DNA from: a virus
Taxonomy: Duplodnaviria; Heunggongvirae; Uroviricota; Caudoviricetes
Length of the DNA stretch: 64,000 nt
IMG/VR virus record: IMGVR_UViG_3300047548_001036
Coordinates: 1 to 64,000 of that record
Direction: 5' to 3' (one strand)
Below are positions 1 through 64,000 of the stretch, one piece after another. The position numbers were made by a program, and so were the translations under genes. The notes under the pieces were generated by a model. The model saw only the letters and a program-made list of their open reading frames with translations, ran no database searches and was not told the DNA's origin. Numbering within the stretch: position 1 is the first letter of the stretch; every line of letters begins with the position of its first letter.

Positions 1-13
1 GTTGACAATTCTC

Positions 14-131
14 TAATTCAAGTGTATTTATGCAGACTGGAAAGAAACCTTAATAGGCAAAATCTATTAAGAATTGCTGGTTAATAGGCGGAACCTATTA
101 GATAAAACCTATTAACCAGCTGCTGCAATAG
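14..131. repeat. three short palindromes TAATAGG-n7-CCTATTA (two complete, one half-site) downstream of the minus-strand gene at the window start
   Basis: seen directly: ttaataggcaaaatctattaag, ttaataggcggaacctattag, aaaacctattaacc. Confidence 0.5.
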
Positions 132-137
132 CCAAAA

Positions 138-365
138 TCAATCGGGATCTTCACTGAATCCCCAGGTATGGTCAGGAAGATCTGTTATCATGTATTCTTT
201 GCACTCTTCCCAGGCGGCATAGTCGAAATGTTCCCAAACCATGCCCCGTTGACTGTACTTGATACAGTGAACTCTACCGGTGTCATTGACCTGATACACA
301 TATGTATAGTGTGTAGGATACCTAAAATGCGCTAACTCGATGACTTGATCACTCATTCTACTCAT
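138..365 (-). CDS. hypothetical protein (75 aa)
   Basis: ORF with GGGAGA RBS upstream on minus strand. Confidence 0.4.
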   Translation of the reverse strand: MSRMSDQVIELAHFRYPTHYTYVYQVNDTGRVHCIKYSQRGMVWEHFDYAAWEECKEYMITDLPDHTWGFSEDPD

Positions 366-536
366 AGGAATCTCCCTGGATATATAAAGTATATAGCATT
401 TTAGCAGGATTTCTGCTAAAAGTGCAAGTTTTCCTGTAGTTTATTTCAAGGTTTCATTGTGTCTGCAAGGTGCTGTATTTTTCTTGCCGGACAATAGAAA
501 AAATCTATTGAGCCTGGTGTTCAGCGGCATAGTCAA

Positions 537-650
537 AATACTCTGATGTACTCTGATGTACTCTGAGAGAGTCTGATGCGCTCTTAAAGGGTTTGGCGTA
601 ATTTTTCATACTCTGATGCACTCTTAGAGGGTTTGACGTAATTTTTTAAG
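537..650. repeat. direct repeats: TACTCTGATG x2-3 and two copies of a ~35-bp unit (TCTGATGCRCTCTTARAGGGTTTGRCGTAATTTTT)
   Basis: seen directly in non-coding leader. Confidence 0.6.
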
Positions 651-738
651 GGGTTTCCCACTGCCGCGTGTGGGGTTTCTAGAACGAGGGAAAAATTCTG
701 TGAACCCTATCTTCTGACAGTGCATATATGCTAGACGT

Positions 739-775
739 GTGCACGTATGCATGTGTGCATGTGTGCACGTTTATA
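739..775. repeat. alternating purine-pyrimidine tract (GTGCACGTATGCATGTGTGCATGTGTGCACG), Z-DNA prone
   Basis: seen directly. Confidence 0.5.
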
Positions 776-802
776 ATCAAGCGTCTGCGTTTACAGACAC
801 AT

Positions 803-1039
803 GCGCAGCGGACATGTTTGTTCGTTATGTGTTAATCACTGCGCATGCCCACACATGCGCAGCGGACACTTTTACTGTGCATGCGGGTATTCGTGTATAC
901 GTCTGTACTTGCGCAGCGGACATGATCGCTGTATGCATGTCCTTGTGTATGTGTACTCAGGTATGCGCAGCGGACAAATTTATTGAATTCTTTATTTTAT
1001 TCTTCTCATACGTGTATAATGCAACAAGCGCAGCGGACA
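803..1039. repeat. iteron-like array: 5 copies of GCGCAGCGGACA at 803, 857, 911, 965, 1028 (spacing 54, 54, 54, 63 bp)
   Basis: exact 12-mer repeated with helical-phase periodicity. The ORFs predicted here (739-1074, 801-986) are repeat artifacts. Confidence 0.7.
1011..1019 (+). promoter_or_regulatory. candidate extended -10 promoter (GTGTATAAT) overlapping the fifth iteron, upstream of 1071 ORF
   Basis: TG+TATAAT motif. Confidence 0.35.
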
Positions 1040-1070
1040 AATATAACATCGCTGCTTATATTATGGACCT

Positions 1071-1337
1071 ATGACTAAAACAAAAAAATCTACTATTCCA
1101 CCACCCCAACATCGAGATCTCCTGGGACATGTGATTGCGCTTGATGATTACGTGGTCTACCCCAGTCACAATACTCTGGTTGTGGGACGAGTTGCCAAGC
1201 TCAATGCAAAAATGATCGGTATCTCGGATGTTTCACGTCGAGCTTATCATGGTTACACCAACAAGTACCCTGATGATGTCACCGTGGTAGAGGGCGCCCG
1301 TGTCACCTGGTACTTGCTCAAACATGCTGGTGCTTGA
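1071..1337 (+). CDS. hypothetical protein (88 aa)
   Basis: ORF, first gene after leader. Confidence 0.45.
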   Translation: MTKTKKSTIPPPQHRDLLGHVIALDDYVVYPSHNTLVVGRVAKLNAKMIGISDVSRRAYHGYTNKYPDDVTVVEGARVTWYLLKHAGA

Positions 1338-1390
1338 CTTATATTCTGTCTCGTGCAACACTGTGCAATCTAATAAAACTACTACTTAAT

Positions 1391-1933
1391 ATGAATAACA
1401 AACATTACGTTTTCATGCGCGACATCATTGTGCGCTATCATCCCGACTTCACCTGCAGTCGTTACCTACGGGGTCTGGGCTTGCGCAAGCCCCTGCTGTT
1501 CAACATCGAACGCTTGGTGGAGGAGAGTCTAGCTGCCCAGGGTGGCTACAACTTTGTGGATGAGCCCGGGCGGGACTTTGATGATGCCGAAAATTCGGAC
1601 AGCAAAACCGTCAGCGTGGTCAGTAACAGCAACACTCGACCCAGCTACAGCTTTAGCATACACAACGTGGACACCAAGATCGGTAGCTTGCGGGTCAGCG
1701 TGTTCAATCCCTGGAAAGATGGTGTGGACTATATGTATATTCCACGACAGGCAGTCACCCAGCTGCAGGAGAATGATGGCACACGTGGCACTGCCAACAT
1801 GACCAAGCGACGCATACGCACCACCTGGAGCCAGCCCCTGGATCACTACAATCGACTGGACAGCTATCGTGTACCCAGCTTTCCACAGCTGGCACAGTGT
1901 CAGGCAGTGCCCACAGTTCGTTGGACCATTTGA
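1391..1933 (+). CDS. hypothetical protein (start uncertain; ORF opens at 1334)
   Basis: ORF 1334-1933; internal ATG at 1391. Confidence 0.4.
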   Translation: MNNKHYVFMRDIIVRYHPDFTCSRYLRGLGLRKPLLFNIERLVEESLAAQGGYNFVDEPGRDFDDAENSDSKTVSVVSNSNTRPSYSFSIHNVDTKIGSLRVSVFNPWKDGVDYMYIPRQAVTQLQENDGTRGTANMTKRRIRTTWSQPLDHYNRLDSYRVPSFPQLAQCQAVPTVRWTI

Positions 1934-1991
1934 CACGCTCAGTTTGCGCACATACAATAGACACACGTTAACAACACACAGGAATAGACGC

Positions 1992-4160
1992 ATGATTCTC
2001 AACAACGCACCCGTCGACCGGGCCCTGGTCAGTAATGTGGGCGCCGTGGGCGAATTCCGTATTCGCAACAGTGCCAAGGCCTTTAGCATTCTCAGCTCGG
2101 GTTTGTATGCCAACAAGATTCGCGCTATCATTCGAGAGCTCAGTACCAATGCCCTGGACAGTCATCGGGCTGCGGGTCGTGTGCATGTGCCCTATGATCT
2201 GCACTTGCCCACCAGCCTGGAACCCTGGTTTGCCATTCGTGACTATGGTACGGGCCTGGATGCTGCACAAGTACAGGACATCTATACCACTTACTTCGAA
2301 AGTACGAAAACGGAGAGCAATGACTACGTGGGCTGCTTGGGTCTGGGCAGCAAGAGTCCTTTTGCCTACACCGATAACTTTACTGTTACTGCCATCAAGG
2401 GCGGCGTGCGCACCATCTACACTGCCTTCATCAACGAGCAGGGTGTGCCCAGCATTGCGCAGATGATGACCGAAGCCAGTGATGAGCAGTCGGGTGTGGA
2501 GGTCAAGTTTGCCGTGGACAACGCTGCTGACTTCAATCGTTTCCGTCAGGAAGCACAGCATGTCTACCGACATTTTGCCCATCGCCCTGTGGTCAATGTT
2601 GATAACTTTGAGTTCATCAACGTCAAATACGAACAGCGTGACATTGTACCCGGTGTGCATCAGGTCACGCAGCATGGTGCCAGCCTGGCGGTCATGGGCA
2701 ACATTGCCTACCCCATTGATGTGCCCAACCCCGATCAGACTCTGGGTCATCTGGCTAACCTGCTGCGCTGTGGTCTGGAACTGCACTTTGACATTGGTCA
2801 ACTGGACTTCCAGGCCAGTCGTGAAGGTCTCAGCTATATTCCCAGCACCGTGGAAGCTATCCGCCAGCGACTGCAAGAGCTCAATCAGGCACTGTACCAG
2901 GTGCTCGAGCGCGAGGCAGCTGAATACACCAATGCTTGGGAACTGGCGCTCTGGCTGGACCGGCGCCTGGATACCCCGCTTTGGTCGGCTGCTGCCATCA
3001 AGTACGTGACCGACACCCAGTTTCCCCTGATCGACACCAGTCGTGGCAGCTATGACCGCATGAAGAAGTTTGAGTTCACTGAAGACGACTTGGCCTCCAA
3101 GTACAACATCAGCATCCAGGGCTTTACTAGGTATCGCGGTGATGTTGCTGCCAAGCACATGAAGCCGGATAACCGCAGTGTCAATCGCGTGGGTGGGGGC
3201 ATTGTGCGTGAGAACTACTGGCGCATTCGCATTGGCAACGACGTCTACTTTGCTGAAAATGACACCAAGATCGGGGCCATGGAGCGTGGTAAGTATCACT
3301 GGCGCGAGAACCAGAAGACTATGCCCACCACCAGCAACGTGGTCTACATTCTCAGTGCCGTGGACAAGACCCAGCCCATGAAGTTTGCCGAGTTTATGGC
3401 CGCACTGCATAACCCTCCGCGTCAGTGCAAGGTCAGCAGCTGGCTGCAGAAGCCGCGTGCCAACACCGGCGCTGCATTGGCTCGTGATGTCACCGTGCTC
3501 AAGCTCGAGGATGAAGACCGCGGCTATTGGAGTCGTCAACGTGGCAAGGTCTGGCGTGATGCTGGTCGGGCTGATGGGTTCCTTACTGATAAGACTTACT
3601 TCTATCTGCCGCTCAGTAGCTATGCTCTGGTCACCACACATGGCGAAGTTGACGCCAAGCACCTTTGCATTCAGGTTACTAGCTCGGGACTGTTTAACAT
3701 CAGTGATTTCTATGGGGTGCGCAAGGCCGATCTGGATTGGGTCAAGGCCCAGCCCAACTGGGTTAACCTGGAAGATCATCTGGCTGCGCAGTTTAAGAAA
3801 GGGTTCTCGACGAAAACGATTTCGGGTCTGGCTCTCAAAATCTATGAGAACAAGCATACCCGCATGAGCATCAGCGACCCCCTGCTGGACAAGATTGTGG
3901 ATGCCAAGAGCCCGTTTGTTCAGGCTGTGAGTACGTTTAAGGGTATCAGTTCCATTGAATACAATAGTCTGAGTATCGAGTGGTTGGCCCGTCGTTATGC
4001 GGGCAAGGATCCTCTCAAGCAGGCCCTGGCGCTGGCGGATCAGGTGGCTGACAGCTTTGCTAGGTATCCCATGATGCGCTTGGTTAATTCTGGGTACGGG
4101 CTCAACAACATTGAAGTCGTTGCGGAATATATTAATCTGGTGGATCGCACTACGGTATAA
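1992..4160 (+). CDS. rIIA: rIIA-like protein with N-terminal GHKL (Bergerat-fold) ATPase domain
   Basis: N-box IRELSTNALDS, G1 box IRDYGTGLD, G2-like GLGSKSPF. Size ~720 aa. AGGAA RBS before ATG 1992; the first 123 nt of the ORF overlap the previous gene. Confidence 0.6.
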   Translation: MILNNAPVDRALVSNVGAVGEFRIRNSAKAFSILSSGLYANKIRAIIRELSTNALDSHRAAGRVHVPYDLHLPTSLEPWFAIRDYGTGLDAAQVQDIYTTYFESTKTESNDYVGCLGLGSKSPFAYTDNFTVTAIKGGVRTIYTAFINEQGVPSIAQMMTEASDEQSGVEVKFAVDNAADFNRFRQEAQHVYRHFAHRPVVNVDNFEFINVKYEQRDIVPGVHQVTQHGASLAVMGNIAYPIDVPNPDQTLGHLANLLRCGLELHFDIGQLDFQASREGLSYIPSTVEAIRQRLQELNQALYQVLEREAAEYTNAWELALWLDRRLDTPLWSAAAIKYVTDTQFPLIDTSRGSYDRMKKFEFTEDDLASKYNISIQGFTRYRGDVAAKHMKPDNRSVNRVGGGIVRENYWRIRIGNDVYFAENDTKIGAMERGKYHWRENQKTMPTTSNVVYILSAVDKTQPMKFAEFMAALHNPPRQCKVSSWLQKPRANTGAALARDVTVLKLEDEDRGYWSRQRGKVWRDAGRADGFLTDKTYFYLPLSSYALVTTHGEVDAKHLCIQVTSSGLFNISDFYGVRKADLDWVKAQPNWVNLEDHLAAQFKKGFSTKTISGLALKIYENKHTRMSISDPLLDKIVDAKSPFVQAVSTFKGISSIEYNSLSIEWLARRYAGKDPLKQALALADQVADSFARYPMMRLVNSGYGLNNIEVVAEYINLVDRTTV

Positions 4161-4182
4161 GCTAACAGGAGCTCATGCTCCT

Positions 4183-4199
4183 GTGCTATAATATACACA
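4183..4199 (+). promoter_or_regulatory. conserved phage promoter cassette (TGTGCTATAATATACAC)
   Basis: member of the >=15-copy GTGYTATAATACAC family, followed by ACATAGAGCAAACAACAAGGAG leader. Confidence 0.6.
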
Positions 4200-4224
4200 T
4201 AGAGCAAACAACAAGGAGTTAAAT

Positions 4225-4599
4225 ATGCAACACGATGCAGCAGTGCATACCCCGGGACCCTGGATTGTAGATCGCTATGAAGTTGACAAGATCTACATTA
4301 TTGCCGATCAAGGAAAGAGGTGGGATAACCCAGTTGTTTGCTCTCTTTTCCAGGATGTGACCCCTGCGGACTCGGTGACCCTGGGCCCCTGGTTGGAGGC
4401 CTATGAAAACGATCAAGCCAACGCCCGATTAATTGCTTCAGCACCTGACTTGCTAGCAGCATTGAAAGAAGCAGTTCGAATTATAGACATTGCATTTGAC
4501 TACAACATCAATGCATTCAGAATTGATCACAATGATGCAGTCGATGCACTGCTCGATGCCCGCTCTGTTATCGCCAAAGCAACAGGAGAAACTAAATGA
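4225..4599 (+). CDS. hypothetical protein (124 aa)
   Basis: ORF downstream of promoter cassette, AAGGAG RBS. Confidence 0.55.
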   Translation: MQHDAAVHTPGPWIVDRYEVDKIYIIADQGKRWDNPVVCSLFQDVTPADSVTLGPWLEAYENDQANARLIASAPDLLAALKEAVRIIDIAFDYNINAFRIDHNDAVDALLDARSVIAKATGETK

Positions 4600-5189
4600 G
4601 CAAGATCACACTAGACCGCGACGTGGTGGAGCAGGCACTGGAGGCTGCTGATGCGTTTTATTCACATTACAAACGAAACGTTTTTTCTGGCTGTGTTCCA
4701 AGTGAAGTGCTGTATTTTTCTGCAGCCAGAGCATCACTCCGCGCAGCACTGGAGAAACCTGTAGAGCAGGACGAATCCGCCTACCAGCGAGGCGTGACCG
4801 CAGGACGGCACGAGCTGGCCGCCGAGTACCCGCTGCCAGCCGATCTGTATGACAGCAAGGATTGGCGCTGCGGGACATACGCCGAGCGCGTCGAATGGTT
4901 GCACACGATGTATGAAGATGCAAAGAATCAGATCGCAGCACTGGAACAGCCTGTTGAGCAGGAGAGGTGCCACCTGTGTGACTGCACTGGAGACATCCAC
5001 GGCCTTGACGGCGAGTGGCGCGGGGAGTGCCCGTATTGCAGGCCGCAGCCACCTCGCCAGCCGCTGACGGATGAGCAGATCAGCGTTATCGTTGCAAACC
5101 ACCGTCTCAACGTAGGCGACTGGTCCAGGAATGGTGTAAGTGTTGCCCGCGCAGTGGAGCGTGCCCACGGGATCGGGGGTGAGGTATGA
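4596..5189 (+). CDS. hypothetical protein with C-terminal Cys cluster (CHLCDC...CPYC)
   Basis: ORF, ATGA overlap with upstream gene. Confidence 0.5.
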   Translation: MSKITLDRDVVEQALEAADAFYSHYKRNVFSGCVPSEVLYFSAARASLRAALEKPVEQDESAYQRGVTAGRHELAAEYPLPADLYDSKDWRCGTYAERVEWLHTMYEDAKNQIAALEQPVEQERCHLCDCTGDIHGLDGEWRGECPYCRPQPPRQPLTDEQISVIVANHRLNVGDWSRNGVSVARAVERAHGIGGEV

Positions 5190-5404
5190 CCCGAGACGAA
5201 ATTGACATCCTCTGGCAGCGCGCCATGCAACAGGCCGTGGAGGATGGCGAGATGTTCACCCGCTACCACTTCGCCGCCATGGTCGCCGATGCCGAGCGCG
5301 AGGCGTGCGCTCAGGTGTGTGATCGTCGCTACATGGGGGACAACACCCGTGAGGACATGGAGGCCAGGCGGTGCGCTGAAGCTATCAGAGCTAAAAAAGA
5401 TTAA
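5186..5404 (+). CDS. hypothetical protein (72 aa)
   Basis: ORF, ATGA overlap. Confidence 0.45.
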   Translation: MTRDEIDILWQRAMQQAVEDGEMFTRYHFAAMVADAEREACAQVCDRRYMGDNTREDMEARRCAEAIRAKKD

Positions 5405-5428
5405 TGAATTTTCTTACGACTGGGCTTA

Positions 5429-5451
5429 TTGTGCGTATAATTGTACGCATG
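5429..5451 (+). promoter_or_regulatory. candidate promoter with palindrome TGCGTA-n6-TACGCA around TATAAT
   Basis: seen directly. Confidence 0.35.
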
Positions 5452-5488
5452 TTTGCTATGATAGCAGCATTTATTCACTGGAGTACAG

Positions 5489-5666
5489 CGTGATCAAATA
5501 TACACCCGAGTACGAAGATCATCTGTGGTATCCTATTATTGTAACAAACTTCCTTGACGGCACTAGGCAAATTGTTGAAATGCAGGGGCGAGAAGTCAAT
5601 GCCTACAATCGTATTGTAAACCACTACTACACACCACCAAGTTACCCAAGAGGATGGAGAATATGA
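5489..5666 (+). CDS. hypothetical small protein (GTG start)
   Basis: GGAG RBS + GTG. Alternative ORF 5202-5666 overlaps 5186-5404. Confidence 0.3.
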
Positions 5667-5899
5667 AGAATAGTATATACAATGATATTGCACTAGATTG
5701 TAGTGTAAAATACCTTGCTAGCCCCGAGTGGATTTTTACAGACGCAGAACTTGAGCAGTTTGCCGATGCAATCGTTGCACGGTGTCAAAGCGTAATACGG
5801 GCAAGATTGTTCACTCAAGCTCAGACTGAACTACAGGTTGCGCATAACAATGCGCTATACTGTGCAATACATGACATTAACGATCATTTTGGAGATTAA
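5654..5899 (+). CDS. small protein, divergent member of FAELIV..HFG paralog family
   Basis: FADAIVARC ... HFGD motifs. Confidence 0.5.
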   Translation: MENMKNSIYNDIALDCSVKYLASPEWIFTDAELEQFADAIVARCQSVIRARLFTQAQTELQVAHNNALYCAIHDINDHFGD

Positions 5900-5902
5900 G
5901 TA

Positions 5903-6118
5903 ATGAAAAAAAGGTTTGCGGAACTGGCCGAGAATTGTGGTATTTACATCGATCCCCATAACATGGGGGCAACATGGCGTGAAATTGAATTCTTGTGCGA
6001 ACAAGTCGTTCGCGAATGTGCAGAGTTTGTAGACAATAATACCAGTTACGACAATTGCGGTAATGTAGAAGCAGTTACCGGCAGTGAACTCCTTGAACAC
6101 TTTGAAATTAACCCGTGA
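5903..6118 (+). CDS. FAELIV..HFG family small protein
   Basis: MKKRFAELAENCG...VVRECAEF...HFEINP. Confidence 0.55.
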   Translation: MKKRFAELAENCGIYIDPHNMGATWREIEFLCEQVVRECAEFVDNNTSYDNCGNVEAVTGSELLEHFEINP

Positions 6119-6336
6119 ACAAACAAATTCAAGACCTAGTGGATCAAGCTGGAATATGGTGCCCAACACAGGAACACAATACCTGGGTGAAAGGTGAATT
6201 CATTGCCTCGCCGGGAGAACTGTCAACATTTGCTAAATTGATAGTTACTAGCGTATTCGATAAAATTGATGAGCTAGGGTTCGAAGTTTACGAACCGGTA
6301 GTAAAAGCAGTTAAAACACACTTTGGGGTTGAATAA
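6115..6336 (+). CDS. FAELIV..HFG family small protein
   Basis: MNKQIQDLVDQAG...FAKLIV...HFGVE. Confidence 0.55.
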   Translation: MNKQIQDLVDQAGIWCPTQEHNTWVKGEFIASPGELSTFAKLIVTSVFDKIDELGFEVYEPVVKAVKTHFGVE

Positions 6337-6668
6337 TGAGAGAATCGGAAGATTGGATTGATATCGACGGCAAAGACTCAAATGGGTATCCTGCTAGTTA
6401 CGATGGCTCTGATATTCGGTCAGAGTCAAGTGACTATTCCGAATATAACCATATCCCCAAATCAAAGGAGCAAATTCAGGAAGAGCGTATACGTGAGTTC
6501 GAAAACGATATTTCACAAAAACGCAAATCTCTGGAAAGGTGCAAACAGTATTCAGGCGAGGCATTTAAAGAGTATCAGAGATATGAAGATGCCATTTCTC
6601 GATTGAATAAGGAAATTAACGATATTACTTCTTGGATAGGAGAGTTGAGGAATGAACAACCGAATTAA
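6336..6668 (+). CDS. hypothetical acidic/coiled-coil protein (110 aa)
   Basis: ORF. Confidence 0.45.
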   Translation: MRESEDWIDIDGKDSNGYPASYDGSDIRSESSDYSEYNHIPKSKEQIQEERIREFENDISQKRKSLERCKQYSGEAFKEYQRYEDAISRLNKEINDITSWIGELRNEQPN

Positions 6669-6885
6669 AGATCTTGCTGAACAGGCTAGGCGAGAATTTC
6701 TAAAACTGCCAACAGGGTATACATCTGACCAAGTCGGCATGTTTCCACAATTAATGGCAAAGTTTGCCGAACTGATAGTTCGGGAGTGTGCCGAAGTTGC
6801 CTACGAATATGACGCTCCGAAAATGAGCGGACCTGGTATGATTATTGCCGGTAGGATTGAAACACATTTCGGATTTGATGAATGA
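6652..6885 (+). CDS. FAELIV..HFG family small protein
   Basis: MNNRIKDLAEQA...KFAELIVRECAEV...HFGFDE. Confidence 0.6.
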   Translation: MNNRIKDLAEQARREFLKLPTGYTSDQVGMFPQLMAKFAELIVRECAEVAYEYDAPKMSGPGMIIAGRIETHFGFDE

Positions 6886-7118
6886 AACAAGAAATTCTAA
6901 AAGAGATTGCTAGACAAGCCGGGTTCTACTTTTACAACATGCACGATGTTGATGGACAAGACCTAGGTGAAACTGTTGAAGCAGATAGTTGGTCGGCTGT
7001 GGAGAAGTTTGCAGAACTGATTGTCAAAGAGTGTTTTAAGTCAGCAATGGTTGAATCAAAGGGGCATCTGAACCCGGTCGATTTAATTGAATCGATGAAA
7101 GCACGAGTAGGACTATAA
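6882..7118 (+). CDS. FAELIV..HFG family small protein
   Basis: EIARQAGFYF...KFAELIVKEC. Confidence 0.55.
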   Translation: MKQEILKEIARQAGFYFYNMHDVDGQDLGETVEADSWSAVEKFAELIVKECFKSAMVESKGHLNPVDLIESMKARVGL

Positions 7119-7648
7119 TGATTAAAGAAACTATTGAATATCACCTGATCTCCAAGCACTACGGGGATCGTGTGGCCAAAAGAAGTCAGGTCCCGTTGAT
7201 TAACCACATCAATGAGGGCCTTATTGTTCTAGACAGCCTTACTTCAGACATTGCTGCCAAACAGGCGTTCTGCATTCACCCTCTTGTACAAAACGATATG
7301 GATTTGCGAGAAAACTGGCCAACAGTTGCTAACATGTGTACACCCAAGGTAGTTATGTATGCAATGGAATACAGGAATATTGCTAACGCATTCTTAAGTG
7401 ATAAGATTCCTGATTTCCAAAATAGTCCCATCAAGTTAAGTCCCATCGCCGCAGTTAACGACATGTTGATTGCCGATAAGGTTCAAAACTGTAAAGATTT
7501 TTGGACATATCATCATGGCACACATCCTAGGAGCAACGAATTGGAAATTTATTTTGATAAATGGCTAGATGCCCTCGATGTTTCCGAAGAACAGTATGAA
7601 GAATTTTGTATGGTAATCGATACGCTCAGAGCGAATAACGTGTTATAA
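7118..7648 (+). CDS. hypothetical protein (176 aa)
   Basis: ORF. Confidence 0.5.
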   Translation: MIKETIEYHLISKHYGDRVAKRSQVPLINHINEGLIVLDSLTSDIAAKQAFCIHPLVQNDMDLRENWPTVANMCTPKVVMYAMEYRNIANAFLSDKIPDFQNSPIKLSPIAAVNDMLIADKVQNCKDFWTYHHGTHPRSNELEIYFDKWLDALDVSEEQYEEFCMVIDTLRANNVL

Positions 7649-7655
7649 TAACATT

Positions 7656-7880
7656 ATGAATACAGTACTTAAAAGACTACACGACGAAGCAGTGATTTAC
7701 ACTGTCGGGCTTTGCGGGCAAGAACATGCAAACGGACCACGCCCTTTCCAAGAAGTACTCGACGAAAAGTTCGCTGAGTTGATTGTCCGAGAGTGTTGCG
7801 ATGTGTTCGTTGAACTTAGGGCTCGTCCTGCTGATCTAGCTGTGAAAGATGTAAAGAACCATTTCGGAGTTGAAGAATGA
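7656..7880 (+). CDS. FAELIV..HFG family small protein
   Basis: KFAELIVRECCDV...HFGVEE. Confidence 0.6.
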   Translation: MNTVLKRLHDEAVIYTVGLCGQEHANGPRPFQEVLDEKFAELIVRECCDVFVELRARPADLAVKDVKNHFGVEE

Positions 7881-8086
7881 TCACACTTGAATTAGATAAA
7901 GAACAAAGCCGTAAAGTTACAGTTGAGCATATTGCTGATACATTGATTATCCAGAAGCAATACCTTGACGATACACAGATTGCCAAGTACAAGTTCATGC
8001 TGAATGAGTTTGCTATTCTGGTTGAGCTAGACAATATTGCAGATCGGTTTGATCGAGCATGGCCAACCGATGTTAAATGGAGCTAA
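7877..8086 (+). CDS. hypothetical protein (69 aa)
   Basis: ORF, ATGA overlap. Confidence 0.45.
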   Translation: MITLELDKEQSRKVTVEHIADTLIIQKQYLDDTQIAKYKFMLNEFAILVELDNIADRFDRAWPTDVKWS

Positions 8087-8089
8087 CTC

Positions 8090-8305
8090 ATGAGATTTGT
8101 TAAGCGATATAAGTGGGATCCTAACGAAACTAGCGAACATACCCTAGTTAGTGAGATTGTAAACGATGAGTTACCTTGCGGCGTACAGGAGCAGCTACAA
8201 CAACAAGTAAAAATCTTGACTGATATTGTAGGCTTAGTTGTTTCCCGTATGTCAGAGCAACAACTAGTCGAGCTTGCTGATTACTTTGGATGGGATAAAA
8301 AATGA
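8090..8305 (+). CDS. hypothetical protein (71 aa)
   Basis: ORF. Confidence 0.45.
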   Translation: MRFVKRYKWDPNETSEHTLVSEIVNDELPCGVQEQLQQQVKILTDIVGLVVSRMSEQQLVELADYFGWDKK

Positions 8306-8559
8306 ACGAACGAGTACAAGCCCTGTTGCCGAAACCGTGGACATTTCCTTACCCAGACAGGGAAATGTATACCAAGGAACAAATGGTGCATTTTGCCGAA
8401 CAAATTGCAAAGGAAGCAATTGACGAGATCTATACCGTTGGATATAAACCATCAAACGATATAAATGCAGACATTACGGAACTATTCATACTTCGATTGA
8501 AATATCGATTTGGCATTAAACCGACAAAGGACTATCATGACCCTAATGAAACAAATTAA
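8302..8559 (+). CDS. small protein related to FAELIV family (HFAEQIAKEA)
   Basis: MNERVQALL...HFAEQIAKEA. Confidence 0.5.
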   Translation: MNERVQALLPKPWTFPYPDREMYTKEQMVHFAEQIAKEAIDEIYTVGYKPSNDINADITELFILRLKYRFGIKPTKDYHDPNETN

Positions 8560-8944
8560 GAATAAGCAAATTGCAGCACGTAAGGAAGGTTCTGCAGACG
8601 CAAGTCTGCTAACTACTCTGCTAGGCGAAGCTGCCATGGTGGGGAAGAACGCCAATCGTGAAACTACTGATCAGGAAGTAGTTGCGGTAGTTAAGAAGTT
8701 TATCAAGAATATTGACGAGACTATCGCGGCACTGACTACTCGCAACCAAGATGCCGGCAGTTTTCTGGCAGAACGAGCTGTTCTAGAAAAGTTTCTGCCC
8801 TTGCAACTTACCGAACTCGCGCTCGAGAACATTGCTAAACAGCATAAGTCTATGCCGGAGTTTATGAAGTTCCTCAAGGAAAATCATGCAGGTCAGTACG
8901 ACGGCAAGCTGGCATCCACTGTGGCTAAGAAGATTTATAACTAA
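8537..8944 (+). CDS. GatB/YqeY-domain protein
   Basis: resemblance to the GatB_YqeY domain at residues EVVAVVKKFIKN...AERAVLEKFLPLQLTELALENIA. AAGGA RBS before ATG 8537; ORF opens at 8510. Confidence 0.45.
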   Translation: MTLMKQIKNKQIAARKEGSADASLLTTLLGEAAMVGKNANRETTDQEVVAVVKKFIKNIDETIAALTTRNQDAGSFLAERAVLEKFLPLQLTELALENIAKQHKSMPEFMKFLKENHAGQYDGKLASTVAKKIYN

Positions 8945-8954
8945 GGATTAAATC

Positions 8955-9398
8955 ATGGATCTGTTTGTTCAATACAATGAACGTTGCACTCATAGTTCGC
9001 GCGAGCCGGTTGAGTACGGGGATTGGCGCGAAGAGTATGAATTCCGAGTTACAGGGGTTAGTCTTACCAGTCAAGATCGATGGTCTGAGGAAAAGCTAGG
9101 GTGCTTAGTTGATGTTAAAGCAGGCGAGCCAGTATTTGTTCTGTATATGACTTACGACACAGGCGACAGCTTTGGATATGCTACAGGCAAGGGCGAAGTT
9201 ATCTGGGTCTTTAAAGATCCCGCGCTGGCCATGGCAGCTAAGGCAAAGTGGGAAGCTGGAAACGCCAAGCGCGATCCAGATTACTCTATCGAGTTCGAAG
9301 TCGATGGGGGCAAGACTATAAAGCAGCACAACCCGGCAGCTGGATATTTTGAGAATATAGGCTATGTCGAAGTTCAAACATTCTTGTTGAATCCATGA
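8955..9398 (+). CDS. hypothetical protein (147 aa)
   Basis: ORF. Confidence 0.5.
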   Translation: MDLFVQYNERCTHSSREPVEYGDWREEYEFRVTGVSLTSQDRWSEEKLGCLVDVKAGEPVFVLYMTYDTGDSFGYATGKGEVIWVFKDPALAMAAKAKWEAGNAKRDPDYSIEFEVDGGKTIKQHNPAAGYFENIGYVEVQTFLLNP

Positions 9399-9631
9399 AT
9401 CAGATTATTGAAAAACTTTCCAAACAGTGTTATGTAACAGGGCCACTAACCCGAGATGGGTGGCCTGAGTACTGCACTTTTGATGAGCAACGGTTTGCTG
9501 ATCTAATTATTCATGAGTGTATCAATGCATTGGCTGCTGAAATAGTGTATAATGAACACTATACAGAACGCAACAAAATTATCGGAGACATGATGATAGT
9601 TGTAAAGAAACACTTCGGAGATGCACAATGA
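9395..9631 (+). CDS. FAELIV..HFG family small protein
   Basis: RFADLIIHECINA...HFGDAQ. Confidence 0.55.
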   Translation: MNQIIEKLSKQCYVTGPLTRDGWPEYCTFDEQRFADLIIHECINALAAEIVYNEHYTERNKIIGDMMIVVKKHFGDAQ

Positions 9632-9807
9632 AAGACTTGAATGAGACTAACCTGCGATACATTAGTACAATGTCGTCTGAAGATCAACACCAGTGGTATC
9701 TGCGTATTAAAGAGTCTTTGCCAACACTGCGTCGAGTGTTTTCTGCCGAAGATATCAAAGAAATAGAAACTGAAATTGAAAATTATGAGCTCCGTTGGAT
9801 GGAATAA
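9628..9807 (+). CDS. hypothetical small protein (59 aa)
   Basis: ORF below 60-aa cutoff, overlaps stops with neighbours. Confidence 0.35.
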   Translation: MKDLNETNLRYISTMSSEDQHQWYLRIKESLPTLRRVFSAEDIKEIETEIENYELRWME

Positions 9808-9809
9808 AA

Positions 9810-10061
9810 ATGAACGAACGAATCCGAGAGCTAGCTGCACAAGCACATGAATATGCTCGTAACTACGTAGCGGATTGTAAGACTTATGGACACTACATGG
9901 ACTCAGACGAACTCGAACAGCAGTTTGAACGAAAGTTTGCCGAACTGCTGATCCGTGAATGTGCCAGTATTGCCAGGGAAGCTGACTCCGTTAATGTGTT
10001 CGGCGCCGGCTTTGGTTATGAGATTGCAGACAACATCGAACAGCAACTAGGAATCTTCTGA
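9810..10061 (+). CDS. FAELIV..HFG family small protein
   Basis: MNERIRELAAQA...KFAELLIRECASIA. Confidence 0.6.
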   Translation: MNERIRELAAQAHEYARNYVADCKTYGHYMDSDELEQQFERKFAELLIRECASIAREADSVNVFGAGFGYEIADNIEQQLGIF

Positions 10062-10318
10062 TGAATATCCGCAAGCGTTTGAAAAACAAACTCAAGTTGT
10101 TGCCTAGGTATAGTGATCACCAAGCAACCGAATCGCGTAGGCCTCGAAAGAACGCAACTTACTTTAGTGATTGGTGTTGTTCCCAATGTTATTGGGATTG
10201 GGGACGTGGATGGGATGGACACTATAATTATCGGCATAACTGTGCAAAAAGCAATTACGACGGGTTACTGAAGAAATACTGGAAACCAACTGACAACTAC
10301 AAGGATAATAATGAGTAA
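10061..10318 (+). CDS. hypothetical basic, W/C-rich protein (85 aa)
   Basis: ORF. Confidence 0.4.
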   Translation: MNIRKRLKNKLKLLPRYSDHQATESRRPRKNATYFSDWCCSQCYWDWGRGWDGHYNYRHNCAKSNYDGLLKKYWKPTDNYKDNNE

Positions 10319-10496
10319 TTTATGGTTTAATATACGGTTCGGCACACGACACTGGCAGTGGGGTCCGGATGGCATGAACTTTAGTCAGAACCCGGCTCAG
10401 GTTGAATGGAAACACTCTGAACCGGAAACCTGGAGGTGGTTCGCGATTTATACCGCGTTTGGTAAAAATTTGAACCCCACATATGAACTGTGGTAA
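10311..10496 (+). CDS. hypothetical Trp-rich small protein
   Basis: ORF. Confidence 0.35.
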   Translation: MSNLWFNIRFGTRHWQWGPDGMNFSQNPAQVEWKHSEPETWRWFAIYTAFGKNLNPTYELW

Positions 10497-10526
10497 TTTT
10501 AAACCCTATACTTCAGAAACACCACT

Positions 10527-10718
10527 ATGAGTTACATGACATACACAATCAACGAACAGATTAAATTTCTCGAAAGTGAAATCACACGAGTTAAAGAACT
10601 GATAAACGAATCCAGTTTTGATTGCACCACTAGTGTTTACGTTATTGTTAAGCAGTACCGTGATGCTATGAAGAAACATCTGCAAATTCTTCGAATGAAC
10701 CTAGAGGACATCGAATGA
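10527..10718 (+). CDS. hypothetical protein (63 aa)
   Basis: ORF. Confidence 0.4.
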   Translation: MSYMTYTINEQIKFLESEITRVKELINESSFDCTTSVYVIVKQYRDAMKKHLQILRMNLEDIE

Positions 10719-10810
10719 AACGCTTTTGGATGACCTGTACCGAGTGTGCACTAACCGAAGTGATGCAACCATGTGAAGCCTGTCCAAACAGACGGGCACA
10801 AGGACTATGA
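10715..10810 (+). CDS. tiny CxxC..CxxC zinc-ribbon-like peptide (31 aa)
   Basis: MKRFWMTCTECALTEVMQPCEACP, ATGA-coupled. Confidence 0.3.
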   Translation: MKRFWMTCTECALTEVMQPCEACPNRRAQGL

Positions 10811-11091
10811 ACTCTACTTTTGAACGGCTTGCCAAACAAGCCGGTGCACATTGGAATCACGGAGACTTCAATATGGGTGCATCTGTAGAGTTCCAAGAAA
10901 GTGATTTGGAAAAGTTCGCTATGTTGATTGTTCAGCAATGTATACACTACCTCGACGGTGAGATTAACCGGTTGTGCGAGTATCAGAAGTCCTTGCCAGA
11001 CCGAGATGAAAATAAGCGAGACAATGTTGATTTGGTCATTGAAAAATGTATGGACAACATTGCCGGGTTAAAAGAACATTTCGGAATTTAA
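10807..11091 (+). CDS. FAELIV..HFG family small protein
   Basis: MNSTFERLAKQAGAHW...KFAMLIVQQC...EHFGI. Confidence 0.55.
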   Translation: MNSTFERLAKQAGAHWNHGDFNMGASVEFQESDLEKFAMLIVQQCIHYLDGEINRLCEYQKSLPDRDENKRDNVDLVIEKCMDNIAGLKEHFGI

Positions 11092-11101
11092 AAGGTAACT
11101 T

Positions 11102-11626
11102 ATGTGGCACGCACCGCTCCCGTTAAAACTTGTTCCAACGACTAGTTCCGAATCATTTAAACAAATGCCCAGGGGTCACACTGGTCTTCCCCTGCGTCCG
11201 CATCCAGGCGCGTTTGCGGTAAAAAGAAAGCATCATATCCATGAGGGTATAGATTTATATGCACCCGTAGGTACACCCGTGTTTGCTGTCGAGACTGGAG
11301 AAGTCAAATCCGTTAGGCAGTTTACTGGTCCGGAGCTGGGTCATGATTGGTGGCTGCCAACCTGGGCTGTCTGGGTTGAAGGTGCCAGCGGGGTAGTCGT
11401 GTATGGTGAGCTGGAGCCCAGGGTGCATGTCGGCGACCACATTCGTGCCGGGGATTGTGTGGGCGCTATTGTACCGGTGTTAAAAACTAATAAAGGTAGG
11501 CCAACTAGCATGTTGCATTTAGAACTCAGGACACCTAATGCTATGCAGGACATCGACTGGCATGCAGATTCCCGGATGCCTGATGGGTTACTCGATCCTA
11601 CACAATTTTTGTTGGATATTTGTTGA
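11102..11626 (+). CDS. M23 family (LytM-like) metallopeptidase
   Basis: HxGIDLYAPVGTPVFAVETGEV motif typical of peptidase M23. Confidence 0.6.
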   Translation: MWHAPLPLKLVPTTSSESFKQMPRGHTGLPLRPHPGAFAVKRKHHIHEGIDLYAPVGTPVFAVETGEVKSVRQFTGPELGHDWWLPTWAVWVEGASGVVVYGELEPRVHVGDHIRAGDCVGAIVPVLKTNKGRPTSMLHLELRTPNAMQDIDWHADSRMPDGLLDPTQFLLDIC

Positions 11627-11643
11627 AATCTGAGGAGTTAAAA

Positions 11644-11907
11644 ATGACATATGCATATAGTGAGGCTGTAGCCTTTGAGAGCTCGGGAGATTTGCCCTAT
11701 AACCAAGAAACAAAAGAGTTTACGCTCACACACGAAACTTTAGAGCAGTATGCAAGGATCATTGCTTATAAGGTAGCACATAATATTAGTAATGGGTATA
11801 AAATGGATCCCACAATTGATCCGCTAACTTACATCGACTGTCGTAACTTTTCTAACGATAACGGATACCCGGATTATGAAATAATGCCAGTTGACGAATC
11901 AGATTGA
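11644..11907 (+). CDS. hypothetical protein
   Basis: GAGGAG RBS before ATG 11644; ORF opens at 11620. Confidence 0.45.
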   Translation: MTYAYSEAVAFESSGDLPYNQETKEFTLTHETLEQYARIIAYKVAHNISNGYKMDPTIDPLTYIDCRNFSNDNGYPDYEIMPVDESD

Positions 11908-11920
11908 TTATCACTTTCAA

Positions 11921-12172
11921 ATGAACCAACAAATACTTGACATTGTTAGGCAAAATGAACGAATCCGTAATCTCTATGAGATCGGACCAGTTCAGCAGGC
12001 AGAGGTAGAGCAGTTTGCAGAAGACTTGCTGATCATTGCTCGAAATATCGTGTTAAACGGACTTTACGATGAAGAAGAATTTAACCCTGCAGATCCTTGG
12101 CATCAGGGTCACAACCAGGCATTGATCAATGTTGCTGAAGGCATAAAGAACTACTTTGAGTTGCGTGTATAA
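11921..12172 (+). CDS. small protein, divergent FAELIV-like (QFAEDLLIIARN...NYFEL)
   Basis: motif similarity; ORF opens at 11891. Confidence 0.45.
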   Translation: MNQQILDIVRQNERIRNLYEIGPVQQAEVEQFAEDLLIIARNIVLNGLYDEEEFNPADPWHQGHNQALINVAEGIKNYFELRV

Positions 12173-12180
12173 TATACACA
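12164..12180 (+). promoter_or_regulatory. conserved phage promoter cassette
   Basis: CGTGTATAATATACACATAGACAACAAAC. Confidence 0.6.
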
Positions 12181-12202
12181 TAGACAACAAACTGGAGCAG
12201 AT

Positions 12203-12571
12203 ATGAAGCGTGGTGATCAAGTTAGCGTGTGCTACGATGGCAAGTGGGGTCGTCGAGTAGAAGGCACTGTCCTTGCTACTGACCGTGGAGGACGTATCTT
12301 GGTTCGATTTGTTCCTTGGGCCAGTGACCTGGAAAATCCAGTGGATCATTGGTTCCATGTTCGTCGTCGCAGTGCTCGTTATGGTGGGCCGCGCAAGTAT
12401 TTCGCAGGCTTTGTTCCGGTGCAGGTCAGCCTCATGCGCAATCTGTTTGGCACGTATGGAGATTGGTATGAAGTCAAGTCACTTTCGTACAATGTTGATA
12501 ACACCAAAACAGGTCGTTGGTTTCGTAAGCAACTGTACAAGATGAACACCGAAAATAAAACATCCACTTGA
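12203..12571 (+). CDS. hypothetical protein (122 aa)
   Basis: ORF after promoter cassette. Confidence 0.5.
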   Translation: MKRGDQVSVCYDGKWGRRVEGTVLATDRGGRILVRFVPWASDLENPVDHWFHVRRRSARYGGPRKYFAGFVPVQVSLMRNLFGTYGDWYEVKSLSYNVDNTKTGRWFRKQLYKMNTENKTST

Positions 12572-12575
12572 GCCC

Positions 12576-12592
12576 GCGTTATAATACACACA
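12576..12592 (+). promoter_or_regulatory. conserved phage promoter cassette
   Basis: GCGTTATAATACACACATAGACAGCAAAAAC. Confidence 0.6.
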
Positions 12593-12623
12593 TAGACAGC
12601 AAAAACCGTTAAAGGAACACACA

Positions 12624-12917
12624 ATGCGTAAAGAGAACTTGGAATATAATGTCAAGAATGCGATCTCTGCTCTGCAAGATCTGATGGATCAAGGCTACAA
12701 GGTCGAGGATGATACGGTGCTGGAGTGGAAGGACAAGTATTACGACCTAGTGTTCACTATTCGAGATCACCTGTATAATGCCGAGGCCCTGTACAAAGAT
12801 ATGCAAGACAACGGTCTGACTCTAGGCACTGCCGAGGCCGAAGGCTATCTGCGTGGTGCTAGGTACTTGTATAATTGTGTCAAAGATGACATTGCAGGAG
12901 ACGATGGCGAAATTTGA
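12624..12917 (+). CDS. hypothetical protein (97 aa)
   Basis: ORF after promoter cassette, AAAGGAAC RBS. Confidence 0.5.
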   Translation: MRKENLEYNVKNAISALQDLMDQGYKVEDDTVLEWKDKYYDLVFTIRDHLYNAEALYKDMQDNGLTLGTAEAEGYLRGARYLYNCVKDDIAGDDGEI

Positions 12918-12932
12918 GTGTATAATACACAT
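12916..12932 (+). promoter_or_regulatory. conserved phage promoter cassette
   Basis: GAGTGTATAATACACAT. Confidence 0.55.
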
Positions 12933-12959
12933 ATGGACACCAACACAGAGGAACGACAA

Positions 12960-13700
12960 ATGAACATTGAACAAACTATTAACAAACTGGCTGTAGGCTG
13001 CCTGCCTAAGTGGCCGCAGATGCTAGTTTCAGGAAAGCCAGTTACTGTTGAACAGGCCAAGGACATTATCCTGCGCACTGATCGGTTCCTTACTGATGCA
13101 GACGATTTTGCCGGAGGTAATGCTCGTGAGTTTAATCGCGAGTATCGTAAGATGGCCGGATTGACTCGCATTCAGAAAACCAAGCAGTACCCTGAAGGCC
13201 ATAGTTATGTTACTGCTGATTGGGATCTGCAAGACAAAGTCAAAGACGCACTTGGCGTAATTGAAACTGAGTATGTGCGTAATGATTGGGCTAGCTGTAG
13301 TTTCATCGGTGGTCCGCACGGCTGGTGTCATCCTGACGGCACCATTTACTTTGACGACAATGTAGGCAAGTGGCCTAGCATTGAAGACATTTACAGAGAG
13401 TGGGGGGACATCGCTCAAGAATTTCCCTATCTTGACCTGCATGTCACGCTGATGAGCGGTGAGAGCTGCGATGATTACAGCCGCCCAGTGATCAATATTC
13501 GCGTAGTCAATGGCGAGGCTACCTTGGCCGAGCCTGATGACACAGTGCATAGTTATCAGAAGCAGACCTCGGAAGATAAGGTGGAACAATTTGTTGAATC
13601 CATGCGTAATTTTGGTACCAGTCGAGAAATTGGCCTTCCGGCAAAGTGGTATGAAGAATTCGCTGAGCGGGTTCGCACTGCGGTGGCAACCGTGCTATAA
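12960..13700 (+). CDS. hypothetical protein (~246 aa)
   Basis: first ATG with RBS (GAGGAAC) downstream of the promoter box. The ORF-list start 12918 lies inside the -10 box. Confidence 0.5.
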   Translation: MNIEQTINKLAVGCLPKWPQMLVSGKPVTVEQAKDIILRTDRFLTDADDFAGGNAREFNREYRKMAGLTRIQKTKQYPEGHSYVTADWDLQDKVKDALGVIETEYVRNDWASCSFIGGPHGWCHPDGTIYFDDNVGKWPSIEDIYREWGDIAQEFPYLDLHVTLMSGESCDDYSRPVINIRVVNGEATLAEPDDTVHSYQKQTSEDKVEQFVESMRNFGTSREIGLPAKWYEEFAERVRTAVATVL

Positions 13701-13709
13701 TACACATAG
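13690..13709 (+). promoter_or_regulatory. conserved phage promoter cassette
   Basis: CCGTGCTATAATACACATAG. Confidence 0.6.
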
Positions 13710-13728
13710 ACAATAAAGGACTAAGACG

Positions 13729-13953
13729 ATGGCAAAGGCAAAATCATACTTTTGGACTAAAGCAGCAGGGGTCAATGCCGACATTGAACGCCATCGTGAA
13801 CGGGAACAAGAGCTGCAAGCACGCATAGATGAACTGGAGGCCAAACCAGTCAAGACCGAGCGTGATCTGATTGCGATCCGCACTTGGCGGAACTTCATGT
13901 GCCAGCTGCAAGCTAGCAAGGCTGAAGCTGTGGGCCGTCTTGGCCGTAAGTGA
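13729..13953 (+). CDS. hypothetical coiled-coil protein (74 aa)
   Basis: ORF. Confidence 0.45.
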   Translation: MAKAKSYFWTKAAGVNADIERHREREQELQARIDELEAKPVKTERDLIAIRTWRNFMCQLQASKAEAVGRLGRK

Positions 13954-13962
13954 CGCAAATCT

Positions 13963-13977
13963 GTGCTATAATTGACT
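13963..13977 (+). promoter_or_regulatory. conserved phage promoter cassette (variant)
   Basis: TGTGCTATAATTGAC. Confidence 0.5.
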
Positions 13978-14006
13978 TACCGCAACAAACAACACACGAT
14001 CCAAAC

Positions 14007-14147
14007 ATGTTCTACGTTAACCTATTTTTCAGCGCGTACAGTTCATATCTGTTTGCAACTTCAGAAACTGGCCTGGACCGTACGATTAACGGTTTGGCGA
14101 TTTTTCTGAATTTGGCAGCAGTGTGGTTACACCTTGCTAACCAATAA
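14007..14147 (+). CDS. small hydrophobic protein (FFSAYSSYLFATSET...LNLAAVW), paralog of 17372-17518
   Basis: ORF plus paralogy. Confidence 0.45.
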   Translation: MFYVNLFFSAYSSYLFATSETGLDRTINGLAIFLNLAAVWLHLANQ

Positions 14148-14162
14148 CAAAGGAACACTACC

Positions 14163-14279
14163 ATGCAACTGAAACTGAAACTTACTCTCCGCCAAGTCAC
14201 TGCCCGCACCCAAGCTGAAGTTATGGGCCGCACAGTTAATTGGGCAGCGTTTAAGCAGGTCATGGACCGCGCATATTAA
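14163..14279 (+). CDS. small protein MQLKLKLTLRQVTARTQAEVM..., N-terminus paralogous to 16505-16843
   Basis: shared 21-aa N-terminus. Confidence 0.4.
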   Translation: MQLKLKLTLRQVTARTQAEVMGRTVNWAAFKQVMDRAY

Positions 14280-14409
14280 AAGGAACATCGATCATGGAAA
14301 AGCGTGATATCATCACAATTGGAGTCGGATTCGTTATTATGACAGCTGGAATCGTCTGGTTGGTTAGTATTGTTCAGCGTATCAGTTGTGGAAGTTAAAG
14401 GAGAACAGC

Positions 14410-14610
14410 ATGGCACAGATTACCAAACCCATAGCATATCGCGTAGATATCATGGAGTTCGATCGTTTTATGGGCAGCAAGTTGGATGAAACTATCTACT
14501 TTGATAACGAAGCAGAAGCTCGCGAACATGTACGCAATTTCAATTCTCTGAACACTGCAGACACTGTACCGGATTGGTATATGGTTGCTGAATATTGTGG
14601 GCGGGTTTAA
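14410..14610 (+). CDS. hypothetical protein (66 aa)
   Basis: AAAGGAGAA RBS before ATG 14410; ORF opens at 14386. Confidence 0.45.
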   Translation: MAQITKPIAYRVDIMEFDRFMGSKLDETIYFDNEAEAREHVRNFNSLNTADTVPDWYMVAEYCGRV

Positions 14611-14611
14611 T

Positions 14612-14857
14612 ATGAACGAACGAATTCGAGAACTTGCTGAACAGGCTAGCGAAAAAATCAATTACAGAGTCGATCCGAATACATTCAGTGAAATTGACGA
14701 TCCGAACGGTCCCCACATTCGAACACAATTCAATAAAGAAAAGTTCGCCGAGTTGATTGTGAAAGAATGTATGCAAGTGTCAATGAAGTCTGTTGAAATG
14801 GACGCAGATTACGAAGCATGGTATTTGATTAAACAGCATTTCGGAGTTGACGAATGA
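14612..14857 (+). CDS. FAELIV..HFG family small protein
   Basis: MNERIRELAEQASEK...KFAELIVKECMQ...HFGVDE. Confidence 0.6.
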   Translation: MNERIRELAEQASEKINYRVDPNTFSEIDDPNGPHIRTQFNKEKFAELIVKECMQVSMKSVEMDADYEAWYLIKQHFGVDE

Positions 14858-15011
14858 AACAATTTAAGGTATCTGTCCAGATTGGGTTCTATTCGGAACC
14901 TTATGCTCATCACACAGTGTGGGCATACAATAAGCAGGATGCTCTTGCTCGTGTTGATGCAATGTTGCCCAAGTATGCGGGTCATAGATTTTTGAATGTT
15001 GTGATGGCATG
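14854..15011 (+). CDS. hypothetical small protein (52 aa)
   Basis: ATGA-coupled ORF. Confidence 0.35.
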
Positions 15012-15245
15012 AACGAACGAATTGGAAAACTATTGAGTCGGTCCGGTGGTGAATTTTATGAGGGATGGTTAGGTAGTCCCAATACTATCAGGTTTACCGA
15101 GGATGAATTGAAAACTTTCATCGAGTTGATTGTGGAAGAGTGTGTTAGTCAATGCTGGACTGCATCAGAAATTGAACACAAAGGATATGTTATTTCTGAA
15201 TGTTCTAAAAGGATGAGAAAACATTTCGGAGTTGAAAATGAATGA
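15009..15245 (+). CDS. FAELIV..HFG family small protein
   Basis: MNERIGKLL...FIELIVEECVSQ...HFGVENE. Confidence 0.6.
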   Translation: MNERIGKLLSRSGGEFYEGWLGSPNTIRFTEDELKTFIELIVEECVSQCWTASEIEHKGYVISECSKRMRKHFGVENE

Positions 15246-15441
15246 ACGAATTCGAGAACTATCAGCACAGGCTGGCTTCACAGCGAATGATGATCAAAAG
15301 GTTTTCTTGAGGGTATATGAACAAGAACTGGTAAAGTTCGCAAAGTTGATTGCGCAAGAATGCGCTGATATTTGTTACAACAGGGATTATACCTGTGGCA
15401 GCGCATACGGCGATGATATTGTGGAACTTTTTGGAATCTGA
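15241..15441 (+). CDS. FAELIV..HFG family small protein
   Basis: MNERIRELSAQAGF...FAKLIAQECADI...LFGI. Confidence 0.6.
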   Translation, partial: NERIRELSAQAGFTANDDQKVFLRVYEQELVKFAKLIAQECADICYNRDYTCGSAYGDDIVELFGI

Positions 15442-15447
15442 CTGAAC

Positions 15448-15469
15448 TTGTGCTATAATATACACATAC
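15448..15469 (+). promoter_or_regulatory. conserved phage promoter cassette
   Basis: TTGTGCTATAATATACACATAC. Confidence 0.6.
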
Positions 15470-15493
15470 AGTAAACAACACAAAGGACCAAAA

Positions 15494-15742
15494 ATGCAAA
15501 CTGATCTTTACAATACGGCATTGCGTTATGCAAAGATTGTTCGTGATAGCACCAACAGCAATGGCAAACCCAACACCCATGTTAAACGCGATAATGTTCT
15601 GGCGGTGCTCACTTATCAGTTTGCAGGGACTGATGCCACCGGCCAAGGACGAGTTGTTACACGCGAGTTTATGGAACGACTGGCGCGAGATGTGGGTGGA
15701 ACTTACGAACTCAATCCTGCTCGAATTGTGTTCACACGTTAA
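15494..15742 (+). CDS. hypothetical protein (82 aa)
   Basis: ORF. Confidence 0.45.
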   Translation: MQTDLYNTALRYAKIVRDSTNSNGKPNTHVKRDNVLAVLTYQFAGTDATGQGRVVTREFMERLARDVGGTYELNPARIVFTR

Positions 15743-15785
15743 ACTGACATAATATCTGACAACGAAATGGATAAGGAATAAGATC

Positions 15786-16148
15786 ATGGCACGCAAGACC
15801 AAGGCAGAACGCGAAGCAGAAGCACATCTGGCCCGCGTCGAACAGGAAATGAGGGCTCGAGACGCATACCCAGCCCTGCTCATGGAGACGCTAGAACGCG
15901 CAGCCAAACTGAGCTTCGACCTTCGCGTTCGTGACGGCAAGTTCGAAGTCCTTGATAGTAATTCTCCGGTAGACTATTGGACGCTGACCTATGACTACAC
16001 CCCCGACGCTGACAGCGATCTGGACATGCTCCGGTGGGAAGTTGAGCGGCAAGAACAAGCCATAGCAGAAGCCAATCGCAAGATCCAAGCCCGGCAAGCT
16101 GCTCTGGCCAAACTGAGCCTGGAAGAACGCGAACTGCTGGGACTTTAA
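15786..16148 (+). CDS. hypothetical coiled-coil protein (120 aa)
   Basis: ORF. Confidence 0.5.
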   Translation: MARKTKAEREAEAHLARVEQEMRARDAYPALLMETLERAAKLSFDLRVRDGKFEVLDSNSPVDYWTLTYDYTPDADSDLDMLRWEVERQEQAIAEANRKIQARQAALAKLSLEERELLGL

Positions 16149-16268
16149 CACGCAATGAAGCCCATTACTCGAATTAGAATCGCAAGTATTTTAGCTATGC
16201 TACTCTGCCTAATTACAGTCATTGTTGGTAGCATACTTGCCCAATTATAAAGATCTAGAAGACAAACC

Positions 16269-16466
16269 GTGCTGGATAAAATTTATGACCTAGCTTTGGG
16301 TTGGGCTGGATTAGTATGCCTGTGCATAGCGTTGCTAATAGGACTGGCATCTACTGTTGGCCCAGGTCCTGGCTATGATACCAAAGCTGATTGCGAATCT
16401 GCCGGTGGCCAATGGGTACAGACTATGAAAGCCTACCACACCTGTAAGTTCAGTAAATCCAATTAA
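16269..16466 (+). CDS. small membrane protein (65 aa; start uncertain)
   Basis: hydrophobic N-terminus. Confidence 0.35.
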   Translation: MLDKIYDLALGWAGLVCLCIALLIGLASTVGPGPGYDTKADCESAGGQWVQTMKAYHTCKFSKSN

Positions 16467-16468
16467 CC

Positions 16469-16488
16469 CTGTGCTATAATACACTCAC
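16469..16488 (+). promoter_or_regulatory. conserved phage promoter cassette
   Basis: CTGTGCTATAATACACTCAC. Confidence 0.6.
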
Positions 16489-16504
16489 ACAAAGGAACAC
16501 AATC

Positions 16505-16843
16505 ATGCAACTTAAACTTAACCTTACTCCCCGCCAAGTCACTGCCCGTACCCAAGCCGAAGTCATGAGTCGCATTCGTGATCGACATTTGTTCAGTTTT
16601 GGCGGTCTGGGTAATGCTCTTATCCCCTACCCTGGCGACCGCAAAGACCATGTGCGAGTCTATAGCCTGGAGAAGCGTCGTAAGCGTGTTGAACGAGTCA
16701 ACACTGGCTTGGTTCGTAGTACCCATGTGATTAGCCGCGGTCATTGGGTTGGTAACTACTACGATATTCCTGCTAGTCTGCTGGAAGCTGCTGGTCTGAA
16801 AGTTGTTCAAGGACCACGAACTTTTGAGATCAAGAAGCGATAA
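16505..16843 (+). CDS. hypothetical protein (112 aa), N-terminus MQLKLNLTPRQVTARTQAEVM
   Basis: ORF. Confidence 0.5.
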   Translation: MQLKLNLTPRQVTARTQAEVMSRIRDRHLFSFGGLGNALIPYPGDRKDHVRVYSLEKRRKRVERVNTGLVRSTHVISRGHWVGNYYDIPASLLEAAGLKVVQGPRTFEIKKR

Positions 16844-16844
16844 T

Positions 16845-16865
16845 GGTGTTATAATACACTTACAG
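16845..16865 (+). promoter_or_regulatory. conserved phage promoter cassette
   Basis: GGTGTTATAATACACTTACAG. Confidence 0.6.
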
Positions 16866-16886
16866 CAACACACTAGGAGTAGAAAA

Positions 16887-17050
16887 TGACCAATTATGTT
16901 GTCTATCAAGTTGAGTTTGGTGCAGATGTTGATGGTCGCGGACCGGAGCGCTGGAGGTGTGGTGAAGTGGGGCGCTTTGCCACCGAAGCAGAAGCAGAAG
17001 CTTTCATGGAAACTTTCTATGATTACTGTGAGGTTGAGGTAGAAGACTAA
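16887..17050 (+). CDS. hypothetical small protein (54 aa)
   Basis: TAGGAG RBS, follows promoter. Confidence 0.4.
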
Positions 17051-17056
17051 CGGACT

Positions 17057-17078
17057 GATGTTATAATACACTTACAGC
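17057..17078 (+). promoter_or_regulatory. conserved phage promoter cassette
   Basis: TGATGTTATAATACACTTACAG. Confidence 0.6.
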
Positions 17079-17099
17079 AAACAACACCTGGAGTAAGAG

Positions 17100-17318
17100 A
17101 TGGCAACTGTAGCAGAAATGATCGAGTTCTTCAAGACCCTTCCGCAGGATGCCATCGTTGAGTGCGGTGTGGAGCAGATTGGCGGCTATTACACTGAGAT
17201 GGCCATGAAGCCCGTGGACATTGAATCCATCAAAGTCCTCGACTATTCGAGCGAGGAATACCGCAAGCTCTATCCGTCGATGGAAGGAAAAATCTACATC
17301 GAACTCCACGGCGAGTGA
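17100..17318 (+). CDS. hypothetical protein (72 aa)
   Basis: ORF after promoter, GGAG RBS. Confidence 0.5.
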   Translation: MATVAEMIEFFKTLPQDAIVECGVEQIGGYYTEMAMKPVDIESIKVLDYSSEEYRKLYPSMEGKIYIELHGE

Positions 17319-17322
17319 CATT

Positions 17323-17344
17323 CTGTGCTATAATACAATTACAG
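17323..17344 (+). promoter_or_regulatory. conserved phage promoter cassette
   Basis: CTGTGCTATAATACAATTACAG. Confidence 0.6.
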
Positions 17345-17371
17345 CAACACACTACACATTGAGTTCAAAAC

Positions 17372-17518
17372 ATGATCTACATCTACATCAATATCTTTTT
17401 CAGCGTAGTCAGTGCATATCTTTTTGCAACTTCAGAAACCGATTCGTCCCGTGCGATTAGCGGTTTGGCGCTTTTGCTGAATTTGGCAGCAGTATGGGTT
17501 AACATCGCTAATCAATAA
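17372..17518 (+). CDS. small hydrophobic protein, paralog of 14007-14147
   Basis: FFSVVSAYLFATSET...LNLAAVW. Confidence 0.45.
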   Translation: MIYIYINIFFSVVSAYLFATSETDSSRAISGLALLLNLAAVWVNIANQ

Positions 17519-17531
17519 CAAAAGTTCACAC

Positions 17532-17702
17532 ATGCCACTTTATGAAATTAGGTTTAAGGTCATATATCAATATGCTGATCTTAGTGCAAGTGTGGAAACG
17601 ACCCGCATCCGCGCAATGTCCCGCAGTCAAGCAATAGATCAATTCTATGGTGACATGACGGGATACAGTTTTGAAATCATCGACGTTACGGAATGTAATT
17701 AA
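17532..17702 (+). CDS. hypothetical small protein (56 aa)
   Basis: ORF. Confidence 0.3.
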   Translation: MPLYEIRFKVIYQYADLSASVETTRIRAMSRSQAIDQFYGDMTGYSFEIIDVTECN

Positions 17703-17711
17703 GGAATAACC

Positions 17712-17993
17712 ATGTTGACAGCAGCAGAGGCACTTAAAATTAGTTGTGCAAATGATCCCGGCGGGATTGTAACCAAGATTCTATCTCTGGTGGAGGCCGC
17801 AGCAAACCAGGGCGATCGTTCGATTCAGTATCGAGGAGCCGGTTTCGGTGACAGTGCGGTCTATAATGTAGAAACACAATGGCCCAAGATGAATCAGTTG
17901 GTTGTCAAACGTCTACGAGACCTGGGTTACTCTGCGAATGTTCGCTGCGAAGAACGACAGTTTGTTGATCTATGGCTGGAGGTTAATTGGTGA
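17712..17993 (+). CDS. hypothetical protein (93 aa)
   Basis: ORF. Confidence 0.5.
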   Translation: MLTAAEALKISCANDPGGIVTKILSLVEAAANQGDRSIQYRGAGFGDSAVYNVETQWPKMNQLVVKRLRDLGYSANVRCEERQFVDLWLEVNW

Positions 17994-18214
17994 ACATGGA
18001 TCATGTTACAATAGGAACACGGGTGCAGGTTACCACTGGACGTAACGCTGGCGAAGTTGGCAACGTTATTAATACTGAGCGTACACCCAATGGTGTGCTA
18101 TTGGTTTATATTGATTTTGATCGAATGATTAACGTCAACGAGGGGTATGGTTCGGTAAACATGTACCCGGATGGATACTGGGTTTCGGTTAACGATATTA
18201 AGGAAGTTATATGA
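17987..18214 (+). CDS. hypothetical protein (75 aa)
   Basis: ORF. Confidence 0.45.
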   Translation: MVNMDHVTIGTRVQVTTGRNAGEVGNVINTERTPNGVLLVYIDFDRMINVNEGYGSVNMYPDGYWVSVNDIKEVI

Positions 18215-18558
18215 CAGTTCGTTTTGAATTTGAACTCAGTGATGTGGATGCAGAAAACCTGCTAGACATCCTTCATTCGGAGTATACTCGTACTTTGCTC
18301 AATCAAGAGCGTGCCATGGTTAAAGAGCAGACTGCAGAAGCAGGTTGGTACAGTCGGCATGCAGAGTATATTGCACAGCTGAAGGCCAAAATCGCAGCTG
18401 GCAGCAGCCGTGCCGAGGATAATAAAGCAGAACCTGTGTTAACTGATGCAGACATCGAAAAACTTATTGTGCCCGGCGATTATCTGACACCTGCTGGTCT
18501 GGTAAAGTTTGTGCGATCTGTGTTAAACGCTTGTCGACAAGGAGGAACCTTTCAATGA
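18211..18558 (+). CDS. hypothetical protein (115 aa)
   Basis: ORF, ATGA overlap. Confidence 0.5.
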   Translation: MTVRFEFELSDVDAENLLDILHSEYTRTLLNQERAMVKEQTAEAGWYSRHAEYIAQLKAKIAAGSSRAEDNKAEPVLTDADIEKLIVPGDYLTPAGLVKFVRSVLNACRQGGTFQ

Positions 18559-18803
18559 AACAGGTAGAAGTATTTCGTTTGGCCCGGCAAGCCGGATTTG
18601 CCATAGACGTTCACACCGGCAACATTTGTGCATCGCATGGTATGCGCAACTGGGTAATAACTGAAGAACTGCAACGACTTGTTCAACTAGTGGTTGATGC
18701 TGAAAGAGCTGCAGCGGAGAAGCGTATAATTGAAACGTTTAAAACGTTAGGGGATGCATATCTTCCAAACATCATCGACGCAATTAAGGACACACATGAC
18801 TAA
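18555..18803 (+). CDS. hypothetical protein (82 aa)
   Basis: ATGA-coupled ORF, AAGGAGG RBS; ORF opens at 18531. Confidence 0.5.
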   Translation: MKQVEVFRLARQAGFAIDVHTGNICASHGMRNWVITEELQRLVQLVVDAERAAAEKRIIETFKTLGDAYLPNIIDAIKDTHD

Positions 18804-18996
18804 ACTTGAGACCTGGGTCTTGAAGCGGATTATTGCACGAGCCGTTCGCCAGGGCGATCATAAAAATCGAATTGTTGAAATTTTTAAAATGATTCGTATT
18901 GCTTGTGAATACGAGTTTTACGAAGACAACACTGTAACCCTTAACTCAAATCTAAAGGAATGGTTTGAGGAAAGTCTACGAAAGTCCACAAAATGA
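18796..18996 (+). CDS. hypothetical protein (66 aa)
   Basis: ATG overlapping upstream stop; ORF opens at 18754. Confidence 0.4.
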   Translation: MTKLETWVLKRIIARAVRQGDHKNRIVEIFKMIRIACEYEFYEDNTVTLNSNLKEWFEESLRKSTK

Positions 18997-19178
18997 TCGA
19001 ACTACGATGGCGAGAAATTTTAAGTAAAGTTGAGTACAATAAGTCTAGACCTGTAGTGAAAACTGTGCTACAATACAGACAGACACAGGCAGTTGTAAAT
19101 GCAAGCGGCGCAGTTTGCGGACACACTGATTGGTCTGAGTGGGTAGATGTTCCCACTATTCAAGAAATCCCTAACTAA
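18993..19178 (+). CDS. hypothetical protein (61 aa)
   Basis: ORF. Confidence 0.35.
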   Translation: MIELRWREILSKVEYNKSRPVVKTVLQYRQTQAVVNASGAVCGHTDWSEWVDVPTIQEIPN

Positions 19179-19192
19179 CTGAAAGGCAAACT

Positions 19193-20290
19193 ATGTTTCC
19201 GTATATTATTCAAGGCAATTCTATCAGCATCGTCGTCGACCGCAAGCCTTATACCATTAACAAGACGCACATTACCTACGATAAGCTTCGTGCGGCCATC
19301 AAGGCTGAGGACTGGAATGCAGTTCGTGAGCTGGTCGAACCCAAACAGGTGGTGATTAATTATGCAGTGGGCAACGTCACTATCCGTGGTGACGAGTTCT
19401 TCTGGAACAATCGCCCCATGCACAATGCATTGAGCAACAAGATGATCGAGATGCTGCGTGAAGGGTTCACTATCGATCCCCTGATCAACTTCACTGAAAA
19501 CCTCATGCAGAACCCTAGCAAGCGTGCAGTTGATGAACTCTATGGCTTCCTTGACAAGGGCAACCTCCCCATCACACCCGACGGCCACTTCCTGGCTTAC
19601 AAGAAGGTTCGCGAGGATTACACTGACTGCCATACTGGCAAGATCAGCAACCATGTTGGCGCACTCGTTACCATGGAGCGCAATGAAGTTGATGACAACC
19701 GTGATCAGACTTGCAGCACTGGCCTGCACTTCTGCAGTCAAGAGTACCTCAAGAGCTTTGGTGGCGCTCGCACCATGATCCTTAAGATCAACCCGCGTGA
19801 TGTTGTCAGTATCCCTAGCGATTACAACGACAGCAAGGGACGCTGCTGCCAGTACGAAGTTATCGGTGAGCTGGAAGCTGCTCCGGAAAAAGCTTTTACC
19901 AAACCCGTGCAAGCTAACGCACAGGGTGTCAAGACTATTGAACCCAAGACTGGCAGCACCCCGTTCTATCATGGCTACAACGATGGCTATCAAGGACTCT
20001 ACCATGCTTCGGATGCATATTGCCTGAGTGAAAAGGATCGCACTGATTACAACGAAGGTTACAGCAAGGGCAACACGGATCGTTGGAATGGCACCGAACG
20101 TTATCGTTACGTTCCCAAGCCGCAAGTTGACAGTCGTGGTCGCGCACTAAGTATGACCAAGGATGCTATTCGCAAGCGCGAGGCCCGTGCACGGGCCCGT
20201 GCGCAAGCTGCTGCTAACAATGTAGCTGCTGCTACTGTAGCTACTGCTAACGCTAACACGGGCTCTGCATGGCCCTTCCCTAAGGCCTAA
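19193..20290 (+). CDS. hypothetical protein (365 aa) with Tyr/Asp/Gly-rich segment and Ala-rich C-terminal tail
   Basis: large ORF with RBS; no family recognised. Confidence 0.55.
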   Translation: MFPYIIQGNSISIVVDRKPYTINKTHITYDKLRAAIKAEDWNAVRELVEPKQVVINYAVGNVTIRGDEFFWNNRPMHNALSNKMIEMLREGFTIDPLINFTENLMQNPSKRAVDELYGFLDKGNLPITPDGHFLAYKKVREDYTDCHTGKISNHVGALVTMERNEVDDNRDQTCSTGLHFCSQEYLKSFGGARTMILKINPRDVVSIPSDYNDSKGRCCQYEVIGELEAAPEKAFTKPVQANAQGVKTIEPKTGSTPFYHGYNDGYQGLYHASDAYCLSEKDRTDYNEGYSKGNTDRWNGTERYRYVPKPQVDSRGRALSMTKDAIRKREARARARAQAAANNVAAATVATANANTGSAWPFPKA

Positions 20291-20293
20291 GCT

Positions 20294-20470
20294 ATGGCAA
20301 AGATGATCTTGGTATTCTTGATTGTCTTTGCCTTGGTCTTTGCGGGTATGGAAACATTCCGTAGCATGACCCAAGGTGAACGATGGTCATTGACAAAAAG
20401 TGTAGGCTATAGTATAATTATTGCTGTAGTAACTCTAATCTTGCTTGCAGGGTTTGTTATACTTTTTTAA
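20294..20470 (+). CDS. small two-helix membrane protein (58 aa)
   Basis: MAKMILVFLIVFALVFAG ... IIIAVVTLILLAGFVILF. Confidence 0.4.
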   Translation: MAKMILVFLIVFALVFAGMETFRSMTQGERWSLTKSVGYSIIIAVVTLILLAGFVILF

Positions 20471-20479
20471 GGATTTAAA

Positions 20480-21520
20480 ATGAAGCAAAAGATTCTTCCT
20501 GCAATGCTGGCCGCATGCCTAGTTTCTGCAGTTACTGTAGATGCATATGCAGCTATCGGTCGGGCTGGCGGCGGCGCTCGTCCATCGTTTAGTAGGGCTG
20601 TATCCGCACCGAAGGTTCCTTCGGTTCCATATTCGAAACCGGCGATAAGTCCGTCACAGGCAAGACCAGGAGGAATCGGTGGGACTACTGGATCCGTCGG
20701 AGTCAGGAAGCCCGAAGTAACTCAGCAGGTTGCTAACAAAGTAAATCCTCAGCCAGCCACTAGCCCAGGCACAGTTCAAAGTAGGCCAGCATATGCTCCA
20801 ACAAATCCTGCTACTACTCCGGTTTACTCGCAGCCTGCCTCCAATGTAACTAATGGCAGCACATTTATGAGCTCCTTGGGCGGGGCATTTGTTGGTAGCG
20901 CGTTGGGTAACATGATTTTTGGGAATCATGGAGCTACTGGTAGCACTACAGTAATTAACAATGGGGCAGGTGTTTCTGCTTCACCTGCAGCAACCACTAC
21001 AGCGGGCCCTAGTACAGGACCTACTAACTATGTTGACTCAAATGGAGTAGTTACCAGCCAGCAATATCAACCACAGTCATACGGACTGTGGGGGTTTATT
21101 AAGGATGTATTCCTATTCGGTGTTCTCGTTCTACTAATTGGAGGAATTGGATTCGTGTTTTACCAAGGATTTAAAAAATTGAAAGCATACTGGAATCGTG
21201 AGCGCGGCATTGCACCTGCTCAACCAGTTAATCCAACGCAAATGTTCTGGCGCATTCAGCAAATGCATGCTGAAGGTAGTGTGTCGGGTTTGACGGAACT
21301 ACTTGGTCCAGATGTGCTCGACGAGCTCACTCAGAACTTGCAACCTTATACGTTGCTCATTAGCCAAGTCAGTCACGAGGTTGTACTGTCAAATGCTCGA
21401 GAGTTCAGTGTTCACTACACCTTCTATGAAGATAGCACCAAGCTTGAACAAGTCTGGCACTATGAACTGATCAATGGCAGTTGGAAACTCAACGGCATTG
21501 AAAACATTGAAGCATGTTGA
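20480..21520 (+). CDS. secreted/membrane protein: signal peptide, S/T/P/A-rich region, one TM helix, Tim44-like C-terminal domain
   Basis: MKQKILPAMLAACLVSAVTVDAYAA; TM LFGVLVLLIGGIGFVFY; weak Tim44-like similarity in the C-terminal region. Confidence 0.5.
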   Translation: MKQKILPAMLAACLVSAVTVDAYAAIGRAGGGARPSFSRAVSAPKVPSVPYSKPAISPSQARPGGIGGTTGSVGVRKPEVTQQVANKVNPQPATSPGTVQSRPAYAPTNPATTPVYSQPASNVTNGSTFMSSLGGAFVGSALGNMIFGNHGATGSTTVINNGAGVSASPAATTTAGPSTGPTNYVDSNGVVTSQQYQPQSYGLWGFIKDVFLFGVLVLLIGGIGFVFYQGFKKLKAYWNRERGIAPAQPVNPTQMFWRIQQMHAEGSVSGLTELLGPDVLDELTQNLQPYTLLISQVSHEVVLSNAREFSVHYTFYEDSTKLEQVWHYELINGSWKLNGIENIEAC

Positions 21521-21576
21521 CTAACACGCTGATTGCAGCTATAATTAATACGTAAACAACTTTAAAGGAAACACAC

Positions 21577-22377
21577 ATGAAACGTTTTGCAACTCTTTCC
21601 GTCCTGGCTGCTGCTGTTCTGGCTACTGGCTGTACTCGAATTACTACCGGCGAGGTCGGCGTTCGAGTTGACATGAGCCGTCAAGTTCAAGGTGCTGAAC
21701 TTATGCCCGGTAGCTGGAACCAAACGCTGATTGGCGATGTGCTGACTTTCCCGGTCAAGGACATTGCAGTCACTCTGGAAAACAAAGCGCCCATGACTGC
21801 AGATAACAGTGCGCTGGCAGACTTTGATATCACTGTGGTCTACGGCATCAATCCATCCAGTGTTGCCGAACTTTACACTACCAAGAGCAAGAGTTTCCAT
21901 GCTTATAATGATAAGGAGGGCGATACCTATCTCATGTATAACTACATGGTGACCTTGGTCAACAACGCCAGCTACAAAGCAGTTCGCCAATACAAGGCAT
22001 TGGAGGTTGCAGATAATCGAGCTAAGATTGAAGAAGAAATCAAGGCCCTAGTTACCGAGCAGCTCAAGGAAGAAAAGCTGGACACTGCACTCACGCTGAA
22101 CGTGGTTCAGGTGCGCAACGTTGCCCCTAACGCTGAGATCCTTAAGGCAGCTACTGAGTTCGTTCGCAGTCAAAACGAACTGAAGATCAAGGAAAACGAA
22201 GTGGCAATTGCCAAGAAGGAAAGTGAGCGTATGGCTGCACTGGCACAGAACAGTCAGCAGAGCATTGCATACATGAATGCTCAGGCACAGCTCATGATTG
22301 CAGAAGGTATCAAGAACGGCAAGGTGCAAACCATTGTTGTTCCGGCTAACTTCAATTCGCTGATGTTGCCCAAATAA
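21577..22377 (+). CDS. SPFH (band-7/prohibitin-like) domain lipoprotein
   Basis: lipobox LATGC; SPFH-like core TGEVGVRV...; C-terminal Ala/Glu-rich coiled coil. Confidence 0.5.
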   Translation: MKRFATLSVLAAAVLATGCTRITTGEVGVRVDMSRQVQGAELMPGSWNQTLIGDVLTFPVKDIAVTLENKAPMTADNSALADFDITVVYGINPSSVAELYTTKSKSFHAYNDKEGDTYLMYNYMVTLVNNASYKAVRQYKALEVADNRAKIEEEIKALVTEQLKEEKLDTALTLNVVQVRNVAPNAEILKAATEFVRSQNELKIKENEVAIAKKESERMAALAQNSQQSIAYMNAQAQLMIAEGIKNGKVQTIVVPANFNSLMLPK

Positions 22378-22395
22378 TCGTTAGTTGGCATTAGC

Positions 22396-22428
22396 TAGGC
22401 CCGCAAGGGCCTTTTTTTAAGAATTAAA
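22396..22428 (+). terminator. rho-independent terminator
   Basis: AGGCCCGCAAGGGCCT followed by T7. Confidence 0.7.
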
Positions 22429-22429
22429 A

Positions 22430-22753
22430 ATGAAACTCTATATTGCAGTATTGGATGAGTTCCCGGACTATATGGTGCCTACTCTAGTGGCCCATGCTGT
22501 ACTAGGGGCTCACCTAGAATTTGAACACCGTTTGGAGTACCGTGGGTGGCTGCTAAATTCTTTTAAGAAATGCGTATTGCGGGTTAACCAAAAGGAGTTT
22601 GATAAGATTGCGGCACTTGATGATGTGTATCTTGCTCACGAAAATAAAACTCTGAGTGCTAAAAAATCGTGTGCAGTGGTGATGCCGCGCGAAGATAACC
22701 CCAACGTACTAAAATTTGCCAAACTTTGGAAACCAAACGGAGGTGTACAATGA
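22430..22753 (+). CDS. hypothetical protein (107 aa)
   Basis: ORF. Confidence 0.5.
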   Translation: MKLYIAVLDEFPDYMVPTLVAHAVLGAHLEFEHRLEYRGWLLNSFKKCVLRVNQKEFDKIAALDDVYLAHENKTLSAKKSCAVVMPREDNPNVLKFAKLWKPNGGVQ

Positions 22754-22989
22754 CCATCCTAGTAGATATGCGAGGTGACCGTTTTCATGAAGGTTGCAAG
22801 GTTGCAAGGGCAGTACATTCAGGTAAGATCGCCATTTGTACCGTAACACGCATACACAATGGTCAGATCTATTTAGATTTTAGTAAGGTGCCAATTAATT
22901 ATCCCAGGAGGCTACTGATCCTTGAAAAGGATCCCTTGATTTCCATGATGGATAAGTACGAAAAAACAAATAACCTTCCGTCAGTTTAA
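22750..22989 (+). CDS. hypothetical protein (79 aa)
   Basis: GGAGG RBS, ATGA overlap; ORF opens at 22726. Confidence 0.45.
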   Translation: MTILVDMRGDRFHEGCKVARAVHSGKIAICTVTRIHNGQIYLDFSKVPINYPRRLLILEKDPLISMMDKYEKTNNLPSV

Positions 22990-23005
22990 ACTAGGAGTAT
23001 CGACT

Positions 23006-23281
23006 ATGAGTGTCTGGGCCAATGTGTCGGGAAACATTACGGTAAGTAAGCATTGCCGTTTGTCAATTGCCAAGCTAATCAAGGAAATGTTTGACGAACA
23101 TAACATCAATAAGATTAATCAAGTTAACCGAGACCAGGTATTTTCAACTGATGTTGACTTTGTATTTTCCTTGGACGGCATGGATGCTGCAATCCAAGTC
23201 AATAAGTTTGTCCTGGCGATAAAGGATGCTGATAAACATGCTAGGGTAGACCTTGATGCAACTGTTAGGTTTCTAGCCTAA
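23006..23281 (+). CDS. hypothetical protein (91 aa)
   Basis: ORF. Confidence 0.45.
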   Translation: MSVWANVSGNITVSKHCRLSIAKLIKEMFDEHNINKINQVNRDQVFSTDVDFVFSLDGMDAAIQVNKFVLAIKDADKHARVDLDATVRFLA

Positions 23282-23289
23282 CGCTTCTT

Positions 23290-24444
23290 ATGAATAATAC
23301 AGTCGTCGATTACTACAAACACCTATGTTCAGAATGGAACTTTACACCGACTGCACCTGTTAGCACCGGCTACGAGTCTGTGGAACCACAGTTAAAGAGC
23401 CTGTCCAAACAACGATGGGAATCGGAAAATGAGGCAGGCAAGCAGGCAATTGAGCAGGAAGTGTTTGATATCTACCGTGAGGTGGATGTGCTTCCCATCA
23501 CATACTACACACTAGATGGATGCGTGAGTGAACTCAAATCAATTGCAAGCAAATCAGCTGCCGTTGAGCATGGGAGCATTGGTGTGGGTAACACTGCAGG
23601 ACAAAGCTTCTGCCGCTTTTGGTTCCCTAACATGCAGGAAGCCCGTAACCTCAAGGACAAAGAGGCTAGCTTGCGCAGTAGGTTCTACAACGACACTAAG
23701 CTTAGACGGGCTATACAGCTCTGCTACAAGCATCGCAACGAGGGGGACAGGAGTGTGCTGCCCCAGAACATTAGACGGGCACTGGACCTCGTCTGCGGCG
23801 GCAGCATACAAAACTTCAAGCCCATGAGCGCTCGTGCAGTCTACGAGGAAATATGCCCACAAATGTTTGGGCGTTTACTAGACTTCAGCTCGGGCTATGG
23901 CGGGCGCATGCTGGGCGCCCTAACTAGCAACATGCGTTATCACTACACGGGCATTGATCCAAATACAAAAACATACCACGGGCTAGATGCACTGGGAAAC
24001 CTACTCACGGACCTGGGCATGGGCAGTGGTGTTGACATGCACCATACAGTCAGTGAAGAGTTTGATGCTGATACGGGTACGTTTGATGCAGCCTTCTCCA
24101 GCCCGCCCTACTTCAATCTAGAGATCTACTCGGACGAGCCCACACAGTGCATGAACCGGTGTTCCAACCTAGATGCATGGTTTGAACTGTATGTTGAGCC
24201 TACCTTGAGGATGCTGCACAAAGTCTTAGCACATGATGCAATCTATGCCGTAAACATTGCAGATTACAAAATTAATCAGACAACATTTGAAATCGAACAA
24301 CGCTGGAAAGAGTTGTCCACCAAGCTGAACTTTAGGTACGAACGCGACATCAAAATGATGCTAAATGTTCGACCTGGCAATGGCAACAACAAATTGCAAA
24401 ATGGTCACAAGCATGAGCTCATTTACGTTTTTAGAAAAGTCTAA
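23290..24444 (+). CDS. DNA amino-methyltransferase (N6-adenine or N4-cytosine)
   Basis: motif I LDFSSGYGG before motif IV SPPY (AAFSSPPYFN). Confidence 0.6.
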   Translation: MNNTVVDYYKHLCSEWNFTPTAPVSTGYESVEPQLKSLSKQRWESENEAGKQAIEQEVFDIYREVDVLPITYYTLDGCVSELKSIASKSAAVEHGSIGVGNTAGQSFCRFWFPNMQEARNLKDKEASLRSRFYNDTKLRRAIQLCYKHRNEGDRSVLPQNIRRALDLVCGGSIQNFKPMSARAVYEEICPQMFGRLLDFSSGYGGRMLGALTSNMRYHYTGIDPNTKTYHGLDALGNLLTDLGMGSGVDMHHTVSEEFDADTGTFDAAFSSPPYFNLEIYSDEPTQCMNRCSNLDAWFELYVEPTLRMLHKVLAHDAIYAVNIADYKINQTTFEIEQRWKELSTKLNFRYERDIKMMLNVRPGNGNNKLQNGHKHELIYVFRKV

Positions 24445-24455
24445 CTCTTTCTAGC

Positions 24456-24492
24456 TTGACTAGATGCATGAGTGTGTGTATAATAAACACAT
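24456..24492 (+). promoter_or_regulatory. sigma70-consensus promoter TTGACT-17-TGTATAAT plus conserved cassette
   Basis: TTGACT at 24456-61, TATAAT at 24479-84, TG at -15/-14. Confidence 0.65.
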
Positions 24493-24512
24493 AAACTAAC
24501 AGAGGTACATAT

Positions 24513-25454
24513 ATGGGATGTTGGAATAAGACCTGCGGCCTAAGCGGCTTGCACATTTGGAGTGGTACTGAGGTAATTGTGTTTGCGCTTGAGCAACACA
24601 CTGATTACCATGATCGCTGCTACACTACTGCATTCTGGAAGCCTGTATGGGTTCCGTTTTACAGCAAATATAACGACTACGGCGGTGGTGAGGGGAGCTA
24701 TGGCATTGGCTTTGACTTGCTGATGAAAGGTCTCAAAGAGCAGCTTATTGAAAAAGATGTGGGCGAGAATGAATGCCACGATATTGCCGTTCGTGCAGCT
24801 GACATGAATGAAGAATTGTTCTTCAACGCTGTACACGAAGGTCGTCTGGAAGTCACCGGCTGGAGGAACAAGACCAGCCTAGTTGATTTTGTCATGTTCC
24901 GCAAAGATGTGGTCGACGATATTCTTGCCAACTTCAAGTGTGAAGACTACGTGGGCGATGGCAAGGGCACACACGGCTGGAACGACAACTACATCACCTA
25001 CGGATTCTCTGACGTGCTAGCCTCCGTTCCCGAGTTCATGACCAAGTTGAAAGCAAAACTTGAAAGCGTAACTGATCCGGCCATGCGTAAGTATGCAGGT
25101 AGTCGTGAATTGTTTGACTTCCGAGACCCCAACCTAGCAGCCAAGTACCTGCGTGACAGCGACAATTATCGTTATAGTAAGTTGATCCGACCTTTTACTG
25201 AACTGGACTCACTGGTCATGGATGGGCGTCTGGAACAAGCAGAAGAGCTACTCAAAGACTGGCTGACCATGAGCTATCTAGATTCATTTATGCACTCAAC
25301 ACGTAAGGTGTGGGTACCCGGAAGTCATGAAGGCAGCCAGGCAAGCAGTCATCATGGGTATCGCGTATTGTCCGCAGCGGTAAACTCTGCACTGGATCGT
25401 GAGAAAGCAGAATTCCTGGAAGAAAATGACATTGAAGAATGGAGTGACATGTGA
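24513..25454 (+). CDS. hypothetical protein (313 aa)
   Basis: ORF after promoter. Confidence 0.55.
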   Translation: MGCWNKTCGLSGLHIWSGTEVIVFALEQHTDYHDRCYTTAFWKPVWVPFYSKYNDYGGGEGSYGIGFDLLMKGLKEQLIEKDVGENECHDIAVRAADMNEELFFNAVHEGRLEVTGWRNKTSLVDFVMFRKDVVDDILANFKCEDYVGDGKGTHGWNDNYITYGFSDVLASVPEFMTKLKAKLESVTDPAMRKYAGSRELFDFRDPNLAAKYLRDSDNYRYSKLIRPFTELDSLVMDGRLEQAEELLKDWLTMSYLDSFMHSTRKVWVPGSHEGSQASSHHGYRVLSAAVNSALDREKAEFLEENDIEEWSDM

Positions 25455-25603
25455 TGTTGTTTGATATTTTATCTTTAGTATTTTTTATGACGGCATTTGC
25501 TGCAGTCTGGACATTTGGGTTTTTTGTATTTGACGCAGAAATCCTTGACGGATACTTTAAGAAAAAGCTGCAGCGGAAATTTAATAAAGACGAAATTAAG
25601 TAA
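25454..25603 (+). CDS. small membrane protein (49 aa)
   Basis: ATGTGATG overlap; hydrophobic helix. Confidence 0.3.
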   Translation: MLFDILSLVFFMTAFAAVWTFGFFVFDAEILDGYFKKKLQRKFNKDEIK

Positions 25604-25621
25604 ACACAACAGGAGTAAAAC

Positions 25622-25828
25622 ATGCTAAAAGAACGACTTGAACTCGTTGAATTCGAAATCGAAAAGGTAACCCGTGAACTGATTGCGCTGTATCAGCAGA
25701 TTGCGATCAGGGGTAACGCCTCCCCGGCTAGCGAGGCCCTGTATCATACAAAGAAAAACGAGCTAGCTAGTCTGACGCATGCCAAGATCGAAATCATGGC
25801 CTTGCTGGAGCAGAACCCTAACATGTAA
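25622..25828 (+). CDS. hypothetical protein (68 aa)
   Basis: ORF, AGGAG RBS. Confidence 0.45.
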   Translation: MLKERLELVEFEIEKVTRELIALYQQIAIRGNASPASEALYHTKKNELASLTHAKIEIMALLEQNPNM

Positions 25829-25850
25829 CTGTGTTATAATACATATACAC
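25829..25850 (+). promoter_or_regulatory. conserved phage promoter cassette
   Basis: CTGTGTTATAATACATATACAC. Confidence 0.6.
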
Positions 25851-25870
25851 TAACACGCAAGGGCACATAC

Positions 25871-26476
25871 ATGAACCGACTTGAACAGCTTGAAAAGAAC
25901 CATACCAAGTATATGGAAGGTATTAAGAAGTATGCAGTCTCCGATCAACCCGAAATGCGGGCGCTGACTGATCTGCTCTTGGAGACTGAGGCTAACCCCT
26001 GGGGGTTCTTGCCCGAAGTCTGGGCGAGCTGTACTGAAAGTTCGTCAGGAATGTATTCGCTGTTGAACAACATCCATCACTCTCTGTACGACGATGGCGA
26101 CATTAGTTTCCCCATTGTTAACGGAGAACCGCGTATTGCGTTTGTATGGAAGGGCGAGGACAATTACGCTAATTATGTGCTCAGTGAAACTGAAAAGCGT
26201 ATGCGAGATCAATATGATTCGGAATACACTATCGAGTTCTGTACTGATGCACTAGACTTTGTAGCCCGGCATAAAGAGTACCATCGTACGGATATTCAAC
26301 GTTGTTTTATTCTTGATGCTGCCATGCATGGCATTACATTTGCAGTCAATCACTACTGCGAATATGCAAACTTTGACTCGGATTGGGAGTTTGACGACGA
26401 GATCATGGACAAGATCATGAAGCGTCGAGCAGTGTTTGGACATACTCCAGTTGACTATCCTGAGCCCAAGGAGTAA
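25871..26476 (+). CDS. hypothetical protein (201 aa)
   Basis: ORF. Confidence 0.55.
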   Translation: MNRLEQLEKNHTKYMEGIKKYAVSDQPEMRALTDLLLETEANPWGFLPEVWASCTESSSGMYSLLNNIHHSLYDDGDISFPIVNGEPRIAFVWKGEDNYANYVLSETEKRMRDQYDSEYTIEFCTDALDFVARHKEYHRTDIQRCFILDAAMHGITFAVNHYCEYANFDSDWEFDDEIMDKIMKRRAVFGHTPVDYPEPKE

Positions 26477-26478
26477 AC

Positions 26479-26808
26479 ATGTTTAGTTGGTTTAAGAAGA
26501 AACCGGTAGATCAACAGATTGTTGACAACAGCAACGATACAGTGTATAATAACAGTAGTTACCAAGATACTAACACCCCAGGAGAAACACCTATGTATCA
26601 AATCCCCCCGCGTCGTCCGCCCCCAGCACCTGCGGTTTGCTTGTACACTGTGGGAAATACACTCGATGGTCAAACTGTGCTTAGGATCTCTGACAACGAG
26701 CTCTACAGCACAACTACATTGACCATGAACCCTGCTAGTGTTAAGCAGCTAATTCGTATGCTTAACGCTAGTCTTGCTGACGAAGAAGAGGAAGATGACG
26801 ATGCGTAA
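26479..26808 (+). CDS. hypothetical Pro-rich/acidic protein (109 aa)
   Basis: ORF. Confidence 0.45.
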   Translation: MFSWFKKKPVDQQIVDNSNDTVYNNSSYQDTNTPGETPMYQIPPRRPPPAPAVCLYTVGNTLDGQTVLRISDNELYSTTTLTMNPASVKQLIRMLNASLADEEEEDDDA

Positions 26809-26968
26809 GATTTGGGAATTCCTATGGGATGGCTGTTGGCACCACTGGCAAGCAAAAGAGAAGAGAACAATGTACAGCAAGGAGTCCGATAAACTTCCAA
26901 TCGGAAACAAGTACGTTTATCAATGCAGCAAATGTTTTAAAATTAAATCTACTAAGGACTATCAATGA
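26795..26968 (+). CDS. small Cys/His/Trp-rich protein (putative Zn ribbon)
   Basis: C..C..H..C..C pattern; ORF opens at 26774. Confidence 0.35.
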   Translation: MTMRKIWEFLWDGCWHHWQAKEKRTMYSKESDKLPIGNKYVYQCSKCFKIKSTKDYQ

Positions 26969-27237
26969 AATTTCGAGGCGTTACTCTTATTGAACTAATG
27001 ATTGTCCTAGCCATACTAGGCATTCTTGCGGGTGTGGTAGTTCCCAGCGTTATCGGAGGAAACACGCATGTCAGCTCCGGTTACAGTATTGGCATCAACG
27101 GCACTGTGGAGGAGCGTTGTATTGCTGGCTATAAGTTTGTAGTTGGTAACAAGGGTCAGCCTACACAGGTCTTGGACCAATTTGGAAAAGGGGTACCATG
27201 TGACAATCAAGTATCAACTCCGGGGCAGTTCAAATAA
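26965..27237 (+). CDS. type IV pilin / pseudopilin-like protein (class III signal peptide)
   Basis: MKFRG|VTLIELMIVLAILGILAG: G at -1, E at +5, hydrophobic helix. Confidence 0.55.
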   Translation: MKFRGVTLIELMIVLAILGILAGVVVPSVIGGNTHVSSGYSIGINGTVEERCIAGYKFVVGNKGQPTQVLDQFGKGVPCDNQVSTPGQFK

Positions 27238-27336
27238 TGTGGGAACAAATTTTTAACTGGCTGAATCCATTCTTCTGGGGATTCATTATCGGTATTGCCT
27301 GTATGCCTATGCTAACGTTTATTCGTGTAGTTCGAC

Positions 27337-27672
27337 ATGAACTCAGGCTGGCAATCCAGGAATGGAAGAAACCCAATGGTTAGTTACAAAGACTACTTTG
27401 AAAAGAACAGATACAAACCCAAATACTTCCTTGGAGATCGGGTTATCGGCAAATGGAATAAAATTCCCTTTGTGGGCACCGTGGGAAACGATAGTCTGGT
27501 TTCCGAAGAAGAAGGTCCAAAGATTTCTGTTATGCTGGACTTGCCTATCAAGTATAAAGGTGAAATCAAGACAATTATATTTTGCAAGCACAGAGAAGTG
27601 AGGAAATTTCCAGAATGGACAGAGAAATCATTGGATACCAAGAAACCCAAGAGGGTTACAAGGAAATCCTAA
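27337..27672 (+). CDS. hypothetical Lys-rich protein (alternatives: 27362-27601 or a 48-aa membrane ORF 27236-27382)
   Basis: competing overlapping ORFs, none with strong RBS. Confidence 0.25.
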   Translation: MNSGWQSRNGRNPMVSYKDYFEKNRYKPKYFLGDRVIGKWNKIPFVGTVGNDSLVSEEEGPKISVMLDLPIKYKGEIKTIIFCKHREVRKFPEWTEKSLDTKKPKRVTRKS

Positions 27673-27830
27673 AACGCCGCAGCGGAGGAATTTATACACA
27701 GGCGCTTATTACCTGCACCGACTGCAAAACTATGATCAGTAGTTCAGGAGGTCCCAGATACAATAGCGTCTGCGTTAACTGCTATGGCATACGCAAGCTC
27801 GCAGGATTTGTTGATGGTAAAAAGGTCTAG
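27615..27830 (+). CDS. small CxxC-n27-CxxC zinc-ribbon protein
   Basis: GAGGAAA RBS before ATG 27615; ORF opens at 27582. Confidence 0.4.
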   Translation: MDREIIGYQETQEGYKEILKRRSGGIYTQALITCTDCKTMISSSGGPRYNSVCVNCYGIRKLAGFVDGKKV

Positions 27831-27858
27831 AAAAAATTTCGTTTCATTTCTTCTAGAC
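27825..27858. terminator. palindrome GTCTAGAA-n18-TTCTAGAC spanning the stops of two convergent genes
   Basis: seen directly; no clear U-tract. Confidence 0.35.
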
Positions 27859-28351
27859 GTTGCAGTATCTTAGGCAGTACTTTGCTTTCTGTTTCTCCAG
27901 CCGTGGTAACTGTTTCGGGAGGGTTATCTAGCATAACCAATGCGTTTTTAACAGGCTTTGGTGCAATGTCTACTACAGGGTCCACTACAGGGTCAACTAC
28001 TGGAACAGGATCTGGAACCATACTAGGAACCCACTCTGGCACCATTTCAGCTGGAGTCGAAACTTCCTCAATTATATCTAGATCTTCCTTAACAGGAACC
28101 TCGGGTTCTGCCTCCTTGGGAGGGTTGCGTACAACAAATGACATTAAGACGTTGGCGACTTCAACGATTTCCCTTTCAGTAGGATGTGGTGGTATTGTAG
28201 GATAAGCTACACGAAGACGCTGAGTTTTCCACAAATGTTCACTCTCAATTAACCATTTGTTGTGTAACTCAGCTCTTCTGTCAGTATACTCGCTAGTAAC
28301 CAACTCTTTGGCCATTCTAAGGATTTCTAAGTTGACCGGATCGTATTCCAT
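27827..28351 (-). CDS. Pro-rich hypothetical protein (174 aa)
   Basis: ORF, first gene of minus-strand cassette (last transcribed). Confidence 0.5.
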   Translation of the reverse strand: MEYDPVNLEILRMAKELVTSEYTDRRAELHNKWLIESEHLWKTQRLRVAYPTIPPHPTEREIVEVANVLMSFVVRNPPKEAEPEVPVKEDLDIIEEVSTPAEMVPEWVPSMVPDPVPVVDPVVDPVVDIAPKPVKNALVMLDNPPETVTTAGETESKVLPKILQRLEEMKRNFF

Positions 28352-28353
28352 GG

Positions 28354-28764
28354 TTATTTGCTAGTAGTTGGGGCAGGTGGTGTTGGTTCCGGCGGAGCTG
28401 GTTCGGTGGGTACTGGCTCGCAACTAGCACCGTATGGCATCGCATCGTATGCGCCAACAATATCCTCAAAATCAGTAAGATCTAGTATAACGCTAGGGTT
28501 ACTTAGGTCCAGCATATTTTCCACCATTTCATGTAGTTCCATGTCAGAGTTGACATCTTCTTTGGCATACTCAAGCAGTTTAAGCATTAGAGGAACGTTT
28601 ACCTTTAAGATGGGTTGTATTAGCTTGGGCCTTCTTGTTGGATCAACAGGCTGCATCTGAGGAGCCATTTGCGGCATTTGAGGCGGCATTGTATCAAAGT
28701 ATTCTTCGACGGTAGTTGTTTTCTTATACATATTACTTCCTTTTATTAGATCTTTTGCTAGCAC
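28354..28764 (-). CDS. Pro-rich hypothetical protein (136 aa)
   Basis: ORF. Confidence 0.5.
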   Translation of the reverse strand: MLAKDLIKGSNMYKKTTTVEEYFDTMPPQMPQMAPQMQPVDPTRRPKLIQPILKVNVPLMLKLLEYAKEDVNSDMELHEMVENMLDLSNPSVILDLTDFEDIVGAYDAMPYGASCEPVPTEPAPPEPTPPAPTTSK

Positions 28765-28984
28765 GGATTTTAGTACCAGGCGCCCTCATTTGATTAATGT
28801 TTGCATACTGATAAACGTCCTCCATGTACCCGCTGTTGTAGATATCTTGGTATATACCTGCGTAATAGTCAGGATAGTAGTATGGGTGATAGACATAATG
28901 TGGATAATACCGAGGATAATAACGGGGATAATAATGATAGTAATGATCGTAATACATAATATCTTCCTTTAAATAATCCACCAA
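28733..28984 (-). CDS. tyrosine-rich small protein (YYPRYYPRYYPHYVYHPYYYPDYY)
   Basis: ORF; extreme Tyr content. Confidence 0.4.
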   Translation of the reverse strand: MVDYLKEDIMYYDHYYHYYPRYYPRYYPHYVYHPYYYPDYYAGIYQDIYNSGYMEDVYQYANINQMRAPGTKIRASKRSNKRK

Positions 28985-29421
28985 CCTGCTGCTCGATAAA
29001 CAATTTGCACACTTTGGTTAGGCACGCTGATCGTATAATTTGTTTTTTTATCAATTAGTGTCCCGGTTGGCGGTTGTATTGTTATCTTTCCAGATCCTTG
29101 TCCGTATTCATCTTTTATAATATAAACGCGACCTTCTGGAGGAGTGTTGGGCAAAGTAATTGTTACTGCTGATGAGGAACTAACTCCAATGTATTCGTCA
29201 TCAATGGTTGCAGTATAACTTGTGGTTGTTCCGTAGACATGAATCAGATCGGCTCCAGTTGAGCTGATCATAATGAAATCAGTGTCGTACTCTACGGTAA
29301 TACCTGCTCCGGAGATTATTTCTGGGCTGCTGATAATTCCAGTGTCGTCGACGTTGATATAATTACCAACTTTGACTACACCGTATTCGGTTTTGCTAGT
29401 TGGTTGTGCTAGATAAGACAT
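28969..29421 (-). CDS. structural-like protein sharing C-terminal domain (..AAGWWII) with next gene
   Basis: AAGGAG RBS before MSYLAQPT; paralogous C-terminus. Confidence 0.5.
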   Translation of the reverse strand: MSYLAQPTSKTEYGVVKVGNYINVDDTGIISSPEIISGAGITVEYDTDFIMISSTGADLIHVYGTTTSYTATIDDEYIGVSSSSAVTITLPNTPPEGRVYIIKDEYGQGSGKITIQPPTGTLIDKKTNYTISVPNQSVQIVYRAAGWWII

Positions 29422-29432
29422 TCTTATTCTCC

Positions 29433-30130
<698 letters not shown>

Positions 30131-30144
30131 ACAAAACGAACGGA

Positions 30145-31044
30145 TTAACGAACGTTATTGCTTGTGCTAGACTGACCAACACCGGCCATTGTACCGAAGT
30201 TAACCATGCCTTGACGAGTGTCAGCTAGTTGGCTGTTGAAGTTCTGCATCATGGACTGTAGTTGAGCAAACTGAGCACCAAATTGGTTTTGCTCAGCAGC
30301 GTGTCTCCAGTGGCGATGTGCGTGACGCTCTTCAACTAATTCAGCATTGCGCTCAACTAGACCACGGTTTAGGTCGTGATACTTAAGGTCATTGATAAGC
30401 CCACGGGTACGATCACCTTCAGCTCCGATCTTGTCAGCAAGATACTGAGTATTCTTCTGAGCTTCGATAATGCCCTTGAGTGCAGCTAGTTCAGTATCCT
30501 TAGCAACACCTGCAAATCCTGCAACAACTTGCTGTTGTTGAGCAACGATTTGAGCGCGGATGTCTTGGGTGTCACGAGCAACTGTGAAGAAACGATCTCC
30601 CATTTGTGTTCGTAAATCTGCAACATCCTTAGCATTACGATCTTGAGCGTTTTCAACGCGGCTGCTTAGGTTGAAGTTAGAGTTATTGATAGCTGCATCT
30701 AAGCGATCAGTCGATGCCTCAACGCGACTTACAGTTTCATAACGTCCATCTTTAACGGCGTTAACGGTGTTGAAGTCGCCCTTTAGACCTTCTTTAACGA
30801 TTTCGTTAACATTGTCACCTATTTGACGGCTTAGTTCAAAAGCTTGACGCTGTTGTTCTAAACGAATGTCACTAGCTGTTGACGCAACTAGATCGCCAGT
30901 CTTGTCAATTCCAGCTGCAACTTCACGGCGAATATCGCCGCTACGTTCTGCCATGTTGTAACGAAGCTCTGCGGTGTGCTCAGCAGCTTCACGACGAATG
31001 TCAGCGTGCTGGTTTGTTAGCAATTGTGTATCTACTTCTGCCAT
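30145..31044 (-). CDS. coiled-coil, Ala/Gln/Asp-rich hypothetical (structural?) protein (299 aa)
   Basis: AGGAGAAAATT RBS; low-complexity helical repeats. Confidence 0.55.
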   Translation of the reverse strand: MAEVDTQLLTNQHADIRREAAEHTAELRYNMAERSGDIRREVAAGIDKTGDLVASTASDIRLEQQRQAFELSRQIGDNVNEIVKEGLKGDFNTVNAVKDGRYETVSRVEASTDRLDAAINNSNFNLSSRVENAQDRNAKDVADLRTQMGDRFFTVARDTQDIRAQIVAQQQQVVAGFAGVAKDTELAALKGIIEAQKNTQYLADKIGAEGDRTRGLINDLKYHDLNRGLVERNAELVEERHAHRHWRHAAEQNQFGAQFAQLQSMMQNFNSQLADTRQGMVNFGTMAGVGQSSTSNNVR

Positions 31045-31114
31045 AATTTTCTCCTAATTAGATTATGTCTTGAGCAGATAAAATATCATCTGCTCATAAT
31101 TACTTAAAAAGGTT

Positions 31115-31150
31115 TAGGTCCTAAAAACCTAAACCTTTGTTGATGGTTAT
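31115..31150 (-). terminator. rho-independent terminator (minus strand)
   Basis: AGGTTTAGG-loop-CCTAAACCT followed by TTTTT on minus strand. Confidence 0.55.
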
Positions 31151-31159
31151 ACTTCGGTA

Positions 31160-31741
31160 TTAAATGGCAGCGATAGAGAATTGCTGTATGTTGTTATAAA
31201 CGATACCCCATCCAAACTCTTGAGCTAGCTGGTTAATACATTGGTGTCCAGCATCTAATGAGGCGATATCTGCAGCCCAATCGCCTTGATCTCTGGATTC
31301 AACTTGGTTAACTGTTTGAGTTAAATGTTCTGTCCACACCGGGCCCATTTTGGTCACAGGCCAGTCTGTAGGATCAACCATGGCCATCCAATTAACGATA
31401 TCGTTTCCGTTGTCTGTTAACTTGGTTTTGACATCGACTAAGTCTGCTTTATTCTTAACCGCAGTGATATATTCTGCAGCAAAAGCAACATGTTTTTTTA
31501 GTAATGCTACAAATGCATCAACTTGTTCAAGACTATAATAAGGAGCAAGCAAAGCACCTATGTCTTCTTGATTTTTTAACAATCTAGCAGATATCGCTTC
31601 AACGTCAGGCAATCCCGCTAGAATGCTAACAATAGCCTGTCTTGTATAGTACAAGTGCTCGGTCCAATAGTAAGTGGATTTTTTGCAAATGCTATTAATT
31701 GCTTCTGGATTTTCTTTATAATAGGTTGTAACTTTGTACAT
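31160..31741 (-). CDS. hypothetical protein (193 aa)
   Basis: GGAGGAGAG RBS before MYKVTTYY; ORF opens at 31810. Confidence 0.5.
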   Translation of the reverse strand: MYKVTTYYKENPEAINSICKKSTYYWTEHLYYTRQAIVSILAGLPDVEAISARLLKNQEDIGALLAPYYSLEQVDAFVALLKKHVAFAAEYITAVKNKADLVDVKTKLTDNGNDIVNWMAMVDPTDWPVTKMGPVWTEHLTQTVNQVESRDQGDWAADIASLDAGHQCINQLAQEFGWGIVYNNIQQFSIAAI

Positions 31742-31760
31742 GGTGCTCTCCTCCATGTAC

Positions 31761-32534
31761 TTAAACGGGTAGTGCGTCAGAATCGGTAGACGGTAGTCTA
31801 CCCTGTACATTATTGGTTAACGGAAATCGTTTGGAAAACAATGCAAGCTGTGTTCTGTTTTTGCAACCATATTTTTTAAGAACTTTACCAACATGTAACT
31901 TAACTGTACTTTCACTGATATCCAACATCTTTGCAATGACTTTATTAGTTGCTCCTCGGTCACATATTAGTTTTAAAATTTGTTCTTCGCGAGGAGTTAG
32001 ATCAATGGTGTTTTTCTTACATACTATGGATTTTTTAGGCTTGAGCAAATCCAATACATGTTTAGGTATACTGTAATCTCCTGAAATGGTGCGCTTTAGG
32101 TTTTCTTTAACTAACTCATATCCCCATTTTTCGGTTAACAGCGTACCTAAAAAGATATCAGGCATTAGGATTGCTTGTCGAATTAACTTAGGATCGGTAA
32201 TATCTCCGACTAACAAGCAAATTTTAGTTTCTCGTCTAACAGGTTTTCCGATACCGTTCCTGTAAACCGTGCATTTTATTAGCGTAGATAAAGTATTGAT
32301 CATGTCAAATGCGTCCGCTTCGGCATGCGCATCAACTAATCGAGAAAGTGGCAGTGTTATAACGTCTATCCTAAGGGTCGGATCGCTTAACATTGGGAAT
32401 AGTTCAGAAATTGCATCAACTTCAATGAAGTCTATCCCTAACTCTCGTTCAATGGTTGCTAGCGCCCTCTGCTGAATAGTGTTAGAAACAGGCGGCTGCA
32501 TATATGTAAATACTAACCGTTTTTCGTTGCTCAT
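31761..32534 (-). CDS. LuxR/GerE-family HTH transcriptional regulator with atypical receiver-like N-terminal domain
   Basis: C-terminal LTPREEQILKLICDRGATNKVIAKMLDISESTVKLHVGKVLKKYGCKNRTQLA; GGGAGA RBS. Confidence 0.6.
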   Translation of the reverse strand: MSNEKRLVFTYMQPPVSNTIQQRALATIERELGIDFIEVDAISELFPMLSDPTLRIDVITLPLSRLVDAHAEADAFDMINTLSTLIKCTVYRNGIGKPVRRETKICLLVGDITDPKLIRQAILMPDIFLGTLLTEKWGYELVKENLKRTISGDYSIPKHVLDLLKPKKSIVCKKNTIDLTPREEQILKLICDRGATNKVIAKMLDISESTVKLHVGKVLKKYGCKNRTQLALFSKRFPLTNNVQGRLPSTDSDALPV

Positions 32535-32703
32535 TTTTAATCTCCCTATAATAATACTTACGCACTAGTAGTACAAGGCATGATGTGCACGAGTACTACC
32601 TGTACTTCAGCATATGTAATTGTGACAGCCAATTTCAATAATTTTACGCTACTATTTGATAGATGTCTATGCATCCGACTTTTATTTTTGCTAACTAATC
32701 CAG

Positions 32704-32737
32704 TTGACTTTACAGCTAAAGTGCGCTATAATACAGC
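32704..32737 (+). promoter_or_regulatory. sigma70 consensus promoter TTGACT-17-TATAAT + conserved cassette
   Basis: TTGACT 32704-09, TATAAT 32727-32. Confidence 0.65.
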
Positions 32738-32739
32738 TA

Positions 32740-33056
32740 TGACAGAACACTGCTATGTTGCATATTTTGACTGCTTGGGTTTCGAGTGCATTTTGGATGC
32801 AACCGCACATGACCGAAAACGGACTTGGAATGCCTTACAGGACAAATCTAGTGAACGGTTTCCTTTAACTGAGTTACTCTTGCGAGCTAGGCTTAATACA
32901 CAACGAAACCCCGAAGTCTGGAGCTTTTGGAGTGAGATTGACCTAGAAACACTTAACCGTTATTCGATCGAAATGCCGCAGCAATTTGCAGATCTCATTC
33001 GTGAAAAAGGTACTCCTCTTTACCAATCAGGTAAACAATCGCAAGTTATCAAATAA
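32740..33056 (+). CDS. hypothetical protein (105 aa)
   Basis: ATG 8 nt after -10 box (near-leaderless). The ORF-list start 32580 spans the promoter. Confidence 0.45.
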
Positions 33057-33132
33057 GCATGATATGGTATAGAGATGTTACCGTTCGAAAGCATTTGAAT
33101 ATCGATTTGTGTCAAAGTATTATGGTGATCAT

Positions 33133-33528
33133 ATGAATATTGGTGTTTACAGCAGAATTAAAATTCTGAAAGATTTTGAATACTGGGGCGTACCCCAGTA
33201 TTATGCAGATCCGATCTATAACTATCTAATACACGGATTTGATCCAGGCAGCTTCTTTACCAGCGTGTTAGCTAATGACTTTGTGGGCGCAGTTAGGCAT
33301 AGCCACGTCAGCAACAACATGGAGTCTCTGAAACACCTTTGCGGCTGGATGAATGAATTCTTACCCAAACAACTTTGGGGCAACTACAATAAAGTAAACA
33401 ACTGGGTGTTAAAATCAGATCAGGAACGCCGTGAATTTCTTGAAAAAGAGCGTATAATCTTTACTGAAAAAGAAGAAACTTGGAAAACTCTGCAGGGAGA
33501 AGATACCTGGGAACCCATGTTATTTTAA
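33133..33528 (+). CDS. hypothetical protein (131 aa)
   Basis: ORF; ORF opens at 33109. Confidence 0.45.
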   Translation: MNIGVYSRIKILKDFEYWGVPQYYADPIYNYLIHGFDPGSFFTSVLANDFVGAVRHSHVSNNMESLKHLCGWMNEFLPKQLWGNYNKVNNWVLKSDQERREFLEKERIIFTEKEETWKTLQGEDTWEPMLF

Positions 33529-33532
33529 TACC

Positions 33533-33781
33533 ATGAACATGAACGAAAATATTCAAGAGCTAGCCGAGCAAGCAGGGTTTTATGTTGCGATGTTCGATCC
33601 AGGTAACCAAGAAAACGCAAAGCTAGAACGCTTTGCTGAATTGATAATTAAACGATCCGCTGATCTGATCGCCATGCATGCAGGTCAACTGAGACAGTTT
33701 AACTTTGAACTAAACGCCAAGACTGCAGATACCGCAGCGGGGTTATTGCTAGAGCACTTTGGATTTAAGGAAACACAATGA
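33533..33781 (+). CDS. FAELIV..HFG family small protein (outlying member)
   Basis: MNENIQELAEQAGFY...RFAELIIKR...HFGFKE. Confidence 0.55.
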   Translation: MNMNENIQELAEQAGFYVAMFDPGNQENAKLERFAELIIKRSADLIAMHAGQLRQFNFELNAKTADTAAGLLLEHFGFKETQ

Positions 33782-34173
33782 GCGATACACTTGAACATGT
33801 TGTAGCAGACGGCGTGCAGTTTCTGCAGAGCCTTACTGCACATTATGGTGCAGAAAAAGGCATGGAAGTGTGGGAAGCAATGAGCGCGGCTGTAGGCAAC
33901 GAAGTTAAAGGCAAAGTATTCTTTGCCATGCTCACTGGTGCCGGCGGAGGCAAGCGAGTTAAGTTCACAACTGGAAATCCTACGTTTGCCGTTAACGGAG
34001 CAGTTGCTTGCATTAAGGCAATGAGGTCAGCCACTCGTATGCTAGACTTGAAGGCAGCTAAGGACCTGTATGATCAAAGCAAGACAGGTTATGTGACTTG
34101 CACTGCGGACAGTCCGGAACAAGCTCGTATGCTTATACGAGATCTTCGCGACTTAGGATGTGTGATTTCCTAA
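33778..34173 (+). CDS. hypothetical protein (131 aa)
   Basis: ATGA-coupled ORF. Confidence 0.5.
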   Translation: MSDTLEHVVADGVQFLQSLTAHYGAEKGMEVWEAMSAAVGNEVKGKVFFAMLTGAGGGKRVKFTTGNPTFAVNGAVACIKAMRSATRMLDLKAAKDLYDQSKTGYVTCTADSPEQARMLIRDLRDLGCVIS

Positions 34174-34175
34174 TT

Positions 34176-34195
34176 CTGTGTTATAATAAACTAAC
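34176..34195 (+). promoter_or_regulatory. conserved phage promoter cassette
   Basis: CTGTGTTATAATAAACTAAC. Confidence 0.6.
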
Positions 34196-34210
34196 AAACA
34201 AGGAACTAAT

Positions 34211-34765
34211 ATGATTACTCTCAAAGATTGGCTGGAAGCAATTAATTATCGTATCACTGGCGGCGATGAATATGGCTGGAACTGCTTTGGTAACAATGCC
34301 AGGATGCTAGATAGCTGGGACAACGACCAAGACGGTGTTCATTCCAGTATTGTTTTTGATACAGTTACACAAGAAGTTTACCTAGCTGAAGTAAATGATT
34401 ATGCACGCAATCGTGCATATCGGTTGGTTAATCCTGTCTACAACGATGCACGTATTAGCGAAGCCGCAGCCCGCAATGTCGACGATGATGTTGCGTGGGA
34501 AGAAGTTAACTTTGTAGATCTCGAAACTGACGAAGACTTTCTAGAAAAATGTCAGGCTATCATGAACTACGAAGATTACGATGTGCGTGTGGCCGTTCCT
34601 TTGGAAATGGATCAAGAAAATCTGTTTCGTCTTATGAAACTGGCACACGAGCGAGACATTACACTTAATCAACTAGTTGAGCAGGCTATTCTCAACGCGC
34701 TTGATGAGTTTGAACAGAATCCTGTAGAATTTGCAGCTCGACTAAAGGAATATGCGCATGGCTAA
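34211..34765 (+). CDS. hypothetical acidic protein (184 aa)
   Basis: ORF after promoter. Confidence 0.55.
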   Translation: MITLKDWLEAINYRITGGDEYGWNCFGNNARMLDSWDNDQDGVHSSIVFDTVTQEVYLAEVNDYARNRAYRLVNPVYNDARISEAAARNVDDDVAWEEVNFVDLETDEDFLEKCQAIMNYEDYDVRVAVPLEMDQENLFRLMKLAHERDITLNQLVEQAILNALDEFEQNPVEFAARLKEYAHG

Positions 34766-34958
34766 AGTTTGGCTTAATAAAGAGGACATTGATGCAATTC
34801 AACGCATCTTGGGGCAATTTCCCGATGTCTATCGGTTCCGGCTACACGAGCACAGCCAAAGTGGAATTGGCAGTTGTATTGACATGGTTTTTGATGCCGA
34901 AGTCAACCAAACTAAGTGTAAGATAACCGTGCCTATCGCCGACGAAACAAAATGGTAA
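34752..34958 (+). CDS. hypothetical protein (68 aa)
   Basis: ORF. Confidence 0.45.
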   Translation: MRMAKVWLNKEDIDAIQRILGQFPDVYRFRLHEHSQSGIGSCIDMVFDAEVNQTKCKITVPIADETKW

Positions 34959-35191
34959 AACAAATACTGGCTTTTCTTAAGTGGAAAATTTCAAAGTATA
35001 CAGTGTCTGATTATCTTTGGATGACAGCTTGTATCATGGTTGCGGTTGGCTATTATTATGCCCATTGGGTATTTTGGATCGGGCTAACACTAGGTGCAGG
35101 AAGCATATTTAGTTTCCTAATTCGAATCCAATGGGAGCAATGGAAGCAAGAACGTAATAAATTGTTTGAAACAATCAAGGACGGAAAATGA
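34952..35191 (+). CDS. small membrane protein (79 aa)
   Basis: two hydrophobic helices. Confidence 0.45.
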   Translation: MVKQILAFLKWKISKYTVSDYLWMTACIMVAVGYYYAHWVFWIGLTLGAGSIFSFLIRIQWEQWKQERNKLFETIKDGK

Positions 35192-35667
35192 AGAAGATTT
35201 TTTATACCAAAGAAGTTTCTGCTGGAGGGAAAGTCAAGTATGTTCCCGTGGCCGAGTATGATAACGATTACCTTGATAGCTTTCCAAAAGGTAATCACTT
35301 GGTCATGTGTTATCCGGGCGGTAAATCTCGTAGATTCAATATAGATCCGGATTATGCCGCCATGATCGCAGCGGGAAGGGTTGCAGAGGATGCTATTTGT
35401 GATGCTATTCGCAAGGCGGCTGAACTACGTCCGGCTAAGACTCCCATCACCGACCAACAACTAGCTGCTTGGAAAGCCCTGGCCGAGGCTTTCGGTGACG
35501 AATTGTGTACGCTTAACGGGTTATGCATACATGGCGTTGCGGTTGCGGGTGTTAAGGCAATGCAAGCAGAGGCTGACAAGCTATTGGCTAATCCTGCAGT
35601 AAAGAAAGCGTATGAGCATTTTCAAATGATCTGTAGTCTTACACGAGAACAAGAATCGAAAGTATGA
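35188..35667 (+). CDS. hypothetical protein (159 aa)
   Basis: ATGA-coupled ORF. Confidence 0.5.
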   Translation: MKKIFYTKEVSAGGKVKYVPVAEYDNDYLDSFPKGNHLVMCYPGGKSRRFNIDPDYAAMIAAGRVAEDAICDAIRKAAELRPAKTPITDQQLAAWKALAEAFGDELCTLNGLCIHGVAVAGVKAMQAEADKLLANPAVKKAYEHFQMICSLTREQESKV

Positions 35668-35945
35668 TTACTACAATCTGGGCACTTGAGCAAGATAAGT
35701 TTGATGAGGCCGACATGTCATGGTGCACGGGGTTGGGAGTAACAGTTAAAGTAGAGCCACTTTATTCTATGACTTACTCCTATGGACAATACGTAGGACA
35801 AGTAGTTCACGGATTGCGTATTAGACTAGCTAGTCTAAATAAAAAACAAGAAAATATGCTAAAGTTAAAGTACGGCAATCGACTTATAGAAATTCAAAGA
35901 TATACGGAACTTGACGAACATGAGCTACGCAACCTCAACTTCTAA
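35664..35945 (+). CDS. hypothetical protein (93 aa)
   Basis: ORF. Confidence 0.45.
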   Translation: MITTIWALEQDKFDEADMSWCTGLGVTVKVEPLYSMTYSYGQYVGQVVHGLRIRLASLNKKQENMLKLKYGNRLIEIQRYTELDEHELRNLNF

Positions 35946-36246
35946 AGCTGGATCTATACTAGAGTTTGTGCAGAGAGAAAAAGAATTGCACAAACAAAAG
36001 TACTTGCAACAAACAGTTGGAGAGGTATTATCTAATCCTATGAGCACAGGTATTAAAGACTGGGACAAGCGTTTTGCAACCCAAGGCTACTACTATGTGC
36101 CAATACCAATACGCAAAGGGTCGATTATTCAGATAATCGAGTGGTGCAATACACAATTCGGTAAAGACCACTTCTCTTTTGCCGCTGGTAAAATTTGGTT
36201 TGAAACGGAAAAGGCTGCTAACTGGTTTGTATTAAGGTGGAGTTAA
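35920..36246 (+). CDS. WC..G / TLFxLRWS family small protein (array member 1)
   Basis: IIEWCNTQFGKDH ... ANWFVLRWS; ORF opens at 35911. Confidence 0.55.
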   Translation: MSYATSTSKAGSILEFVQREKELHKQKYLQQTVGEVLSNPMSTGIKDWDKRFATQGYYYVPIPIRKGSIIQIIEWCNTQFGKDHFSFAAGKIWFETEKAANWFVLRWS

Positions 36247-36554
36247 TGAAAAAAGTAATGATACCTATAATTAATAAAGTTATGCCATCCCTAATCGTAC
36301 AAGAGATCACAGGGGTTCAACCTATGGGAGATTTAAGGTCTTATTTTATTCAGTCAAACCATAAAGAAGAAGTTCCGGAAGGATTCGTTGTAGTTGACGT
36401 TAAGTGGTTCTGTTGGGAGATTAAAGAATGGATCGAAAAACAAAACCCAAGCAAATGGAAACCGTCTGAGGATGAACGAAGTTTAGTACTGCACGCACGA
36501 TATATCATTTCTGAAGATTTATATACCATACTCGCATTAAAGTTTTCAAAATGA
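36246..36554 (+). CDS. divergent member of RWS family (…LYTILALKFSK)
   Basis: TAATGA coupling; ORF opens at 36237. Confidence 0.45.
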   Translation: MKKVMIPIINKVMPSLIVQEITGVQPMGDLRSYFIQSNHKEEVPEGFVVVDVKWFCWEIKEWIEKQNPSKWKPSEDERSLVLHARYIISEDLYTILALKFSK

Positions 36555-36778
36555 CCTATCGAGTTAACGTATGCGAACATCCAACCTGGATCAAAGCTTT
36601 TGAAAAATTTGCAGACACTGTTTGGTTTTTTATGCCTGAAACCACGAATGAATTTCGAATACGTGGTGATATAAACGAAGCGCTAAGTGTTTGGCACTGT
36701 AAAAGTATCACAAACACCCCGTTTATCGAGTTTAGATCCGAAAAGGATGCTATAATATTTTTGTTGAGGTGGACATGA
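36551..36778 (+). CDS. RWS family small protein
   Basis: …EKDAIIFLLRWT. Confidence 0.55.
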   Translation: MTYRVNVCEHPTWIKAFEKFADTVWFFMPETTNEFRIRGDINEALSVWHCKSITNTPFIEFRSEKDAIIFLLRWT

Positions 36779-36984
36779 GGCAATTAAACAAGGCCATTTG
36801 GCCGCACTGTATTACTGTTGGGCAAGGCGATAACTACGCCGCCATCACTCGTGCAGAAAAGTGGGCAACACAAAAACTAGGAAAAAAGACACATCGGTGG
36901 ACTATGGTCCAGGGCTATGAATCTACACGGTTCTATTTTAAGGAAGGCCGTGATGCCACATTATTTTCTCTATCATGTCTGTAG
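36775..36984 (+). CDS. RWS family member with degenerate C-terminus (…RDATLFSLSCL)
   Basis: motif truncated relative to next gene (RDATLFSLRWGL). Confidence 0.4.
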   Translation: MRQLNKAIWPHCITVGQGDNYAAITRAEKWATQKLGKKTHRWTMVQGYESTRFYFKEGRDATLFSLSCL

Positions 36985-37214
36985 TAGTTAGAACAAATAA
37001 TCAAGAGAGAACAATAATCGAAATGGATGAGTTATTTCGATGGTGCCTCTCTACATTTGGAATTCCGGGCAACGAGCTCGATTCAACCTGGATGTATGGA
37101 AAAACTCCAGATTGGACCGGATCTTCTCGGCCTAACGGCCCGTGGGATGTCGAATGGATTGAATTTCGAAATGATCGAGATGCCACACTGTTTTCTTTAA
37201 GATGGGGTTTATAA
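36975..37214 (+). CDS. RWS family small protein
   Basis: LFRWCLSTFGIPGN ... RDATLFSLRWGL. Confidence 0.6.
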   Translation: MSVVVRTNNQERTIIEMDELFRWCLSTFGIPGNELDSTWMYGKTPDWTGSSRPNGPWDVEWIEFRNDRDATLFSLRWGL

Positions 37215-37439
37215 ATGAACTGGCAATTTCGATTACGTGAGATTCATGTTCTGCTAATGAATAGCACATCGGAGTTAACTAGTAACGCAGCTGGTTTTGC
37301 AACCTTGATAATGCACCAGCATTATCCGGGTAAATATCGAGTTGTCGAGAATTATGAGCCTGCTCGAGGATGCTTTGAATTCAAACTAAAATTCGACGAT
37401 CCGCGTGAAGAAACATTATTTTTAATAAAATATTCATGA
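37215..37439 (+). CDS. RWS family small protein
   Basis: …REETLFLIKYS. Confidence 0.5.
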   Translation: MNWQFRLREIHVLLMNSTSELTSNAAGFATLIMHQHYPGKYRVVENYEPARGCFEFKLKFDDPREETLFLIKYS

Positions 37440-37648
37440 AACCAATTGACCATGTCATGGCCCATTTTGGGCTATACTTTATGAATGAAATAACACGGCG
37501 TAAAGTGGTCTATTTTCTTAACGAAAATTACCCTGAAGCAACATGGGAGGTTGAATTTTTTAAGGATAATGTTAATCAAAAAATAGTGATCAACCCTGTG
37601 TTCAAAAATCCAAAAGATGAAACTTTCTACCGGTTAATGTGGAGTTAA
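37436..37648 (+). CDS. RWS family small protein
   Basis: …KDETFYRLMWS. Confidence 0.5.
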   Translation: MKPIDHVMAHFGLYFMNEITRRKVVYFLNENYPEATWEVEFFKDNVNQKIVINPVFKNPKDETFYRLMWS

Positions 37649-37649
37649 T

Positions 37650-37880
37650 GTGATCATTTATACGTATCCTAATCCTTTTCCTCTTGGCGGTCACGTAGTA
37701 TCATTTCTTTCTTTTCGGTTAATTGACAACATCAAGGAATGGTGTTATAATACATACGGAGAACCGGGAATACCTACTAATACTACTTCTAGATGGTACG
37801 ACAGCATAAAATATGGAGAAATTTTATTTAGAGATGAAAGAGATGTAACATTATTCTTACTGAGATGGTCAAGCGAATGA
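37650..37880 (+). CDS. RWS family small protein
   Basis: IKEWCYNTYGEPG ... RDVTLFLLRWSSE. Confidence 0.6.
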   Translation: MIIYTYPNPFPLGGHVVSFLSFRLIDNIKEWCYNTYGEPGIPTNTTSRWYDSIKYGEILFRDERDVTLFLLRWSSE

Positions 37881-38299
37881 TAAGCAAACTTAAACATTGG
37901 ATTTCCCAAAAACTGTTAGCTCGTAAGCTACGTAAAAGCGGATTCCGTACCTGGGAAGCGTACAATCGTTGGTACGATCCAGATGTTGACCAACGAGCGC
38001 ACCGTGTAGAAGATTTCTACTGCGGTTATCCCTATGTTTACTGCTTTGAAGATCGAGGACACCATGCTTATCAATTAATTTATGATCACGGTCCCGGCGG
38101 ATATAAAGATGCTATCGATACTATCAGTGAATGGTGTAAACATACATGTAAAGATAAAACCAGGATTGATTTTCACAGAGTATCCAAAGAAAGCTGGGAT
38201 ACTCGGTGGGTAGTTAATGAACTAGGTGGCGGAGATTATATATTTGTAGCATTTAAAAGTGAAAGAGATTACCTATGGTTTCTAATGAAGTGGTCGTAA
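37876..38299 (+). CDS. RWS family protein (larger, 141 aa)
   Basis: ISEWCKHTCKDKT ... RDYLWFLMKWS; ATGA overlap. Confidence 0.55.
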
Positions 38300-38493
38300 C
38301 TGTAGACCTTGGTCCTTTATCTTATAAGTTAGCTAGAGACATCATCTTCTGGTGCTATCGAAACGGACATGATCAAGAAAAGTGCCACGAGCTAATTAAT
38401 TACATGTGCAGTGTTGCTCCTCCAGAAGTATTAGACTGGACTGTAACGCTTCCTGAAAAGAACTTTACTTGGTTTTTACTAAAGCACTCATGA
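38275..38493 (+). CDS. RWS family small protein
   Basis: IIFWCYRNGHDQ ... KNFTWFLLKHS. Confidence 0.5.
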   Translation: MVSNEVVVTVDLGPLSYKLARDIIFWCYRNGHDQEKCHELINYMCSVAPPEVLDWTVTLPEKNFTWFLLKHS

Positions 38494-38717
38494 AACGTTT
38501 AGATTACGAAGTAATAGTCCCTCGAAGATCGGTGCATGAGAATGTACAAATAGATCTATGGTGTACTAAGCAATGGGGTCTGAGATGGGATCCTATTGAT
38601 AATCGAGAAGGACATTGGGCAGTATTTTGGGCAGGACCGAAAATTCGTCCAAGTTCTTTCAGATGGCGTTTTGATACACAAGAACGCGCTAACTGGTTTG
38701 CACTGAAGTGGCTATGA
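38490..38717 (+). CDS. RWS family small protein
   Basis: IDLWCTKQWGLRW ... RANWFALKWL; ATGA overlap. Confidence 0.55.
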   Translation: MKRLDYEVIVPRRSVHENVQIDLWCTKQWGLRWDPIDNREGHWAVFWAGPKIRPSSFRWRFDTQERANWFALKWL

Positions 38718-38929
38718 AATATAGAATCATAGAACTCGGACCCTGGGCAATAAAAGGCCATCCTTACGACTGTAAAATAGAATTAATTGACTACGGACTC
38801 GATACACGTGAGCAAATCGCGGATTGGTTAGAAGAATCTAAAATTCCGCACTTCACATTCGGACGAACAAGTTCGGTTATTTACTTAGAGAAAAAACACG
38901 CTACTTGGTTTGCACTACGATGGACTTGA
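38714..38929 (+). CDS. RWS family small protein
   Basis: …KKHATWFALRWT. Confidence 0.55.
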   Translation: MKYRIIELGPWAIKGHPYDCKIELIDYGLDTREQIADWLEESKIPHFTFGRTSSVIYLEKKHATWFALRWT

Positions 38930-39129
38930 CTTTACCTTTTACCGGCAATCACCGCGCCGTGTCGTATGTTCGAGAAAAATATAAGTTAAAAGACTACCAA
39001 ACTTCAGCCGAACTTTTTGAGAAAGAATTCAACTGTAAGATAAAGTGGAACTGGGGAGATTGCTATATTGAATTTAATGATGAAAAATCTTACATATGGT
39101 ATCAACTAAAATGGTCAACGTCTTCTTAA
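38920..39129 (+). CDS. RWS family small protein
   Basis: …EKSYIWYQLKWSTSS. Confidence 0.5.
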   Translation: MDLTLPFTGNHRAVSYVREKYKLKDYQTSAELFEKEFNCKIKWNWGDCYIEFNDEKSYIWYQLKWSTSS

Positions 39130-39344
39130 CCGATAAAGGCATTGCTTACCGAGATACCGAGCAGCACTTTGCTAGTATAGATGCATGGGCACAGAAATAC
39201 TGCCCAACATACGTAGGGTATCATGTGCAAGATGTTAGCGACGTTAGTTACTACTACGACCAAATTGCCTGCTATCAATTTAACGAAGAACGGTGTGCAA
39301 ACTGGTTTAAATTAAAGTGGAGCAGCAATGAGTGCCGTAGTTAG
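39111..39344 (+). CDS. RWS family small protein
   Basis: IDAWAQKYCPTY ... RCANWFKLKWSS. Confidence 0.5.
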   Translation: MVNVFLTDKGIAYRDTEQHFASIDAWAQKYCPTYVGYHVQDVSDVSYYYDQIACYQFNEERCANWFKLKWSSNECRS

Positions 39345-39525
39345 TTTAAAATACGACCCTGCTTGGGTAGCGTTAGACTGGGCAAAAAAGCACTGCCGCA
39401 GCTACATTACTAATGTGCAAGCATCTGCTATAAATTATCCGGCGGGCGTTAAAATCAACTACTATTTTGCTAGCGAACGAGATGCGTTTTTGTTTAAACT
39501 ACGGTGGAGCGATCAAGTTGTCTAA
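39328..39525 (+). CDS. RWS family small protein
   Basis: VALDWAKKHCRSY ... RDAFLFKLRWSDQVV. Confidence 0.55.
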   Translation: MSAVVSLKYDPAWVALDWAKKHCRSYITNVQASAINYPAGVKINYYFASERDAFLFKLRWSDQVV

Positions 39526-39739
39526 ACAGGATTATTGCATACACTTTGCCGAAGTGTCGCACCTTTCTATGCAAGAAAGATTTGAAGCTGCTATGTGGTG
39601 CTTAATTCGATTTGATCAAGCTACAGTAGATCTGTTTGGAACTAAACAAGTAATCGGCCGATATAGCACCGAAACTGTTTACGGTTTCTACTTTGCTAGA
39701 GAAAAAGATGTTACAATGTTTAGACTAGCATGGGGATGA
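39467..39739 (+). CDS. RWS family small protein (start uncertain)
   Basis: …KDVTMFRLAWG. Confidence 0.45.
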   Translation: MLANEMRFCLNYGGAIKLSKQDYCIHFAEVSHLSMQERFEAAMWCLIRFDQATVDLFGTKQVIGRYSTETVYGFYFAREKDVTMFRLAWG

Positions 39740-39742
39740 TAA

Positions 39743-39895
39743 ATGAACTGGCAATATAACGGAGTAGCACCGTGGACTGACATTGTAGATTGGTGTTGGT
39801 CTACGTTTGGTGCAGATAATGTTTCAGCTAAGTGGGAAACTATTCATTTTAGCCGCCCTCGAGACTACACTTTATTTTTGTTAAAGTGGGGATAA
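39743..39895 (+). CDS. RWS family small protein (50 aa)
   Basis: IVDWCWSTFGADN ... RDYTLFLLKWG. Confidence 0.5.
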   Translation: MNWQYNGVAPWTDIVDWCWSTFGADNVSAKWETIHFSRPRDYTLFLLKWG

Positions 39896-39896
39896 C

Positions 39897-40106
39897 ATGA
39901 AAACTCTTCCTAAACATCCGTACTTACAAAATATTGTTAACGAATATCATCGCGTAAGCGGTGGAACTTGGCCGGTAGGGCCTGAATACAGATATTGGCT
40001 TGCCCAGTTTGGATTTAAAGTTCCTGTACGAGAAGACTACCTAGAGTTTCCGGATGACTTTAGCGAAAAAGAACTGCTACTGTTTACTATAAGGTTCGGC
40101 GGATGA
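39897..40106 (+). CDS. RWS family small protein
   Basis: …KELLLFTIRFGG. Confidence 0.5.
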   Translation: MKTLPKHPYLQNIVNEYHRVSGGTWPVGPEYRYWLAQFGFKVPVREDYLEFPDDFSEKELLLFTIRFGG

Positions 40107-40360
40107 GACAATTAACTACACTTACAAAAACTTGGAAGGGTGTAGAGTACTATTGCGTTGATGTAGAAATGAATGACCCGGATGCAAGTAATAGCTTAAC
40201 TACTTGGATAGCAATGCAGAGGTGGTGTATAAATCTGCTAGGGCCGCAAGGAGACCCGTGGGAAGAGTCGGTTCCAAGGTGGTATTTTAACAACAGCAAG
40301 TTTTGGTTTAGAGAAGATCATAACCGGACACTGTTTATACTAAGATGGTCTCATGGTTAG
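40103..40360 (+). CDS. RWS family small protein
   Basis: WIAMQRWCINLLGP ... HNRTLFILRWSHG. Confidence 0.6.
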   Translation: MRQLTTLTKTWKGVEYYCVDVEMNDPDASNSLTTWIAMQRWCINLLGPQGDPWEESVPRWYFNNSKFWFREDHNRTLFILRWSHG

Positions 40361-40532
40361 AATATGCATACAGTGCCCTATTACTTGGGCCGACCAGCTT
40401 GCGTGGATTCATCAACGGTGTAAAAATTACCGTGATGTTACCAACTGGCGAAGTTGGTGTTTAGGCGTTCATCCTATTTACTACGAGCTCACAGAAAAAG
40501 ATGCCACTCTATTTCATCTTAGGTGGAGCTAA
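40353..40532 (+). CDS. RWS family small protein (59 aa, below ORF-track cutoff)
   Basis: my translation: MVRICIQCPITWADQLAWIHQRCKNYRDV...EKDATLFHLRWS. Confidence 0.45.
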   Translation: MVRICIQCPITWADQLAWIHQRCKNYRDVTNWRSWCLGVHPIYYELTEKDATLFHLRWS

Positions 40533-40747
40533 TGGACTACAAAGCTGTCATCGCACTTAAAACTAATAATGTTTGGGACACAGAAGCTCGTGTTAATGAG
40601 ATATGGGAGATTAAAGAATGGCTAGACGAATTAGTAAAATGGCAAAGAGGGATGTATTCTGTGCAATATTTAACAACTAGCCAACAATTACTGGTTTGGT
40701 TCAGAGAAGAACGACATGCAACGATGTGCTCCTTGAGGTGGTCATGA
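40532..40747 (+). CDS. RWS family small protein
   Basis: IKEWLDELVKWQRG ... RHATMCSLRWS; TAATG coupling. Confidence 0.55.
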   Translation: MDYKAVIALKTNNVWDTEARVNEIWEIKEWLDELVKWQRGMYSVQYLTTSQQLLVWFREERHATMCSLRWS

Positions 40748-41121
40748 GTTTAAGGATGCTATGGAAAATGAATAAAAAATCAAGCGACTGGTGGGTGCTT
40801 GACGTTATAAGTAACCGTAAGCAGTTGGTTAATATCTGGCATACAGTCTGGTGGAAATTGATGCCTGGAACGGAAATTAAAGTGCCGTGGCCACATGGAT
40901 GGACTGAACCCGTAGTGTCAGCAGACGGTAGTATTGTTCAAACAGAATCCAGTGACCCAAACGACCATTATAGGCCGTGGCTTGTTAAAAATGTAGGCCG
41001 GCAAGGATGGGACTGGCAGTGGGATCTACGCGACTACGACATCATTGATAATACATTAACTATTAAGTTTCGGCAAGGAAAATCAAAGTGGGCAACGGTT
41101 GCAGCAATTAAATGGAGTTAA
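40744..41121 (+). CDS. RWS family protein (125 aa)
   Basis: …KSKWATVAAIKWS; ATGA overlap. Confidence 0.5.
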   Translation: MSLRMLWKMNKKSSDWWVLDVISNRKQLVNIWHTVWWKLMPGTEIKVPWPHGWTEPVVSADGSIVQTESSDPNDHYRPWLVKNVGRQGWDWQWDLRDYDIIDNTLTIKFRQGKSKWATVAAIKWS

Positions 41122-41122
41122 C

Positions 41123-41545
41123 ATGAGAGCACAAGATTACATATACCTATTTGAAAAAAACTTAAACAAGTTCTGTTCGCAGTATCGAGCCCATGTAAAA
41201 GCAGGACAACCGATGCGTAGAGTTGATCCTATATGGGCCGATCCTATCTCTAATAATTATCGTGATTTTCATGTGACTACATACGAAGTTCCTACCGTGG
41301 AGATCGTTATTAGTGAAAATGATTTATCTGCGCTAATGAACGACCTTGCTGAAATGGATACGTCGGAGTATAACGAATTTGTAAGATACAATAAAATTTT
41401 AGGCCGAGGGTTTATGAACGATCTACAAACATACAAATATCGCCAGTCTAAGGAAGAACACATAAGAAATCAAAACCCTGGAGTAAAAAAAGCTTGGGAA
41501 AACTATCAGCTTATGCTAAAATTAGCAGGGAATAATACACAATGA
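41123..41545 (+). CDS. hypothetical protein (140 aa), not a family member
   Basis: GGAG RBS; ORF opens at 41099. Confidence 0.5.
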   Translation: MRAQDYIYLFEKNLNKFCSQYRAHVKAGQPMRRVDPIWADPISNNYRDFHVTTYEVPTVEIVISENDLSALMNDLAEMDTSEYNEFVRYNKILGRGFMNDLQTYKYRQSKEEHIRNQNPGVKKAWENYQLMLKLAGNNTQ

Positions 41546-41664
41546 ATAAAATTTCTTATACTATTAGGTGGCAACAAAACTACAATACCTGGGATCAGCT
41601 GGAGATCCCAATTACAGATTTTACAGAAGCTCGAGCAGTATTAGACAGGATCATGAAACTATGA
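41542..41664 (+). CDS. tiny ORF (40 aa) MNKISYTIRWQQ..., possible family remnant
   Basis: ATGA-coupled at both ends. Confidence 0.25.
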   Translation: MNKISYTIRWQQNYNTWDQLEIPITDFTEARAVLDRIMKL

Positions 41665-41894
41665 CCGTAGCACATATGAAACTAAAAACCTGTGAAGTTG
41701 GCTTGTTTAGACTTCCGGGTATAGTTATAGAACATGACAAAGATGTAGGAGACTCGGAAATGAAGCGGCGGCTTGACGAAGCAGAGGTGTGGAGTGAAGA
41801 AACTAACTGTGGTAAGCGTATGAATGACTACTTGTGGTCTTTCCGCAACGAAAAGCAGAGAGACATGTTTATACTTAGATGGAGTGAACAATAA
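41661..41894 (+). CDS. RWS family small protein
   Basis: …KQRDMFILRWSEQ; ORF opens at 41568. Confidence 0.5.
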   Translation: MTVAHMKLKTCEVGLFRLPGIVIEHDKDVGDSEMKRRLDEAEVWSEETNCGKRMNDYLWSFRNEKQRDMFILRWSEQ

Positions 41895-42003
41895 TGGGGC
41901 AGGGTACACCACCTTGAATCGACGAAAATTTAATTCCGGAATTGTTGATGCACAAAATAAATTTCAAATAATTGACAATAAGATAGTTGAATACCGCAGG
42001 ATC

Positions 42004-42246
42004 ATGGTGCATCAGTTTACGGTCAAAGAAGAAGACACTGAACTGTTTGCATCAACTGAGCTCTGGAAATGGCAACAGAGCGAACAAGGCAAATGGGTAA
42101 TAGAACATGCTGTAGAACAACCGGAATGGCATATCATTGACAATCCTACCTGGTTTGTCACCAAGGTTGCAGTGATTGCCAGGTTGTCGGGGAAGGACAT
42201 AACATTTTGGGAGCTTAAATGGGGGAACACTATTAGACAACTCTAG
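42004..42246 (+). CDS. RWS family small protein (start uncertain; ORF opens at 41824)
   Basis: LWKWQQSEQGKW ... KDITFWELKWGNT. Confidence 0.4.
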   Translation: MVHQFTVKEEDTELFASTELWKWQQSEQGKWVIEHAVEQPEWHIIDNPTWFVTKVAVIARLSGKDITFWELKWGNTIRQL

Positions 42247-42252
42247 TATTAT

Positions 42253-42273
42253 GTTGTATAATATATGTACACA
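42253..42273 (+). promoter_or_regulatory. conserved phage promoter cassette
   Basis: TGTTGTATAATATATGTACAC. Confidence 0.55.
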
Positions 42274-42291
42274 GACACTAAAGAGGCTTGT

Positions 42292-42642
42292 ATGACTGGA
42301 TATAGTACCGTAATTAAACTTCGTCGATTCGAAGAAGATATCGATAAACTTGGTCTGCGCATGGCATACCCCAAATATGGTGGGCTTAGTAACCAGGGAT
42401 ACGGGGAAGTTCTAGCTCTGCTTCCCAAAGACAATGACAGCCTTCCTATATACAGTCGAGATGCAGAACTGTTTGTTGGCACACTGGAGCAAGCTGAAGA
42501 ATGGCTTCGAGGTGTCGCCTGGGCAAGGCAATACGATCAGCTATTAGGACTAACGGATGACAAAAAACGAGAAAGAAAAGAACAGATTGAACGAAATCGT
42601 TTGTTGCTTAGAACAATTAAAGAACCAGGGGCTGTTAACTAA
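42292..42642 (+). CDS. hypothetical protein (116 aa)
   Basis: AAAGAGG RBS after promoter. The ORF-list start 42265 lies within the -10 region. Confidence 0.5.
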   Translation: MTGYSTVIKLRRFEEDIDKLGLRMAYPKYGGLSNQGYGEVLALLPKDNDSLPIYSRDAELFVGTLEQAEEWLRGVAWARQYDQLLGLTDDKKRERKEQIERNRLLLRTIKEPGAVN

Positions 42643-42664
42643 CTCTAACCGCTACACAATACAC

Positions 42665-42856
42665 ATGTCACGTATGAATAAAACACTTACCCCAAACACT
42701 GCCTGGACTGATCAGGAAGGACAGAAGTTTGTAGTCACCGGACTTAACCAACAGAAATCTCAAACCTGGGTCACTTATAAAAAAGTATCCAACGGACTAA
42801 CATTCAAGTGTCTTGTCCCGGCATTCCTGCAACGATTTTTTGAATTTATTAACTAA
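42665..42856 (+). CDS. hypothetical protein (start uncertain; ORF opens at 42557)
   Basis: ORF. Confidence 0.3.
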   Translation: MSRMNKTLTPNTAWTDQEGQKFVVTGLNQQKSQTWVTYKKVSNGLTFKCLVPAFLQRFFEFIN

Positions 42857-42865
42857 GGCAACTAC

Positions 42866-43226
42866 TGTGGACATTTTTCTCTTGGCTCTAATTTGTGGAA
42901 TCGTTGGCTTTGTTTTGGGCTGGCTTATGCATGCAAAAGTGCTTGCCGACCGTCTACTGGAAGACCCGGATAGCATGATCAAAGCATTGCAAGACTACAA
43001 AGAAGAAGAACAGCTAAATGCTCGATCAACTTCAGCAAATGTACGAGAACTCGAAGTAGAACAAAAGGATGGTGTATTCTATCTGTATGCTAAGGATAAT
43101 GGGCAGTTCCTTTCTCAGGCATCCACACTAGATGATGCACTTGAGCTAGTGTACGAGCGTTTTCCAAATCAAGAATTTCAAGGGGTTATTTCCAAAGAAG
43201 ATGCAAAACGAATGGGTCTGTCCTAA
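42866..43226 (+). CDS. membrane-anchored hypothetical protein (N-terminal TM helix)
   Basis: AAGG RBS + GTG; DIFLLALICGIVGFVLGWLM. Confidence 0.4.
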
Positions 43227-43233
43227 CTAAAGT

Positions 43234-43265
43234 ACAGAGCATTTTCCAAAATGCTCTTTTTTGCC
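43234..43265 (+). terminator. rho-independent terminator
   Basis: AGAGCATTTT-CC-AAAATGCTCT followed by TTTTT. Confidence 0.65.
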
Positions 43266-43289
43266 TTATAAATACATCAAGGTGGCAAT

Positions 43290-44114
43290 ATGAAAACAAG
43301 AGTATTAGTTACAGGACACGATGGCTTTATAGGCCGCAACATGACAAGTTGGTTAGACCAACAAGGCTACCTAGTAGATGGATGGGAATGGGACCCAGAC
43401 ACATTCCCCAATGTAGAAAGCTATGATTGGGTTATACATCTAGGTGCCATTACAGATTCCACAGTGCGCGATGTTGATGCAGTTATGAGACAGAACTTTG
43501 AGTTTAGTCAGCGATTGTTCAACGAATGCAACGCACATGGCACGCATTTTCAGTATGCCAGTACAAGTAGTGTTTACGGAAATACTAAAGATTTTTCTGA
43601 AACAGCACCATGTTTTCCTCAGAGTCCGTACGCATGGAGCAAATACTTGTTCGACCGCTGGGTGTTTCAACAACCACATAACATAATGGTTCAGGGTTTC
43701 CGATATTTCAACGTCTATGGTAAATGGATGCATTTAAGAAAAGGACGAACAAACTTTATATACCGATGCCGTCAACAAGCAAAGAAGCAGGGCTATATCG
43801 AAGTTTGGGAAGGTGCAGAGCATGTGCGCAGGGACTGGACCTGGGTCGGCGACCTATGTCGCTTACATACAGATTTTATTGAATCAGTGGTGGGCAGTGG
43901 TATCTGGAACGTGGGAACGGGACTTTCCCATAGCTTTCTAGACATTGCAGAAACGATTGCAGAACAAGAAGGTGTAGAAATTCGAGAAGTGCCTGTTCCG
44001 GACGAAGAACGAGCCAAATGGAGACAAAGCACCTGTGCCAACCTTAAACATTTAAAAGAAACTGTGGGCAAACGCCCCTGGCTTAATGTTTATGAATGGT
44101 TAGAAAAAGAATAA
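43290..44114 (+). CDS. NAD-dependent epimerase/dehydratase (SDR family; ADP-heptose-6-epimerase / UDP-sugar epimerase-like)
   Basis: N-terminal Rossmann VLVTGHDGFIGRN; size 274 aa. Confidence 0.55.
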   Translation: MKTRVLVTGHDGFIGRNMTSWLDQQGYLVDGWEWDPDTFPNVESYDWVIHLGAITDSTVRDVDAVMRQNFEFSQRLFNECNAHGTHFQYASTSSVYGNTKDFSETAPCFPQSPYAWSKYLFDRWVFQQPHNIMVQGFRYFNVYGKWMHLRKGRTNFIYRCRQQAKKQGYIEVWEGAEHVRRDWTWVGDLCRLHTDFIESVVGSGIWNVGTGLSHSFLDIAETIAEQEGVEIREVPVPDEERAKWRQSTCANLKHLKETVGKRPWLNVYEWLEKE

Positions 44115-44125
44115 ATATTAATACT

Positions 44126-44374
44126 ATGCTAATACACGAATTTATTAATCAACAAGATATCGACGACTTAGACGAAAAGGCCAGTCGAGCACTATGCCTA
44201 AGTACCAAATCAAACAAATCACTGGGTGCAAGTAATTTATCCAGTTGTAAAGCACAAGGCCTACGCTCACGCGAGGGTAAAAAGAAATACAAGATAGGAA
44301 AGAAGAACATCTCAGTTGGTGGACAAAAGGTCAAGGGCGAAAAATATGGTGGCCCAATTCATGATTATGGTTGA
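44126..44374 (+). CDS. hypothetical basic protein (start uncertain)
   Basis: ORF 44096-44374. Confidence 0.3.
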   Translation: MLIHEFINQQDIDDLDEKASRALCLSTKSNKSLGASNLSSCKAQGLRSREGKKKYKIGKKNISVGGQKVKGEKYGGPIHDYG

Positions 44375-44392
44375 TCCACAAGATAGTTAAAA

Positions 44393-45349
44393 ATGAAAGC
44401 TAGAGAATTTTTAAAAGAAGCTAAATCAGCCAAGTATAACAACTTGGCTATGAAGTATGCCTTTAATGATAATGCTTTAATATTGAAGGCATTTTCTAAA
44501 GAAGGCCCGTTAGCTTTCGCCAAATTTCTAAAAGAAGATCAGAATCTTTATCCACAACATCTATTTGTACATGATGACCATCAAAACAAAGGTATTGCTA
44601 AAGCAATGTATGACTATCTAAAGAGTGAAGGTTATACCATTCATAGAAGTCATGATCAAACTAAGGCAGGTGCTGGGTTTTGGGATAATCATCGTGGTAA
44701 AGGGTCGTCAGTTTGGGAAGAAGCTGCACTAGGTGAAGCTCCATTGCCCGCGGACTGGGATCCTGCGCAATATCGGCCAGGCACCACATTCAAGGATCGC
44801 CTAGCTTATGCTTTAGAAAGAGCAAAAAAGCTAGGAACTGGATCCAGTCGAGTTGCCACCATTATTGAATATCAAGGTCGTCCTACAGTGTTAAAGATTG
44901 CAAAAAATCGAAAAGGACTGGCACAAAACTCTGTAGAAGCCAGCATATTAGAGGATTGGTATGCCAAGAAACTGGATATCCTAATCCCTCTGATTGATTA
45001 CGACGAGCAAAATCAAGACCCCACGTGGATTCACACCGAAGTAGCAAATAAAGCTACTGAAAGGCAGTTGTGCAACCTTATGAAATGCGATAACTTAAGT
45101 CAGCTGGTTAATATGTCGAGTTCTATCGCAAAAAGGAAAATGTTTCAAGATCATTTTAGATCCAAAGGCCGAAGTGAAGAGGATATTGAAATCGTCAGTG
45201 AATATGCTGACAAGTTATACGAGCTGTATACAAATTTCGATGTAGAATTAGTGGACATGATCGGCGCCCGTAATTGGGGCATCTACAATGGCAAGCCAGT
45301 TATAATCGATATTGGGTTTAATACCGATGTAATGAAAAGGTTTTATTAA
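44393..45349 (+). CDS. putative capsid-packaged internal protein: CTS-like N-terminus MKAREFLKEA, GNAT-like segment, unknown C-terminal domain
   Basis: N-terminus matches T4 IP capsid-targeting sequence pattern MK..EF(I/L).EA; QNKGIAKAMYDY resembles GNAT motif A. Confidence 0.5.
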   Translation: MKAREFLKEAKSAKYNNLAMKYAFNDNALILKAFSKEGPLAFAKFLKEDQNLYPQHLFVHDDHQNKGIAKAMYDYLKSEGYTIHRSHDQTKAGAGFWDNHRGKGSSVWEEAALGEAPLPADWDPAQYRPGTTFKDRLAYALERAKKLGTGSSRVATIIEYQGRPTVLKIAKNRKGLAQNSVEASILEDWYAKKLDILIPLIDYDEQNQDPTWIHTEVANKATERQLCNLMKCDNLSQLVNMSSSIAKRKMFQDHFRSKGRSEEDIEIVSEYADKLYELYTNFDVELVDMIGARNWGIYNGKPVIIDIGFNTDVMKRFY

Positions 45350-46207
45350 ATGAGAGCTAGAGAATTTTTAAGAGAAGCACCTAACCCTGCAGCAACTGCT
45401 ACAGCACCAGTGACACCAAAACCAGGTGCATTTAGCGTAGATGTGCCACAGGGCAGGCGAGGGGTTGAAGTTGCAGATTTACAAAAAGCTCTGATAGCAT
45501 TAGGTTATCAGCTGCCCAAGCACGGTGTTGATGGTATACGTGGTCCGGAAACTAGCGCAGCCGTAAAACAATTTCAACAAGACACCCAGTTAAACACAGA
45601 TGGAATTCCTGGACCAGAAACCATTGATAAACTTAATGATGTCTTAGCATCTAAGCCTAACATTACTGCTACTCTTAAAAAGAGTCTGCCCGCAGAAGTA
45701 AAAGCACCTGCTGCTAGTAGCTCGAACATTGATACCACACACATTCAAGATCCTACGTTTAATGGAAAGCTTAAGAAAATTGCAGATGACCTTGGAGTTA
45801 AATCTTCGGACCTGATTGCCATAATGAAACTGGAATCGGGTGTGAATCCTAAAGCAGTTAACTCTATGTCTGGTGCAACAGGACTTATACAGTTTATGCC
45901 TAAAACGGCACAGTCCCTAGGCACAACTACACAAGCACTGTATAGTATGTCTGCTGTAGACCAACTCGATTATGTCTACAAATACTTTAAAATGGTAGGT
46001 GTTAAGCCAGGTATGACCTTACAGGATTTATACATGGCAGTGTTTATGCCTGCAGCAATGGGCAAGGGCCCCGACCATGTGTTGGGGCAAAAAGATGCGC
46101 CTGGTTTTGCCGGCAAAGTGTACGCACAAAACGCAGGCCTAGACAAAAATCGGGACGGAACAATAACTGTTGCAGATGCAACTCAATCGGTATCAAAATT
46201 TGCATGA
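45350..46207 (+). CDS. peptidoglycan-binding + lytic transglycosylase (SLT-like) protein with CTS-like N-terminus MRAREFLREA
   Basis: PG_binding_1-like LQKALIALGY...DGIRGPETSAAVKQFQ; SLT motif ESGVNPKAVNSMSGATGLIQFMPKTA. Confidence 0.6.
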   Translation: MRAREFLREAPNPAATATAPVTPKPGAFSVDVPQGRRGVEVADLQKALIALGYQLPKHGVDGIRGPETSAAVKQFQQDTQLNTDGIPGPETIDKLNDVLASKPNITATLKKSLPAEVKAPAASSSNIDTTHIQDPTFNGKLKKIADDLGVKSSDLIAIMKLESGVNPKAVNSMSGATGLIQFMPKTAQSLGTTTQALYSMSAVDQLDYVYKYFKMVGVKPGMTLQDLYMAVFMPAAMGKGPDHVLGQKDAPGFAGKVYAQNAGLDKNRDGTITVADATQSVSKFA

Positions 46208-46755
46208 AACATCTTATAGGAAACTTACTTATCTCTCCTCCTAGCATTGACCATGGATTCTTTCAGAAAAGCGTTATACTGCTAACTGAAGATCACTCCG
46301 GAGGCAATGTAGGAGTCGTATTGAACAAAACTAGCAAAGTAAGTTTAAACGAGTTTGCAAAGCATAATAATGTTATATTAGATGTGCCAGGGTATGCACA
46401 TATAGGAGGACCAGTAAACCCAAAAGCGTTGACCATGATTCACACCAATGATTGGGCTTGTTCGAATACTATGCGTATCAATGATTTGTTCAGTATTAGT
46501 AGCAGCCCTGATATATTTAATTACTTGGCCAATGGATATTGTCCGGAACATTGGAGGATATTTGTTGGTTTGTGTAAATGGACTCCGGGACAGTTATCAA
46601 AAGAGGTTAATGGGTTACCTCCATATGAACATAAGTCTAGCTGGTTAACCGCAACCGCGGACTTGGATATTGTGTTCGAAACAGATGCCGATGACCAGTG
46701 GAGTGAATCCATAGAAAGATCAGGTTCTGAATTCGCTCAAAACCTCTTTGAATAA
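46204..46755 (+). CDS. YqgE/AlgH family (DUF179/UPF0301) protein
   Basis: GNLLISPPSIDHGFFQKSVILLTEDHSGGNVGVVLNK matches YqgE/AlgH N-terminal signature. Confidence 0.6.
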   Translation: MKHLIGNLLISPPSIDHGFFQKSVILLTEDHSGGNVGVVLNKTSKVSLNEFAKHNNVILDVPGYAHIGGPVNPKALTMIHTNDWACSNTMRINDLFSISSSPDIFNYLANGYCPEHWRIFVGLCKWTPGQLSKEVNGLPPYEHKSSWLTATADLDIVFETDADDQWSESIERSGSEFAQNLFE

Positions 46756-46811
46756 ATACTAATCTATCGTATAATGTAGTAGTTACAGTACTACACACGC
46801 AGAGCATTATT

Positions 46812-47327
46812 ATGAGCGATACACTTTTACTAAATTCGGATGCGCAGCCTGTCAGCTGGTTACCACTTAGCACATTGACATGGCAAGATGCCATTAAGTA
46901 CATGATTCTTGAAAAAGCTCGTGTAGTTGAATGGCATGAAAATTGGATAGTACATTCTGCCAGTTGGGAAACTCAGGTCCCGGCAGTTATGATGTTAACT
47001 GAATACATGAAACCAAAAACTGCAGTTAGATTTTCCAAGTCTAATGTGTTTTTACGAGATCAGTACACCTGCGCTTACTGCGGATCTAAACTAGAAAAGG
47101 GCGTATGCACATTAGATCATATTTTACCTAGTAGCCATGGTGGACGTACTACGTTCGAAAATTGCGTAACTGCATGTTCGCCGTGTAACGCACGAAAAGG
47201 AAACAATAAGAAGATTGTTCCCAAGTTTAAGCCGCACAAACCTGATTTTTGGGAATTGGTGCACAAACGCAAGCTGCAACCGTTTCATGTCAAACATCCA
47301 AGTTGGTTTGACTACATACAAGTATGA
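46812..47327 (+). CDS. HNH endonuclease
   Basis: CAYCGSKL...LDHILPSSHGGRTTFENCVTACSPCNARKGN. Confidence 0.7.
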   Translation: MSDTLLLNSDAQPVSWLPLSTLTWQDAIKYMILEKARVVEWHENWIVHSASWETQVPAVMMLTEYMKPKTAVRFSKSNVFLRDQYTCAYCGSKLEKGVCTLDHILPSSHGGRTTFENCVTACSPCNARKGNNKKIVPKFKPHKPDFWELVHKRKLQPFHVKHPSWFDYIQV

Positions 47328-47734
47328 AGCAATTTTTATGGAAACTGTTGGGCTTTGCTAGTCTGTGTCTGGCATACATTGGGTTGATTACTCCGGGCTT
47401 GCCTTACTCGCCGTTTATTGTATTTGCTGCCTATTGCTTTTCAAAAGGGAGCCCGCGTATGCATGCCTGGATTTACAATCACAAGGTATTTGGGCCATTT
47501 CTAACAAACTGGACCGAAAAACGAGTGTTCCCCATACGTATGAAATTCTTCATGCTGGCCATGATGACTACCAGTTTAATCATCATGTTTAGCAGCGGAG
47601 TTAAACTCATAGGTGTTATTTCTACTGCAATTTTCATGGCACTGGTTGCTATCTGGGCCTGGAGATTCCCCAGCAGTGTGACCGAACATGAACGTAGAAT
47701 TGCACAAGGTAAAAAGATCGGTTGGTTTAAATAA
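47324..47734 (+). CDS. YbaN-like inner membrane protein (DUF454)
   Basis: [50 protein letters not shown]. Confidence 0.55.
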
Positions 47735-48914
47735 TTGCTTTCAGTGCATTTATTAAATCTTCAATCATACCATCTGTATGCATAGGGGTAGGAACTAATC
47801 TTAAACGTTCAGTTCCTACATCTACTGTTGGTGAATTTATAGCCTGAACATATATGCTATACTCATTTAACAATATATCACTGAACTCCTTAGTCTTAAA
47901 CGCATCACCTATCAATATGGGAACGATATGCGTATTGCTAGGCATAAACGGCAACCCTGCTTTATCTAATAAGTACTTGAGTTTTTGGACTCTACCCTGA
48001 TGCTCTTCTCTAAGACTGTTGTGTTCTTTTAGATATCTTACAGACGCCAATGCCCCTGCACACAACACGGGACTAAGACTGGTTGTAAAAATAAACCCTG
48101 CTGCAATACTACGAATTGCATCAATAACTACAGAATCTGCAGCAATGTATCCCCCCTGAACACCAAATGCCTTACCCAAGGTGCCGTTTACAATATCAAC
48201 ACGATCTTGTAATCCTAGTTTCTCTAATTTGCCGGCGCCTGTTCCTCCATACAGTCCAACGGCGTGGACTTCGTCGATGTAAGTCATAGCCTGGTATTGA
48301 TCTGCAAGGTCGCAAATTTCACGAATCTTGCTGACATCACCGTCCATGGAATAGACGCTTTCAAACACCACACATGGTGTTTTTCCTTGCTCTCGACTAC
48401 GTCGTAAACACGATTCTAGATCATCTAAGTCATTGTGAATAAAAACTTGTTTTGCAGCCTGGCTATGTTTAATGCCTACGATTATACTGTTATGATTTTT
48501 ACTATCACTGATAAATTCGATGTTAGGGATTATTTTGGACAATGCAATCATAGTCCATTCATTGGCCACATAGGCACTGCTGAACAACAGTGCTCGATTT
48601 TTCTTGTGTAATGTAGCAAGCTCATGTTCTAATGCTACATGATAATGAGTGGTTCCAGATATATTACGTGTGCCACCACTGCCTGCACCAGTCATATCAA
48701 TCGCGGTATGCATGGCATCAAGTACAACTTTATGCTGCCCCATGCCCAAATAATCATTACTGCACCAGTTTACGATGTTCTTAATAGCGTATGGTCCGTA
48801 CCAAATTGAATTAGGAAACTTCCCACTTTCTCGCAATATGTTGTTAAAAACCCTGTATTTGCCCTGCTGTTTTAAGTCAGTGATAACATTTTGAAATATA
48901 CTTCGGTCTATCAT
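47727..48914 (-). CDS. hemA: 5-aminolevulinate synthase (PLP-dependent alpha-oxoamine synthase family)
   Basis: KYRVFNNI...[12 protein letters not shown]...[13 protein letters not shown]...ELATLHKK and PLP-lysine region TLGKAFG. Confidence 0.75.
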
Positions 48915-48964
48915 ATGTCGCTCATTATATGCTTATATTTATCTATGACGACTTTAAAACTTTG

Positions 48965-48994
48965 ATACGTAATGATAATCTAAACCTAGATTAT
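48965..48994. promoter_or_regulatory. Fur-box-like palindrome TAATGATAATCTAAACCTAGATTATCAT between divergent hemA-like and tail-fiber genes
   Basis: 9-bp perfect inverted arms GATAATCTA/TAGATTATC; first 11 nt match Fur consensus (TAATGATAATC). Confidence 0.4.
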
Positions 48995-49007
48995 CATAAA
49001 TATAGTT

Positions 49008-49571
49008 ATGGCAAAGAAAATAATTAACATCGGAAGTGCTCCTAACTCTAGAGACGGCGACACCGTTCGAACAGCATTTAATAAAATAAATCAGAACTTC
49101 GACGAGTTGTATCAACAAGTATCTGCAATAACGGGTGTTGCAGATCCTGATGCTATATCTAACTTGGACATTAAAGGGTCTGTTTATGCAGAAGACGGAA
49201 CCTTAATGATCGACGCAGCATCTGGCAAAATTTTACCTTCAGCATTACCCAATAATACACCGTCGAGTTACACGTTTAATGCTATATTTGATAGTCAAGG
49301 AAACTTGTCTGCGATTGATGGATTACCGGAAGGTTGGTCGGCTAACGTATCCGACAACTTTGTTACAATTATACATCCGTTGATGAGGCTGCCAAATACT
49401 ATCAGCTACTGGGGTCACCGAGATAATGGAGAGTTTAGATTAAGATTCCCAACACCGGGGTATCCAGCGCTGGTATTACCCTCTATGGATTATAGAATAG
49501 AATTACAATTAACTGCTGCAACAACAGGTGCAGACGAGAATCAATTTGCCGTAATAACTATAATGATTTAA
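49008..49571 (+). CDS. putative tail fiber / virion structural protein (187 aa)
   Basis: N-terminal MAKKIINIGSAPNSRDGDTVRTAFNKINQNFDELY motif resembling tail-fiber N-termini; first gene of fiber cluster. Confidence 0.45.
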   Translation: MAKKIINIGSAPNSRDGDTVRTAFNKINQNFDELYQQVSAITGVADPDAISNLDIKGSVYAEDGTLMIDAASGKILPSALPNNTPSSYTFNAIFDSQGNLSAIDGLPEGWSANVSDNFVTIIHPLMRLPNTISYWGHRDNGEFRLRFPTPGYPALVLPSMDYRIELQLTAATTGADENQFAVITIMI

Positions 49572-49572
49572 A

Positions 49573-50910
49573 ATGACCCAACTTGCACCTCCGAAGATTT
49601 TAAAAATAAATGTAACTAGATTGGATCCACTCGATGCATATGGATCTGAACCGTTTGCATCTCAGCCATGGAAATTCAGAGTTAGGTTATTAGTAGAACC
49701 ACAGATACACAGTGATTTACGAACCCCTAGACCTGGAATATATAACGGATTTGATGTAGTACCTGGCAATTTTATTTCTACTCAACGATCAAAAATTTTA
49801 AAAATTGATCAAATAGAATCACAAACTGCTGACCAGCTAATTTGTATATGCTCAGATACTAATCGTATAAACTCCAGCATTGACGAAAACCAAACTGGCG
49901 AAAGTGCAATTGAAACAGGATACGGGTTACTATTTACCGCAACTAAAGGTGTTCCGGTATTATTCCCATTACCAGGTAATATACAAGGTATCAGCACCAG
50001 CGATTTAATTGGAATCATTGGTAGATTCTTCTACTCCGATGCATCTGGATTTGCAGAAGGCGTATTAGGTTACACCGGATCTCAAGGCTATAGAGGATAT
50101 ACTGGCAGTAGAGGCCCATCGGGTACCAATATTGTTGTAAAAGGAAACGTACCTACTGCAAGTGATTTGCCTCCTACTGGAAATGCAGTCAACGATTCAT
50201 ATTTTGCTGATGACACCAAAGAACTATGGATATGGAGTAGTGCTGGCAACTGGTATAGTGCGGGACGTATCGTAGGCCCAACAGGTGACGTAGGATATAC
50301 CGGATCCGCTGGATACACGGGTAGTCAGGGTATTTCTGGATACACGGGTAGCCAAGGCCTACCTGGAGATCAAGGTGGCATCGGGTTTACTGGAAGTCAG
50401 GGCTATGTAGGTAGTCGAGGTGTCGAAGGCCCCGCTGGGCCTATCGGATATGCTGGTAGCCAAGGTGAAACTGGTTACGTCGGTAGTCGAGGACTACAAG
50501 GGTTCCGTGGAGAGTTAGGATATACTGGTAGCCAAGGTCCACAAGGTGCACCGGGAACGGCTGGTGGTACAGGGGCGTCTGGTTACACAGGTAGTCAAGG
50601 TATACAAGGATTTGCAGGTCCATCAGGCTACGCAGGTAGTCGAGGGTCCTTAGGATACACGGGATCGATTGGATATACCGGTAGTACTGGGATAATGGGG
50701 TACACCGGTAGCACGGGCGGGGATGGCGCAGATGGATATACCGGTAGCCGAGGATATACCGGTAGTAATGGACCAAATGCGATTGGACAGGCGACAATTA
50801 GCCAGGTACAAGCAGAAAACGGGGCAGTTTTGGTATATTCTGCTCAAGTCAACGAGTGGGCACCAAAAGTAACGCTTGATGCTCAAATCGTAGAAGGCGG
50901 GTTTTTTTAA
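49573..50910 (+). CDS. collagen-like repeat tail fiber protein
   Basis: ~30 GYTGSxG / G-X-Y repeats (GYTGSQGYRGYTGSRGPSG...). Confidence 0.65.
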   Translation: MTQLAPPKILKINVTRLDPLDAYGSEPFASQPWKFRVRLLVEPQIHSDLRTPRPGIYNGFDVVPGNFISTQRSKILKIDQIESQTADQLICICSDTNRINSSIDENQTGESAIETGYGLLFTATKGVPVLFPLPGNIQGISTSDLIGIIGRFFYSDASGFAEGVLGYTGSQGYRGYTGSRGPSGTNIVVKGNVPTASDLPPTGNAVNDSYFADDTKELWIWSSAGNWYSAGRIVGPTGDVGYTGSAGYTGSQGISGYTGSQGLPGDQGGIGFTGSQGYVGSRGVEGPAGPIGYAGSQGETGYVGSRGLQGFRGELGYTGSQGPQGAPGTAGGTGASGYTGSQGIQGFAGPSGYAGSRGSLGYTGSIGYTGSTGIMGYTGSTGGDGADGYTGSRGYTGSNGPNAIGQATISQVQAENGAVLVYSAQVNEWAPKVTLDAQIVEGGFF

Positions 50911-50938
50911 TAAATATAAAAAATAGGAGCAATGTCAA

Positions 50939-53713
50939 ATGGCATCAGAAATTAGAATCAAACGGTCAGGTAATACAGTTGTACCAACCAGTTTAAAACC
51001 AGGAGAATTGGCGTATTCTTGGGCGAACGGGGCAGATAAACTTTATATAGGTTGGGGTACTGACCAAAATGGAAATTCAACAGATATAGTATCGATTGGT
51101 GGTAAATTTTTCACCGACATGTTGGATCATACTGCAGGTACACTCACTGCTAGTTCGGCAATCATAGTCGATTCCAACAGTAAAATTGATCAGCTATTAG
51201 TTGATAACTTAAAACTTGATGCCAATACATTAAGCAGCACTGACACCAACGGTAATATACTAATTTCTCCCGACGGTACCGGGTATGTTCAAATTGTTGG
51301 TACAAACGGGCTAGTCCTTCCTGTAGGAACTACTGCACAACAAGGTCCTGCAGTTACTGGTGCTGTTCGTTTCAACTCAACCACAAGTCAGTACGAAGGG
51401 TATAACGGTACTAATTGGGCGTCACTGGGTGGAGTTCGATCAGTTGATGGGTTAACTTACATAACTGCAGAATCTACACCTGGTGCATCAAACGACACCA
51501 TAAGTTTCTATACCGCCGACAGTGCTACTACAACCACGTTAGCAGCCACACTAACCGCAACATCGCTAGATATTAATCTTACTACTGATTCTACATCCAC
51601 TTCATCTGGTGCATTGATTGTTGACGGTGGCGCCGGAATTGCTAAGAACTTATATGTGGGTGGTGATCTAAGGGCCCTAGGGGACACTTACCTAGGTGAT
51701 TCAACAACAGATAGCCTACTAGTTACTGGAGACGTAACTGTTAGCTTGCCTGACAATACATCAATTGCACTTGATATTAAACAAGGTGACGACTCATATA
51801 TCAAGGTTGTAACTACTGATGATGCTGAGAAAGTTGTTTTTGGTACTATTACAGATGTAAACATTGCTAGCACCACAGCCGCAACAAGTACGACAACTGG
51901 CGCGTTGACAGTTGCGGGGGGTGTGGGAATTGCCGGTGCATTATATGTCGCCGGTGCAATTAGTGCTGAATCCGCAACATTCGATTCCATCAATGCTACA
52001 CCAATTGGAAACGTAACACCCGACACTGGTGCATTTACTGTTCTTAATGTTGATAATCTTCAACTCGATGATAGCACTCTTAGTTCAACTAACGTTAATG
52101 GTGACATTAACATTACGCCTAATGGAACTGGTAAGCTAGTATTAGCTAATCCTTACGTTGGTACAGACTCTTTACAAGAATATATTGAAGATAGTGTTAA
52201 TTCGTTAGTTGCAGCTGGTGAAGGCATTGATGTTACCTATGATGACGTTAACGGCACCTTAACAATTGATGCTGAAATTGCAACAACTACCAATCGAGGT
52301 GTTGCATCGTTTGCTGACGCAGATTTTAATGTAACAGACGGCGCTGTTGAATTAAAAGATACTGTTGTTAAAGGATTCACAGTTGACGCCGACGCAGTAG
52401 TTACTCCTTCCGGCCACTCTGTTAAGATTACTGGCGGAGAAGGCATTGATGTCACTGTAGACGGTGCTGTAATTACCGTTGCAGGCGAAGATGCAACCAC
52501 TACCAATAAGGGCGTTGCATCGTTTGATACTGCTAACTTTACTGTAACCAACGGTGCTGTTTCAACAAAAGACATTACATTAGGTACATCAACATTAACT
52601 AACGGCTCAACCACACTTAGTTTATCTGGACTACAATCTCTCGCTGTCGATAACTTAACTATTGATGGTAACGAAATTAGTTCTAGTAACGCTAATGGTA
52701 ACATTAGCTTAAATCCAAATGGCACTGGTACAGTTGATGTTAACGGCGCAAGAATTACAACACTTGCTACTCCAGTTGACGGGACAGATGCTGCTACTAA
52801 GGCATATGTTGACTCTGTAGCAAATGGATTAGATGTTAAACAGTCAGTTCGCGTAGCAACAACTTCCGTATTAACTGCTACATACAGCAACGGTACCAAC
52901 GGCGAAGGCGCCACATTAACAAACGCAGGATCGCAAGCGGCGCTGGTACTTGATGGAGTCAGTGTTGTTCAAGGTGACCGTGTCTTAGTTAAAGATCAAA
53001 CGACGGCGTTACAGAACGGTATTTACGTTGTCACTACTGTTGGTTCAGGAAGTACTAACTGGGTATTAACACGAGCAACTGACTTTGATAACAGCCCAGG
53101 AACAGAAGTTACTGCAGGCGTATTTACCTTCGTTGAAGAAGGTACTAGCCTACAAGACAATGGATATGTTGTTACAACAAATGGTCCAGTTGTAATTGGC
53201 ACAACAGACATCGTTTGGAATCAGTTCTCGGGTGCTGGTCAAATCGATGCAGGTGATGCGTTAACCAAGACTGGAAACAGACTAGACGTTGTCGTTGCTG
53301 CTAGTGGCGGTATCGAAATTTCTGGTGATGCTTTACAACTAAAATCAAGTGTTGCTGGAGCAGGGTTAACATACACCTCAGGCGTTATAAATGTTGTTGG
53401 TACAACAGATCGAATTACCGTTAACGCTGACTCCATTGATATTGCTAGTACATACGTAGGTCAAACCAGCATAACAACTTTGGGAACAATTACAACAGGT
53501 GTTTGGAATGGCACAACTGTAACGGTTCCATACGGCGGTACTGGAGTAACTTCGTTTACAACTAACGGCATAGTCTATGGTAATGGGTCCGGAGCACTAC
53601 AAGTTACTGCAGCAGGAACCTGGGATTCTACACATAGCGTGGGACAACTATTAAGCGTAAATAGCAGCGGAGTTCCTACATGGACTAACATCATAGATGG
53701 CGGAACATTCTAA
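50939..53713 (+). CDS. large tail fiber protein (924 aa)
   Basis: N-terminal IKRS...GELAYSWANGADKLYIG tail-fiber motif; RFNSTTSQYEGYNGTNWASLGG repeat; Thr/Gly/Ala-rich beta-rich repeats. Confidence 0.7.
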   Translation: MASEIRIKRSGNTVVPTSLKPGELAYSWANGADKLYIGWGTDQNGNSTDIVSIGGKFFTDMLDHTAGTLTASSAIIVDSNSKIDQLLVDNLKLDANTLSSTDTNGNILISPDGTGYVQIVGTNGLVLPVGTTAQQGPAVTGAVRFNSTTSQYEGYNGTNWASLGGVRSVDGLTYITAESTPGASNDTISFYTADSATTTTLAATLTATSLDINLTTDSTSTSSGALIVDGGAGIAKNLYVGGDLRALGDTYLGDSTTDSLLVTGDVTVSLPDNTSIALDIKQGDDSYIKVVTTDDAEKVVFGTITDVNIASTTAATSTTTGALTVAGGVGIAGALYVAGAISAESATFDSINATPIGNVTPDTGAFTVLNVDNLQLDDSTLSSTNVNGDINITPNGTGKLVLANPYVGTDSLQEYIEDSVNSLVAAGEGIDVTYDDVNGTLTIDAEIATTTNRGVASFADADFNVTDGAVELKDTVVKGFTVDADAVVTPSGHSVKITGGEGIDVTVDGAVITVAGEDATTTNKGVASFDTANFTVTNGAVSTKDITLGTSTLTNGSTTLSLSGLQSLAVDNLTIDGNEISSSNANGNISLNPNGTGTVDVNGARITTLATPVDGTDAATKAYVDSVANGLDVKQSVRVATTSVLTATYSNGTNGEGATLTNAGSQAALVLDGVSVVQGDRVLVKDQTTALQNGIYVVTTVGSGSTNWVLTRATDFDNSPGTEVTAGVFTFVEEGTSLQDNGYVVTTNGPVVIGTTDIVWNQFSGAGQIDAGDALTKTGNRLDVVVAASGGIEISGDALQLKSSVAGAGLTYTSGVINVVGTTDRITVNADSIDIASTYVGQTSITTLGTITTGVWNGTTVTVPYGGTGVTSFTTNGIVYGNGSGALQVTAAGTWDSTHSVGQLLSVNSSGVPTWTNIIDGGTF

Positions 53714-53720
53714 CTAATGT

Positions 53721-53748
53721 AAAATAAAAAAAGCGGGCAAGGCCCGCT
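53721..53748. terminator. bidirectional rho-independent terminator between convergent genes
   Basis: A7-GCGGGCAAGGCCCGC-T7. Confidence 0.8.
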
Positions 53749-53752
53749 TTTT

Positions 53753-55012
53753 TTATCTCCTGCTAAAATGATAGTCGCCGTCAGGACCATTATCGCAAAA
53801 CGGTCCTGACAGGAAATTAAATCCTAGGGATAGCACATATCTAATTACTTCATCCCTTAACGGTGCGCCTTTATTGTACTCTACCGCTTGCAACTCGAGT
53901 ATTAAATCAGTGCAATGCCTTAGACATTCTGTTGCACCCATTAAGACATCAAGTTCGGCCCCTTGTACATCCATTTTAATTAAATTTGGCATGGGCAGAC
54001 CTTTTTGTTTGACCACAGTATCAAGTGTCATGGCAGTAACAGTTCTTTTATGTTTTTCATTAAACAGCTCTTTAGCAGCCGGACTTAATTCTACGTTTTC
54101 TCTGTAATAACTGTTTCCTCCCGGATGTTCAGTATTTTGATAAAACTCTAGTGTTCTTCCATCATAGTTACTGAGCACTCCAATCGCGTAGTCAAGTCCC
54201 TTTTCCTTATATAAGGACTCGACTTCTGGCATAGCCTCAAATGCTATAAATTTAGCATCGGGCCATATCGCACTAGCTTCATTGGTCCAATGTAATACAC
54301 ATGCACCTATGTCGTAAATTACATTGGGCGTTACTTGATGACTCAAGGCTTTTAAATAATCCACATGAGTCTGAGGTAACAGGCGCCGACTGCCTAATTC
54401 CTTAAGGTGTTGTTGAACAGTGGGTGTTGGATTGTCATCAACTACAAACACGCTACTTCCATGATGCCCGCAATGTATGCTGGTATCTGCAAATATCTTA
54501 TATCCTTTTTCTTTTGCACGCAAGCAAAAATAAGTATCTTCGCTAACAGTATTTGCATGGTCTATGGCGGACTTATAAACAAACTGAGGATACCCAATAT
54601 CTCTAATCACTTGGCTTTTAACCAACACACATCCAAATCCACAGCCATCAACTTCAACCAGACCTTTTCCTTTAATACTATTATAAGATATGTTAATTCC
54701 ATTATTATAAAGTTCAAGAATGTGCTGCCCGGGTTTCCTTTGAATATACAGGCCTGAAACTACGTCTTTGTCATGTGCCAATAATTTCTTTAACGTATCG
54801 GGCTTAAATGATATGTCACTATCTACACTGAACAAATAATCATACTTTTCAGCCCAATGTGCAATTAAATTTCTAATCTGATCAACTTGATCCGAAACAA
54901 AAGGTTGGAATGTTAAATTATGTCCGGCCGGAACTTCTAAGTCATATATGCTTTTAAATGTTTCTGGTTCAACGTACTTATCAGTTGGGACTGCGATTAA
55001 AATTGTTTTCAT
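53753..55012 (-). CDS. bifunctional glycosyltransferase (DxD, GT2-like) / FkbM-family methyltransferase
   Basis: N-terminal domain with DSD; C-terminal VIYDIGACVLHW...MDVQGAELDVL (FkbM-like). Confidence 0.55.
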   Translation of the reverse strand: MKTILIAVPTDKYVEPETFKSIYDLEVPAGHNLTFQPFVSDQVDQIRNLIAHWAEKYDYLFSVDSDISFKPDTLKKLLAHDKDVVSGLYIQRKPGQHILELYNNGINISYNSIKGKGLVEVDGCGFGCVLVKSQVIRDIGYPQFVYKSAIDHANTVSEDTYFCLRAKEKGYKIFADTSIHCGHHGSSVFVVDDNPTPTVQQHLKELGSRRLLPQTHVDYLKALSHQVTPNVIYDIGACVLHWTNEASAIWPDAKFIAFEAMPEVESLYKEKGLDYAIGVLSNYDGRTLEFYQNTEHPGGNSYYRENVELSPAAKELFNEKHKRTVTAMTLDTVVKQKGLPMPNLIKMDVQGAELDVLMGATECLRHCTDLILELQAVEYNKGAPLRDEVIRYVLSLGFNFLSGPFCDNGPDGDYHFSRR

Positions 55013-55070
55013 GGTATATTTGCAATAAAAATTAACTTTTGATAAATATATTTATCAAAAGGAGATTCTA

Positions 55071-56087
55071 ATGGATTATATTCCCTATACATATCTCATA
55101 GGATGGTCAAAATTAAACAAATGGTATTACGGAGTTGAGTACGGAATTAAAAAAATTCCTTGTGCAAATCCAAAAAACTTATGGACCACATACTTTACTT
55201 CTTCGAACATAGTTTCTCACTTTCGAAAAACCCACGGAGAACCAGATATTATTCAGGTAAGAAAACTTTTTTCTAAAGGGCCTCTAGAAGAAAGGATGGA
55301 AATGTCTATAAATTGGGAGAAGAAAGTTTTATCGAAAATTAACATTGGAGATGAAAAGTGGATTAATGGAAGAATTGGGGGCAATATTTGCCCTTCTGCT
55401 AATAAAAAAATTGCTAGACTTCGATACGGAGTCGATAATGTTTTTCAAGCAGAAGAAATAAAGAAAAAAATAAAAGAAAGAAATTTAAAAAAATTTGGAG
55501 TTGAACACCCGTCATACTCGACAGTTTTATTAGACAAGAAAAAGAAAAATAATATTGAAAAATACGGAATCACTTGTAATTTGAGTTTTTCTTCTGTGAG
55601 AGAGAAAGCAAAAGAATCGCTTCGAACAGAAGAGGTTAAAAAGAAAAGAAAAGAAACTATTAAAAGTAGATACGGGGTCGAACACCTAACACAATCCAAC
55701 GACATTAAAGCGCGTGTACTTGCAACTCGTAGCATTTTATCAGAAAGACCTAATGTTAAACTTATAAAAGAATATCAAAGAGTTTTTAATATAACATTGA
55801 CTAGCGGTTGGTATCAAGGATCAGATGAAAAATTAATCTTAATACTACAAGAAATACATTCCATGTATGGAGTATACTCTTATAGTGAGTTGTCTGAAAT
55901 TGCGTTACCTAAAAAATATTCATCTTCTATAAAAGAATTACAAGAGAGACCTATTGTGAAAAAAATTAAACAATATAAAGATACATACGGTAGAAAAATT
56001 AAAATAGGTCGCTCATGGGATAGAAAATCTGAAGAGTATCTTATTGAAGTTTTAAGTATGCTGGAAAAAACGTACGGACTACTTTAA
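55071..56087 (+). CDS. GIY-YIG homing endonuclease-like protein with K-rich repeated (K/R)YGVEHP modules
   Basis: YTYLIGWSKLNKWYYGVEYG ... SHFRKTHGE ... EERMEMSINWEKK ... NGRIGG; four YGV(E/D)(H/N) repeats; very AT-rich. Confidence 0.5.
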   Translation: MDYIPYTYLIGWSKLNKWYYGVEYGIKKIPCANPKNLWTTYFTSSNIVSHFRKTHGEPDIIQVRKLFSKGPLEERMEMSINWEKKVLSKINIGDEKWINGRIGGNICPSANKKIARLRYGVDNVFQAEEIKKKIKERNLKKFGVEHPSYSTVLLDKKKKNNIEKYGITCNLSFSSVREKAKESLRTEEVKKKRKETIKSRYGVEHLTQSNDIKARVLATRSILSERPNVKLIKEYQRVFNITLTSGWYQGSDEKLILILQEIHSMYGVYSYSELSEIALPKKYSSSIKELQERPIVKKIKQYKDTYGRKIKIGRSWDRKSEEYLIEVLSMLEKTYGLL

Positions 56088-59000
56088 AATTCTGTCTTTA
56101 TACGTGGCTAAATAAGAAACGCTAGCACCTGCAGTTTTAGCTCGTTCTACAAAATCTAGTTCTTCAATTTTTTCAGATTCTAAAGGTTGAAAGTGTGGGT
56201 AATTTAAAAGATTAACAAAAACTGTTTGTTTAATAAACAAACAAGACATGTTATCTAATAATACTATATCTTTATTCTTAGCTAACATATCTATTAAGAG
56301 AGATTTATCTAATATTGTATCTCTTTTTAAAAGAAGCGTATAATCATAATGTTGAGCCCAATGCGCAATTAAGTTTCTAATCTGAGACCTAGAATATCCG
56401 TAGAAGTACTGAAAGTGTGTTTTATATCCTTCAGGAACTTCTAAGTCGTAAACACTTTTAAAAGTTTCAGGTTCAATGTACTTATTTGTTGGGATTGCAA
56501 TTAGTATTTGCTTTTCTCTATTGGTATGAGATGTAGTAGTTTTTTGAGTGTGAACCACGGGCGCGTCCTTGTTGATGTTTTCCGAGAGTTTTGCAGACCA
56601 ATCTTGATAAAATGGAAGTTCTTTTTCGTAATATCCGCCGGTAATAGATTTATCACTTGAGGTTTGCGCCATTGGAGATTCAAATCTGGTATTATAAATC
56701 ATAATAGGTGCAGCCTTTCTAGTCACAGAGCAATGAAAGATAAAGTCATCACCAAAGTAAATTTCCAACTCTGGAATAATAGGAACCCAGTCGGACTTGT
56801 GCATGAACATTAGTTGTCCAAAACAATGGATAATATCTCCAGGTTTCCATTCAATGAAGTCTATGGAAAAGTCTGTGCTTGCTGGCTGATTGAAATGTGC
56901 TTCTCCAGTTATTAACCCGTGAACAGGAGAACCTGGCTGTATCCTAGATTCCAACTTAGAGAATACTGCAGGATCCACCCAAATATCATCGTTAGCAATG
57001 CATAACTTGTCGTATGTTGACAGAGCGACACCGAGATTCCATGCAGGATTAACTTTAATGTTTGTTGTCTGGTTAATCATTCGTATTTTAGTATTCTGCA
57101 AAATATCCCAGTCTGGTGTTTTTGCAACATCGTTATTGATAAGAATGATTTCCCCAACGAGATCCTGTCCAATATAACTTCTTAGAGCTTTGTCCATTAC
57201 CGGCAATGCTCTCCACATAGTGGGAATAATTACTGAAAATTTATTTTTCAGAGTCTTTTGTTCAAGTATGGCATTGGCATTCCGTGTTTGTTCAACTCCA
57301 TTAACTTTATAGTCGTTTAATGGGTTGATGTCATTGTAATTGTAAACCACATCTTGAACCACTTTAACTTTATCAGGATCAGCTTTCTCAATTAGTGAAT
57401 AGAAAACCGCACCATCACCTCCGGCTTTGTACCAATTTCCATATTGATCTTTAAATACAGATTCATCGACCCCATCAAGCAATGATGCTTTAAATGTACG
57501 TAGATGCGTATAAGGCATATTCCAGTTAAACTTATGGGTTCTGTAAGATTTATTAGCTTTAACAGATTTTGGATAGGGTTGCGCTACTAATGGAATTTTA
57601 TCTGCCTGGCTCCAACAACTTCCGTAGCTGAACTCAGTGGTTCCGTCATACAAATTATTGTAGTAATGGAATATTTGATTGCTATTAACTAGGCTATCAT
57701 CACCATCTAACAGCATAATAATATCTTCAGGGTTGCAATATTTTTTAATTGTGGTTATTTGATTGTAAACTGCTCCGCGATTTTCTGTATTTTTAAGTAC
57801 TTGTATCTTATCTCGAAAATGTAAGGGAACAGACTCAATTGCAGTTTCAAATGTAGAATCTGTACTGGCATCATCAATGATAAACATCTCCCAGTTGTCA
57901 TAATCTTGTATTACCACGCTGGCAATACATTTGGCTATATACCTCTCAGCATTATATACTGGTGTTATGATCTTAATTGCTTTCTCTTTGGTGCGTGGGA
58001 TATACCTTTCTTCTTTATTAGAGAATCGTCGACCAAATACTTGTTGCACTCGATTATTAATTTTGGATACAGCTCGATACTCGTGAACTGGTAAGTATTG
58101 TCCCAGTATACGATACAGGTGCTGTTTCCATTGCAGGGCAACGGTATCCCAGGTGGATATGTCTTTTACTATGTTACAATAGTATTGCTTCTGTTGAAGC
58201 AAATATCTATCAGAACTGGCACGCAGAGTTAAATCGACAAACTTGTCAACTTGTGCAGAAGCATTGATTCCGGGGAATAACCCGTTTGGTTCTATTGCAT
58301 AATCTATTAGATAGCAGGCTTGGGTGACTGCAGTTTCTTCTAATGCACCAAACCGAGTGGTAATTAACGGAGTATTGTAAATTAAGGATTCTAAAGAACT
58401 GATGCCAAATGTTTCCGGAAATGCACCAGGGTAAATTGTAAAACTAGCATTTGAAAGTATTTCTGCTATTTCACTTTGCTTGATTACACCAGTAAACTCT
58501 ATATCTAAGTCTCTGTATTTAGGATCATCAACCATGGAACGCCAAGTTTTTTCTTGTTCGTCTGGTTCGGCGTTTTCTCTAAAACGGTAGTATCCGCCGA
58601 TAACTTTCAGCTTTGCTTGCGGGATGTGTTCTTTGACTTTTGGCCAAATAGAATTTACCAAAGGTAGCATGCCCTTGGTAACAGACGCATTATAAACATA
58701 TAGATAAGGATCTTTTGCAGCAATATCCACCTCGTCTTTGTAGTTGACTATACCATTGCGAGTCATGAAAACATTATTTTTAAGAACTTCAAACATTCTA
58801 CGTTTTCCGTGATCACAATTAGTAACATAACTTGTGTGGAAGTCGCTCAGCGTAAACAGTTCGTTAATGTCTTTATTGACCACTAGGTCTTCTAGCAGGT
58901 GATCTCCCTTACAAAAGGTATCATGCATCCAGACTGCTCTATACTTTGCAGATGTTTTTATTTTTTGGTATCGCTGTGGATTATATCCTGCAAATTCAGA

Positions 59001-59294
59001 ATATAGTTGTGGTGTCAGGAACGGGATCACAGTTCGAGAACTGATAACAACATCATAGACAAAACTATTAGGACTGTCTAACTCTGTATGATCTCTATAG
59101 GTAACTCCGTCATAGACACCCGGGACTGCTTCAGAATCGATGCAGTTATTAAACACGGTCACCTTAAACCCCAGTTTTGCTAATTCTTTACTCATTAGGA
59201 TAACAGCAGATTCAGACCCACCTAATCCTCTTTTTGATAGGGTTGTGCCATCATAGGTTAACCCGATTACATCAATAATTGCTATGGAAATCAT
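56079..59294 (-). CDS. multidomain glycosyltransferase (GT4/GT1-like + two GT2-like modules + degenerate copy of the neighbouring GT N-domain), 1071 aa
   Basis: FPETFGISSLESLIYNTPLITTRFG (GT1/4); IITPVYNAERYIAKCIASVVIQDYDNWEMFIIDDASTD (GT2); FSVIIPTMWRALP...; C-term LIAIPTNKYIEPETFKSVYDLEVPEGY. Confidence 0.65.
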   Translation of the reverse strand: MISIAIIDVIGLTYDGTTLSKRGLGGSESAVILMSKELAKLGFKVTVFNNCIDSEAVPGVYDGVTYRDHTELDSPNSFVYDVVISSRTVIPFLTPQLYSEFAGYNPQRYQKIKTSAKYRAVWMHDTFCKGDHLLEDLVVNKDINELFTLSDFHTSYVTNCDHGKRRMFEVLKNNVFMTRNGIVNYKDEVDIAAKDPYLYVYNASVTKGMLPLVNSIWPKVKEHIPQAKLKVIGGYYRFRENAEPDEQEKTWRSMVDDPKYRDLDIEFTGVIKQSEIAEILSNASFTIYPGAFPETFGISSLESLIYNTPLITTRFGALEETAVTQACYLIDYAIEPNGLFPGINASAQVDKFVDLTLRASSDRYLLQQKQYYCNIVKDISTWDTVALQWKQHLYRILGQYLPVHEYRAVSKINNRVQQVFGRRFSNKEERYIPRTKEKAIKIITPVYNAERYIAKCIASVVIQDYDNWEMFIIDDASTDSTFETAIESVPLHFRDKIQVLKNTENRGAVYNQITTIKKYCNPEDIIMLLDGDDSLVNSNQIFHYYNNLYDGTTEFSYGSCWSQADKIPLVAQPYPKSVKANKSYRTHKFNWNMPYTHLRTFKASLLDGVDESVFKDQYGNWYKAGGDGAVFYSLIEKADPDKVKVVQDVVYNYNDINPLNDYKVNGVEQTRNANAILEQKTLKNKFSVIIPTMWRALPVMDKALRSYIGQDLVGEIILINNDVAKTPDWDILQNTKIRMINQTTNIKVNPAWNLGVALSTYDKLCIANDDIWVDPAVFSKLESRIQPGSPVHGLITGEAHFNQPASTDFSIDFIEWKPGDIIHCFGQLMFMHKSDWVPIIPELEIYFGDDFIFHCSVTRKAAPIMIYNTRFESPMAQTSSDKSITGGYYEKELPFYQDWSAKLSENINKDAPVVHTQKTTTSHTNREKQILIAIPTNKYIEPETFKSVYDLEVPEGYKTHFQYFYGYSRSQIRNLIAHWAQHYDYTLLLKRDTILDKSLLIDMLAKNKDIVLLDNMSCLFIKQTVFVNLLNYPHFQPLESEKIEELDFVERAKTAGASVSYLATYKDRILK

Positions 59295-59449
59295 TTTATA
59301 CTTTTATAATTAACTATATATGCTTGCTCATAGTCTTACGACTAAAAACCCGTAATTCATTCTAAATGGAACGGATAAATAGATTATACGTGAATATTAC
59401 ACGAAAAACAAGTACTCTTAGCCTATATAGGCAATTATGAGGGGGCCAT

Positions 59450-61072
59450 ATGGCAAATAAAATTCAAATTAAACGTAGTGCTGTTCCCGGTAAAGCGCCT
59501 GCCATAGGTGATATTGACCTGGGCGAACTAGCCATTAACACATACGACGGAAAACTCTTTCTTAAGAAAGAGTTTGTTAACGACCAAGGAAATCAAGAAC
59601 AATCTATCATACAGTTTTTCGGTAAAGTTTATATCGAAAATACACTGTATGTTCAAAAAAATGGAAAAAATTCCAACGATGGAAAAAGTTGGGATACTGC
59701 TGTAGCCACACTTGAAAAGGCATTAGAACTTGCATGGGACAGAACGAGCCCAACATTAATTGACATTGCGCCAGGAACATACGAATCTGAAGGTAATCTT
59801 GATATGCCTGACCAATGTGCAATTCGAGCAGTGCATCGAACAGTAATTATTAAACCTAAAACTGGATTTGAAGTTAATAATGTTATACGTATGGGATCCG
59901 GATGCTTTATAGAAGGACTTCTGTTCGAGGATTGGAAACTTGATAATTTAACCGCCCCTACAAAAGGATTTGCAGTATCGTTTAGGCCCGGAGCGGTCAT
60001 AACTCGAGCCCCGTATGCTCACAAAATTGCAGTCAGAACAACTCCTTATTGGAGTACAGTGGCGCCTCCTCTAGATCGTAACAATGCAAATCCACTGGTG
60101 GGTATCGGTGGCGGTGTAATTCTGGCAGACGGTGCGGTGTGTTCTCCATATTCCGTATACCCAAACATAATGACTTGGGGTGCTACTCCTGTAAGTCATA
60201 ACGGAATCGGGTACTGTGCAAAAAACGGTGCATTAATTAATGCAGTTAACGCGGTTTCTATGTGGGCACATAAGCATTTCTTAGCCCTATCTGGTGGGCA
60301 AATTATTTTATCAAGTTGCTCAACACAATTCGGCGACTACACAATGGTTGCGTCTGGATTTCGACAAATTATAATACCCACAGAGGTTACAATTGCCCTT
60401 AGTGTACAAACTGCTGATGCTACTGCAATCACTAATGCAAAAACTACAATCATTGATAATTTATGGAATGCTCTAGTAGCACAAGGTTATACTACTGGAT
60501 GGAACGCCGAGGATGAAACTTTTACCCGTCGAGATGCTGGGTCTTTTTTACAGTCAATGAGCTGGGTACTGGAAAGCGCCAACGAAAAACCAATGCTAGA
60601 TTTTGCAAAAGGATTATATAAAGTAGATGGTACTGCCGTATTCTCATCTGATAAACTTAGTTCATTTACATTCTCATTTAACTACATGAGAGATCAAATT
60701 AATGCAATCGTTAGTTCACCTTCGCAGACTATTATCACTGCATTAACCGCAGCATTAAATACCACTATTTCTAATCCAGCCAAAAGAGCCGAACCATCGA
60801 CTATTACTGCAATAGGACATACTTGGACTGCTATACTAGCAGGAGTTGCGTTGACAAAAATTCCACCGGCAAGGAACCAAGCCACTATTGCAGAATCAAT
60901 ACTAGAGCTTAATCAGGGTGTCGTTATTGCATCAGGACAAGACGACCAAGGATCTGCATTGTTTATCGGAGGATTAGAAATCAACGCCGATACCGGAGAA
61001 CTAACAGGTCCTCCTTTTGATCAAGCAGTTAATCGAATCGCAACACGAGCAGCTATTGCAAGGAGTTTTTAA
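59450..61072 (+). CDS. tailspike/tail fiber protein with probable right-handed beta-helix domain
   Basis: N-terminal MANKIQIKRSAVPGKAPAIGDIDLGELAINTYDGKLFLK; GTYESEGNL... beta-helix-like region. Confidence 0.55.
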   Translation: MANKIQIKRSAVPGKAPAIGDIDLGELAINTYDGKLFLKKEFVNDQGNQEQSIIQFFGKVYIENTLYVQKNGKNSNDGKSWDTAVATLEKALELAWDRTSPTLIDIAPGTYESEGNLDMPDQCAIRAVHRTVIIKPKTGFEVNNVIRMGSGCFIEGLLFEDWKLDNLTAPTKGFAVSFRPGAVITRAPYAHKIAVRTTPYWSTVAPPLDRNNANPLVGIGGGVILADGAVCSPYSVYPNIMTWGATPVSHNGIGYCAKNGALINAVNAVSMWAHKHFLALSGGQIILSSCSTQFGDYTMVASGFRQIIIPTEVTIALSVQTADATAITNAKTTIIDNLWNALVAQGYTTGWNAEDETFTRRDAGSFLQSMSWVLESANEKPMLDFAKGLYKVDGTAVFSSDKLSSFTFSFNYMRDQINAIVSSPSQTIITALTAALNTTISNPAKRAEPSTITAIGHTWTAILAGVALTKIPPARNQATIAESILELNQGVVIASGQDDQGSALFIGGLEINADTGELTGPPFDQAVNRIATRAAIARSF

Positions 61073-61075
61073 ATT

Positions 61076-61540
61076 ATGTCAAGAATTACATGTCGTACAC
61101 CATCAACTGGTAAACCATTAAGAATTTCACAAGCAAACGTTCCAACAACGAACACCACAATTGCCGAAGCTCCTGACTTTTCAGTCCCGGATGCTTCAGA
61201 AAAGTTTTCTACAAGAGATCCAGTCGATGACACAAGAGCTATTAGGCCCGGAGAAATATTCTTTTTAACTCCACTATCGGCAAAAAATAAGACTAGTTCA
61301 ACCCAATGGATTGAAGTTTCTATTGTAACGGAAGATTCGATTACTATTGAGTTTGGGAAGATTGAAGTTCCGGCATATGATACCGCGTTGATCCCGATTC
61401 AGGGACGTAGTTTGTTTAAAAGAGATGCAGCCGGTACATACGGAGACCGGTTAATAGTAAAAGCGCAAAATGCTGACACCTTTGATGTTTGGGCTTCTGG
61501 AGAAGAAAAACTATCTAACGAGCACGCTGGCGTGGTTTAA
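61076..61540 (+). CDS. virion structural protein candidate (154 aa)
   Basis: ORF within fiber cluster. Confidence 0.45.
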   Translation: MSRITCRTPSTGKPLRISQANVPTTNTTIAEAPDFSVPDASEKFSTRDPVDDTRAIRPGEIFFLTPLSAKNKTSSTQWIEVSIVTEDSITIEFGKIEVPAYDTALIPIQGRSLFKRDAAGTYGDRLIVKAQNADTFDVWASGEEKLSNEHAGVV

Positions 61541-61542
61541 TA

Positions 61543-62430
61543 ATGTCGAATGATGTAGAATACCTTTCAGGAAGAGTAAAGAAAACTCCGCCGTCACAAG
61601 TATCGGCGGATAGATACCAGTGGCTTAAACCCAACGACGTCGAACCAGACCTAGGAATTCCCCCAGTTAATAATGCAGTGGCTGCATCTCTAACTTCAGG
61701 TACAAGAAAATGGTTAGAGCTATCGTCCGGATTAAAAATAACCAGCGATGTAGTAACGGTTGACGAAACAACTGTTCCAGTTGATACAACTAATTTCATT
61801 TACAGTTCCTCTTCCAACCTTGCAGATGTATTAGCAGACCTTGATACAAATATTTCCGCGGCAGTTGGAGGGAATTTAGCTACTGTTAATCACGATAGTT
61901 CTTTATCAGGTGCTGGAACAGTATCATCGCCATTAAGTGTTCTTAAATGGGCCACCCCAGTTAGTATATCGTTAACAGGCGATGTAAGCGGAACAGTGTC
62001 TATTGATGGTAGTGGTAATGTTAGTTTAGAGACAACCATTACCGTAACCGGTGGATCAGCGTCTGATTTACTGACCATTACCAAATCGTTAACACTAACA
62101 ACCGATTGGCAAGATGTAGGCATTTCAGGAACGAACTTAACCACAGGATCTTACCTAATTCAATTATTTGCCAACGATGTGGGAGCAGGTGGTACAAACA
62201 CCAACGAGTATTATACAGGTACAATGAGTTGGTATGCGGGTGCAACAGGCTCTAGTAATGAGTTACCCACAGATGAAATACCGTTACATCGAGCCGGTGC
62301 CGGAGGAGACGGATCTTTGTATTTGCGTACTTACAGGTCTTCCAACGGTTTTTTAAAACTTCAAATTTATGCAAATCAACCGAATACATCAGCTTCCAAC
62401 TATGTATTCAAATTTAGACGATTGATCTGA
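61543..62430 (+). CDS. tail fiber-associated structural protein (295 aa)
   Basis: Ser/Thr/Gly-rich beta-rich ORF, coupled to upstream gene. Confidence 0.5.
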   Translation: MSNDVEYLSGRVKKTPPSQVSADRYQWLKPNDVEPDLGIPPVNNAVAASLTSGTRKWLELSSGLKITSDVVTVDETTVPVDTTNFIYSSSSNLADVLADLDTNISAAVGGNLATVNHDSSLSGAGTVSSPLSVLKWATPVSISLTGDVSGTVSIDGSGNVSLETTITVTGGSASDLLTITKSLTLTTDWQDVGISGTNLTTGSYLIQLFANDVGAGGTNTNEYYTGTMSWYAGATGSSNELPTDEIPLHRAGAGGDGSLYLRTYRSSNGFLKLQIYANQPNTSASNYVFKFRRLI

Positions 62431-62458
62431 TAAATAAGGTAAAATAAGGAGAAGCTAA

Positions 62459-64000
62459 ATGGCTTTTAAAATTAAAGACGGTGTCAGGATTGGTACCGTA
62501 GACATATTTAATAATTCAGCAGAAACATTAAATTTAAATGTTAAAGATACCAATGCAGGCACTGGTAAAGTTACGATTAATACAGCCTCATTAGGATCTA
62601 CTACTTATACTCAAACACTACAGGCTGCAACAGGAACCATTGCATTAACCAGTGATGTTACTAATGATTTCGGTGTCGTAAAGATTGTTAACACAGATTC
62701 TGGATATACCTGGGTCACTACAGACAATACTACTACCTCAGCTGATGCGAGGGCAGATACTCTTTCAATCGTTGCTGCAAAAACAGGATCGACTTATGGT
62801 ATCCAGGTAAAGGTTGATGCTGCGGCGGATGCTATAGGTATTGCACACGCAGACACATCAACACTATCAGGTGCTCAAGGTACCGCAGGTATCGCATCTA
62901 TTACCCTAGATGAAATGGGTCACATAACAGCAGTGACCACCGCTACTTACCTGACTACCAGTAAAAATGTAGTTGGTGCGAGTAACACAGCCACTGCAGA
63001 TGCGGCAGCTACTAATGGAAACGTATACCTAAATCATTTAGCTAATGGTTCTGTATCTAGTGCTCATAAGATCACAGGCGCTGGTAGTACAACAGTTACC
63101 AGCGATGCTAGCGGCAATATTACTATTACTTCTACAGATAATAATACTGACACCCTGCAAAGCGTAGCGGATGATACTGGAACTACTGAACGATTCATAC
63201 ACTTTGTTAACAGCGCCACTGGTGCACAAACTGCAGGATCGTCTGCAAACTTTAAGTTCACCCCTGGTACAACAACCGGTTCACCAACATTACTAATTGG
63301 TGGAGCCACTGGCACCTCTCCCGTTATCACTACCACAAGTACAGGCACAGTATCCGTTTTCAATACAAACGCTACAGTTGCAAATGCATTCGGTGCCGCA
63401 ACAACTGTTAGTATTGGTGCGTCAACAGGTACTACTACCGTTAACAACAACTTAGTGGTGACCGGTAACTTAACAGTTAATGGTACCAGCACAATTGTTA
63501 ACTCAACAGTCACTTCAGTCGACGATCCGGTTCTAATCTTAGGCGGGGACACATCAACAGTTGAAGTGACAAAGGATCGTGGTATTGAAGCAAAGTGGAA
63601 TGGCACAACGCTAACCATGACCAACTTTATCGGTGCTGGTACTACCACTGTAACTGGTACTGTTGCCAGTACAACTGGTTATGCTGTCGGTGATATTATT
63701 ACTATCAGCGGAGCAACTGGTACTGAGCAGTCTAAGCTAAACGGAACCTGGAAGATTGCGTCTGTACCAAACGGTACAACGTTTACCTTTGTTGTATCGT
63801 CTACTGTTTCAGCTGGTACTCTTACTACAACCCTAGGTACTACAGTTAAGTCTAAGGATGCGTTTTTTGGTCTTGATCAAAGCACCGGTAAGTTTACATT
63901 TATACCACAAGCTGATAATAACGGTGAAGTATTCTCTGGTACCAAGGGTGAAATTGATGCTTATGTGGCGTTTAGTAACGTTACAGGAGCTACGCTACAA
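62459..64000 (+). CDS. tail fiber / structural protein, 3' partial (runs off window)
   Basis: AGGAGAAG RBS + ATG 62459; open frame to window end by my translation; Thr/Gly/Ala/Val-rich. Confidence 0.55.
   Translation, partial: MAFKIKDGVRIGTVDIFNNSAETLNLNVKDTNAGTGKVTINTASLGSTTYTQTLQAATGTIALTSDVTNDFGVVKIVNTDSGYTWVTTDNTTTSADARADTLSIVAAKTGSTYGIQVKVDAAADAIGIAHADTSTLSGAQGTAGIASITLDEMGHITAVTTATYLTTSKNVVGASNTATADAAATNGNVYLNHLANGSVSSAHKITGAGSTTVTSDASGNITITSTDNNTDTLQSVADDTGTTERFIHFVNSATGAQTAGSSANFKFTPGTTTGSPTLLIGGATGTSPVITTTSTGTVSVFNTNATVANAFGAATTVSIGASTGTTTVNNNLVVTGNLTVNGTSTIVNSTVTSVDDPVLILGGDTSTVEVTKDRGIEAKWNGTTLTMTNFIGAGTTTVTGTVASTTGYAVGDIITISGATGTEQSKLNGTWKIASVPNGTTFTFVVSSTVSAGTLTTTLGTTVKSKDAFFGLDQSTGKFTFIPQADNNGEVFSGTKGEIDAYVAFSNVTGATLQ

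Follow-up and report, generated by a model that had tools for sequence, protein, structure and literature searches.

A Conserved Array of Oriented CAGCGG Boxes in the Divergent Early Region of an Uncultured Virulent Phage: A Candidate Operator or Replication Site

Results

Genomic Context of the Locus

The DNA analyzed here (referred to as the window, 64,000 nucleotides long) belongs to an uncultured virulent phage, whose genes include rIIA, rIIB, baseplate, baseplate-wedge, and tail-fibre genes, as well as a gene encoding a sigma-70 region-4-like protein. The window is 100% identical to the 105.6-kb JGI contig L008 and to the Logan contig L007, the latter reaching 3.4 kb further left. The non-coding stretch 366-1070 represents a divergent intergenic region, separating a leftward gene of 75 aa, beyond which at least nine further small genes run leftward, from the rightward gene block. 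The features of the region are listed in Table 1. The first rightward gene has no clear Shine-Dalgarno sequence, and the structure model of its 88-aa product was unusable (pLDDT 36). In the initial annotation, the repeat array described below was said to be followed by a rIIA-like gene; rIIA is indeed located to the right of the array (1992-4160), but two genes (1071-1337 and 1391-1933) intervene.

Some other features were disclosed in the same genome and in its relatives. Many small early ORFs located between about 5650 and 18000 share a KFAELIV(K/R)EC ... HFG(V/I) motif and form a large paralogous family of putative proteins of about 70-95 aa. A 257-aa protein encoded on the minus strand (31761-32534) has a sigma-factor match in PHROGs, and its homologue in the related contig L139 has GerE and Sigma70_r4 Pfam matches; such similarities would be compatible with either a phage sigma factor or a regulator of the LuxR type. 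The low-GC block at 54000-60000 (0.34-0.38), which harbors glycosyltransferase- and methyltransferase-like genes together with an HNH-type endonuclease-like gene (55071-56087), might have been acquired as an island. The related contig L013 carries a tRNA (12450-12524) with anticodon CTA, of the amber-suppressor type and labelled tRNA-Pyl by ARAGORN; the window contains no tRNA.

Table 1. Position of the features of the intergenic region and of its flanking genes (window coordinates).
Feature	Position	Strand	Remarks
Leftward gene, 75 aa	138..365	-	Conserved; directed away from the array; tentative candidate for the box binder
Extended -10 promoter TGCTAAAAT of the 75-aa gene	398..406	-	Recognized from sequence; relatives carry TGCTATATA at the equivalent place
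17-nt anchor GGCATAGTCAAAATACT	526..542	+	Consensus GGCATAGTyAAAATACT; conserved in almost all lineages
TACTCTGATG-type short repeats	538..625	+	Spacing of 10, 20 or 40 bp; conserved in L006
Perfect purine/pyrimidine alternation, 36 nt	735..770		Comparable tract before the boxes in all relatives
Box 1	803..814	+	Exact GCGCAGCGGACA; unchanged in L006
Box 2	857..868	+	Exact GCGCAGCGGACA; unchanged in L006; flank CACACATGCGCAGCGGACA in common with box 1
Box 3	911..922	+	Exact GCGCAGCGGACA; unchanged in L006, though shifted by a 37-bp insertion
Box 4	965..976	+	Exact GCGCAGCGGACA; about -62 to -51 relative to the inferred transcription start
AT-rich tract between boxes 4 and 5	977..1012		Nearly invariant in L006; all relatives have an AT-rich tract after the boxes
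TATAAT -10 hexamer, first rightward promoter	1015..1020	+	Conserved in L006; transcription start inferred at about 1027
Box 5	1028..1039	+	Exact GCGCAGCGGACA; about +1 to +12 of the promoter
First rightward gene, 88 aa	1071..1337	+	PHROG 2251 (E 1e-7); L006 homologue 78% identical

Copies, Spacing, and Helical Phase of the Boxes

An exact search of the 64-kb window revealed five copies of the 12-mer GCGCAGCGGACA, all on the plus strand and with start-to-start spacings of 54, 54, 54, and 63 bp from box 1 to box 5, in full agreement with the initial annotation. The same search, extended to the entire window as the annotation had proposed, retrieved no sixth exact copy; allowing up to two mismatches, only 4 extra matches were obtained against the 3.0 expected by chance. 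The array is far beyond chance occurrence, and, within the window, the copies are confined to it, rather than being frequent at random spacing. The boxes represent the cores of diverged 54-bp units detected by a repeat finder, whose flanks are 60-80% identical to those of the first copy, and one extra 5' base (a T before the box) is common to four copies. The 54-bp regularity looks like a remnant of the duplication of a 54-bp unit.

The same annotation had placed the copies on one DNA face on the basis of a helical periodicity, and this part of the proposal is not supported. A spacing of 54 bp corresponds to 5.14 turns; with a helical repeat of 10.5 bp, boxes 1 and 4 would therefore be rotated by about 150 degrees relative to each other, i.e., they would be located on almost opposite faces. 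When the 18 intervals between neighbouring boxes in the different lineages were considered, 9/18 measured 53-54 bp and were spread over five lineages, the remaining ones (63 (twice), 68, 72 (twice), 81, 82, 91, 100, and 150 bp) falling at all helical phases; as an example, in the relatives, intervals of 91, 68, 100, 72, and 82 bp correspond to 8.67, 6.48, 9.52, 6.86, and 7.81 turns, respectively. The phasing is neither one of integral turns in the window nor kept among the relatives. Since 53-54 bp recurs in five lineages, about 54 bp may nevertheless represent a preferred distance.

Other identities of the repeated sequence were considered and discarded. A CRISPR array was rejected on the basis of the length of the conserved unit (12-19 nt, CRISPR repeats being at least 23 nt long) and of the homology of the spacers between the window and the related contig L006. 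The heptamer GCAGCGG occurs 8 times on the plus strand and once on the minus strand outside the array; it was not accepted as a Chi-like orientation signal, since this bias is explained by the G excess of the coding strand. The GCAGCGG at 27679 was also rejected as an extra box, being embedded in a conserved zinc-ribbon-like ORF (27582-27830) that overlaps, in another frame, the 3' end of the gene 27337-27672. In L013, the zinc-ribbon ORF (12253-12459) contains an exact copy of the box of that contig, CTAGCAGCGGGGCC.

Conservation of the Boxes and Lack of Coding Capacity

The sequence of the region was compared with that of L006, a 4.6-kb ENA contig harboring a homologue of the 88-aa protein (Table 1). 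Over the five boxes, 60/60 bases are identical, while the first three spacers are 69% identical and contain, in addition, 37 indel columns (the 37-bp insertion); at the substitution rate of the spacers, the identity of all the box bases would have a probability of about 2e-10. The spacer between boxes 4 and 5, belonging to the 63-bp unit and containing the AT-rich tract and the TATAAT hexamer, is identical at 45/51 positions, and the two contigs do not differ over the leftmost 42 bases of the intergenic region. This comparison indicates that the boxes are conserved above the surrounding non-coding DNA and that they are under strong purifying selection. Since they are unchanged in relatives while the intervening DNA drifts, it is most likely that a DNA-binding protein docks on them.

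A quite different explanation is that the array is a protein-coding repeat. The ORF 739-1074 is open throughout, reads CAAD five times, and overlaps the next start codon by ATGA; moreover, all four spacings in the window are multiples of three, and the JGI record calls a 107-aa gene over the array (window 751-1074, L008 932-1255). However, the 91-bp spacing existing in L006 puts boxes 1-2 in a different frame from boxes 3-5, no frame is conserved across the box arrays of eight lineages, and those of five of them (L009, L011, L013, L137, and L138) contain stops in all three frames. The 60 box bases show zero synonymous differences in spite of strongly diverged flanks. The openness of the ORF can be explained on the basis of the strict purine/pyrimidine alternation, which cannot encode stop codons, the ORF being a by-product of this alternation; the comparison with the relatives shows that the 107-aa gene is a false gene call. 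The possibility that the region might turn out to be coding in related phages, which had been envisaged in the initial annotation, is not borne out by the array reading frame, which is not conserved, and a coding repeat can be regarded as extremely improbable.

Promoters and Placement of the Boxes

The TATAAT hexamer is the sole good -10 hexamer of the region, and box 5 starts 7 nt after its end in the window and in L006 alike. A -10 element next to the last box had been pointed out previously, and it is actually present, although the sequence TGTATAAT is located at 1013-1020 and not at 1011-1019. The other promoters of the phage are of the TGCTATAAT / TATAAT type and are all devoid of boxes; hence, the box is not a core promoter element. 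A sixth box (GTGCAGCGGACA) was found outside the window, at 1465-1476 of L007, i.e., 2.76 kb left of the array. Two leftward genes are separated there by a 48-bp gap, and the box lies within it, 3 nt away from the start codon (ATG) of a GP88-family gene and at about +13 to +24 of a leftward TGCTATAAT promoter, the start of which is inferred from the sequence. It shares the absolute orientation of the array and is hence antisense to its gene, which favours recognition as DNA over recognition as RNA. In L139, an extra box lies between the first and the second rightward genes, in the context TATAAT-ATC-box-TACT-ATG.

A -10-like hexamer is located no more than 10 nt upstream of 9/30 boxes, against a background of 21%, so that the majority of the boxes do not sit at a promoter. 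The distance of the last box from the main promoter also changes with the lineage: it lies at +1 in both the window and L006, at about -40 in L009, and at about -100 in L139. Two further arrangements were examined and rejected. The box as a -35 element (CGGACA-17-TATATT) is inconsistent across copies and lineages, and the mild enrichment of -10-like hexamers downstream of the boxes (P about 0.01 in 2/3 windows tested) was judged not robust.

Other Modules of the Intergenic Region

The anchor GGCATAGTCAAAATACT is found with at most small changes in L006, L011, L013, L139, L143, and L147, and in a variant form in L137 and L138; its sequence does not suggest any obvious promoter. In one of the 40-bp repeats adjoining it, an octamer identical to the core of the lambda nut boxA (CGCTCTTA, 577-584) was noticed; it is not conserved in L006, is probably a chance match, and was discarded. 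The purine/pyrimidine alternation fraction of the segment 700-1030 is 0.70, which represents the window maximum (5 SD over the mean of 0.51), and the alternating tract may make the DNA flexible or prone to adopt Z-DNA or cruciform structures. Among the 40-bp stretches of the intergenic region, the least stable one is 978-1018 (dG -42.8 versus a window mean of -53.4), which belongs to the top 0.5% of the window, such instability not being unique within it. The AT-rich tract might act as an upstream element of the promoter, as a site of easy melting, or as both.

It had been suggested that the GC skew be checked for a switch at this point. Its sign does change (-0.03 left of the array and +0.07 to +0.10 right of it), but the coding strand switches here too, and the skew tracks the coding strand window-wide; therefore, an origin cannot be located by means of it. 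In single-stranded form, the array has a higher folding stability than shuffled sequence (z -3.7), an excess that is expected of an alternating, self-complementary sequence. The Rfam scan of positions 1-2000 retrieved no family and just two chance-level miRNA matches (E 0.3-0.7), and the hairpin at box 5 is neither significant (z -1.4) nor conserved in L006.

Organization of the Locus in the Phage Clade

The contigs of the relatives were fetched via homologues of rIIA and of the leftward gene, and their analysis revealed one layout common to ten lineages of an uncultured clade, whose rIIA sequences are 55-89% identical where comparison exists. From left to right, this layout consists of a conserved leftward gene of 67-75 aa with an extended -10 promoter; the 17-nt anchor; a lineage-specific module made up of short phased repeats or clustered DnaA boxes; an alternating purine/pyrimidine tract; two to five tandem boxes, all oriented rightward and with a CAGCGG core; an AT-rich tract; and a sigma-70 promoter with the first rightward gene. 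In most of the more distant lineages, an extra box precedes the second gene.

The lineage-specific module shows a variety of forms. In the window and L006, it consists of TACTCTGATG repeats with a 10-bp phase, in L009 of four 20-bp tandem repeats (L009 1-80), and in L137 and L138 of AGGTTCCCAAT repeats (L137 about 575-640). In L011, L013, L143, and L147, it contains four perfect DnaA boxes (TTATNCACA), often in pairs 3 nt apart and located 70-150 bp left of the CAGCGG boxes (L011 416-510; L013 528-612); no DnaA box is present in the window or in L006. As for the boxes themselves, the sequence is GCGCAGCGGACA in the window and L006, GCGCAGCGGGGG in L009 (rIIA 89% identical), and (G/A)CAGCGGGGCCT in the more distant lineages (rIIA 55-61% identical where known), i.e., the 3' half varies by lineage and the CAGCGG core is constant.

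Outside these lineages, the arrangement was not retrieved. The loci of the more distant rIIA relatives L004, L005, and L140 contain neither the boxes nor the small leftward gene, L004 and L005 being IMG/VR relatives reached via rIIA (49-56% identical). Megablast and blastn searches of GenBank phages with the region and with the first 6 kb gave zero matches, the best GenBank rIIA matches being at most 44% identical. A scan of IMG/VR for box pairs gave three matches, all of them rejected as coding repeats of unrelated high-GC phages, and the sole match of the anchor scan in the same database was an unrelated coding region. In the metagenome collection, the anchor pattern gave zero matches, and the more than 120 matches to a box pair at fixed 54-bp spacing, in GC-rich contigs, were discarded as chance ones; this clade is absent from the scanned collection.

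Candidate Binding Proteins

The 75-aa protein accompanies the boxes in every lineage whose contig covers that side and belongs to a small family (about 31 clusters at 50% identity). It might tentatively be put forward as the box binder; however, the co-occurrence is confounded by synteny and is, therefore, a lead rather than evidence. No DNA-binding domain was recognized in the early proteins by Pfam (55 early ORFs) or PHROGs, and no Rep, DnaA-like, or helicase-loader domain was found by PHROGs and Pfam in the neighbouring and early ORFs. It is possible that a replication initiator exists among the small uncharacterized proteins.

Discussion

Possible Role of the Box Array

The initial annotation interpreted the repeats as iterons bound by a replication initiator or as sites of a cooperatively binding regulator. 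The helical argument used in its favour is not supported; what remains is that the boxes are non-coding, constrained, oriented, and region-specific, and that they flank an AT-rich tract and a sigma-70 promoter. Being conserved, oriented, non-coding, and promoter-placed, they have the properties expected of the sites of an initiator or of a cooperative regulator. On sequence grounds, it is most likely that they control the first early promoter, the start of replication, or both.

Among the possible roles, the one that we tentatively favour, with less than even confidence, is that of an operator-like array for a phage protein acting at the immediate-early rightward promoter and at one or more leftward promoters. 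Protein binding, repression, cooperativity, the start sites, and the identity of the binder are what we infer in the following scheme. The boxes would be oriented sites for one sequence-specific DNA-binding protein of the clade, with box 5 over the inferred start, box 4 about 55 bp upstream of it, and boxes 1-3 as auxiliary sites. The protein bound to the upstream boxes would raise the occupancy of box 5 by protein-protein contacts spanning the flexible alternating purine/pyrimidine spacers, and, once accumulated, it would shut down or tune the transcription of the first rightward genes. The identical protein would act at the sixth box, downstream of the second early promoter, 2.8 kb to the left. 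An operator role is consistent with the confinement of the five exact copies to this region in the 64 kb, with the retention of all the box bases against diverging spacers, and with the lack of a conserved frame in the arrays of eight lineages. Moreover, 2-5 tandem CAGCGG boxes keep a constant orientation and place in ten lineages, box 5 adjoins TATAAT in the window and in L006, the sixth box lies between a TGCTATAAT promoter and an ATG, relatives have an extra box between the first and second rightward genes, and the other promoters of the phage are free of boxes. A precedent for such operators exists in D29 Gp36 (PMC12266134).

Some of the observations fit an operator less well. The proportion of boxes close to a -10-like hexamer is not significantly above the background, the last box is differently placed relative to the main promoter in different lineages, and Pfam and PHROGs find no DNA-binding domain in the early proteins. 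In addition, an untranslated, repeat-rich region of 700 bp, with DnaA clusters in four relatives, is origin-like and appears excessive for a simple operator. The main rival is, in fact, that the boxes are iterons, to which an initiator (accompanied in some lineages by host DnaA) would bind and cause the AT-rich tract to melt, and that transcription from the early promoter may activate or prime initiation. The order of the modules (phased repeats or DnaA boxes, direct repeats, AT-rich tract, promoter) matches this proposal, as do the several direct repeats having one orientation in a non-coding region, the four perfect DnaA boxes of L011, L013, L143, and L147, the low stability of 978-1018, the folding of the single-stranded array, and the location at a divergent-transcription point, as at T4 oriE, oriF, and oriG (PMC3016281). 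However, single boxes occur elsewhere (before the second genes of the relatives and at the leftward promoter 2.8 kb away), no replication-initiator gene is recognized nearby by PHROGs or Pfam, a spacing of at least 54 bp far exceeds the 20-24 bp of known iterons, the change of the GC-skew sign coincides with that of the coding strand, and the phage of the window has no DnaA box. We consider an iteron origin a serious possibility, albeit on balance an unlikely one. The two roles are not mutually exclusive and may coexist, since the initiator of an iteron plasmid also represses its own promoter.

Other explanations deserve much less credit. The 54-bp units might be present or former promoter modules, i.e., tandem early promoters like T7 A1-A3, in which the box would provide the start site or the initially transcribed stretch. 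The units clearly derive from duplication, the flanks of the copies being similar to each other, and the last box follows TATAAT in the window and in L006; furthermore, TGCTATCAT precedes box 3 of L006, and boxes of several relatives lie 1-4 nt after TATACT, TAAAAT, or TATAAT. Nevertheless, no acceptable -10 hexamer accompanies boxes 1-4 of the window, the enrichment of -10-like hexamers (9/30 versus 21%) is not significant, and the sixth box is antisense to its gene; decayed promoters with perfect boxes would, moreover, imply selection on the box itself. Tandem promoters are improbable. A slightly poorer case can be made for a DNA-handling site comparable to the T5 injection-stop, which would hold or pause the entering genome, or represent a terminal-repeat boundary or a packaging mark. 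T5 repeat region 3 combines DnaA boxes with nine oriented repeats in an untranslated block, DnaA-box pairs 3 nt apart exist in this clade as well, and the small-gene block left of the array is transcribed leftward. On the other hand, no genome ends or terminal repeats were seen, L007 extending uninterrupted across the point where the JGI contig begins, the phage, which carries rIIA, rIIB, and baseplate-wedge genes, is not T5-like, and the T5 model is itself unproven. The idea that the boxes act as RNA, i.e., as a motif of a leader or of a non-coding transcript binding or titrating an RNA-binding protein, is very improbable. All the copies of the array are in the sense of rightward transcription, and box 5 would fall in the 5' leader of the 1071 gene, which has no clear Shine-Dalgarno sequence. 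Yet no conserved promoter exists upstream of box 1 (the TATAAT at 772-777 is missing from L006), no Rfam match was obtained, the box-5 hairpin is not significant and is not kept in L006, the sixth box is antisense to its transcript, and other lineages do not retain the GGA of the window box.

Returning to the operator-like array, a broader interpretation, which we regard as doubtful, is that the 700-bp region is a modular hub for replication and early control, of a type so far undescribed, in which the CAGCGG array would be bound by a new small beta-sheet protein encoded next door and accompanied by an exchangeable DnaA/phased-repeat module. Were this true, related phages would switch between the host initiator and a factor of their own. 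To our knowledge, the replication origins and the immediate-early control of large virulent non-model phages are almost unknown, and the T4 oriE iterons and the T5 injection-stop repeats are still unexplained. The clade described here offers a comparative case, with an invariant oriented box in fast-evolving DNA beside a module alternating between DnaA boxes and phage repeats. If the binder were found, it would define an early-transcription or replication switch in an uncultured phage group, and it might possess a new small DNA-binding fold and provide a test bed for swapping host-dependent and self-encoded modules of initiation or regulation.

Comparison with Known Systems

The array fits none of the known systems compared exactly. 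The L5 gp71 "stoperators" and the P1 C1 operators are arrays of small phage repressors with asymmetric or direct-repeat sites. In phage D29, Gp36 is a small repressor that binds the GC-rich direct repeats AGGCGGC-N13-AGGCGGC (PMC12266134). The operator arrays of these three phages share with the boxes the presence of short, GC-rich, non-palindromic sites having one orientation and located at, or just downstream of, early promoters in a lytic-cycle genome; their binder is small and phage-encoded, as is presumed for the boxes. The number and spacing of the sites are different, since here five boxes lie at 54-63 bp plus one distant, while D29 has two copies 20 bp apart and L5 dozens of dispersed ones. 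Moreover, unlike in those arrays, no MerR or other helix-turn-helix protein was found here, and binding is predicted.

The iteron-type origins of P1 oriR, pSC101, RK2, and R6K gamma contain iterons of 17-22 bp at a spacing of about 22 bp. Similarly to them, the array is composed of oriented direct repeats adjoining an AT-rich tract, with DnaA boxes nearby in four relatives, and one repeat overlaps a promoter, as in the autoregulation of initiators. It differs from them in having a core of 10-12 bp repeated at 53-150 bp, in the lack of any Rep-like gene among those found, and in the presence of single boxes at other promoters as well.

As far as phage origins are concerned, transcription has been proposed to activate or prime initiation at T4 oriE, oriF, and oriG. 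The T4 oriE "iterons" (PMC3016281) are, like the array, close to an early-type promoter and to a divergent-transcription point. However, they are 12-nt GTTGAAGGTAAT repeats with a 24-bp spacing located inside the beta-helix coding sequence of gene 5, while the array is non-coding and has a 54-bp spacing; they are a different thing.

T5 repeat region 3, connected with the injection-stop (bioRxiv 10.1101/866236; record AY587007), contains nine oriented 15-bp TGTGCAAATCCGACA repeats at irregular spacing in a 1.2-kb untranslated block adjoined by the leftward pre-early genes, and its DnaA boxes are arranged in pairs 3 nt apart, as in the relatives of this clade. In both cases, a large conserved untranslated block separates leftward small genes from the next block. 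T5 is, however, an unrelated phage type, the phage of the window has no DnaA boxes, and neither terminal repeats nor nick sites are known in the present region; the T5 repeat resembles the box at 9/14 bases, which is probably due to chance. T5 repeat region 3 represents an architectural parallel of the region described here, and D29 Gp36 a functional precedent.

Follow-up and report, generated by a model that had tools for sequence, protein, structure and literature searches.

A small-gene array and its cassettes

The 64-kb window (the whole stretch of DNA analysed here, from an uncultured large phage) carries rIIA (1992–4160) and rIIB (19193–20290), which flank a 15-kb + strand array (4161–19192) of ~51 small ORFs and 12 cassettes, each a TATAAT-type box and leader of the kind described below. 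The rIIA-rIIB gap measures 15,032 nt, versus 12–714 nt in 71 of 71 related loci, where the two genes are adjacent. Cassette density rises to 10 copies in 5.2 kb. The region is rich in ORFans, with the 101 small + strand ORFs of the window yielding only 12 Pfam families, and good intrinsic terminators occur in the window at 22397 and 43236 only, none of them between cassettes. A different, late-like motif (ATAAATATA) precedes structural genes, and the cassette region, which lies next to rIIA/rIIB, looks early. By rIIB, the jumbo phages Xoo-sp13 and PA5oct come closest among cultured relatives (about 47–52% identity).

A preliminary description of this DNA claimed at least 15 cassettes and listed 16 sites; all 16 are present, each with a perfect TATAAT, and we add two members of the same class for a total of 18, all on the + strand and spanning 4.2–42.3 kb of the window. 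The GTGYTATAATACAC box, allowing ≤2 mismatches, has 15 matches in the 64-kb window, 14 of them on the + strand, versus 1.00 expected; none of 100 shuffles gave as many. The whole-sequence scan suggested earlier, using a weight matrix over −6 to +24 built from these sites, returned 21 matches at a score ≥14 versus 0–2 in 20 dinucleotide shuffles, with no match in the window past 42.3 kb and one weak match only on the − strand; since these same cassettes served to train the matrix, the scan mainly tells us that nothing else in the window resembles them.

The first cassette (4181–4227) reads CTGTGC-TATAAT (first T at 4187, as bracketed for each hexamer below), with a predicted start at A4199, a 26-nt leader, ATG 4225 and no −35 (1/6). 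A separate GGAGC-tcat-GCTCC hairpin lies just 5' of it, 3' of the rIIA stop. Cassette 2 (12162–12205) has GTG-TATAAT (12168) with its TG out of register, no −35, the TAA stop of the upstream ORF within TATAAT and ATG 12203, and cassette 3 (12574–12626) has CGT-TATAAT (12580), neither TGn nor −35, a 32-nt leader and ATG 12624, and is kept in the related contig L205. Cassette 4 (12915–12962) runs from a TGA stop through GTG-TATAAT (12921) to GAGGA and ATG 12960; the gene behind it encodes a 246-aa protein with 557 homologues, and its junction, TGAGTGTATAAT, is found again in L205 and in a second related contig, L207. Cassette 5 (13690–13731; GTGC-TATAAT, 13696; ATG 13729) again has the upstream TAA stop within the hexamer, while cassette 6 (13961–14009; CTGTGC-TATAAT, 13967) opens a 46-aa hydrophobic ORF at ATG 14007 and forms the left breakpoint of a 405-bp indel relative to L205. 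Cassette 7 (15448–15496; TTGTGC-TATAAT, 15454; ATG 15494) shares 94% identity over 32 bp with cassette 1, 11 kb away. There follow cassettes 8 (16469–16507; CTGTGC-TATAAT, 16475; 18-nt leader; ATG 16505), 9 (16844–16888; TGGTGT-TATAAT, 16850; leader ACAGCAACACAC; ATG 16886), 10 (17056–17102; TGATGT-TATAAT, 17062; ATG 17100) and 11 (17323–17374; CTGTGC-TATAAT, 17329), the last opening at ATG 17372 a 48-aa paralogue of the 14007 ORF. A probable variant, newly added (19063–19093), reads CTGTGC-TACAAT (19069)-ACAGACAGACAC with a weak −35 (TAGACC) and sits within a predicted small ORF, 124 nt 5' of rIIB (ATG 19193).

Beyond rIIB, a cassette with a −35 (24456–24515; TTGACT at 24456, 17 bp, TATAAT at 24479; ATG 24513) is followed by one that abuts a TAA stop and has none (25829–25873; CTGTGT-TATAAT, 25835; ATG 25871). 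At 32704–32741, TTGACT (32704) stands 17 bp from TATAAT (32727) and ATG 32739 falls on the predicted start, so mRNA from this site may be leaderless; alternatively, the sequence would represent a promoter internal to ORF 32580–33056. The cassette at 34176–34213 (CTGTGT-TATAAT, 34182; ATG 34211) has no −35 and a 17-nt leader. The second added member (37723–37770) is a full-consensus TTGACA-17-TGT-TATAAT (37746)-ACATAC within predicted ORF 37650–37880, with the next gene beginning at 37865, 107 nt away. The last copy ahead of terminator 43236 (42234–42294) reads TAGACA (42234)-17-TATAAT (42257) with ATG 42292. For comparison, rIIA itself has a promoter of the ancestral full type (1930–1994, + strand; TTGACA at 1930, 17 bp, TACAAT at 1953), an A/C-rich leader and ATG 1992. 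The claim that every copy lies directly 5' of a + strand gene thus stands for 15 sites, where the ATG is 17–32 nt past the predicted start, and is ambiguous for 32727, 37746 and 19069.

Anatomy of the cassettes and their probable polymerase

The cassettes share the consensus TRTGn-TATAAT-A(C)AC-(Y)A, also written (C)TGTG(Y)-TATAAT-A(C)AC(W)(Y). By information content, conservation spans −18 to about +13, counted from the predicted A start (6 nt before TATAAT to ~24 nt past its first base), and drops to zero at −35 and farther 5', with no conserved motif from −19 to −57. The −10 hexamer is perfect in 17 of 18 sites; an A directly follows it in 16 of 17 TATAAT sites, and A also occupies +1 in 16 of 17; the latter A, conserved 7 nt past the hexamer, is the predicted start. 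The leader (17–32 nt) is A/C-rich and U-poor (A 50%, C 23%, G 16%, T 10.5%) and leads to AGGA/GGAG 6–9 nt before the ATG. It is essentially unstructured, with a folding energy per nt of −0.033 versus −0.132 in random window segments (p=7.6e-7), while the region upstream of the cassettes is no different from random in folding energy and so offers no stem-loop. Two leader subtypes occur (...CACATAGAC... and ...ACTTACAGCAAC...); a conserved leader had been described as ACAGCAACAC, an exact string that we find in two copies only. Conservation and site layout otherwise bear out the promoter-like anatomy of extended −10, leader and ribosome-binding site described earlier.

The preceding gene stops 3–13 nt before TATAAT or with a TAA inside the hexamer. 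The −35 position is therefore coding sequence, which explains why 14 of the 18 copies have no −35, as had been said of most of them. At 15 sites the cassette takes up the whole intergenic gap of 28–68 nt, whereas at 76 further + strand gene junctions the gap is <25 nt and holds no promoter. The four −35-type boxes are the two TTGACT copies already reported at 17-bp spacing (24456 and 32704), TTGACA at 37723 and TAGACA at 42234. TGn is in register at 11 of 14 sites without a −35 versus 1 of 8 promoters with one (Fisher p=0.006); the elements compensate for each other, following the rule that a sigma70 promoter needs two of three elements (PMC2988021). At three of the −35-less sites (12168, 12580 and 12921), TG is also missing from its canonical register, and promoter activity there may be weak or nil. 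UP-like A/T enrichment was not found upstream of the cassettes (59% vs 56% background).

The conserved −18 to +13 positions match RNA polymerase contacts, fitting a sigma70 promoter, and we suggest that a host sigma70-type polymerase reads TGn/−10 and starts at the A 7 nt past the hexamer. An excellent −10, often with TGn, and no −35 is also the pattern of T4 middle promoters, which carry a MotA box (PMC2988021), and positions 31761–32534 code for a LuxR/sigma-region-4-like HTH protein. The cassettes could accordingly be silent with unmodified host polymerase and depend on a phage activator bound in place of the −35, but this seems very unlikely: information from −19 to −57 is about 0, the region there being unrelated coding sequence of differing genes, TGCTT (the MotA box) occurs within 30 nt upstream in 0 of 18 sites, and no AsiA or MotA family match was found among the 101 ORFs of the 64-kb window.

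Recognition of a −10 alone is what region-2-only sigmas do, and T4 gp55 reads TATAAATA. A phage sigma factor or modified polymerase might thus read the extended −10-like box in place of host sigma70, and the ACAC, like the conserved A that follows the hexamer (TATAATA), does exceed the minimal sigma70 consensus. We regard this as quite unlikely, given that the box matches the sigma70 consensus perfectly, TRTGn included, that in relatives it stands exactly 17 bp from a TTGACA and in four window copies has a −35 at that spacing, and that compensation between TGn and −35 is a sigma70 property. The late-like motif ahead of structural genes is a separate one, and PA5oct reportedly has host polymerase on TTGAC/TATAATA promoters (PMC7318152).

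Duplication, indel and possible recombination

The duplicated small-membrane-protein cassette noted earlier is recovered in two pairwise matches, 13960–14151 with 17322–17522 (76% over 201 bp) and 14147–14232 with 16489–16574 (87% over 86 bp). L205 is collinear with the window at 93% identity over 1782 bp and then skips 13993–14396 (405 bp), the junction falling between the 5' part of the cassette leader and the ribosome-binding site. The + strand segment missing from L205 contains a small membrane ORF (14007–14147), a cut-down copy of the 16505 gene (14163–14279) and a small ORF (14294–14398), of which the first two are a mosaic of copies of 17322–17522 and 16489–16574. The right end of this indel is a bare ribosome-binding site with no cassette, so simple cassette-by-cassette exchange does not fully explain it, and it is the one clean indel that backs recombination at a cassette. 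The L205 homologue of one site reads TCTAAT, which may be a sequencing error (L205 coverage is 0.7x).

Together with the mosaic duplications and the rIIA/rIIB split, the breakpoint within a leader gives direct comparative support to the proposal that the repeats act as recombination and duplication substrates. The mechanism may be that near-identical stretches of 30–40 bp supply homology for the insertion, duplication and deletion of gene modules, a second role that would have helped build the 15-kb array splitting rIIA from rIIB.

Coincidence of cassettes with the indel and duplications could also mean that they are DNA-level elements whose promoter likeness is incidental, either operators bound by a dimeric regulator (TATAAT lies within a symmetrical GTG-N7/8-CAC, and GTGTATAATACAC forms a perfect 6+1+6 palindrome) or scars of recombination or mobile elements. 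We find this extremely improbable. The GTG-to-CAC spacing differs among copies (N7 and N8), and relatives mostly have TTTGC or CCTTGC upstream, not GTG, so the symmetry is not conserved; every copy, moreover, runs along the coding strand and is followed at a short, fixed distance by a ribosome-binding site and ATG. The short, non-conserved GTG...CAC is the only inverted-repeat symmetry, and the Pfam matches of the + strand ORFs include no transposase family.

Relatives and known systems

A −35 at 17 bp, present in 4 of 18 window sites, occurs as TTGAC(A/C), together with the cassettes' −10 and start region, in 23 of 24 sites of protein-sharing IMG/VR loci, 27 of 27 of rIIB-derived loci and 185 of 217 across all fetched loci. 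The full cassette of these related freshwater large phages reads TTGAC(A/C)-N17-TGnTATAAT-AyACACATAG...AGGAG-ATG, although the relatives were found with the window-trained weight matrix and leader similarity among them is therefore partly circular. Among 197 TTGACN-17-TATAAT sites collected from rIIB loci without that bias, conservation is limited to the start region (about CATAG) and to A-richness. L207, which has only 2 genes in common with the window (one compared homologous protein is 62% identical), carries ~22 cassette-type sites within 12.8 kb, their junctions with stop codons flush as in the window; the −35-less form is present, and TGn occurs in 12 of 17 sites without a −35 vs 0 of 5 with one (p=0.0096). 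Its start region and A/C-rich leader are as in the window (ACACACATAGCAAC...AAGGAG). Judged by sequence, stripped-down cassettes are thus present in at least one other lineage.

These comparisons bear on whether the leaders matter at all. Neighbouring copies are the most alike (16850/17062/17329), cassettes 1 and 7 (4187 and 15454) nearly match, and the unbiased wider-clade set shows weak leader conservation past the start region, all consistent with recent duplication or gene conversion among copies in which the −10 region alone is selected. That the leaders are functionless is nevertheless improbable, considering that the start region and A/C-rich leader recur at ~22 sites of L207 despite only 2 shared genes, and that the leaders are significantly unstructured, a selectable property.

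We think it likely that the cassettes are compact start modules, in which a host sigma70 TGn/−10 promoter is joined to an open leader, internal to ORFan arrays, stripped from the full cassette and doubling as recombination homology. They would serve as internal promoters within long co-directional arrays of small ORFan genes with no terminators between, each module probably re-boosting transcription and giving its gene a 5'-proximal open ribosome-binding site. Their origin may lie in the TTGAC-N17-TGnTATAATA cassette of the relatives, with the upstream part removed.

The preliminary description called lack of a −35 typical of T4-type early promoters, which is wrong: those promoters comprise UP/−35/TGn/−10 elements (Hinton 2010, PMC2988021), whereas here there is no UP-like enrichment, and no −35 in 14 of 18 copies. 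Likeness to them is limited to a strong −10 with TGn, placement 5' of early-looking small genes and, presumably, host polymerase. Nor is T4-type membership of the phage established by the sequence, in which rIIB points, among cultured phages, nearest to jumbo phages. Similar in form are E. coli-type TGn/−10 sigma70 promoters, including T4 PrIIB2 (PMC2988021), which share TGnTATAAT, a dispensable −35, a start 7 nt downstream (predicted here) and the described compensation between TGn and −35; in the window, by contrast, the type recurs as a conserved module, its start region and leader fixed, that is packed on the preceding stop.

In arrangement, the cassettes resemble the promoter-early stem-loops (PeSLs) of the T4-like phages RB49/phi1, PST/T4 and nt-1/KVP40 (Arbiol 2010, PMC2839356; Comeau 2014, PMC4122927), which are likewise short, conserved and repeated regulatory cassettes amid small ORFans in hyperplastic regions, end in an SD and start codon and are associated with indels between close relatives. 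PeSL crossovers were mapped between the −10 box and SD/ATG (PMC2839356), the interval in which the L205/window breakpoint falls. However, PeSLs combine a stem-loop terminator, −35/−10 and an AT-rich upstream part, while the window cassettes have no stem-loop, terminator or AT-rich tract, mostly no −35, and thus form modules that are not transcriptionally insulated; PeSL phages are also T4-like, a status not established for this phage.

PA5oct reportedly depends on host RNA polymerase, with RNA-seq start sites at 32 TTGAC/TATAATA promoters (Lood 2020, PMC7318152). It shares the TATAATA box with the window and with uncultured relatives (L001, L051, L062, L082, L110, L115, L153 and others), and the latter also share the AyACACATAG start region, A-rich leader and AGGAG. 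Unlike the window cassettes, these promoters have TTGAC(A/C) at 17 bp in 85–100% of sites, their spacer is often conserved (TTGACAaTAAAT...TTTGG), and the relatives' stop-to-TATAAT distance is greater (median ~24 nt in rIIB-derived loci, mostly 19–55 nt in protein-sharing loci). Relative to them, the window and L207 appear to have lost everything upstream of −18.

Limits and anatomy of the cassette class

Scanning the window with the box GTGYTATAATACAC at up to 2 mismatches gave 15 matches where 1.0 was expected, a count reached in 0 of 100 dinucleotide-preserving shuffles; 14 of the 15 lay on the + strand. All 16 promoter-and-leader cassettes named in the preliminary description were borne out when we read their coordinates and every TATAAT in the window, and two members were added (sites are named by the first T of the -10 hexamer): 37746, which reads TTGACA-17-TGT-TATAAT-ACATAC, and 19069, a TACAAT variant 124 nt before rIIB. 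The hexamer is a perfect TATAAT in 17/18 sites and TACAAT in 1/18. A matrix scan, proposed as a check for the whole genome and run here on the window with a weight matrix trained on 17 sites, returned 21 matches at a score of at least 14, compared with 0–2 in shuffles, with no site past 42.3 kb and a single weak match on the - strand. Since lowering the threshold added almost no further sites, the class is sharply bounded.

With the sites aligned on TATAAT, information rises above background only in a stretch that begins 6 nt before the hexamer and ends ~24 nt past its first base, and is zero between -7 and -45 relative to the hexamer. (C)TGTG(Y)-TATAAT-A(C)AC(W)(Y)-A emerges as the consensus; its TGTGn, ahead of the hexamer, represents the extended -10 element in its complete TRTGn form. 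TG occurs in register at -15/-14 in 12 of 18 sites overall and 11 of the 14 without a -35, mostly as TGTGn, and is missing from this register at 12168, 12580 and 12921. TATAATA is found in 16 of the 17 TATAAT sites (13967 has TATAATT), and an A also follows the hexamer of the TACAAT variant at 19069. With these hexamer and TGn counts the sites qualify by sequence as extended -10 sigma70 promoters, as the preliminary description had claimed. An A preceded by a pyrimidine is conserved 7 nt after the hexamer (16/17 sites); the pair matches the sigma70 start-site geometry of established promoter structure, and transcription would be expected to start there. A palindromic operator, considered as another reading of the repeated box, was ruled out by the variable spacing of its half-sites and by relatives that lack the left half.

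The leaders fall into two subtypes, ...CACATAGAC... and ...ACTTACAGCAAC..., and at 15 sites lead through AGGA or GGAG to an ATG 17–32 nt past the predicted start. Rich in A (50%) and C (23%; G 16%, T 10.5%), they fold at -0.033 kcal/nt, where random segments of the window give -0.132 (p=7.6e-7), and are essentially unstructured. At 32727–32741, the predicted start falls on the first base of an in-frame ATG (32739), and this mRNA may be leaderless, coding for a 105-aa product; an external gene call places the start of that ORF at 32583. Divergent from the promoter at 32704–32732 lies a gene (31761–32534, - strand) for a 257-aa protein with a C-terminal LuxR/GerE helix-turn-helix (E=1.6e-15) and weak similarity to sigma70 region 4; the protein may regulate transcription in this phage.

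Gene packing and the missing -35 element

Most cassettes lack a -35 element, as had been noted from the sequence. Under a criterion of at least 5/6 matches to TTGACA at 16–18 bp spacing, only 4 of 18 sites carry one (24456, 32704, 37723 and 42234), and the best matches at the other 14 average 2.8/6, compared with 2.5/6 at random positions. The stop codon of the preceding gene lies 3–13 nt before TATAAT in most copies, and at 12168 (12168–12173) and 13696 (13696–13701) it is the TAA inside the hexamer itself (TA-TAA-T). This junction recurs at positions 588, 1348 and 11023 of L207, a more distant related contig, and a second one, TGA-GTG-TATAAT, is found at 12921 in the window, at 711 in L205 (a contig 93% identical to the window) and at 885 and 1651 in L207. 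Because the preceding stop sits near or inside TATAAT, the -35 position is coding sequence of unrelated genes, which gives a structural reason for the absence of the element.

From 4.2 to 43.3 kb the + strand has ~104 gene junctions; in 76 of them the gap is <25 nt and holds no promoter, and in 15 a gap of 28–68 nt consists essentially of the cassette alone. We found no A/T-rich UP element upstream of the sites (A+T 59% vs 56% background). The upstream 45 nt fold with a mean energy of -5.6 as against -6.7 for random 45-mers, and by this crude measure hairpins are enriched there neither in the window nor in relatives; 4187 alone has a short upstream hairpin. The only good intrinsic terminators on the + strand are at 22397 and 43236, with nothing terminator-like at any cassette, so that the cassettes would be internal promoters of long co-directional arrays.

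Most sites without a -35 carry the TGn element. In a set comprising the 18 cassette sites and four canonical -35/-10 promoters (rIIA 1930–1958, 20390, 21517 and 26522), in-register TG was present in 11 of 14 promoters without a -35 and in 1 of 8 with one (Fisher p=0.006). L207 independently gave 12/17 and 0/5, respectively (p=0.0096). A sigma70 promoter needs two of three elements, namely the -35, TGn and the -10 (Hinton 2010, PMC2988021). This compensation points to selection of the sites as promoters and would otherwise be hard to explain.

A different motif occurs near the structural genes. ATAAATATA has 5 copies against 1.4 expected (2 of 100 shuffles attain 5), all within 48.9–55.1 kb (48934, 48996, 50910 and 55042/55047) and 10–40 nt upstream of structural-looking genes; a single exact TATAAATA lies at 43267, between the terminator at 43236 and a gene at 43290. 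The motif resembles the T4 late promoter core and may be the late promoter of this phage. Tail-fibre and baseplate-like genes occupy 49–53 and 59–61 kb. A perfect 26-bp palindrome, cttttgataaatatatttatcaaaag (55036–55061), separates divergent genes at 55012 (-) and 55071 (+) and bears the late-like motif in both orientations, while an imperfect 33-bp palindrome between convergent genes (53724–53756) is likely a bidirectional terminator. The same region holds a 168-bp DNA repeat (54836–54999 and 56340–56503, 76% identical) and a 419-aa protein (53753–55012, -) whose N-terminus is 55% identical to residues 928–1011 of a glycosyltransferase-like 1071-aa protein (56079–59294, -).

Relatives, cargo turnover and the split rII pair

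The window belongs to an uncultured large phage. Megablast of 12–20 kb against cultured phages found no match, and a 61-nt consensus cassette returned only chance-level matches of 24–37 nt (T5-like Vibrio phages, Eneladusvirus), so no cultured phage has the cassette as such. The rIIA gene (1992–4160) is at most ~43% identical to any cultured phage, and rIIB (19193–20290) is nearest to the jumbo phages Xoo-sp13, PA5oct and relatives (47–52%). A metagenome scan with rIIB found 112 relatives, mainly in lake metagenomes, on contigs of up to 360 kb; one Logan assembly (L003), 100% identical to the window, is the same sequence. The rIIA region (2000–4000) has 54.5% G+C compared with ~43% for the rest of the window, and long shadow ORFs in its other frames (e.g., 1968–3857, -, 629 aa) give spurious tblastn matches to relatives.

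Cassette-driven genes had hardly any Pfam or PHROG matches, and the 101 small + strand ORFs of the region hold 12 Pfam families only, a content typical of phage early accessory genes; no match to AsiA, MotA or sigma families was found among them. Rfam, searched with the whole window, returned no family. A multi-copy family of 70–90 aa proteins with 30–46% mutual identity (6652–6885, 7656–7880, 8302–8559, 9795–10061, 14585–14857, 15232–15441, 33533–33781 and others) mostly lacks a cassette in front; its homologues form tandem repeats in the related contig L206 and occur also in L002, L012 and L082.

The exact pattern TGYTATAATACACWTACAGCAA had 0 matches in IMG/VR, while the looser, -35-free pattern TGNTATAATAHAYACATA succeeded, and the loci it retrieved were scored by matrix. 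In them this -10, its start region and its leader recur in strand-biased clusters (e.g., L062, 14 sites over 11 kb; L115, 12 sites; also L041, L037 and L073). Loci sharing proteins with the window (L001, L051, L009, L109, L005, L110, L012, L082, L061, L011 and L028) have the same element as GGTTGAC(A/C)-N17-TG(C/T)-TATAAT-AyACACATAGACAGCAA...AGGAG...ATG. A -35 matching at 5/6 or better is present in 23/24 sites of these loci, 27/27 of rIIB-derived loci and 185/217 of all fetched loci, compared with 4/18 in the window (window vs protein-sharing loci, Fisher p=7.5e-7). PA5oct, reported to depend on host RNA polymerase, has 32 TTGAC/TATAATA promoters at RNA-seq-defined starts (PMC7318152). Since relatives and PA5oct carry TTGAC together with TATAATA, the window cassette is a clade-wide promoter module in truncated form. 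The rIIB-derived promoters of L124–L203 (197 unique sites) have a conserved spacer, TTGACA-aTAAAT...TTTGG-TATAAT, pointing either to an extra recognition element or to shared ancestry of the entire 29-bp promoter.

An array without -35 elements might have been peculiar to this phage, but four homologous copies in L205 also lack the -35 and L207 has a comparable array, which makes it a lineage trait. L207 has ~22 copies in 12.8 kb, with flush junctions like those of the window and a homologue (62% identical) of the 246-aa protein encoded after cassette 12921, yet just two genes are common to both, so that the cassette is kept while its cargo turns over. L206 (Logan SRR22256703) shares at least 8 different window genes, including that for the 246-aa protein (61% identity); it is free of cassettes, and its intergenic regions show no obvious sigma70 promoter.

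The preliminary description had pointed to duplicated cassettes as possible substrates for recombination, and three observations back this suggestion. First, the array contains a mosaic: 13960–14151 matches 17322–17522 (76% over 201 bp), a stretch with the cassette and a hydrophobic ORF of 46/48 aa, and directly after it 14147–14232 matches 16489–16574 (87%), which covers the leader and the N-terminal part of the 16505 gene, with the join inside the leader, at ACAAAGGAACAC. Second, L205 is collinear with window 12211–13992 (1782 bp, 93%, no gaps) and resumes at 14397, and the 405 bp extra in the window are exactly this mosaic of other modules. The left breakpoint is within the cassette leader and the right one at the AAAGGAG before gene 14410; this is a single clean case, from a contig of 0.7x coverage, and the right end of the insert is not a cassette. 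Third, rIIA and rIIB are separated by 12–714 nt (median 26) in 71/71 related loci showing both genes, compared with 15,032 nt in the window (4161–19192), where the gap holds ~51 small ORFs and 12 cassettes, none with a good -35.

Proposed function and comparison with known systems

From the anatomy, statistics, distribution, compensation, clade comparison and indel, we infer a mechanism in which host primary-sigma holoenzyme would read TRTGn-TATAAT through sigma regions 2.4 and 3.0, with no region 4 contacts, and would begin transcription at the conserved A. Ribosomes would gain immediate access through the short, open A/C-rich leader, and the modules would re-initiate transcription along terminator-free arrays to produce nested transcripts. 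Region-4-directed anti-sigma factors such as AsiA leave TGn/-10 promoters unaffected (PMC2988021), so these sites could, speculatively, outlast a -35-directed shut-off; no factor of this kind was detected in the window. Shared sequence of 30–40 bp suffices for phage recombination systems, as argued for the promoter-early stem-loop cassettes (PeSLs) of T4-like phages (PMC2839356), which would explain module duplication and insertion.

We consider it improbable that a freshwater large-phage sub-lineage (window, L205 and L207) converted its early accessory arrays to a ~45-nt, -35-independent module with two consequences. The module would continue to fire when host sigma70 can no longer recognise -35 elements; such a block could be imposed by an AsiA-like anti-sigma factor from a gene outside the window, silencing host promoters and the phage's own -35-dependent ones. 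It would also make a self-expressing gene-cassette system, in which short-homology recombination in the -10-to-SD interval, through capture, duplication and shuffling of ORFans, would have built the 15-kb array inside an otherwise invariant rIIA–rIIB pair. On the same reading, the 5' leader that the copies have in common could offer a single handle for post-transcriptional control.

The finding rests on sequence and involves no new principle of transcription; it is a real and coherent one, of use in the annotation of these phages. Its interest lies in evolution, in minimal self-expressing gene modules and a split rII pair. The cassettes are a natural experiment in minimal promoters, a ~45-nt promoter and translation-start module beginning at -18, sometimes with a stop codon inside the -10, for which related phages supply states with and without a -35. 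They also provide an annotation marker for early accessory arrays of uncultured freshwater jumbo-type phages; the matrix found ~22 sites in a contig of unrelated cargo. Shuffling of regulatory cassettes, established only for T4-like phages (PeSLs), is extended to another phage group and to a cassette lacking both terminator and -35, and offers an explanation for a 15-kb insertion in a gene pair adjoining in 71/71 relatives.

The cassettes are neither T4 early nor T4 middle promoters. The preliminary description had taken the lack of a -35 to be typical of T4 early promoters; this does not hold, since those have a -35 and an A/T-rich UP element besides TGn/-10, whereas the cassettes have a -35 in 4/18 sites, no UP element and zero information upstream of -18. 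In T4 middle promoters a MotA box with a TGCTT core is centred at -30 and lies 12+/-1 bp from the -10; a search of the 30 nt upstream of the cassettes found a MotA-box-like TGCTT in 0/18 sites. PeSLs combine a stem-loop terminator directly upstream of the promoter with sigma70-like -35/-10 elements, an SD and a start codon; the cassettes have no such terminator and mostly no -35, though 15 copies have the -10, SD and ATG. PeSL-like features are ORFan-rich hyperplastic clustering (12 copies in the 15-kb array), indel bounding (a single case) and crossover position: RB49 mini-circle crossovers were mapped between the -10 box and the SD/ATG (PMC2839356), the same interval as the left breakpoint between L205 and the window. 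The cassettes resemble PeSLs in role and crossover position and fall outside the PeSL definition. Compared with the PA5oct-type promoter (TTGAC -35 plus TATAATA), they retain TATAATA (16/17) and have a TTGAC-like -35 in only 4/18 sites; they are derived from the TTGAC/TATAATA promoters of PA5oct-like phages and their uncultured relatives.

Follow-up and report, generated by a model that had tools for sequence, protein, structure and literature searches.

A conserved gene cassette of T4-like large phages that may encode accessory virion fibres under a NarL/CsgD-like regulator

The window (the whole 64,000-nt stretch of viral DNA that was analysed) carries on its minus strand a cassette of eight genes, g1 to g8 (27827-32534), which is a real, conserved gene module of many uncultivated T4-like large phages. 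The synteny of g3 and g4 is kept in 57 IMG/VR viral contigs and in two from JGI, 263 and 459 kb long, and in dozens of viral contigs the cassette sits among phage genes. We give about an even chance to the explanation that it is a module for accessory virion fibres, in which the major gene has been brought under a NarL/CsgD-like regulator encoded by the cassette itself. The extra virion fibres would most likely be built from a rod, collagen stalks with a phage-fibre knob and tyrosine-rich partner proteins.

The eight minus-strand open reading frames of a preliminary description of this DNA were all found where it had placed them. Its proposal that they have ribosome-binding sites of their own was borne out by Shine-Dalgarno sequences located 5′ of g1 to g7; the start of g8 lies 2 nt past the stop codon of g7. 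The plus-strand neighbour (26965-27237), described as pilin-like, indeed matches PF07963 N_methyl. In most loci the cassette is oriented opposite to its flanks. The genome is nevertheless not otherwise plus-strand, as had been stated: the window holds other minus-strand genes at 47727-48914, 53753-55012 and 56079-59294, and a further minus-strand open reading frame at 63064-63648.

Proteins of the cassette

The gene g3 (30145-31044, minus strand) encodes an alpha-helical rod of 299 aa, whose composition (A 12%, R 9%, Q 8%) and prediction as one long helix agree with its earlier description as an Ala/Gln-rich coiled coil. In the AF2 model, a helix of 237 residues (6-242) is followed by a second one (252-286) and by a disordered tail, and the rod so modelled would be roughly 35 nm long. 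The hydrophobic periodicity of the protein has a power of 123 at 3.67 residues versus 9 at 3.5, which corresponds to an 11-residue (hendecad) pattern. More than 1138 homologues were found, forming 225 clusters at 50% identity; in the alignment, GDIRRE-type repeats are variable in number and the C-terminal peptide (...RQGMVNFGTMAGVGQSSTSNNVR) is invariant. The N-terminal repeats match the helical repeats of four long Pfam Gp58 proteins, one of them also with Prophage_tail. Assignment of g3 to PF01442 (Apolipoprotein A1/A4/E) was rejected: the score is 15.1 bits where the cut-off is 90, and the 11-residue periodicity is the only common trait.

The next gene in almost every locus is g4 (29433-30077, minus strand). 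Its product of 214 aa consists of an N-terminal helix, a Cys motif, 18 uninterrupted G-X-Y triplets, a second Cys motif and a beta-sandwich knob; it contains 10 Cys and scores 41.4 bits against PF01391 Collagen (cut-off 27.2). This architecture is kept across loci, with stalks of 6-45 triplets between the Cys motifs. The product of g5 (28969-29421, minus strand; 150 aa from the ATG) joins a short beta-fibre to a knob of the g4 type, its C-terminal 87 residues sharing 46% identity with g4 (E 2e-19). No other protein of the cassette is as conserved as g5, which reaches 85% identity. Both proteins end in WWII, as expected of the collagen-like paralog pair that had been recognised previously. The knob is a beta-sandwich of the gp9/gp10/XD type, a phage domain that docks fibres to one another and to the particle, and the matches to its fold are domains of phage tail fibres, baseplates and capsid spikes. 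These matches favour the earlier view that the collagen-like proteins are structural and fibre-type; the accompanying suggestion of a C1q/TNF-like C-terminal domain, as in BclA, did not hold. In BFVD, 244 viral structural-type matches to the knob fold were obtained, among them collagen-repeat proteins and Gp9/Gp10 proteins. No Pfam or PHROG assignment of the knob itself is significant, and the PHROG matches of g4 and g5 are tail-fibre families. A gp9/gp10-like beta-sandwich is also found in the secreted bacterial proteases CpaA and StcE.

A third kind of component is represented by g6 (28733-28957, minus strand; 74 aa from the ATG, 83 aa from a TTG), a protein with 30% Tyr that we call type B. 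It is not a chance reading frame, in line with the preliminary description: equivalents recur in nearly every cassette, where the small Tyr-rich proteins contain up to 53% Tyr. Over its C-terminal 34 aa, g6 is homologous to the C-terminal end of g3, and an HMM of the type-B C-terminal motif, searched against 11,508 six-frame open reading frames, matched only type-B proteins and g3 C-termini, mostly with E values of 4e-10 to 1e-6.

The remaining minus-strand genes are accessory or restricted in distribution. The acidic protein g2 (31160-31741), which has the 193 aa previously given, is present in only some cassettes, with homologues in loci L003 and L021 only, and it has no match in Pfam, PHROG, NCBIfam or PDB. 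The 125-aa acidic protein g7 (28354-28731) is rich in Pro, Met and Gln, has a homologue in L008 only and matches no protein family in Pfam, PHROG and the others searched. The 174-aa protein g8 (27827-28351), with a conserved helical N-terminal half and a Pro/Val-rich tail, recurs within the LuxR-bearing sub-clade of cassettes (L001, L002, L004, L006, L008, L013, L022, L026, L027, L060 and L063) and has no family or PDB match. Pro contents of 16% for g7 and 13% for g8 justify the label of Pro-rich that both had received. When the cassette was compared with the PADLOC defence models, only the HTH of g1 gave matches (to CARF/CasR HTH regions), and g2-g8 gave none.

In the assembly that we favour, g3 made in quantity would form a long straight rod, probably an oligomeric helical one, and the collagen stalk of g4 and the short beta-fibre of g5 would each be tipped by the knob. 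The C-terminal peptide common to g3 and g6 most likely docks both proteins onto one partner, plausibly the knobs. The Cys residues of g4 and the Tyr/Cys-rich partners may stabilise the assembly once it is extracellular, and g7 and g8 may serve as accessory or assembly factors.

Several of these features are also consistent with g3-g5 being alternative or additional receptor-binding tail fibres on the baseplate, with the LuxR-type regulator switching host range or adsorption mode. In structure the knob is best matched by gp9 and by adaptor domains from baseplate-proximal fibres and tailspikes, the PHROG families of g4 and g5 point the same way, and the g3 repeats resemble Gp58/Prophage_tail fibre proteins. 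We regard this explanation as rather unlikely, given that a full tail-fibre and baseplate-wedge set with ordinary late promoters is present at 49.0-53.7 kb and 59.4-62.4 kb. Receptor-binding tips are normally the fastest-varying part of a fibre, whereas g5 is unusually conserved, and the cassette is accompanied by Tyr-rich partners, which to our knowledge are not a feature of tail fibres.

An intracellular structure, in which g3 forms a filament or a membrane or lipid coat (apolipoprotein-, phasin- or intermediate-filament-like), the Tyr/Arg-rich proteins condense and nothing is packaged, is unlikely. It would account for the 3.67-residue periodicity of g3 and its weak similarity to Pfam Apolipoprotein and phasin-type proteins, hendecad amphipathic helices being also typical of lipid-binding apolipoprotein-like, LEA-like and phasin-like proteins. 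The conserved head and tail of g3 around a variable rod recall intermediate-filament-like proteins, the cassettes contain Tyr/Arg-rich low-complexity proteins, whose composition is that of condensate formers, and no signal peptide is evident in the cassette proteins when their sequences are read by eye. However, the proteins encoded after g3 bear a knob fold of the virion-appendage type and N-terminal fibre repeats, the Cys residues flanking the g4 stalk are best suited to a place outside the reducing cytoplasm, and in relatives that lack the LuxR-type gene g3 stands under a canonical late promoter, that of structural genes. On the explanation that we favour, the accessory fibres are inferred to be located on the virion.

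Regulator and transcription signals

The first gene, g1 (31761-32534, minus strand), encodes a NarL/CsgD/VpsT-like transcription regulator of 257 aa. Its residues 179-233 score 56.9 bits against the PF00196 GerE/LuxR HTH (cut-off 23.5; 1.6e-15), which upholds the LuxR-family assignment made earlier, and it matches the NarL DNA-binding domain with an E value of 1.3e-11. The profile of the g1 family, for which 253 homologues were found, is in register with NarL 110-211 and VraR 89-204, but on the receiver side the alignment begins no earlier than the last receiver helix; at the position that aligns with the consensus IDIE, the window protein has LPL. The N-terminal domain is family-specific and lacks a Pfam match. 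Neither g1 nor the 120 homologues listed match Response_reg (PF00072), a degenerate receiver-like fold being possible, and the same proteins give no match to the autoinducer-binding domain (PF03472). Two identities were rejected: that of a two-component response regulator, because there is no PF00072 receiver match, and that of a LuxR-type quorum-sensing receptor, because the matches to RhlR, CviR, SdiA and LasR are confined to the HTH.

A promoter-like element, TTTAAGTA, is located upstream of g3 (31101..31108, minus strand). On the same strand, the motif is found again across the g1 stop codon (31758..31765), ending 16 nt 5′ of the g2 ATG, and a near-copy, GTAAGTATT (32553..32561), ends 18 nt 5′ of the g1 ATG. 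In related loci the exact TTTAAGTA is found 9 nt (L001) and 50 nt (L013) upstream of the LuxR gene. For g1 there is also a minus-strand sigma-70-like promoter candidate, TAGACA-17-TAAAAT (32641..32669), on the strength of a 10/12 consensus match; a strong divergent plus-strand promoter (32704-32732) opposes it. The motif (T/G)TAAGTA precedes g3 in 18/22 LuxR-bearing loci versus 0/24 LuxR-less loci (Fisher p = 2.6e-9, a value inflated by common ancestry, since the LuxR-bearing loci are possibly a single clade), and three of the four LuxR-bearing loci without the exact TAAGTA motif carry near variants. In the LuxR-less relatives, the position of TTTAAGTA upstream of g3 is occupied by a T4-type late promoter, TATAAATA, and in both groups 3 nt separate the promoter element from the 5′ hairpin (ATGAG...). 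T4-type late promoters are gp55/gp33-dependent. The late genes of the window use NATAAATA and the early genes TTGAC-17-TATAAT, and no T4-type late promoter (TATAAATA/NATAAATA) was found in the 90 nt upstream of any cassette gene of this window. The co-occurrence of the TTTAAGTA-type motif with the LuxR-type gene, together with the conserved synteny and the usual inversion, supports the earlier proposal of an independently regulated module. The co-occurrence also suggests that TTTAAGTA is a cassette-specific promoter element of g3, which may be under the control of g1.

The transcripts of the cassette are predicted to fold into four minus-strand hairpins, three of which had been reported before. 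The first (31108..31138; -16.6 kcal/mol, z -3.7) is a 14-bp A/T-rich hairpin 3′ of g2, whose U-run overlaps the g3 promoter motif. The second, in the gap between g3 and g4 (30088..30119), is an intrinsic-terminator-like G+C hairpin with a U-run that adjoins the g4 ribosome-binding site, as an attenuator would, and is part of an RNA fold with z -4.1. The third, at the 3′ end of the cassette (27825..27858; z -5.3), is a 13-bp hairpin followed by CUUUUU; it overlaps the g8 stop and, correcting the earlier account, lies mostly within the last g8 codons. The last two have the G+C-rich hairpin and U-run of Rho-independent terminators. A terminator hairpin at most 100 nt past the g3 stop is present in 32/46 non-redundant loci versus 0/46 shuffled controls. 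The fourth hairpin is a 5′-UTR stem-loop (GAGCAGATGAT/ATTATCTGCTC; 31071..31096; z -3.9) located where the g3 transcript is predicted to begin. It matches no Rfam family, and an equivalent closing stem of other sequence is found in related loci (mean perfect stem of 8.5 bp versus 5.8 bp when shuffled).

On the accessory-fibre explanation, g3 would be transcribed from TTTAAGTA in place of the ordinary late promoter TATAAATA, and g1 would be the factor that makes TTTAAGTA work. The regulator gene itself would probably be transcribed early by the host polymerase, after which g1 may activate its own synthesis. If g1 does drive TTTAAGTA, it follows that the fibre set is under its own control, outside the general late programme. 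The 5′ stem-loop and a leaky 3′ terminator of g3 would keep the level of g3 high and that of g4-g8 low.

Distribution and origin

Cassette-bearing relatives carry the cyanophage markers heme oxygenase, bilin reductase, PhotoRC-II RNA and a glutamine riboswitch, and the carrier phages are probably cyanophages. Among the cultured phages searched there is no carrier of the cassette, the sole match being a putative tail fibre of Pelagibacter phage Mosig. A search of 185,579 species genomes returned no counterpart of the cassette and only distant relatives of the knob domain.

These data bear on the idea of a layer resembling a spore coat or exosporium, or of a manipulation of host sporulation or differentiation, which we consider very unlikely. 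It draws on the combination of a GerE-family regulator with proteins that lack signal peptides and are collagen-like, Cys-rich or Tyr-rich, on one giant-virus protein of the g4/g5 knob fold annotated in BFVD as 'BclB C-terminal domain', and on the PrkA-DUF444-SpoVR genes that come after the cassette in one close relative. This trio is, however, also present in non-sporulating bacteria, the knob is not C1q/TNF-like, none of the species genomes searched contains the cassette, and the hosts are not expected to be endospore formers because of the cyanophage markers of the relatives. Finally, host-derived DNA or a chimeric assembly, which the preliminary description had itself named as a danger and which has in its favour only the opposite orientation and the bacterial-type regulator, can be dismissed because the identical cassette, with the same gene order and flanks, is found in an independent Logan assembly, its G+C content is continuous with the flanking DNA, and the species genomes and viral contigs place it in phages.

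Comparison with known systems

The Bacillus exosporium and spore coat (BclA, BclB, ExsY/CotY, Tyr-rich coat proteins, GerE control) offer the same combination of components without signal peptides. Beyond a generic HTH and collagen repeats no homology to the cassette was detected; the BclA head is C1q/TNF-like, unlike the cassette knob, and the cassette has a phage context with hosts that are probably cyanobacteria. The likeness is best taken as an analogy of composition only.

The regulator g1 shares its C-terminal HTH with NarL/FixJ-family regulators that have an atypical receiver (CsgD, VpsT), and its overall length and linker/alpha-helix register with NarL, VraR and VpsT. The N-terminus is without a Response_reg or autoinducer-binding signature, a point of comparison with CsgD/VpsT and with phage-encoded LuxR-type receptors. 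LuxR-type proteins usually target inverted repeats that lie 5′ of the core promoter, whereas here an 8-mer at the -10 position is all that is conserved, in place of an upstream palindrome; direct recognition by g1 would therefore be unusual. The cassette element resembles the T4-type late promoter TATAAATA in being an 8-mer without a -35 partner and in lying at the same distance from the 5′ hairpin as TATAAATA in the LuxR-less relatives, and the two have 6/8 bases in common. The changes at positions 2 and 6 (TtTAAgTA) are conserved and occur only where a LuxR-type protein is encoded.

T4 fibritin (wac) is, like g3, a long alpha-helical fibrous protein of a T4-like phage, in which the ends are conserved and the rod between them varies in length. 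In contrast to g3, with its 11/3 periodicity (3.67, not 3.5), fibritin is a heptad-based trimeric coiled coil with an N-terminal neck anchor; it also has a C-terminal foldon, whereas the g3 C-terminus is predicted to be disordered without a foldon-like domain, and g3 lies outside the neck gene cluster. For the knob, the closest known systems are T4 gp9/gp10, the XD domains of CBA120 TSP4 (7rej), the proximal subunit of the KP1 long tail fibre (9f4a) and the Pa223 capsid spike (9ny6), at 13-19% sequence identity. Unlike the gp9/gp10/XD adaptors, the g4/g5 knob is C-terminal, after a collagen stalk or short beta-fibre, and has extra Cys. The comparison set for g4 comprises SPP1 gp12, the PRD1/PR772 P5 spike, collagen-like tail fibres and giant-virus collagen-repeat proteins. 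As in collagen-like viral fibres, g4 has an uninterrupted G-X-Y stalk and a globular head, is viral and lacks a signal peptide; it differs from them in the CxC...CxCxC motifs that bracket its stalk and in belonging to a fixed cassette with a hendecad rod and Tyr-rich proteins, which in one sub-clade has its own regulator.

Organisation, phage context and conservation of the cassette

The eight consecutive minus-strand genes at 27827-32534, numbered here g1 to g8 in transcription order, were confirmed by the ORF listing and by the reverse-strand sequence. All the gene coordinates, lengths and compositions given in the preliminary description matched, and the ribosome binding sites that it claimed are present upstream of g1-g7. 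The genome had been described as otherwise plus-strand; further minus-strand genes do, in fact, occur along the window. The hairpins listed for the cassette all fold well against shuffles (31108-31138, z -3.7; 30088-30119, part of a fold with z -4.1; 27825-27858, z -5.3; all on the minus strand). The last of these, put forward as the site of convergent termination, is a real hairpin whose position has to be corrected, as it lies mostly within the end of g8. A fourth hairpin is found at 31071-31096 on the minus strand (z -3.9). A scan of the whole window, cassette included, matched no Rfam family. Pfam, PHROG, NCBIfam and PADLOC scans of the eight proteins were informative for the HTH of g1 and the collagen repeats of g4 alone. 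The proteins g2 (193 aa), g7 and g8 (16% and 13% Pro by composition count) matched no known family in Pfam, PHROG or NCBIfam, and PDB sequence searches returned nothing for g2, g3, g5 and g8.

Judged from its sequence, the window belongs to a T4-like phage. It carries homologues of rIIA (1869-4160) and rIIB (19193-20290), together with tail-fibre and baseplate-wedge-like genes at 49-62 kb. The best identity of rIIA to any cultured phage is just 36-43%, and megablast of the window DNA against 50,697 phage records gave zero matches. The rIIA and rIIB genes of T4 are neighbours; in the window the gap between them is about 15 kb and is filled mostly by short ORFs. Early-type promoters (near-consensus TTGAC-17-TATAAT) precede many small plus-strand genes, and the T4-type late element NATAAATA is found upstream of tail-fibre and sugar-modification genes. 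The early-type surroundings and the opposite strand thus define the cassette as an inverted island within an early-type region, the arrangement in which isolated late genes of T4-like genomes are found.

Sugar-modification genes are mixed among tail-fibre-type genes at 43267-59294. They comprise an NAD-epimerase/dehydratase at 43290, which has a perfect TATAAATA 16 nt before it, a GNAT gene at 44393 and, on the minus strand, an aminotransferase at 47727, an FkbM methyltransferase at 53753 and a GT1+GT2 glycosyltransferase of 1071 aa at 56079. The NATAAATA late-type promoters serve the epimerase, aminotransferase and FkbM methyltransferase genes. This set suggests that, late in infection, virion proteins are glycosylated or host glycans remodelled. 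The tail-fibre-type genes of this region include a second collagen-like gene (49573-50910, 445 aa). The pilin-like plus-strand neighbour of the cassette was found at 26965-27237; it is convergent with the cassette and encodes a type IV pilin-like protein with the N-terminal methylation motif MKFRGVTLIELMIVLAILGILAG (PF07963).

The hosts of close relatives are probably cyanobacteria. The 258-kb LuxR-less relative L046 contains a group I intron (14541-14743), a PhotoRC-II RNA (15776-15867) and a glutamine riboswitch (3677-3725), elements that are typical of cyanophages and speak for cyanobacteria as hosts of the group. In a close relative, on a JGI contig of 263.5 kb (L069:11103-16636), the next genes 3' of the cassette and on its strand are an ADI/DDAH-like gene and a PrkA - DUF444 - SpoVR trio, and the flanks encode heme oxygenase, bilin reductase, HSP20, ClpS, a PstS-like protein and ribosomal protein S21.

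An identical g3 protein, with the same neighbours, was recovered from an independent Logan assembly. Relatives of g3 fall into more than 1138 clusters at 90% identity, or 225 at 50%; none of them is annotated, and their contigs reach 459 kb. Relatives of g5 and g1 number 982 and 253. Across 57 IMG/VR loci and two JGI contigs, a g4 homologue almost always comes next after g3, g5 occurs in about half of the loci, g8, g7 and g2 are more sporadic, and g1 occurs only in a sub-clade with some 24 loci. The cassette usually runs antiparallel to the genes on both sides. Searches of cultured phages and of reference cellular genomes did not find it; by tblastn against the 50,697 phage records, g3 had no match and g5 had one weak match to its C-terminal domain. 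A cellular origin was considered and rejected, as a g5-family scan of 185,579 species genomes returned just distant relatives of this domain (31-46% identity). The cassette is very probably a real, conserved and co-regulated phage module. In several related loci, an ORF for a papain-like cysteine peptidase (..QGELGSCVGNA..) lies directly 3' of the g5 homologue (L003:10870-11670, L004:10908-11675 and L010:10815-11381). It is absent from the window, and a role in processing fibre proteins is possible.

Rod, collagen-knob and tyrosine-rich proteins

The g3 protein (299 aa, rich in Ala, Arg and Gln) is predicted to form a helix at residues 6-242, about 35 nm long, with another helix (252-286) and a disordered tail behind it. 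Its hydrophobic periodicity has a sharp peak at 3.67 residues, with a power of 123 vs 9 at 3.5, which identifies a hendecad rather than a heptad rod. Homologues differ in the number of GDIRRE-type repeats, of about 22 residues each, and retain the N-terminus MAEVDT..HADIRRE and a near-invariant C-terminus ..ETRQGMVNFGTMAGVGQSSTSNNVR. Distant profile matches to the repeat region were long Pfam Gp58 proteins, one of which also carries Prophage_tail, a phage fibre-type domain. Foldseek with the g3 model against PDB gave zero matches, as expected for a single long helix.

The g4 protein (214 aa) is collagen-like, with 18 unbroken G-X-Y triplets, and g5 is a paralogue of its C-terminal domain (46% identity over 87 residues, E 2e-19), both proteins terminating in WWII. 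This beta-sandwich knob had 244 significant Foldseek matches among viral models, many of them collagen-repeat, tail-fibre-like or Gp9/Gp10 proteins. The preliminary description had suggested a C1q/TNF-like domain as in BclA; C1q, TNF and BclA structures are absent among the PDB matches listed for the knob. The architecture kept in g4 homologues consists of an N-terminal amphipathic helix, 10 residues, CxC, the collagen stalk, GxCxCxC and the knob with further Cys, the stalk varying from 6 to 45 triplets and the Cys residues from 1 to 10. In g5, the N-terminus (..TEYGVVKVG..) and the inserts of longer homologues (..NTGVLSLTAGPGI..) resemble beta-fibre repeats.

In a scan of all related cassettes, almost every one had small ORFs of extreme Tyr content, which fall into two classes. 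Type A proteins have 42-57 aa, up to 53% Tyr and usually Cys; type B proteins, to which g6 (30% Tyr) belongs, have 60-97 aa, with Tyr enriched in the N-terminal half and a motif conserved at the C-terminus. An HMM built from the type-B motif alone, searched against the 11,508 six-frame ORFs of the loci, found nothing but type-B proteins and the final 30 residues of g3 proteins, most with E values of 4e-10 to 1e-6. Thus g3 and g6 carry a homologous C-terminal module, which may be interpreted as a common docking or assembly tag.

The regulator and the cis-elements around g3

The LuxR/GerE HTH of g1 scored 56.9 bits in Pfam (cut-off 23.5) and is a clear NarL/FixJ-type domain. The family profile is in register with full-length NarL (110-211), VraR (89-204) and VpsT (116-217), over a stretch that runs from the last receiver helix through the linker and the HTH. 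Neither a Response_reg nor an autoinducer-binding signature was seen in the 140 conserved N-terminal residues, and this combination points to a CsgD/VpsT-style regulator with a family-specific putative sensor domain. Between g1 and the plus-strand genes lies a divergent promoter region (32535-32740). A consensus scan placed in it a sigma-70-like candidate for g1 (32641-32669, minus strand), back-to-back with a near-consensus TTGACT-17-TATAAT (32704-32732, plus strand); the annotated 158-aa plus-strand ORF from 32580 probably has its true start at the Met at 32739. A jumbo-phage relative on a 459-kb JGI contig (L013:7523-9871) carries a pair of LuxR-type genes (218 and 382 aa) ahead of g3, with a 171-aa ORF between them; TTTAAGTA stands before the first of the pair and before g3.

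The promoter-like 8-mer TTTAAGTA is located upstream of g3 at 31101-31108 on the minus strand. An element (T/G)TAAGTA was found upstream of g3 in 18 of the 22 non-redundant loci that bear the LuxR gene and in none of the 24 LuxR-less loci (Fisher p = 2.6e-9, ignoring phylogeny). Three of the other four LuxR-bearing loci have near variants (GTAAGTAG twice, TTTAAATA once). Eleven LuxR-less loci have ATAAATA upstream of g3, as TATAAATA in ten and as CATAAATA in L056, and, where examined, the element is followed after 3 nt by a 5' hairpin (ATGAGA...TCTCAT). The LuxR clade has TTTAAGTA, 3 nt and then the same kind of hairpin; the 8-mer therefore sits in the position of the late promoter and differs from it by two bases. 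Exact or near copies of the motif are also found upstream of g2 (31758-31765) and g1 (32553-32561) in the window and upstream of the LuxR gene in two related loci (L001 and L013). That TTTAAGTA is the general late promoter of the phage was rejected, as tail-fibre and sugar genes carry NATAAATA and the window as a whole shows no enrichment of the 8-mer (6 vs 3.7 expected).

The g3 stem-loop begins a few nt past the motif, and its arms vary among loci with complementarity kept. The repeat GAGCAGAT-N8-ATCTGCTC upstream of g3 was considered as a LuxR box and rejected, as in relatives the arms differ and the spacing varies widely; because pairing is kept nonetheless, it is read as an RNA stem. Stem-loops at transcript 5' ends are well known to stabilise mRNA. 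Between the end of g3 and the g4 ribosome binding site, adjoining both, lies a G+C hairpin with a U-run; 32 of 46 loci have one, compared with none of 46 shuffled controls. A terminator at this position predicts high levels of g3 and lower levels of g4-g8, that is, a major subunit followed by minor ones.

In the LuxR-less clade, some 240 nt of conserved non-coding leader, with stops in all frames, separate TATAAATA from g3 (L046:7717-7964, L053:7663-7910, L052:1977-2223, L045:7716-7964, L051:4556-4801, L056:7727-7964, L059:3565-3815 and L039:7655-7964). RNAalifold gave 60 pairs, 10 with compensatory changes, and no Rfam family reached the gathering threshold. The leader may be a new structured RNA that replaces control by the LuxR-type protein.

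A candidate accessory-fibre module under its own regulator

These results show that the cassette is a module conserved among phages, that its proteins are of fibre type and that it has a promoter variant of its own, which goes with a regulator encoded in the cassette itself. The products would build accessory virion fibres, and a location in the virion is somewhat favoured. The g4 and g5 knobs might serve as docking hubs, by analogy with gp9/gp10/XD domains in other phages, the C-terminal module common to g3 and g6 would bind one partner, and outside the cell the Cys and Tyr residues would stabilise the fibre structure. The regulator would be made early from its sigma-70-like candidate promoter; transcription from TTTAAGTA would then need g1, and the module would leave the general late programme. 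That g1 acts at TTTAAGTA is probable, and the whole statement, an accessory virion-fibre module under its own regulator, has about an even chance of being correct. A more elaborate joint reading is improbable: a captured NarL/CsgD-type regulator with a non-canonical sensor would let the state of the infected cell decide whether progeny receive a cross-linkable rod/collagen/Tyr-rich coat (regulated virion polymorphism), with the late promoter TATAAATA turned into the activator-dependent TTTAAGTA and the shared C-terminal peptide acting as a new docking tag that loads different proteins onto gp9/gp10-type knobs.

The cassette could also encode a regulated alternative tail-fibre set, which seems unlikely; tail-fibre-like proteins are among the knob matches, and the tail-fibre genes of the window carry NATAAATA. 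An intracellular filament, lipid-coating or condensate structure would be allowed by the hendecad periodicity and the Tyr/Arg-rich composition and is likewise doubtful. Spore-coat or exosporium function in the literal sense is very unlikely. Host-derived or misassembled DNA, which the preliminary description had named as a refuting case, is rejected with near certainty by the independent copy, the conservation on phage contigs and the lack of a cellular copy in the reference genomes searched.

Accessory fibres and decoration proteins control the adhesion of phages to hosts, particles and mucus and their persistence time, and very few have been described in the large environmental phages that predominate in metagenomes. 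The cassette defines linked families that have no cultured or annotated member (g3, g5, g1 and the up-to-half-Tyr proteins). It also provides a natural experiment, in which g3 stands behind a canonical late promoter in one clade and behind a two-base variant with a LuxR-type factor in another. If the link between the LuxR-type gene and the promoter is causal, it would show a T4-like phage removing a structural module from the general late programme and would provide a portable promoter-activator pair.

Comparison with known systems

The combination consists of a hendecad rod, a collagen-knob protein with Cys motifs around its stalk, a short fibre of very high conservation, proteins of up to ~50% Tyr with the putative C-terminal tag of the rod, and a LuxR-type gene that co-occurs with a two-base late-promoter variant. 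It was not found in cultured-phage records, and the titles and abstracts searched describe no such cassette. The separate parts have known relatives in LuxR-type regulators, collagen-like viral fibres, gp9/gp10-type domains and T4 late promoters. In conclusion, the cassette is a candidate phage accessory-fibre module, and its combination of parts is new to the records searched.
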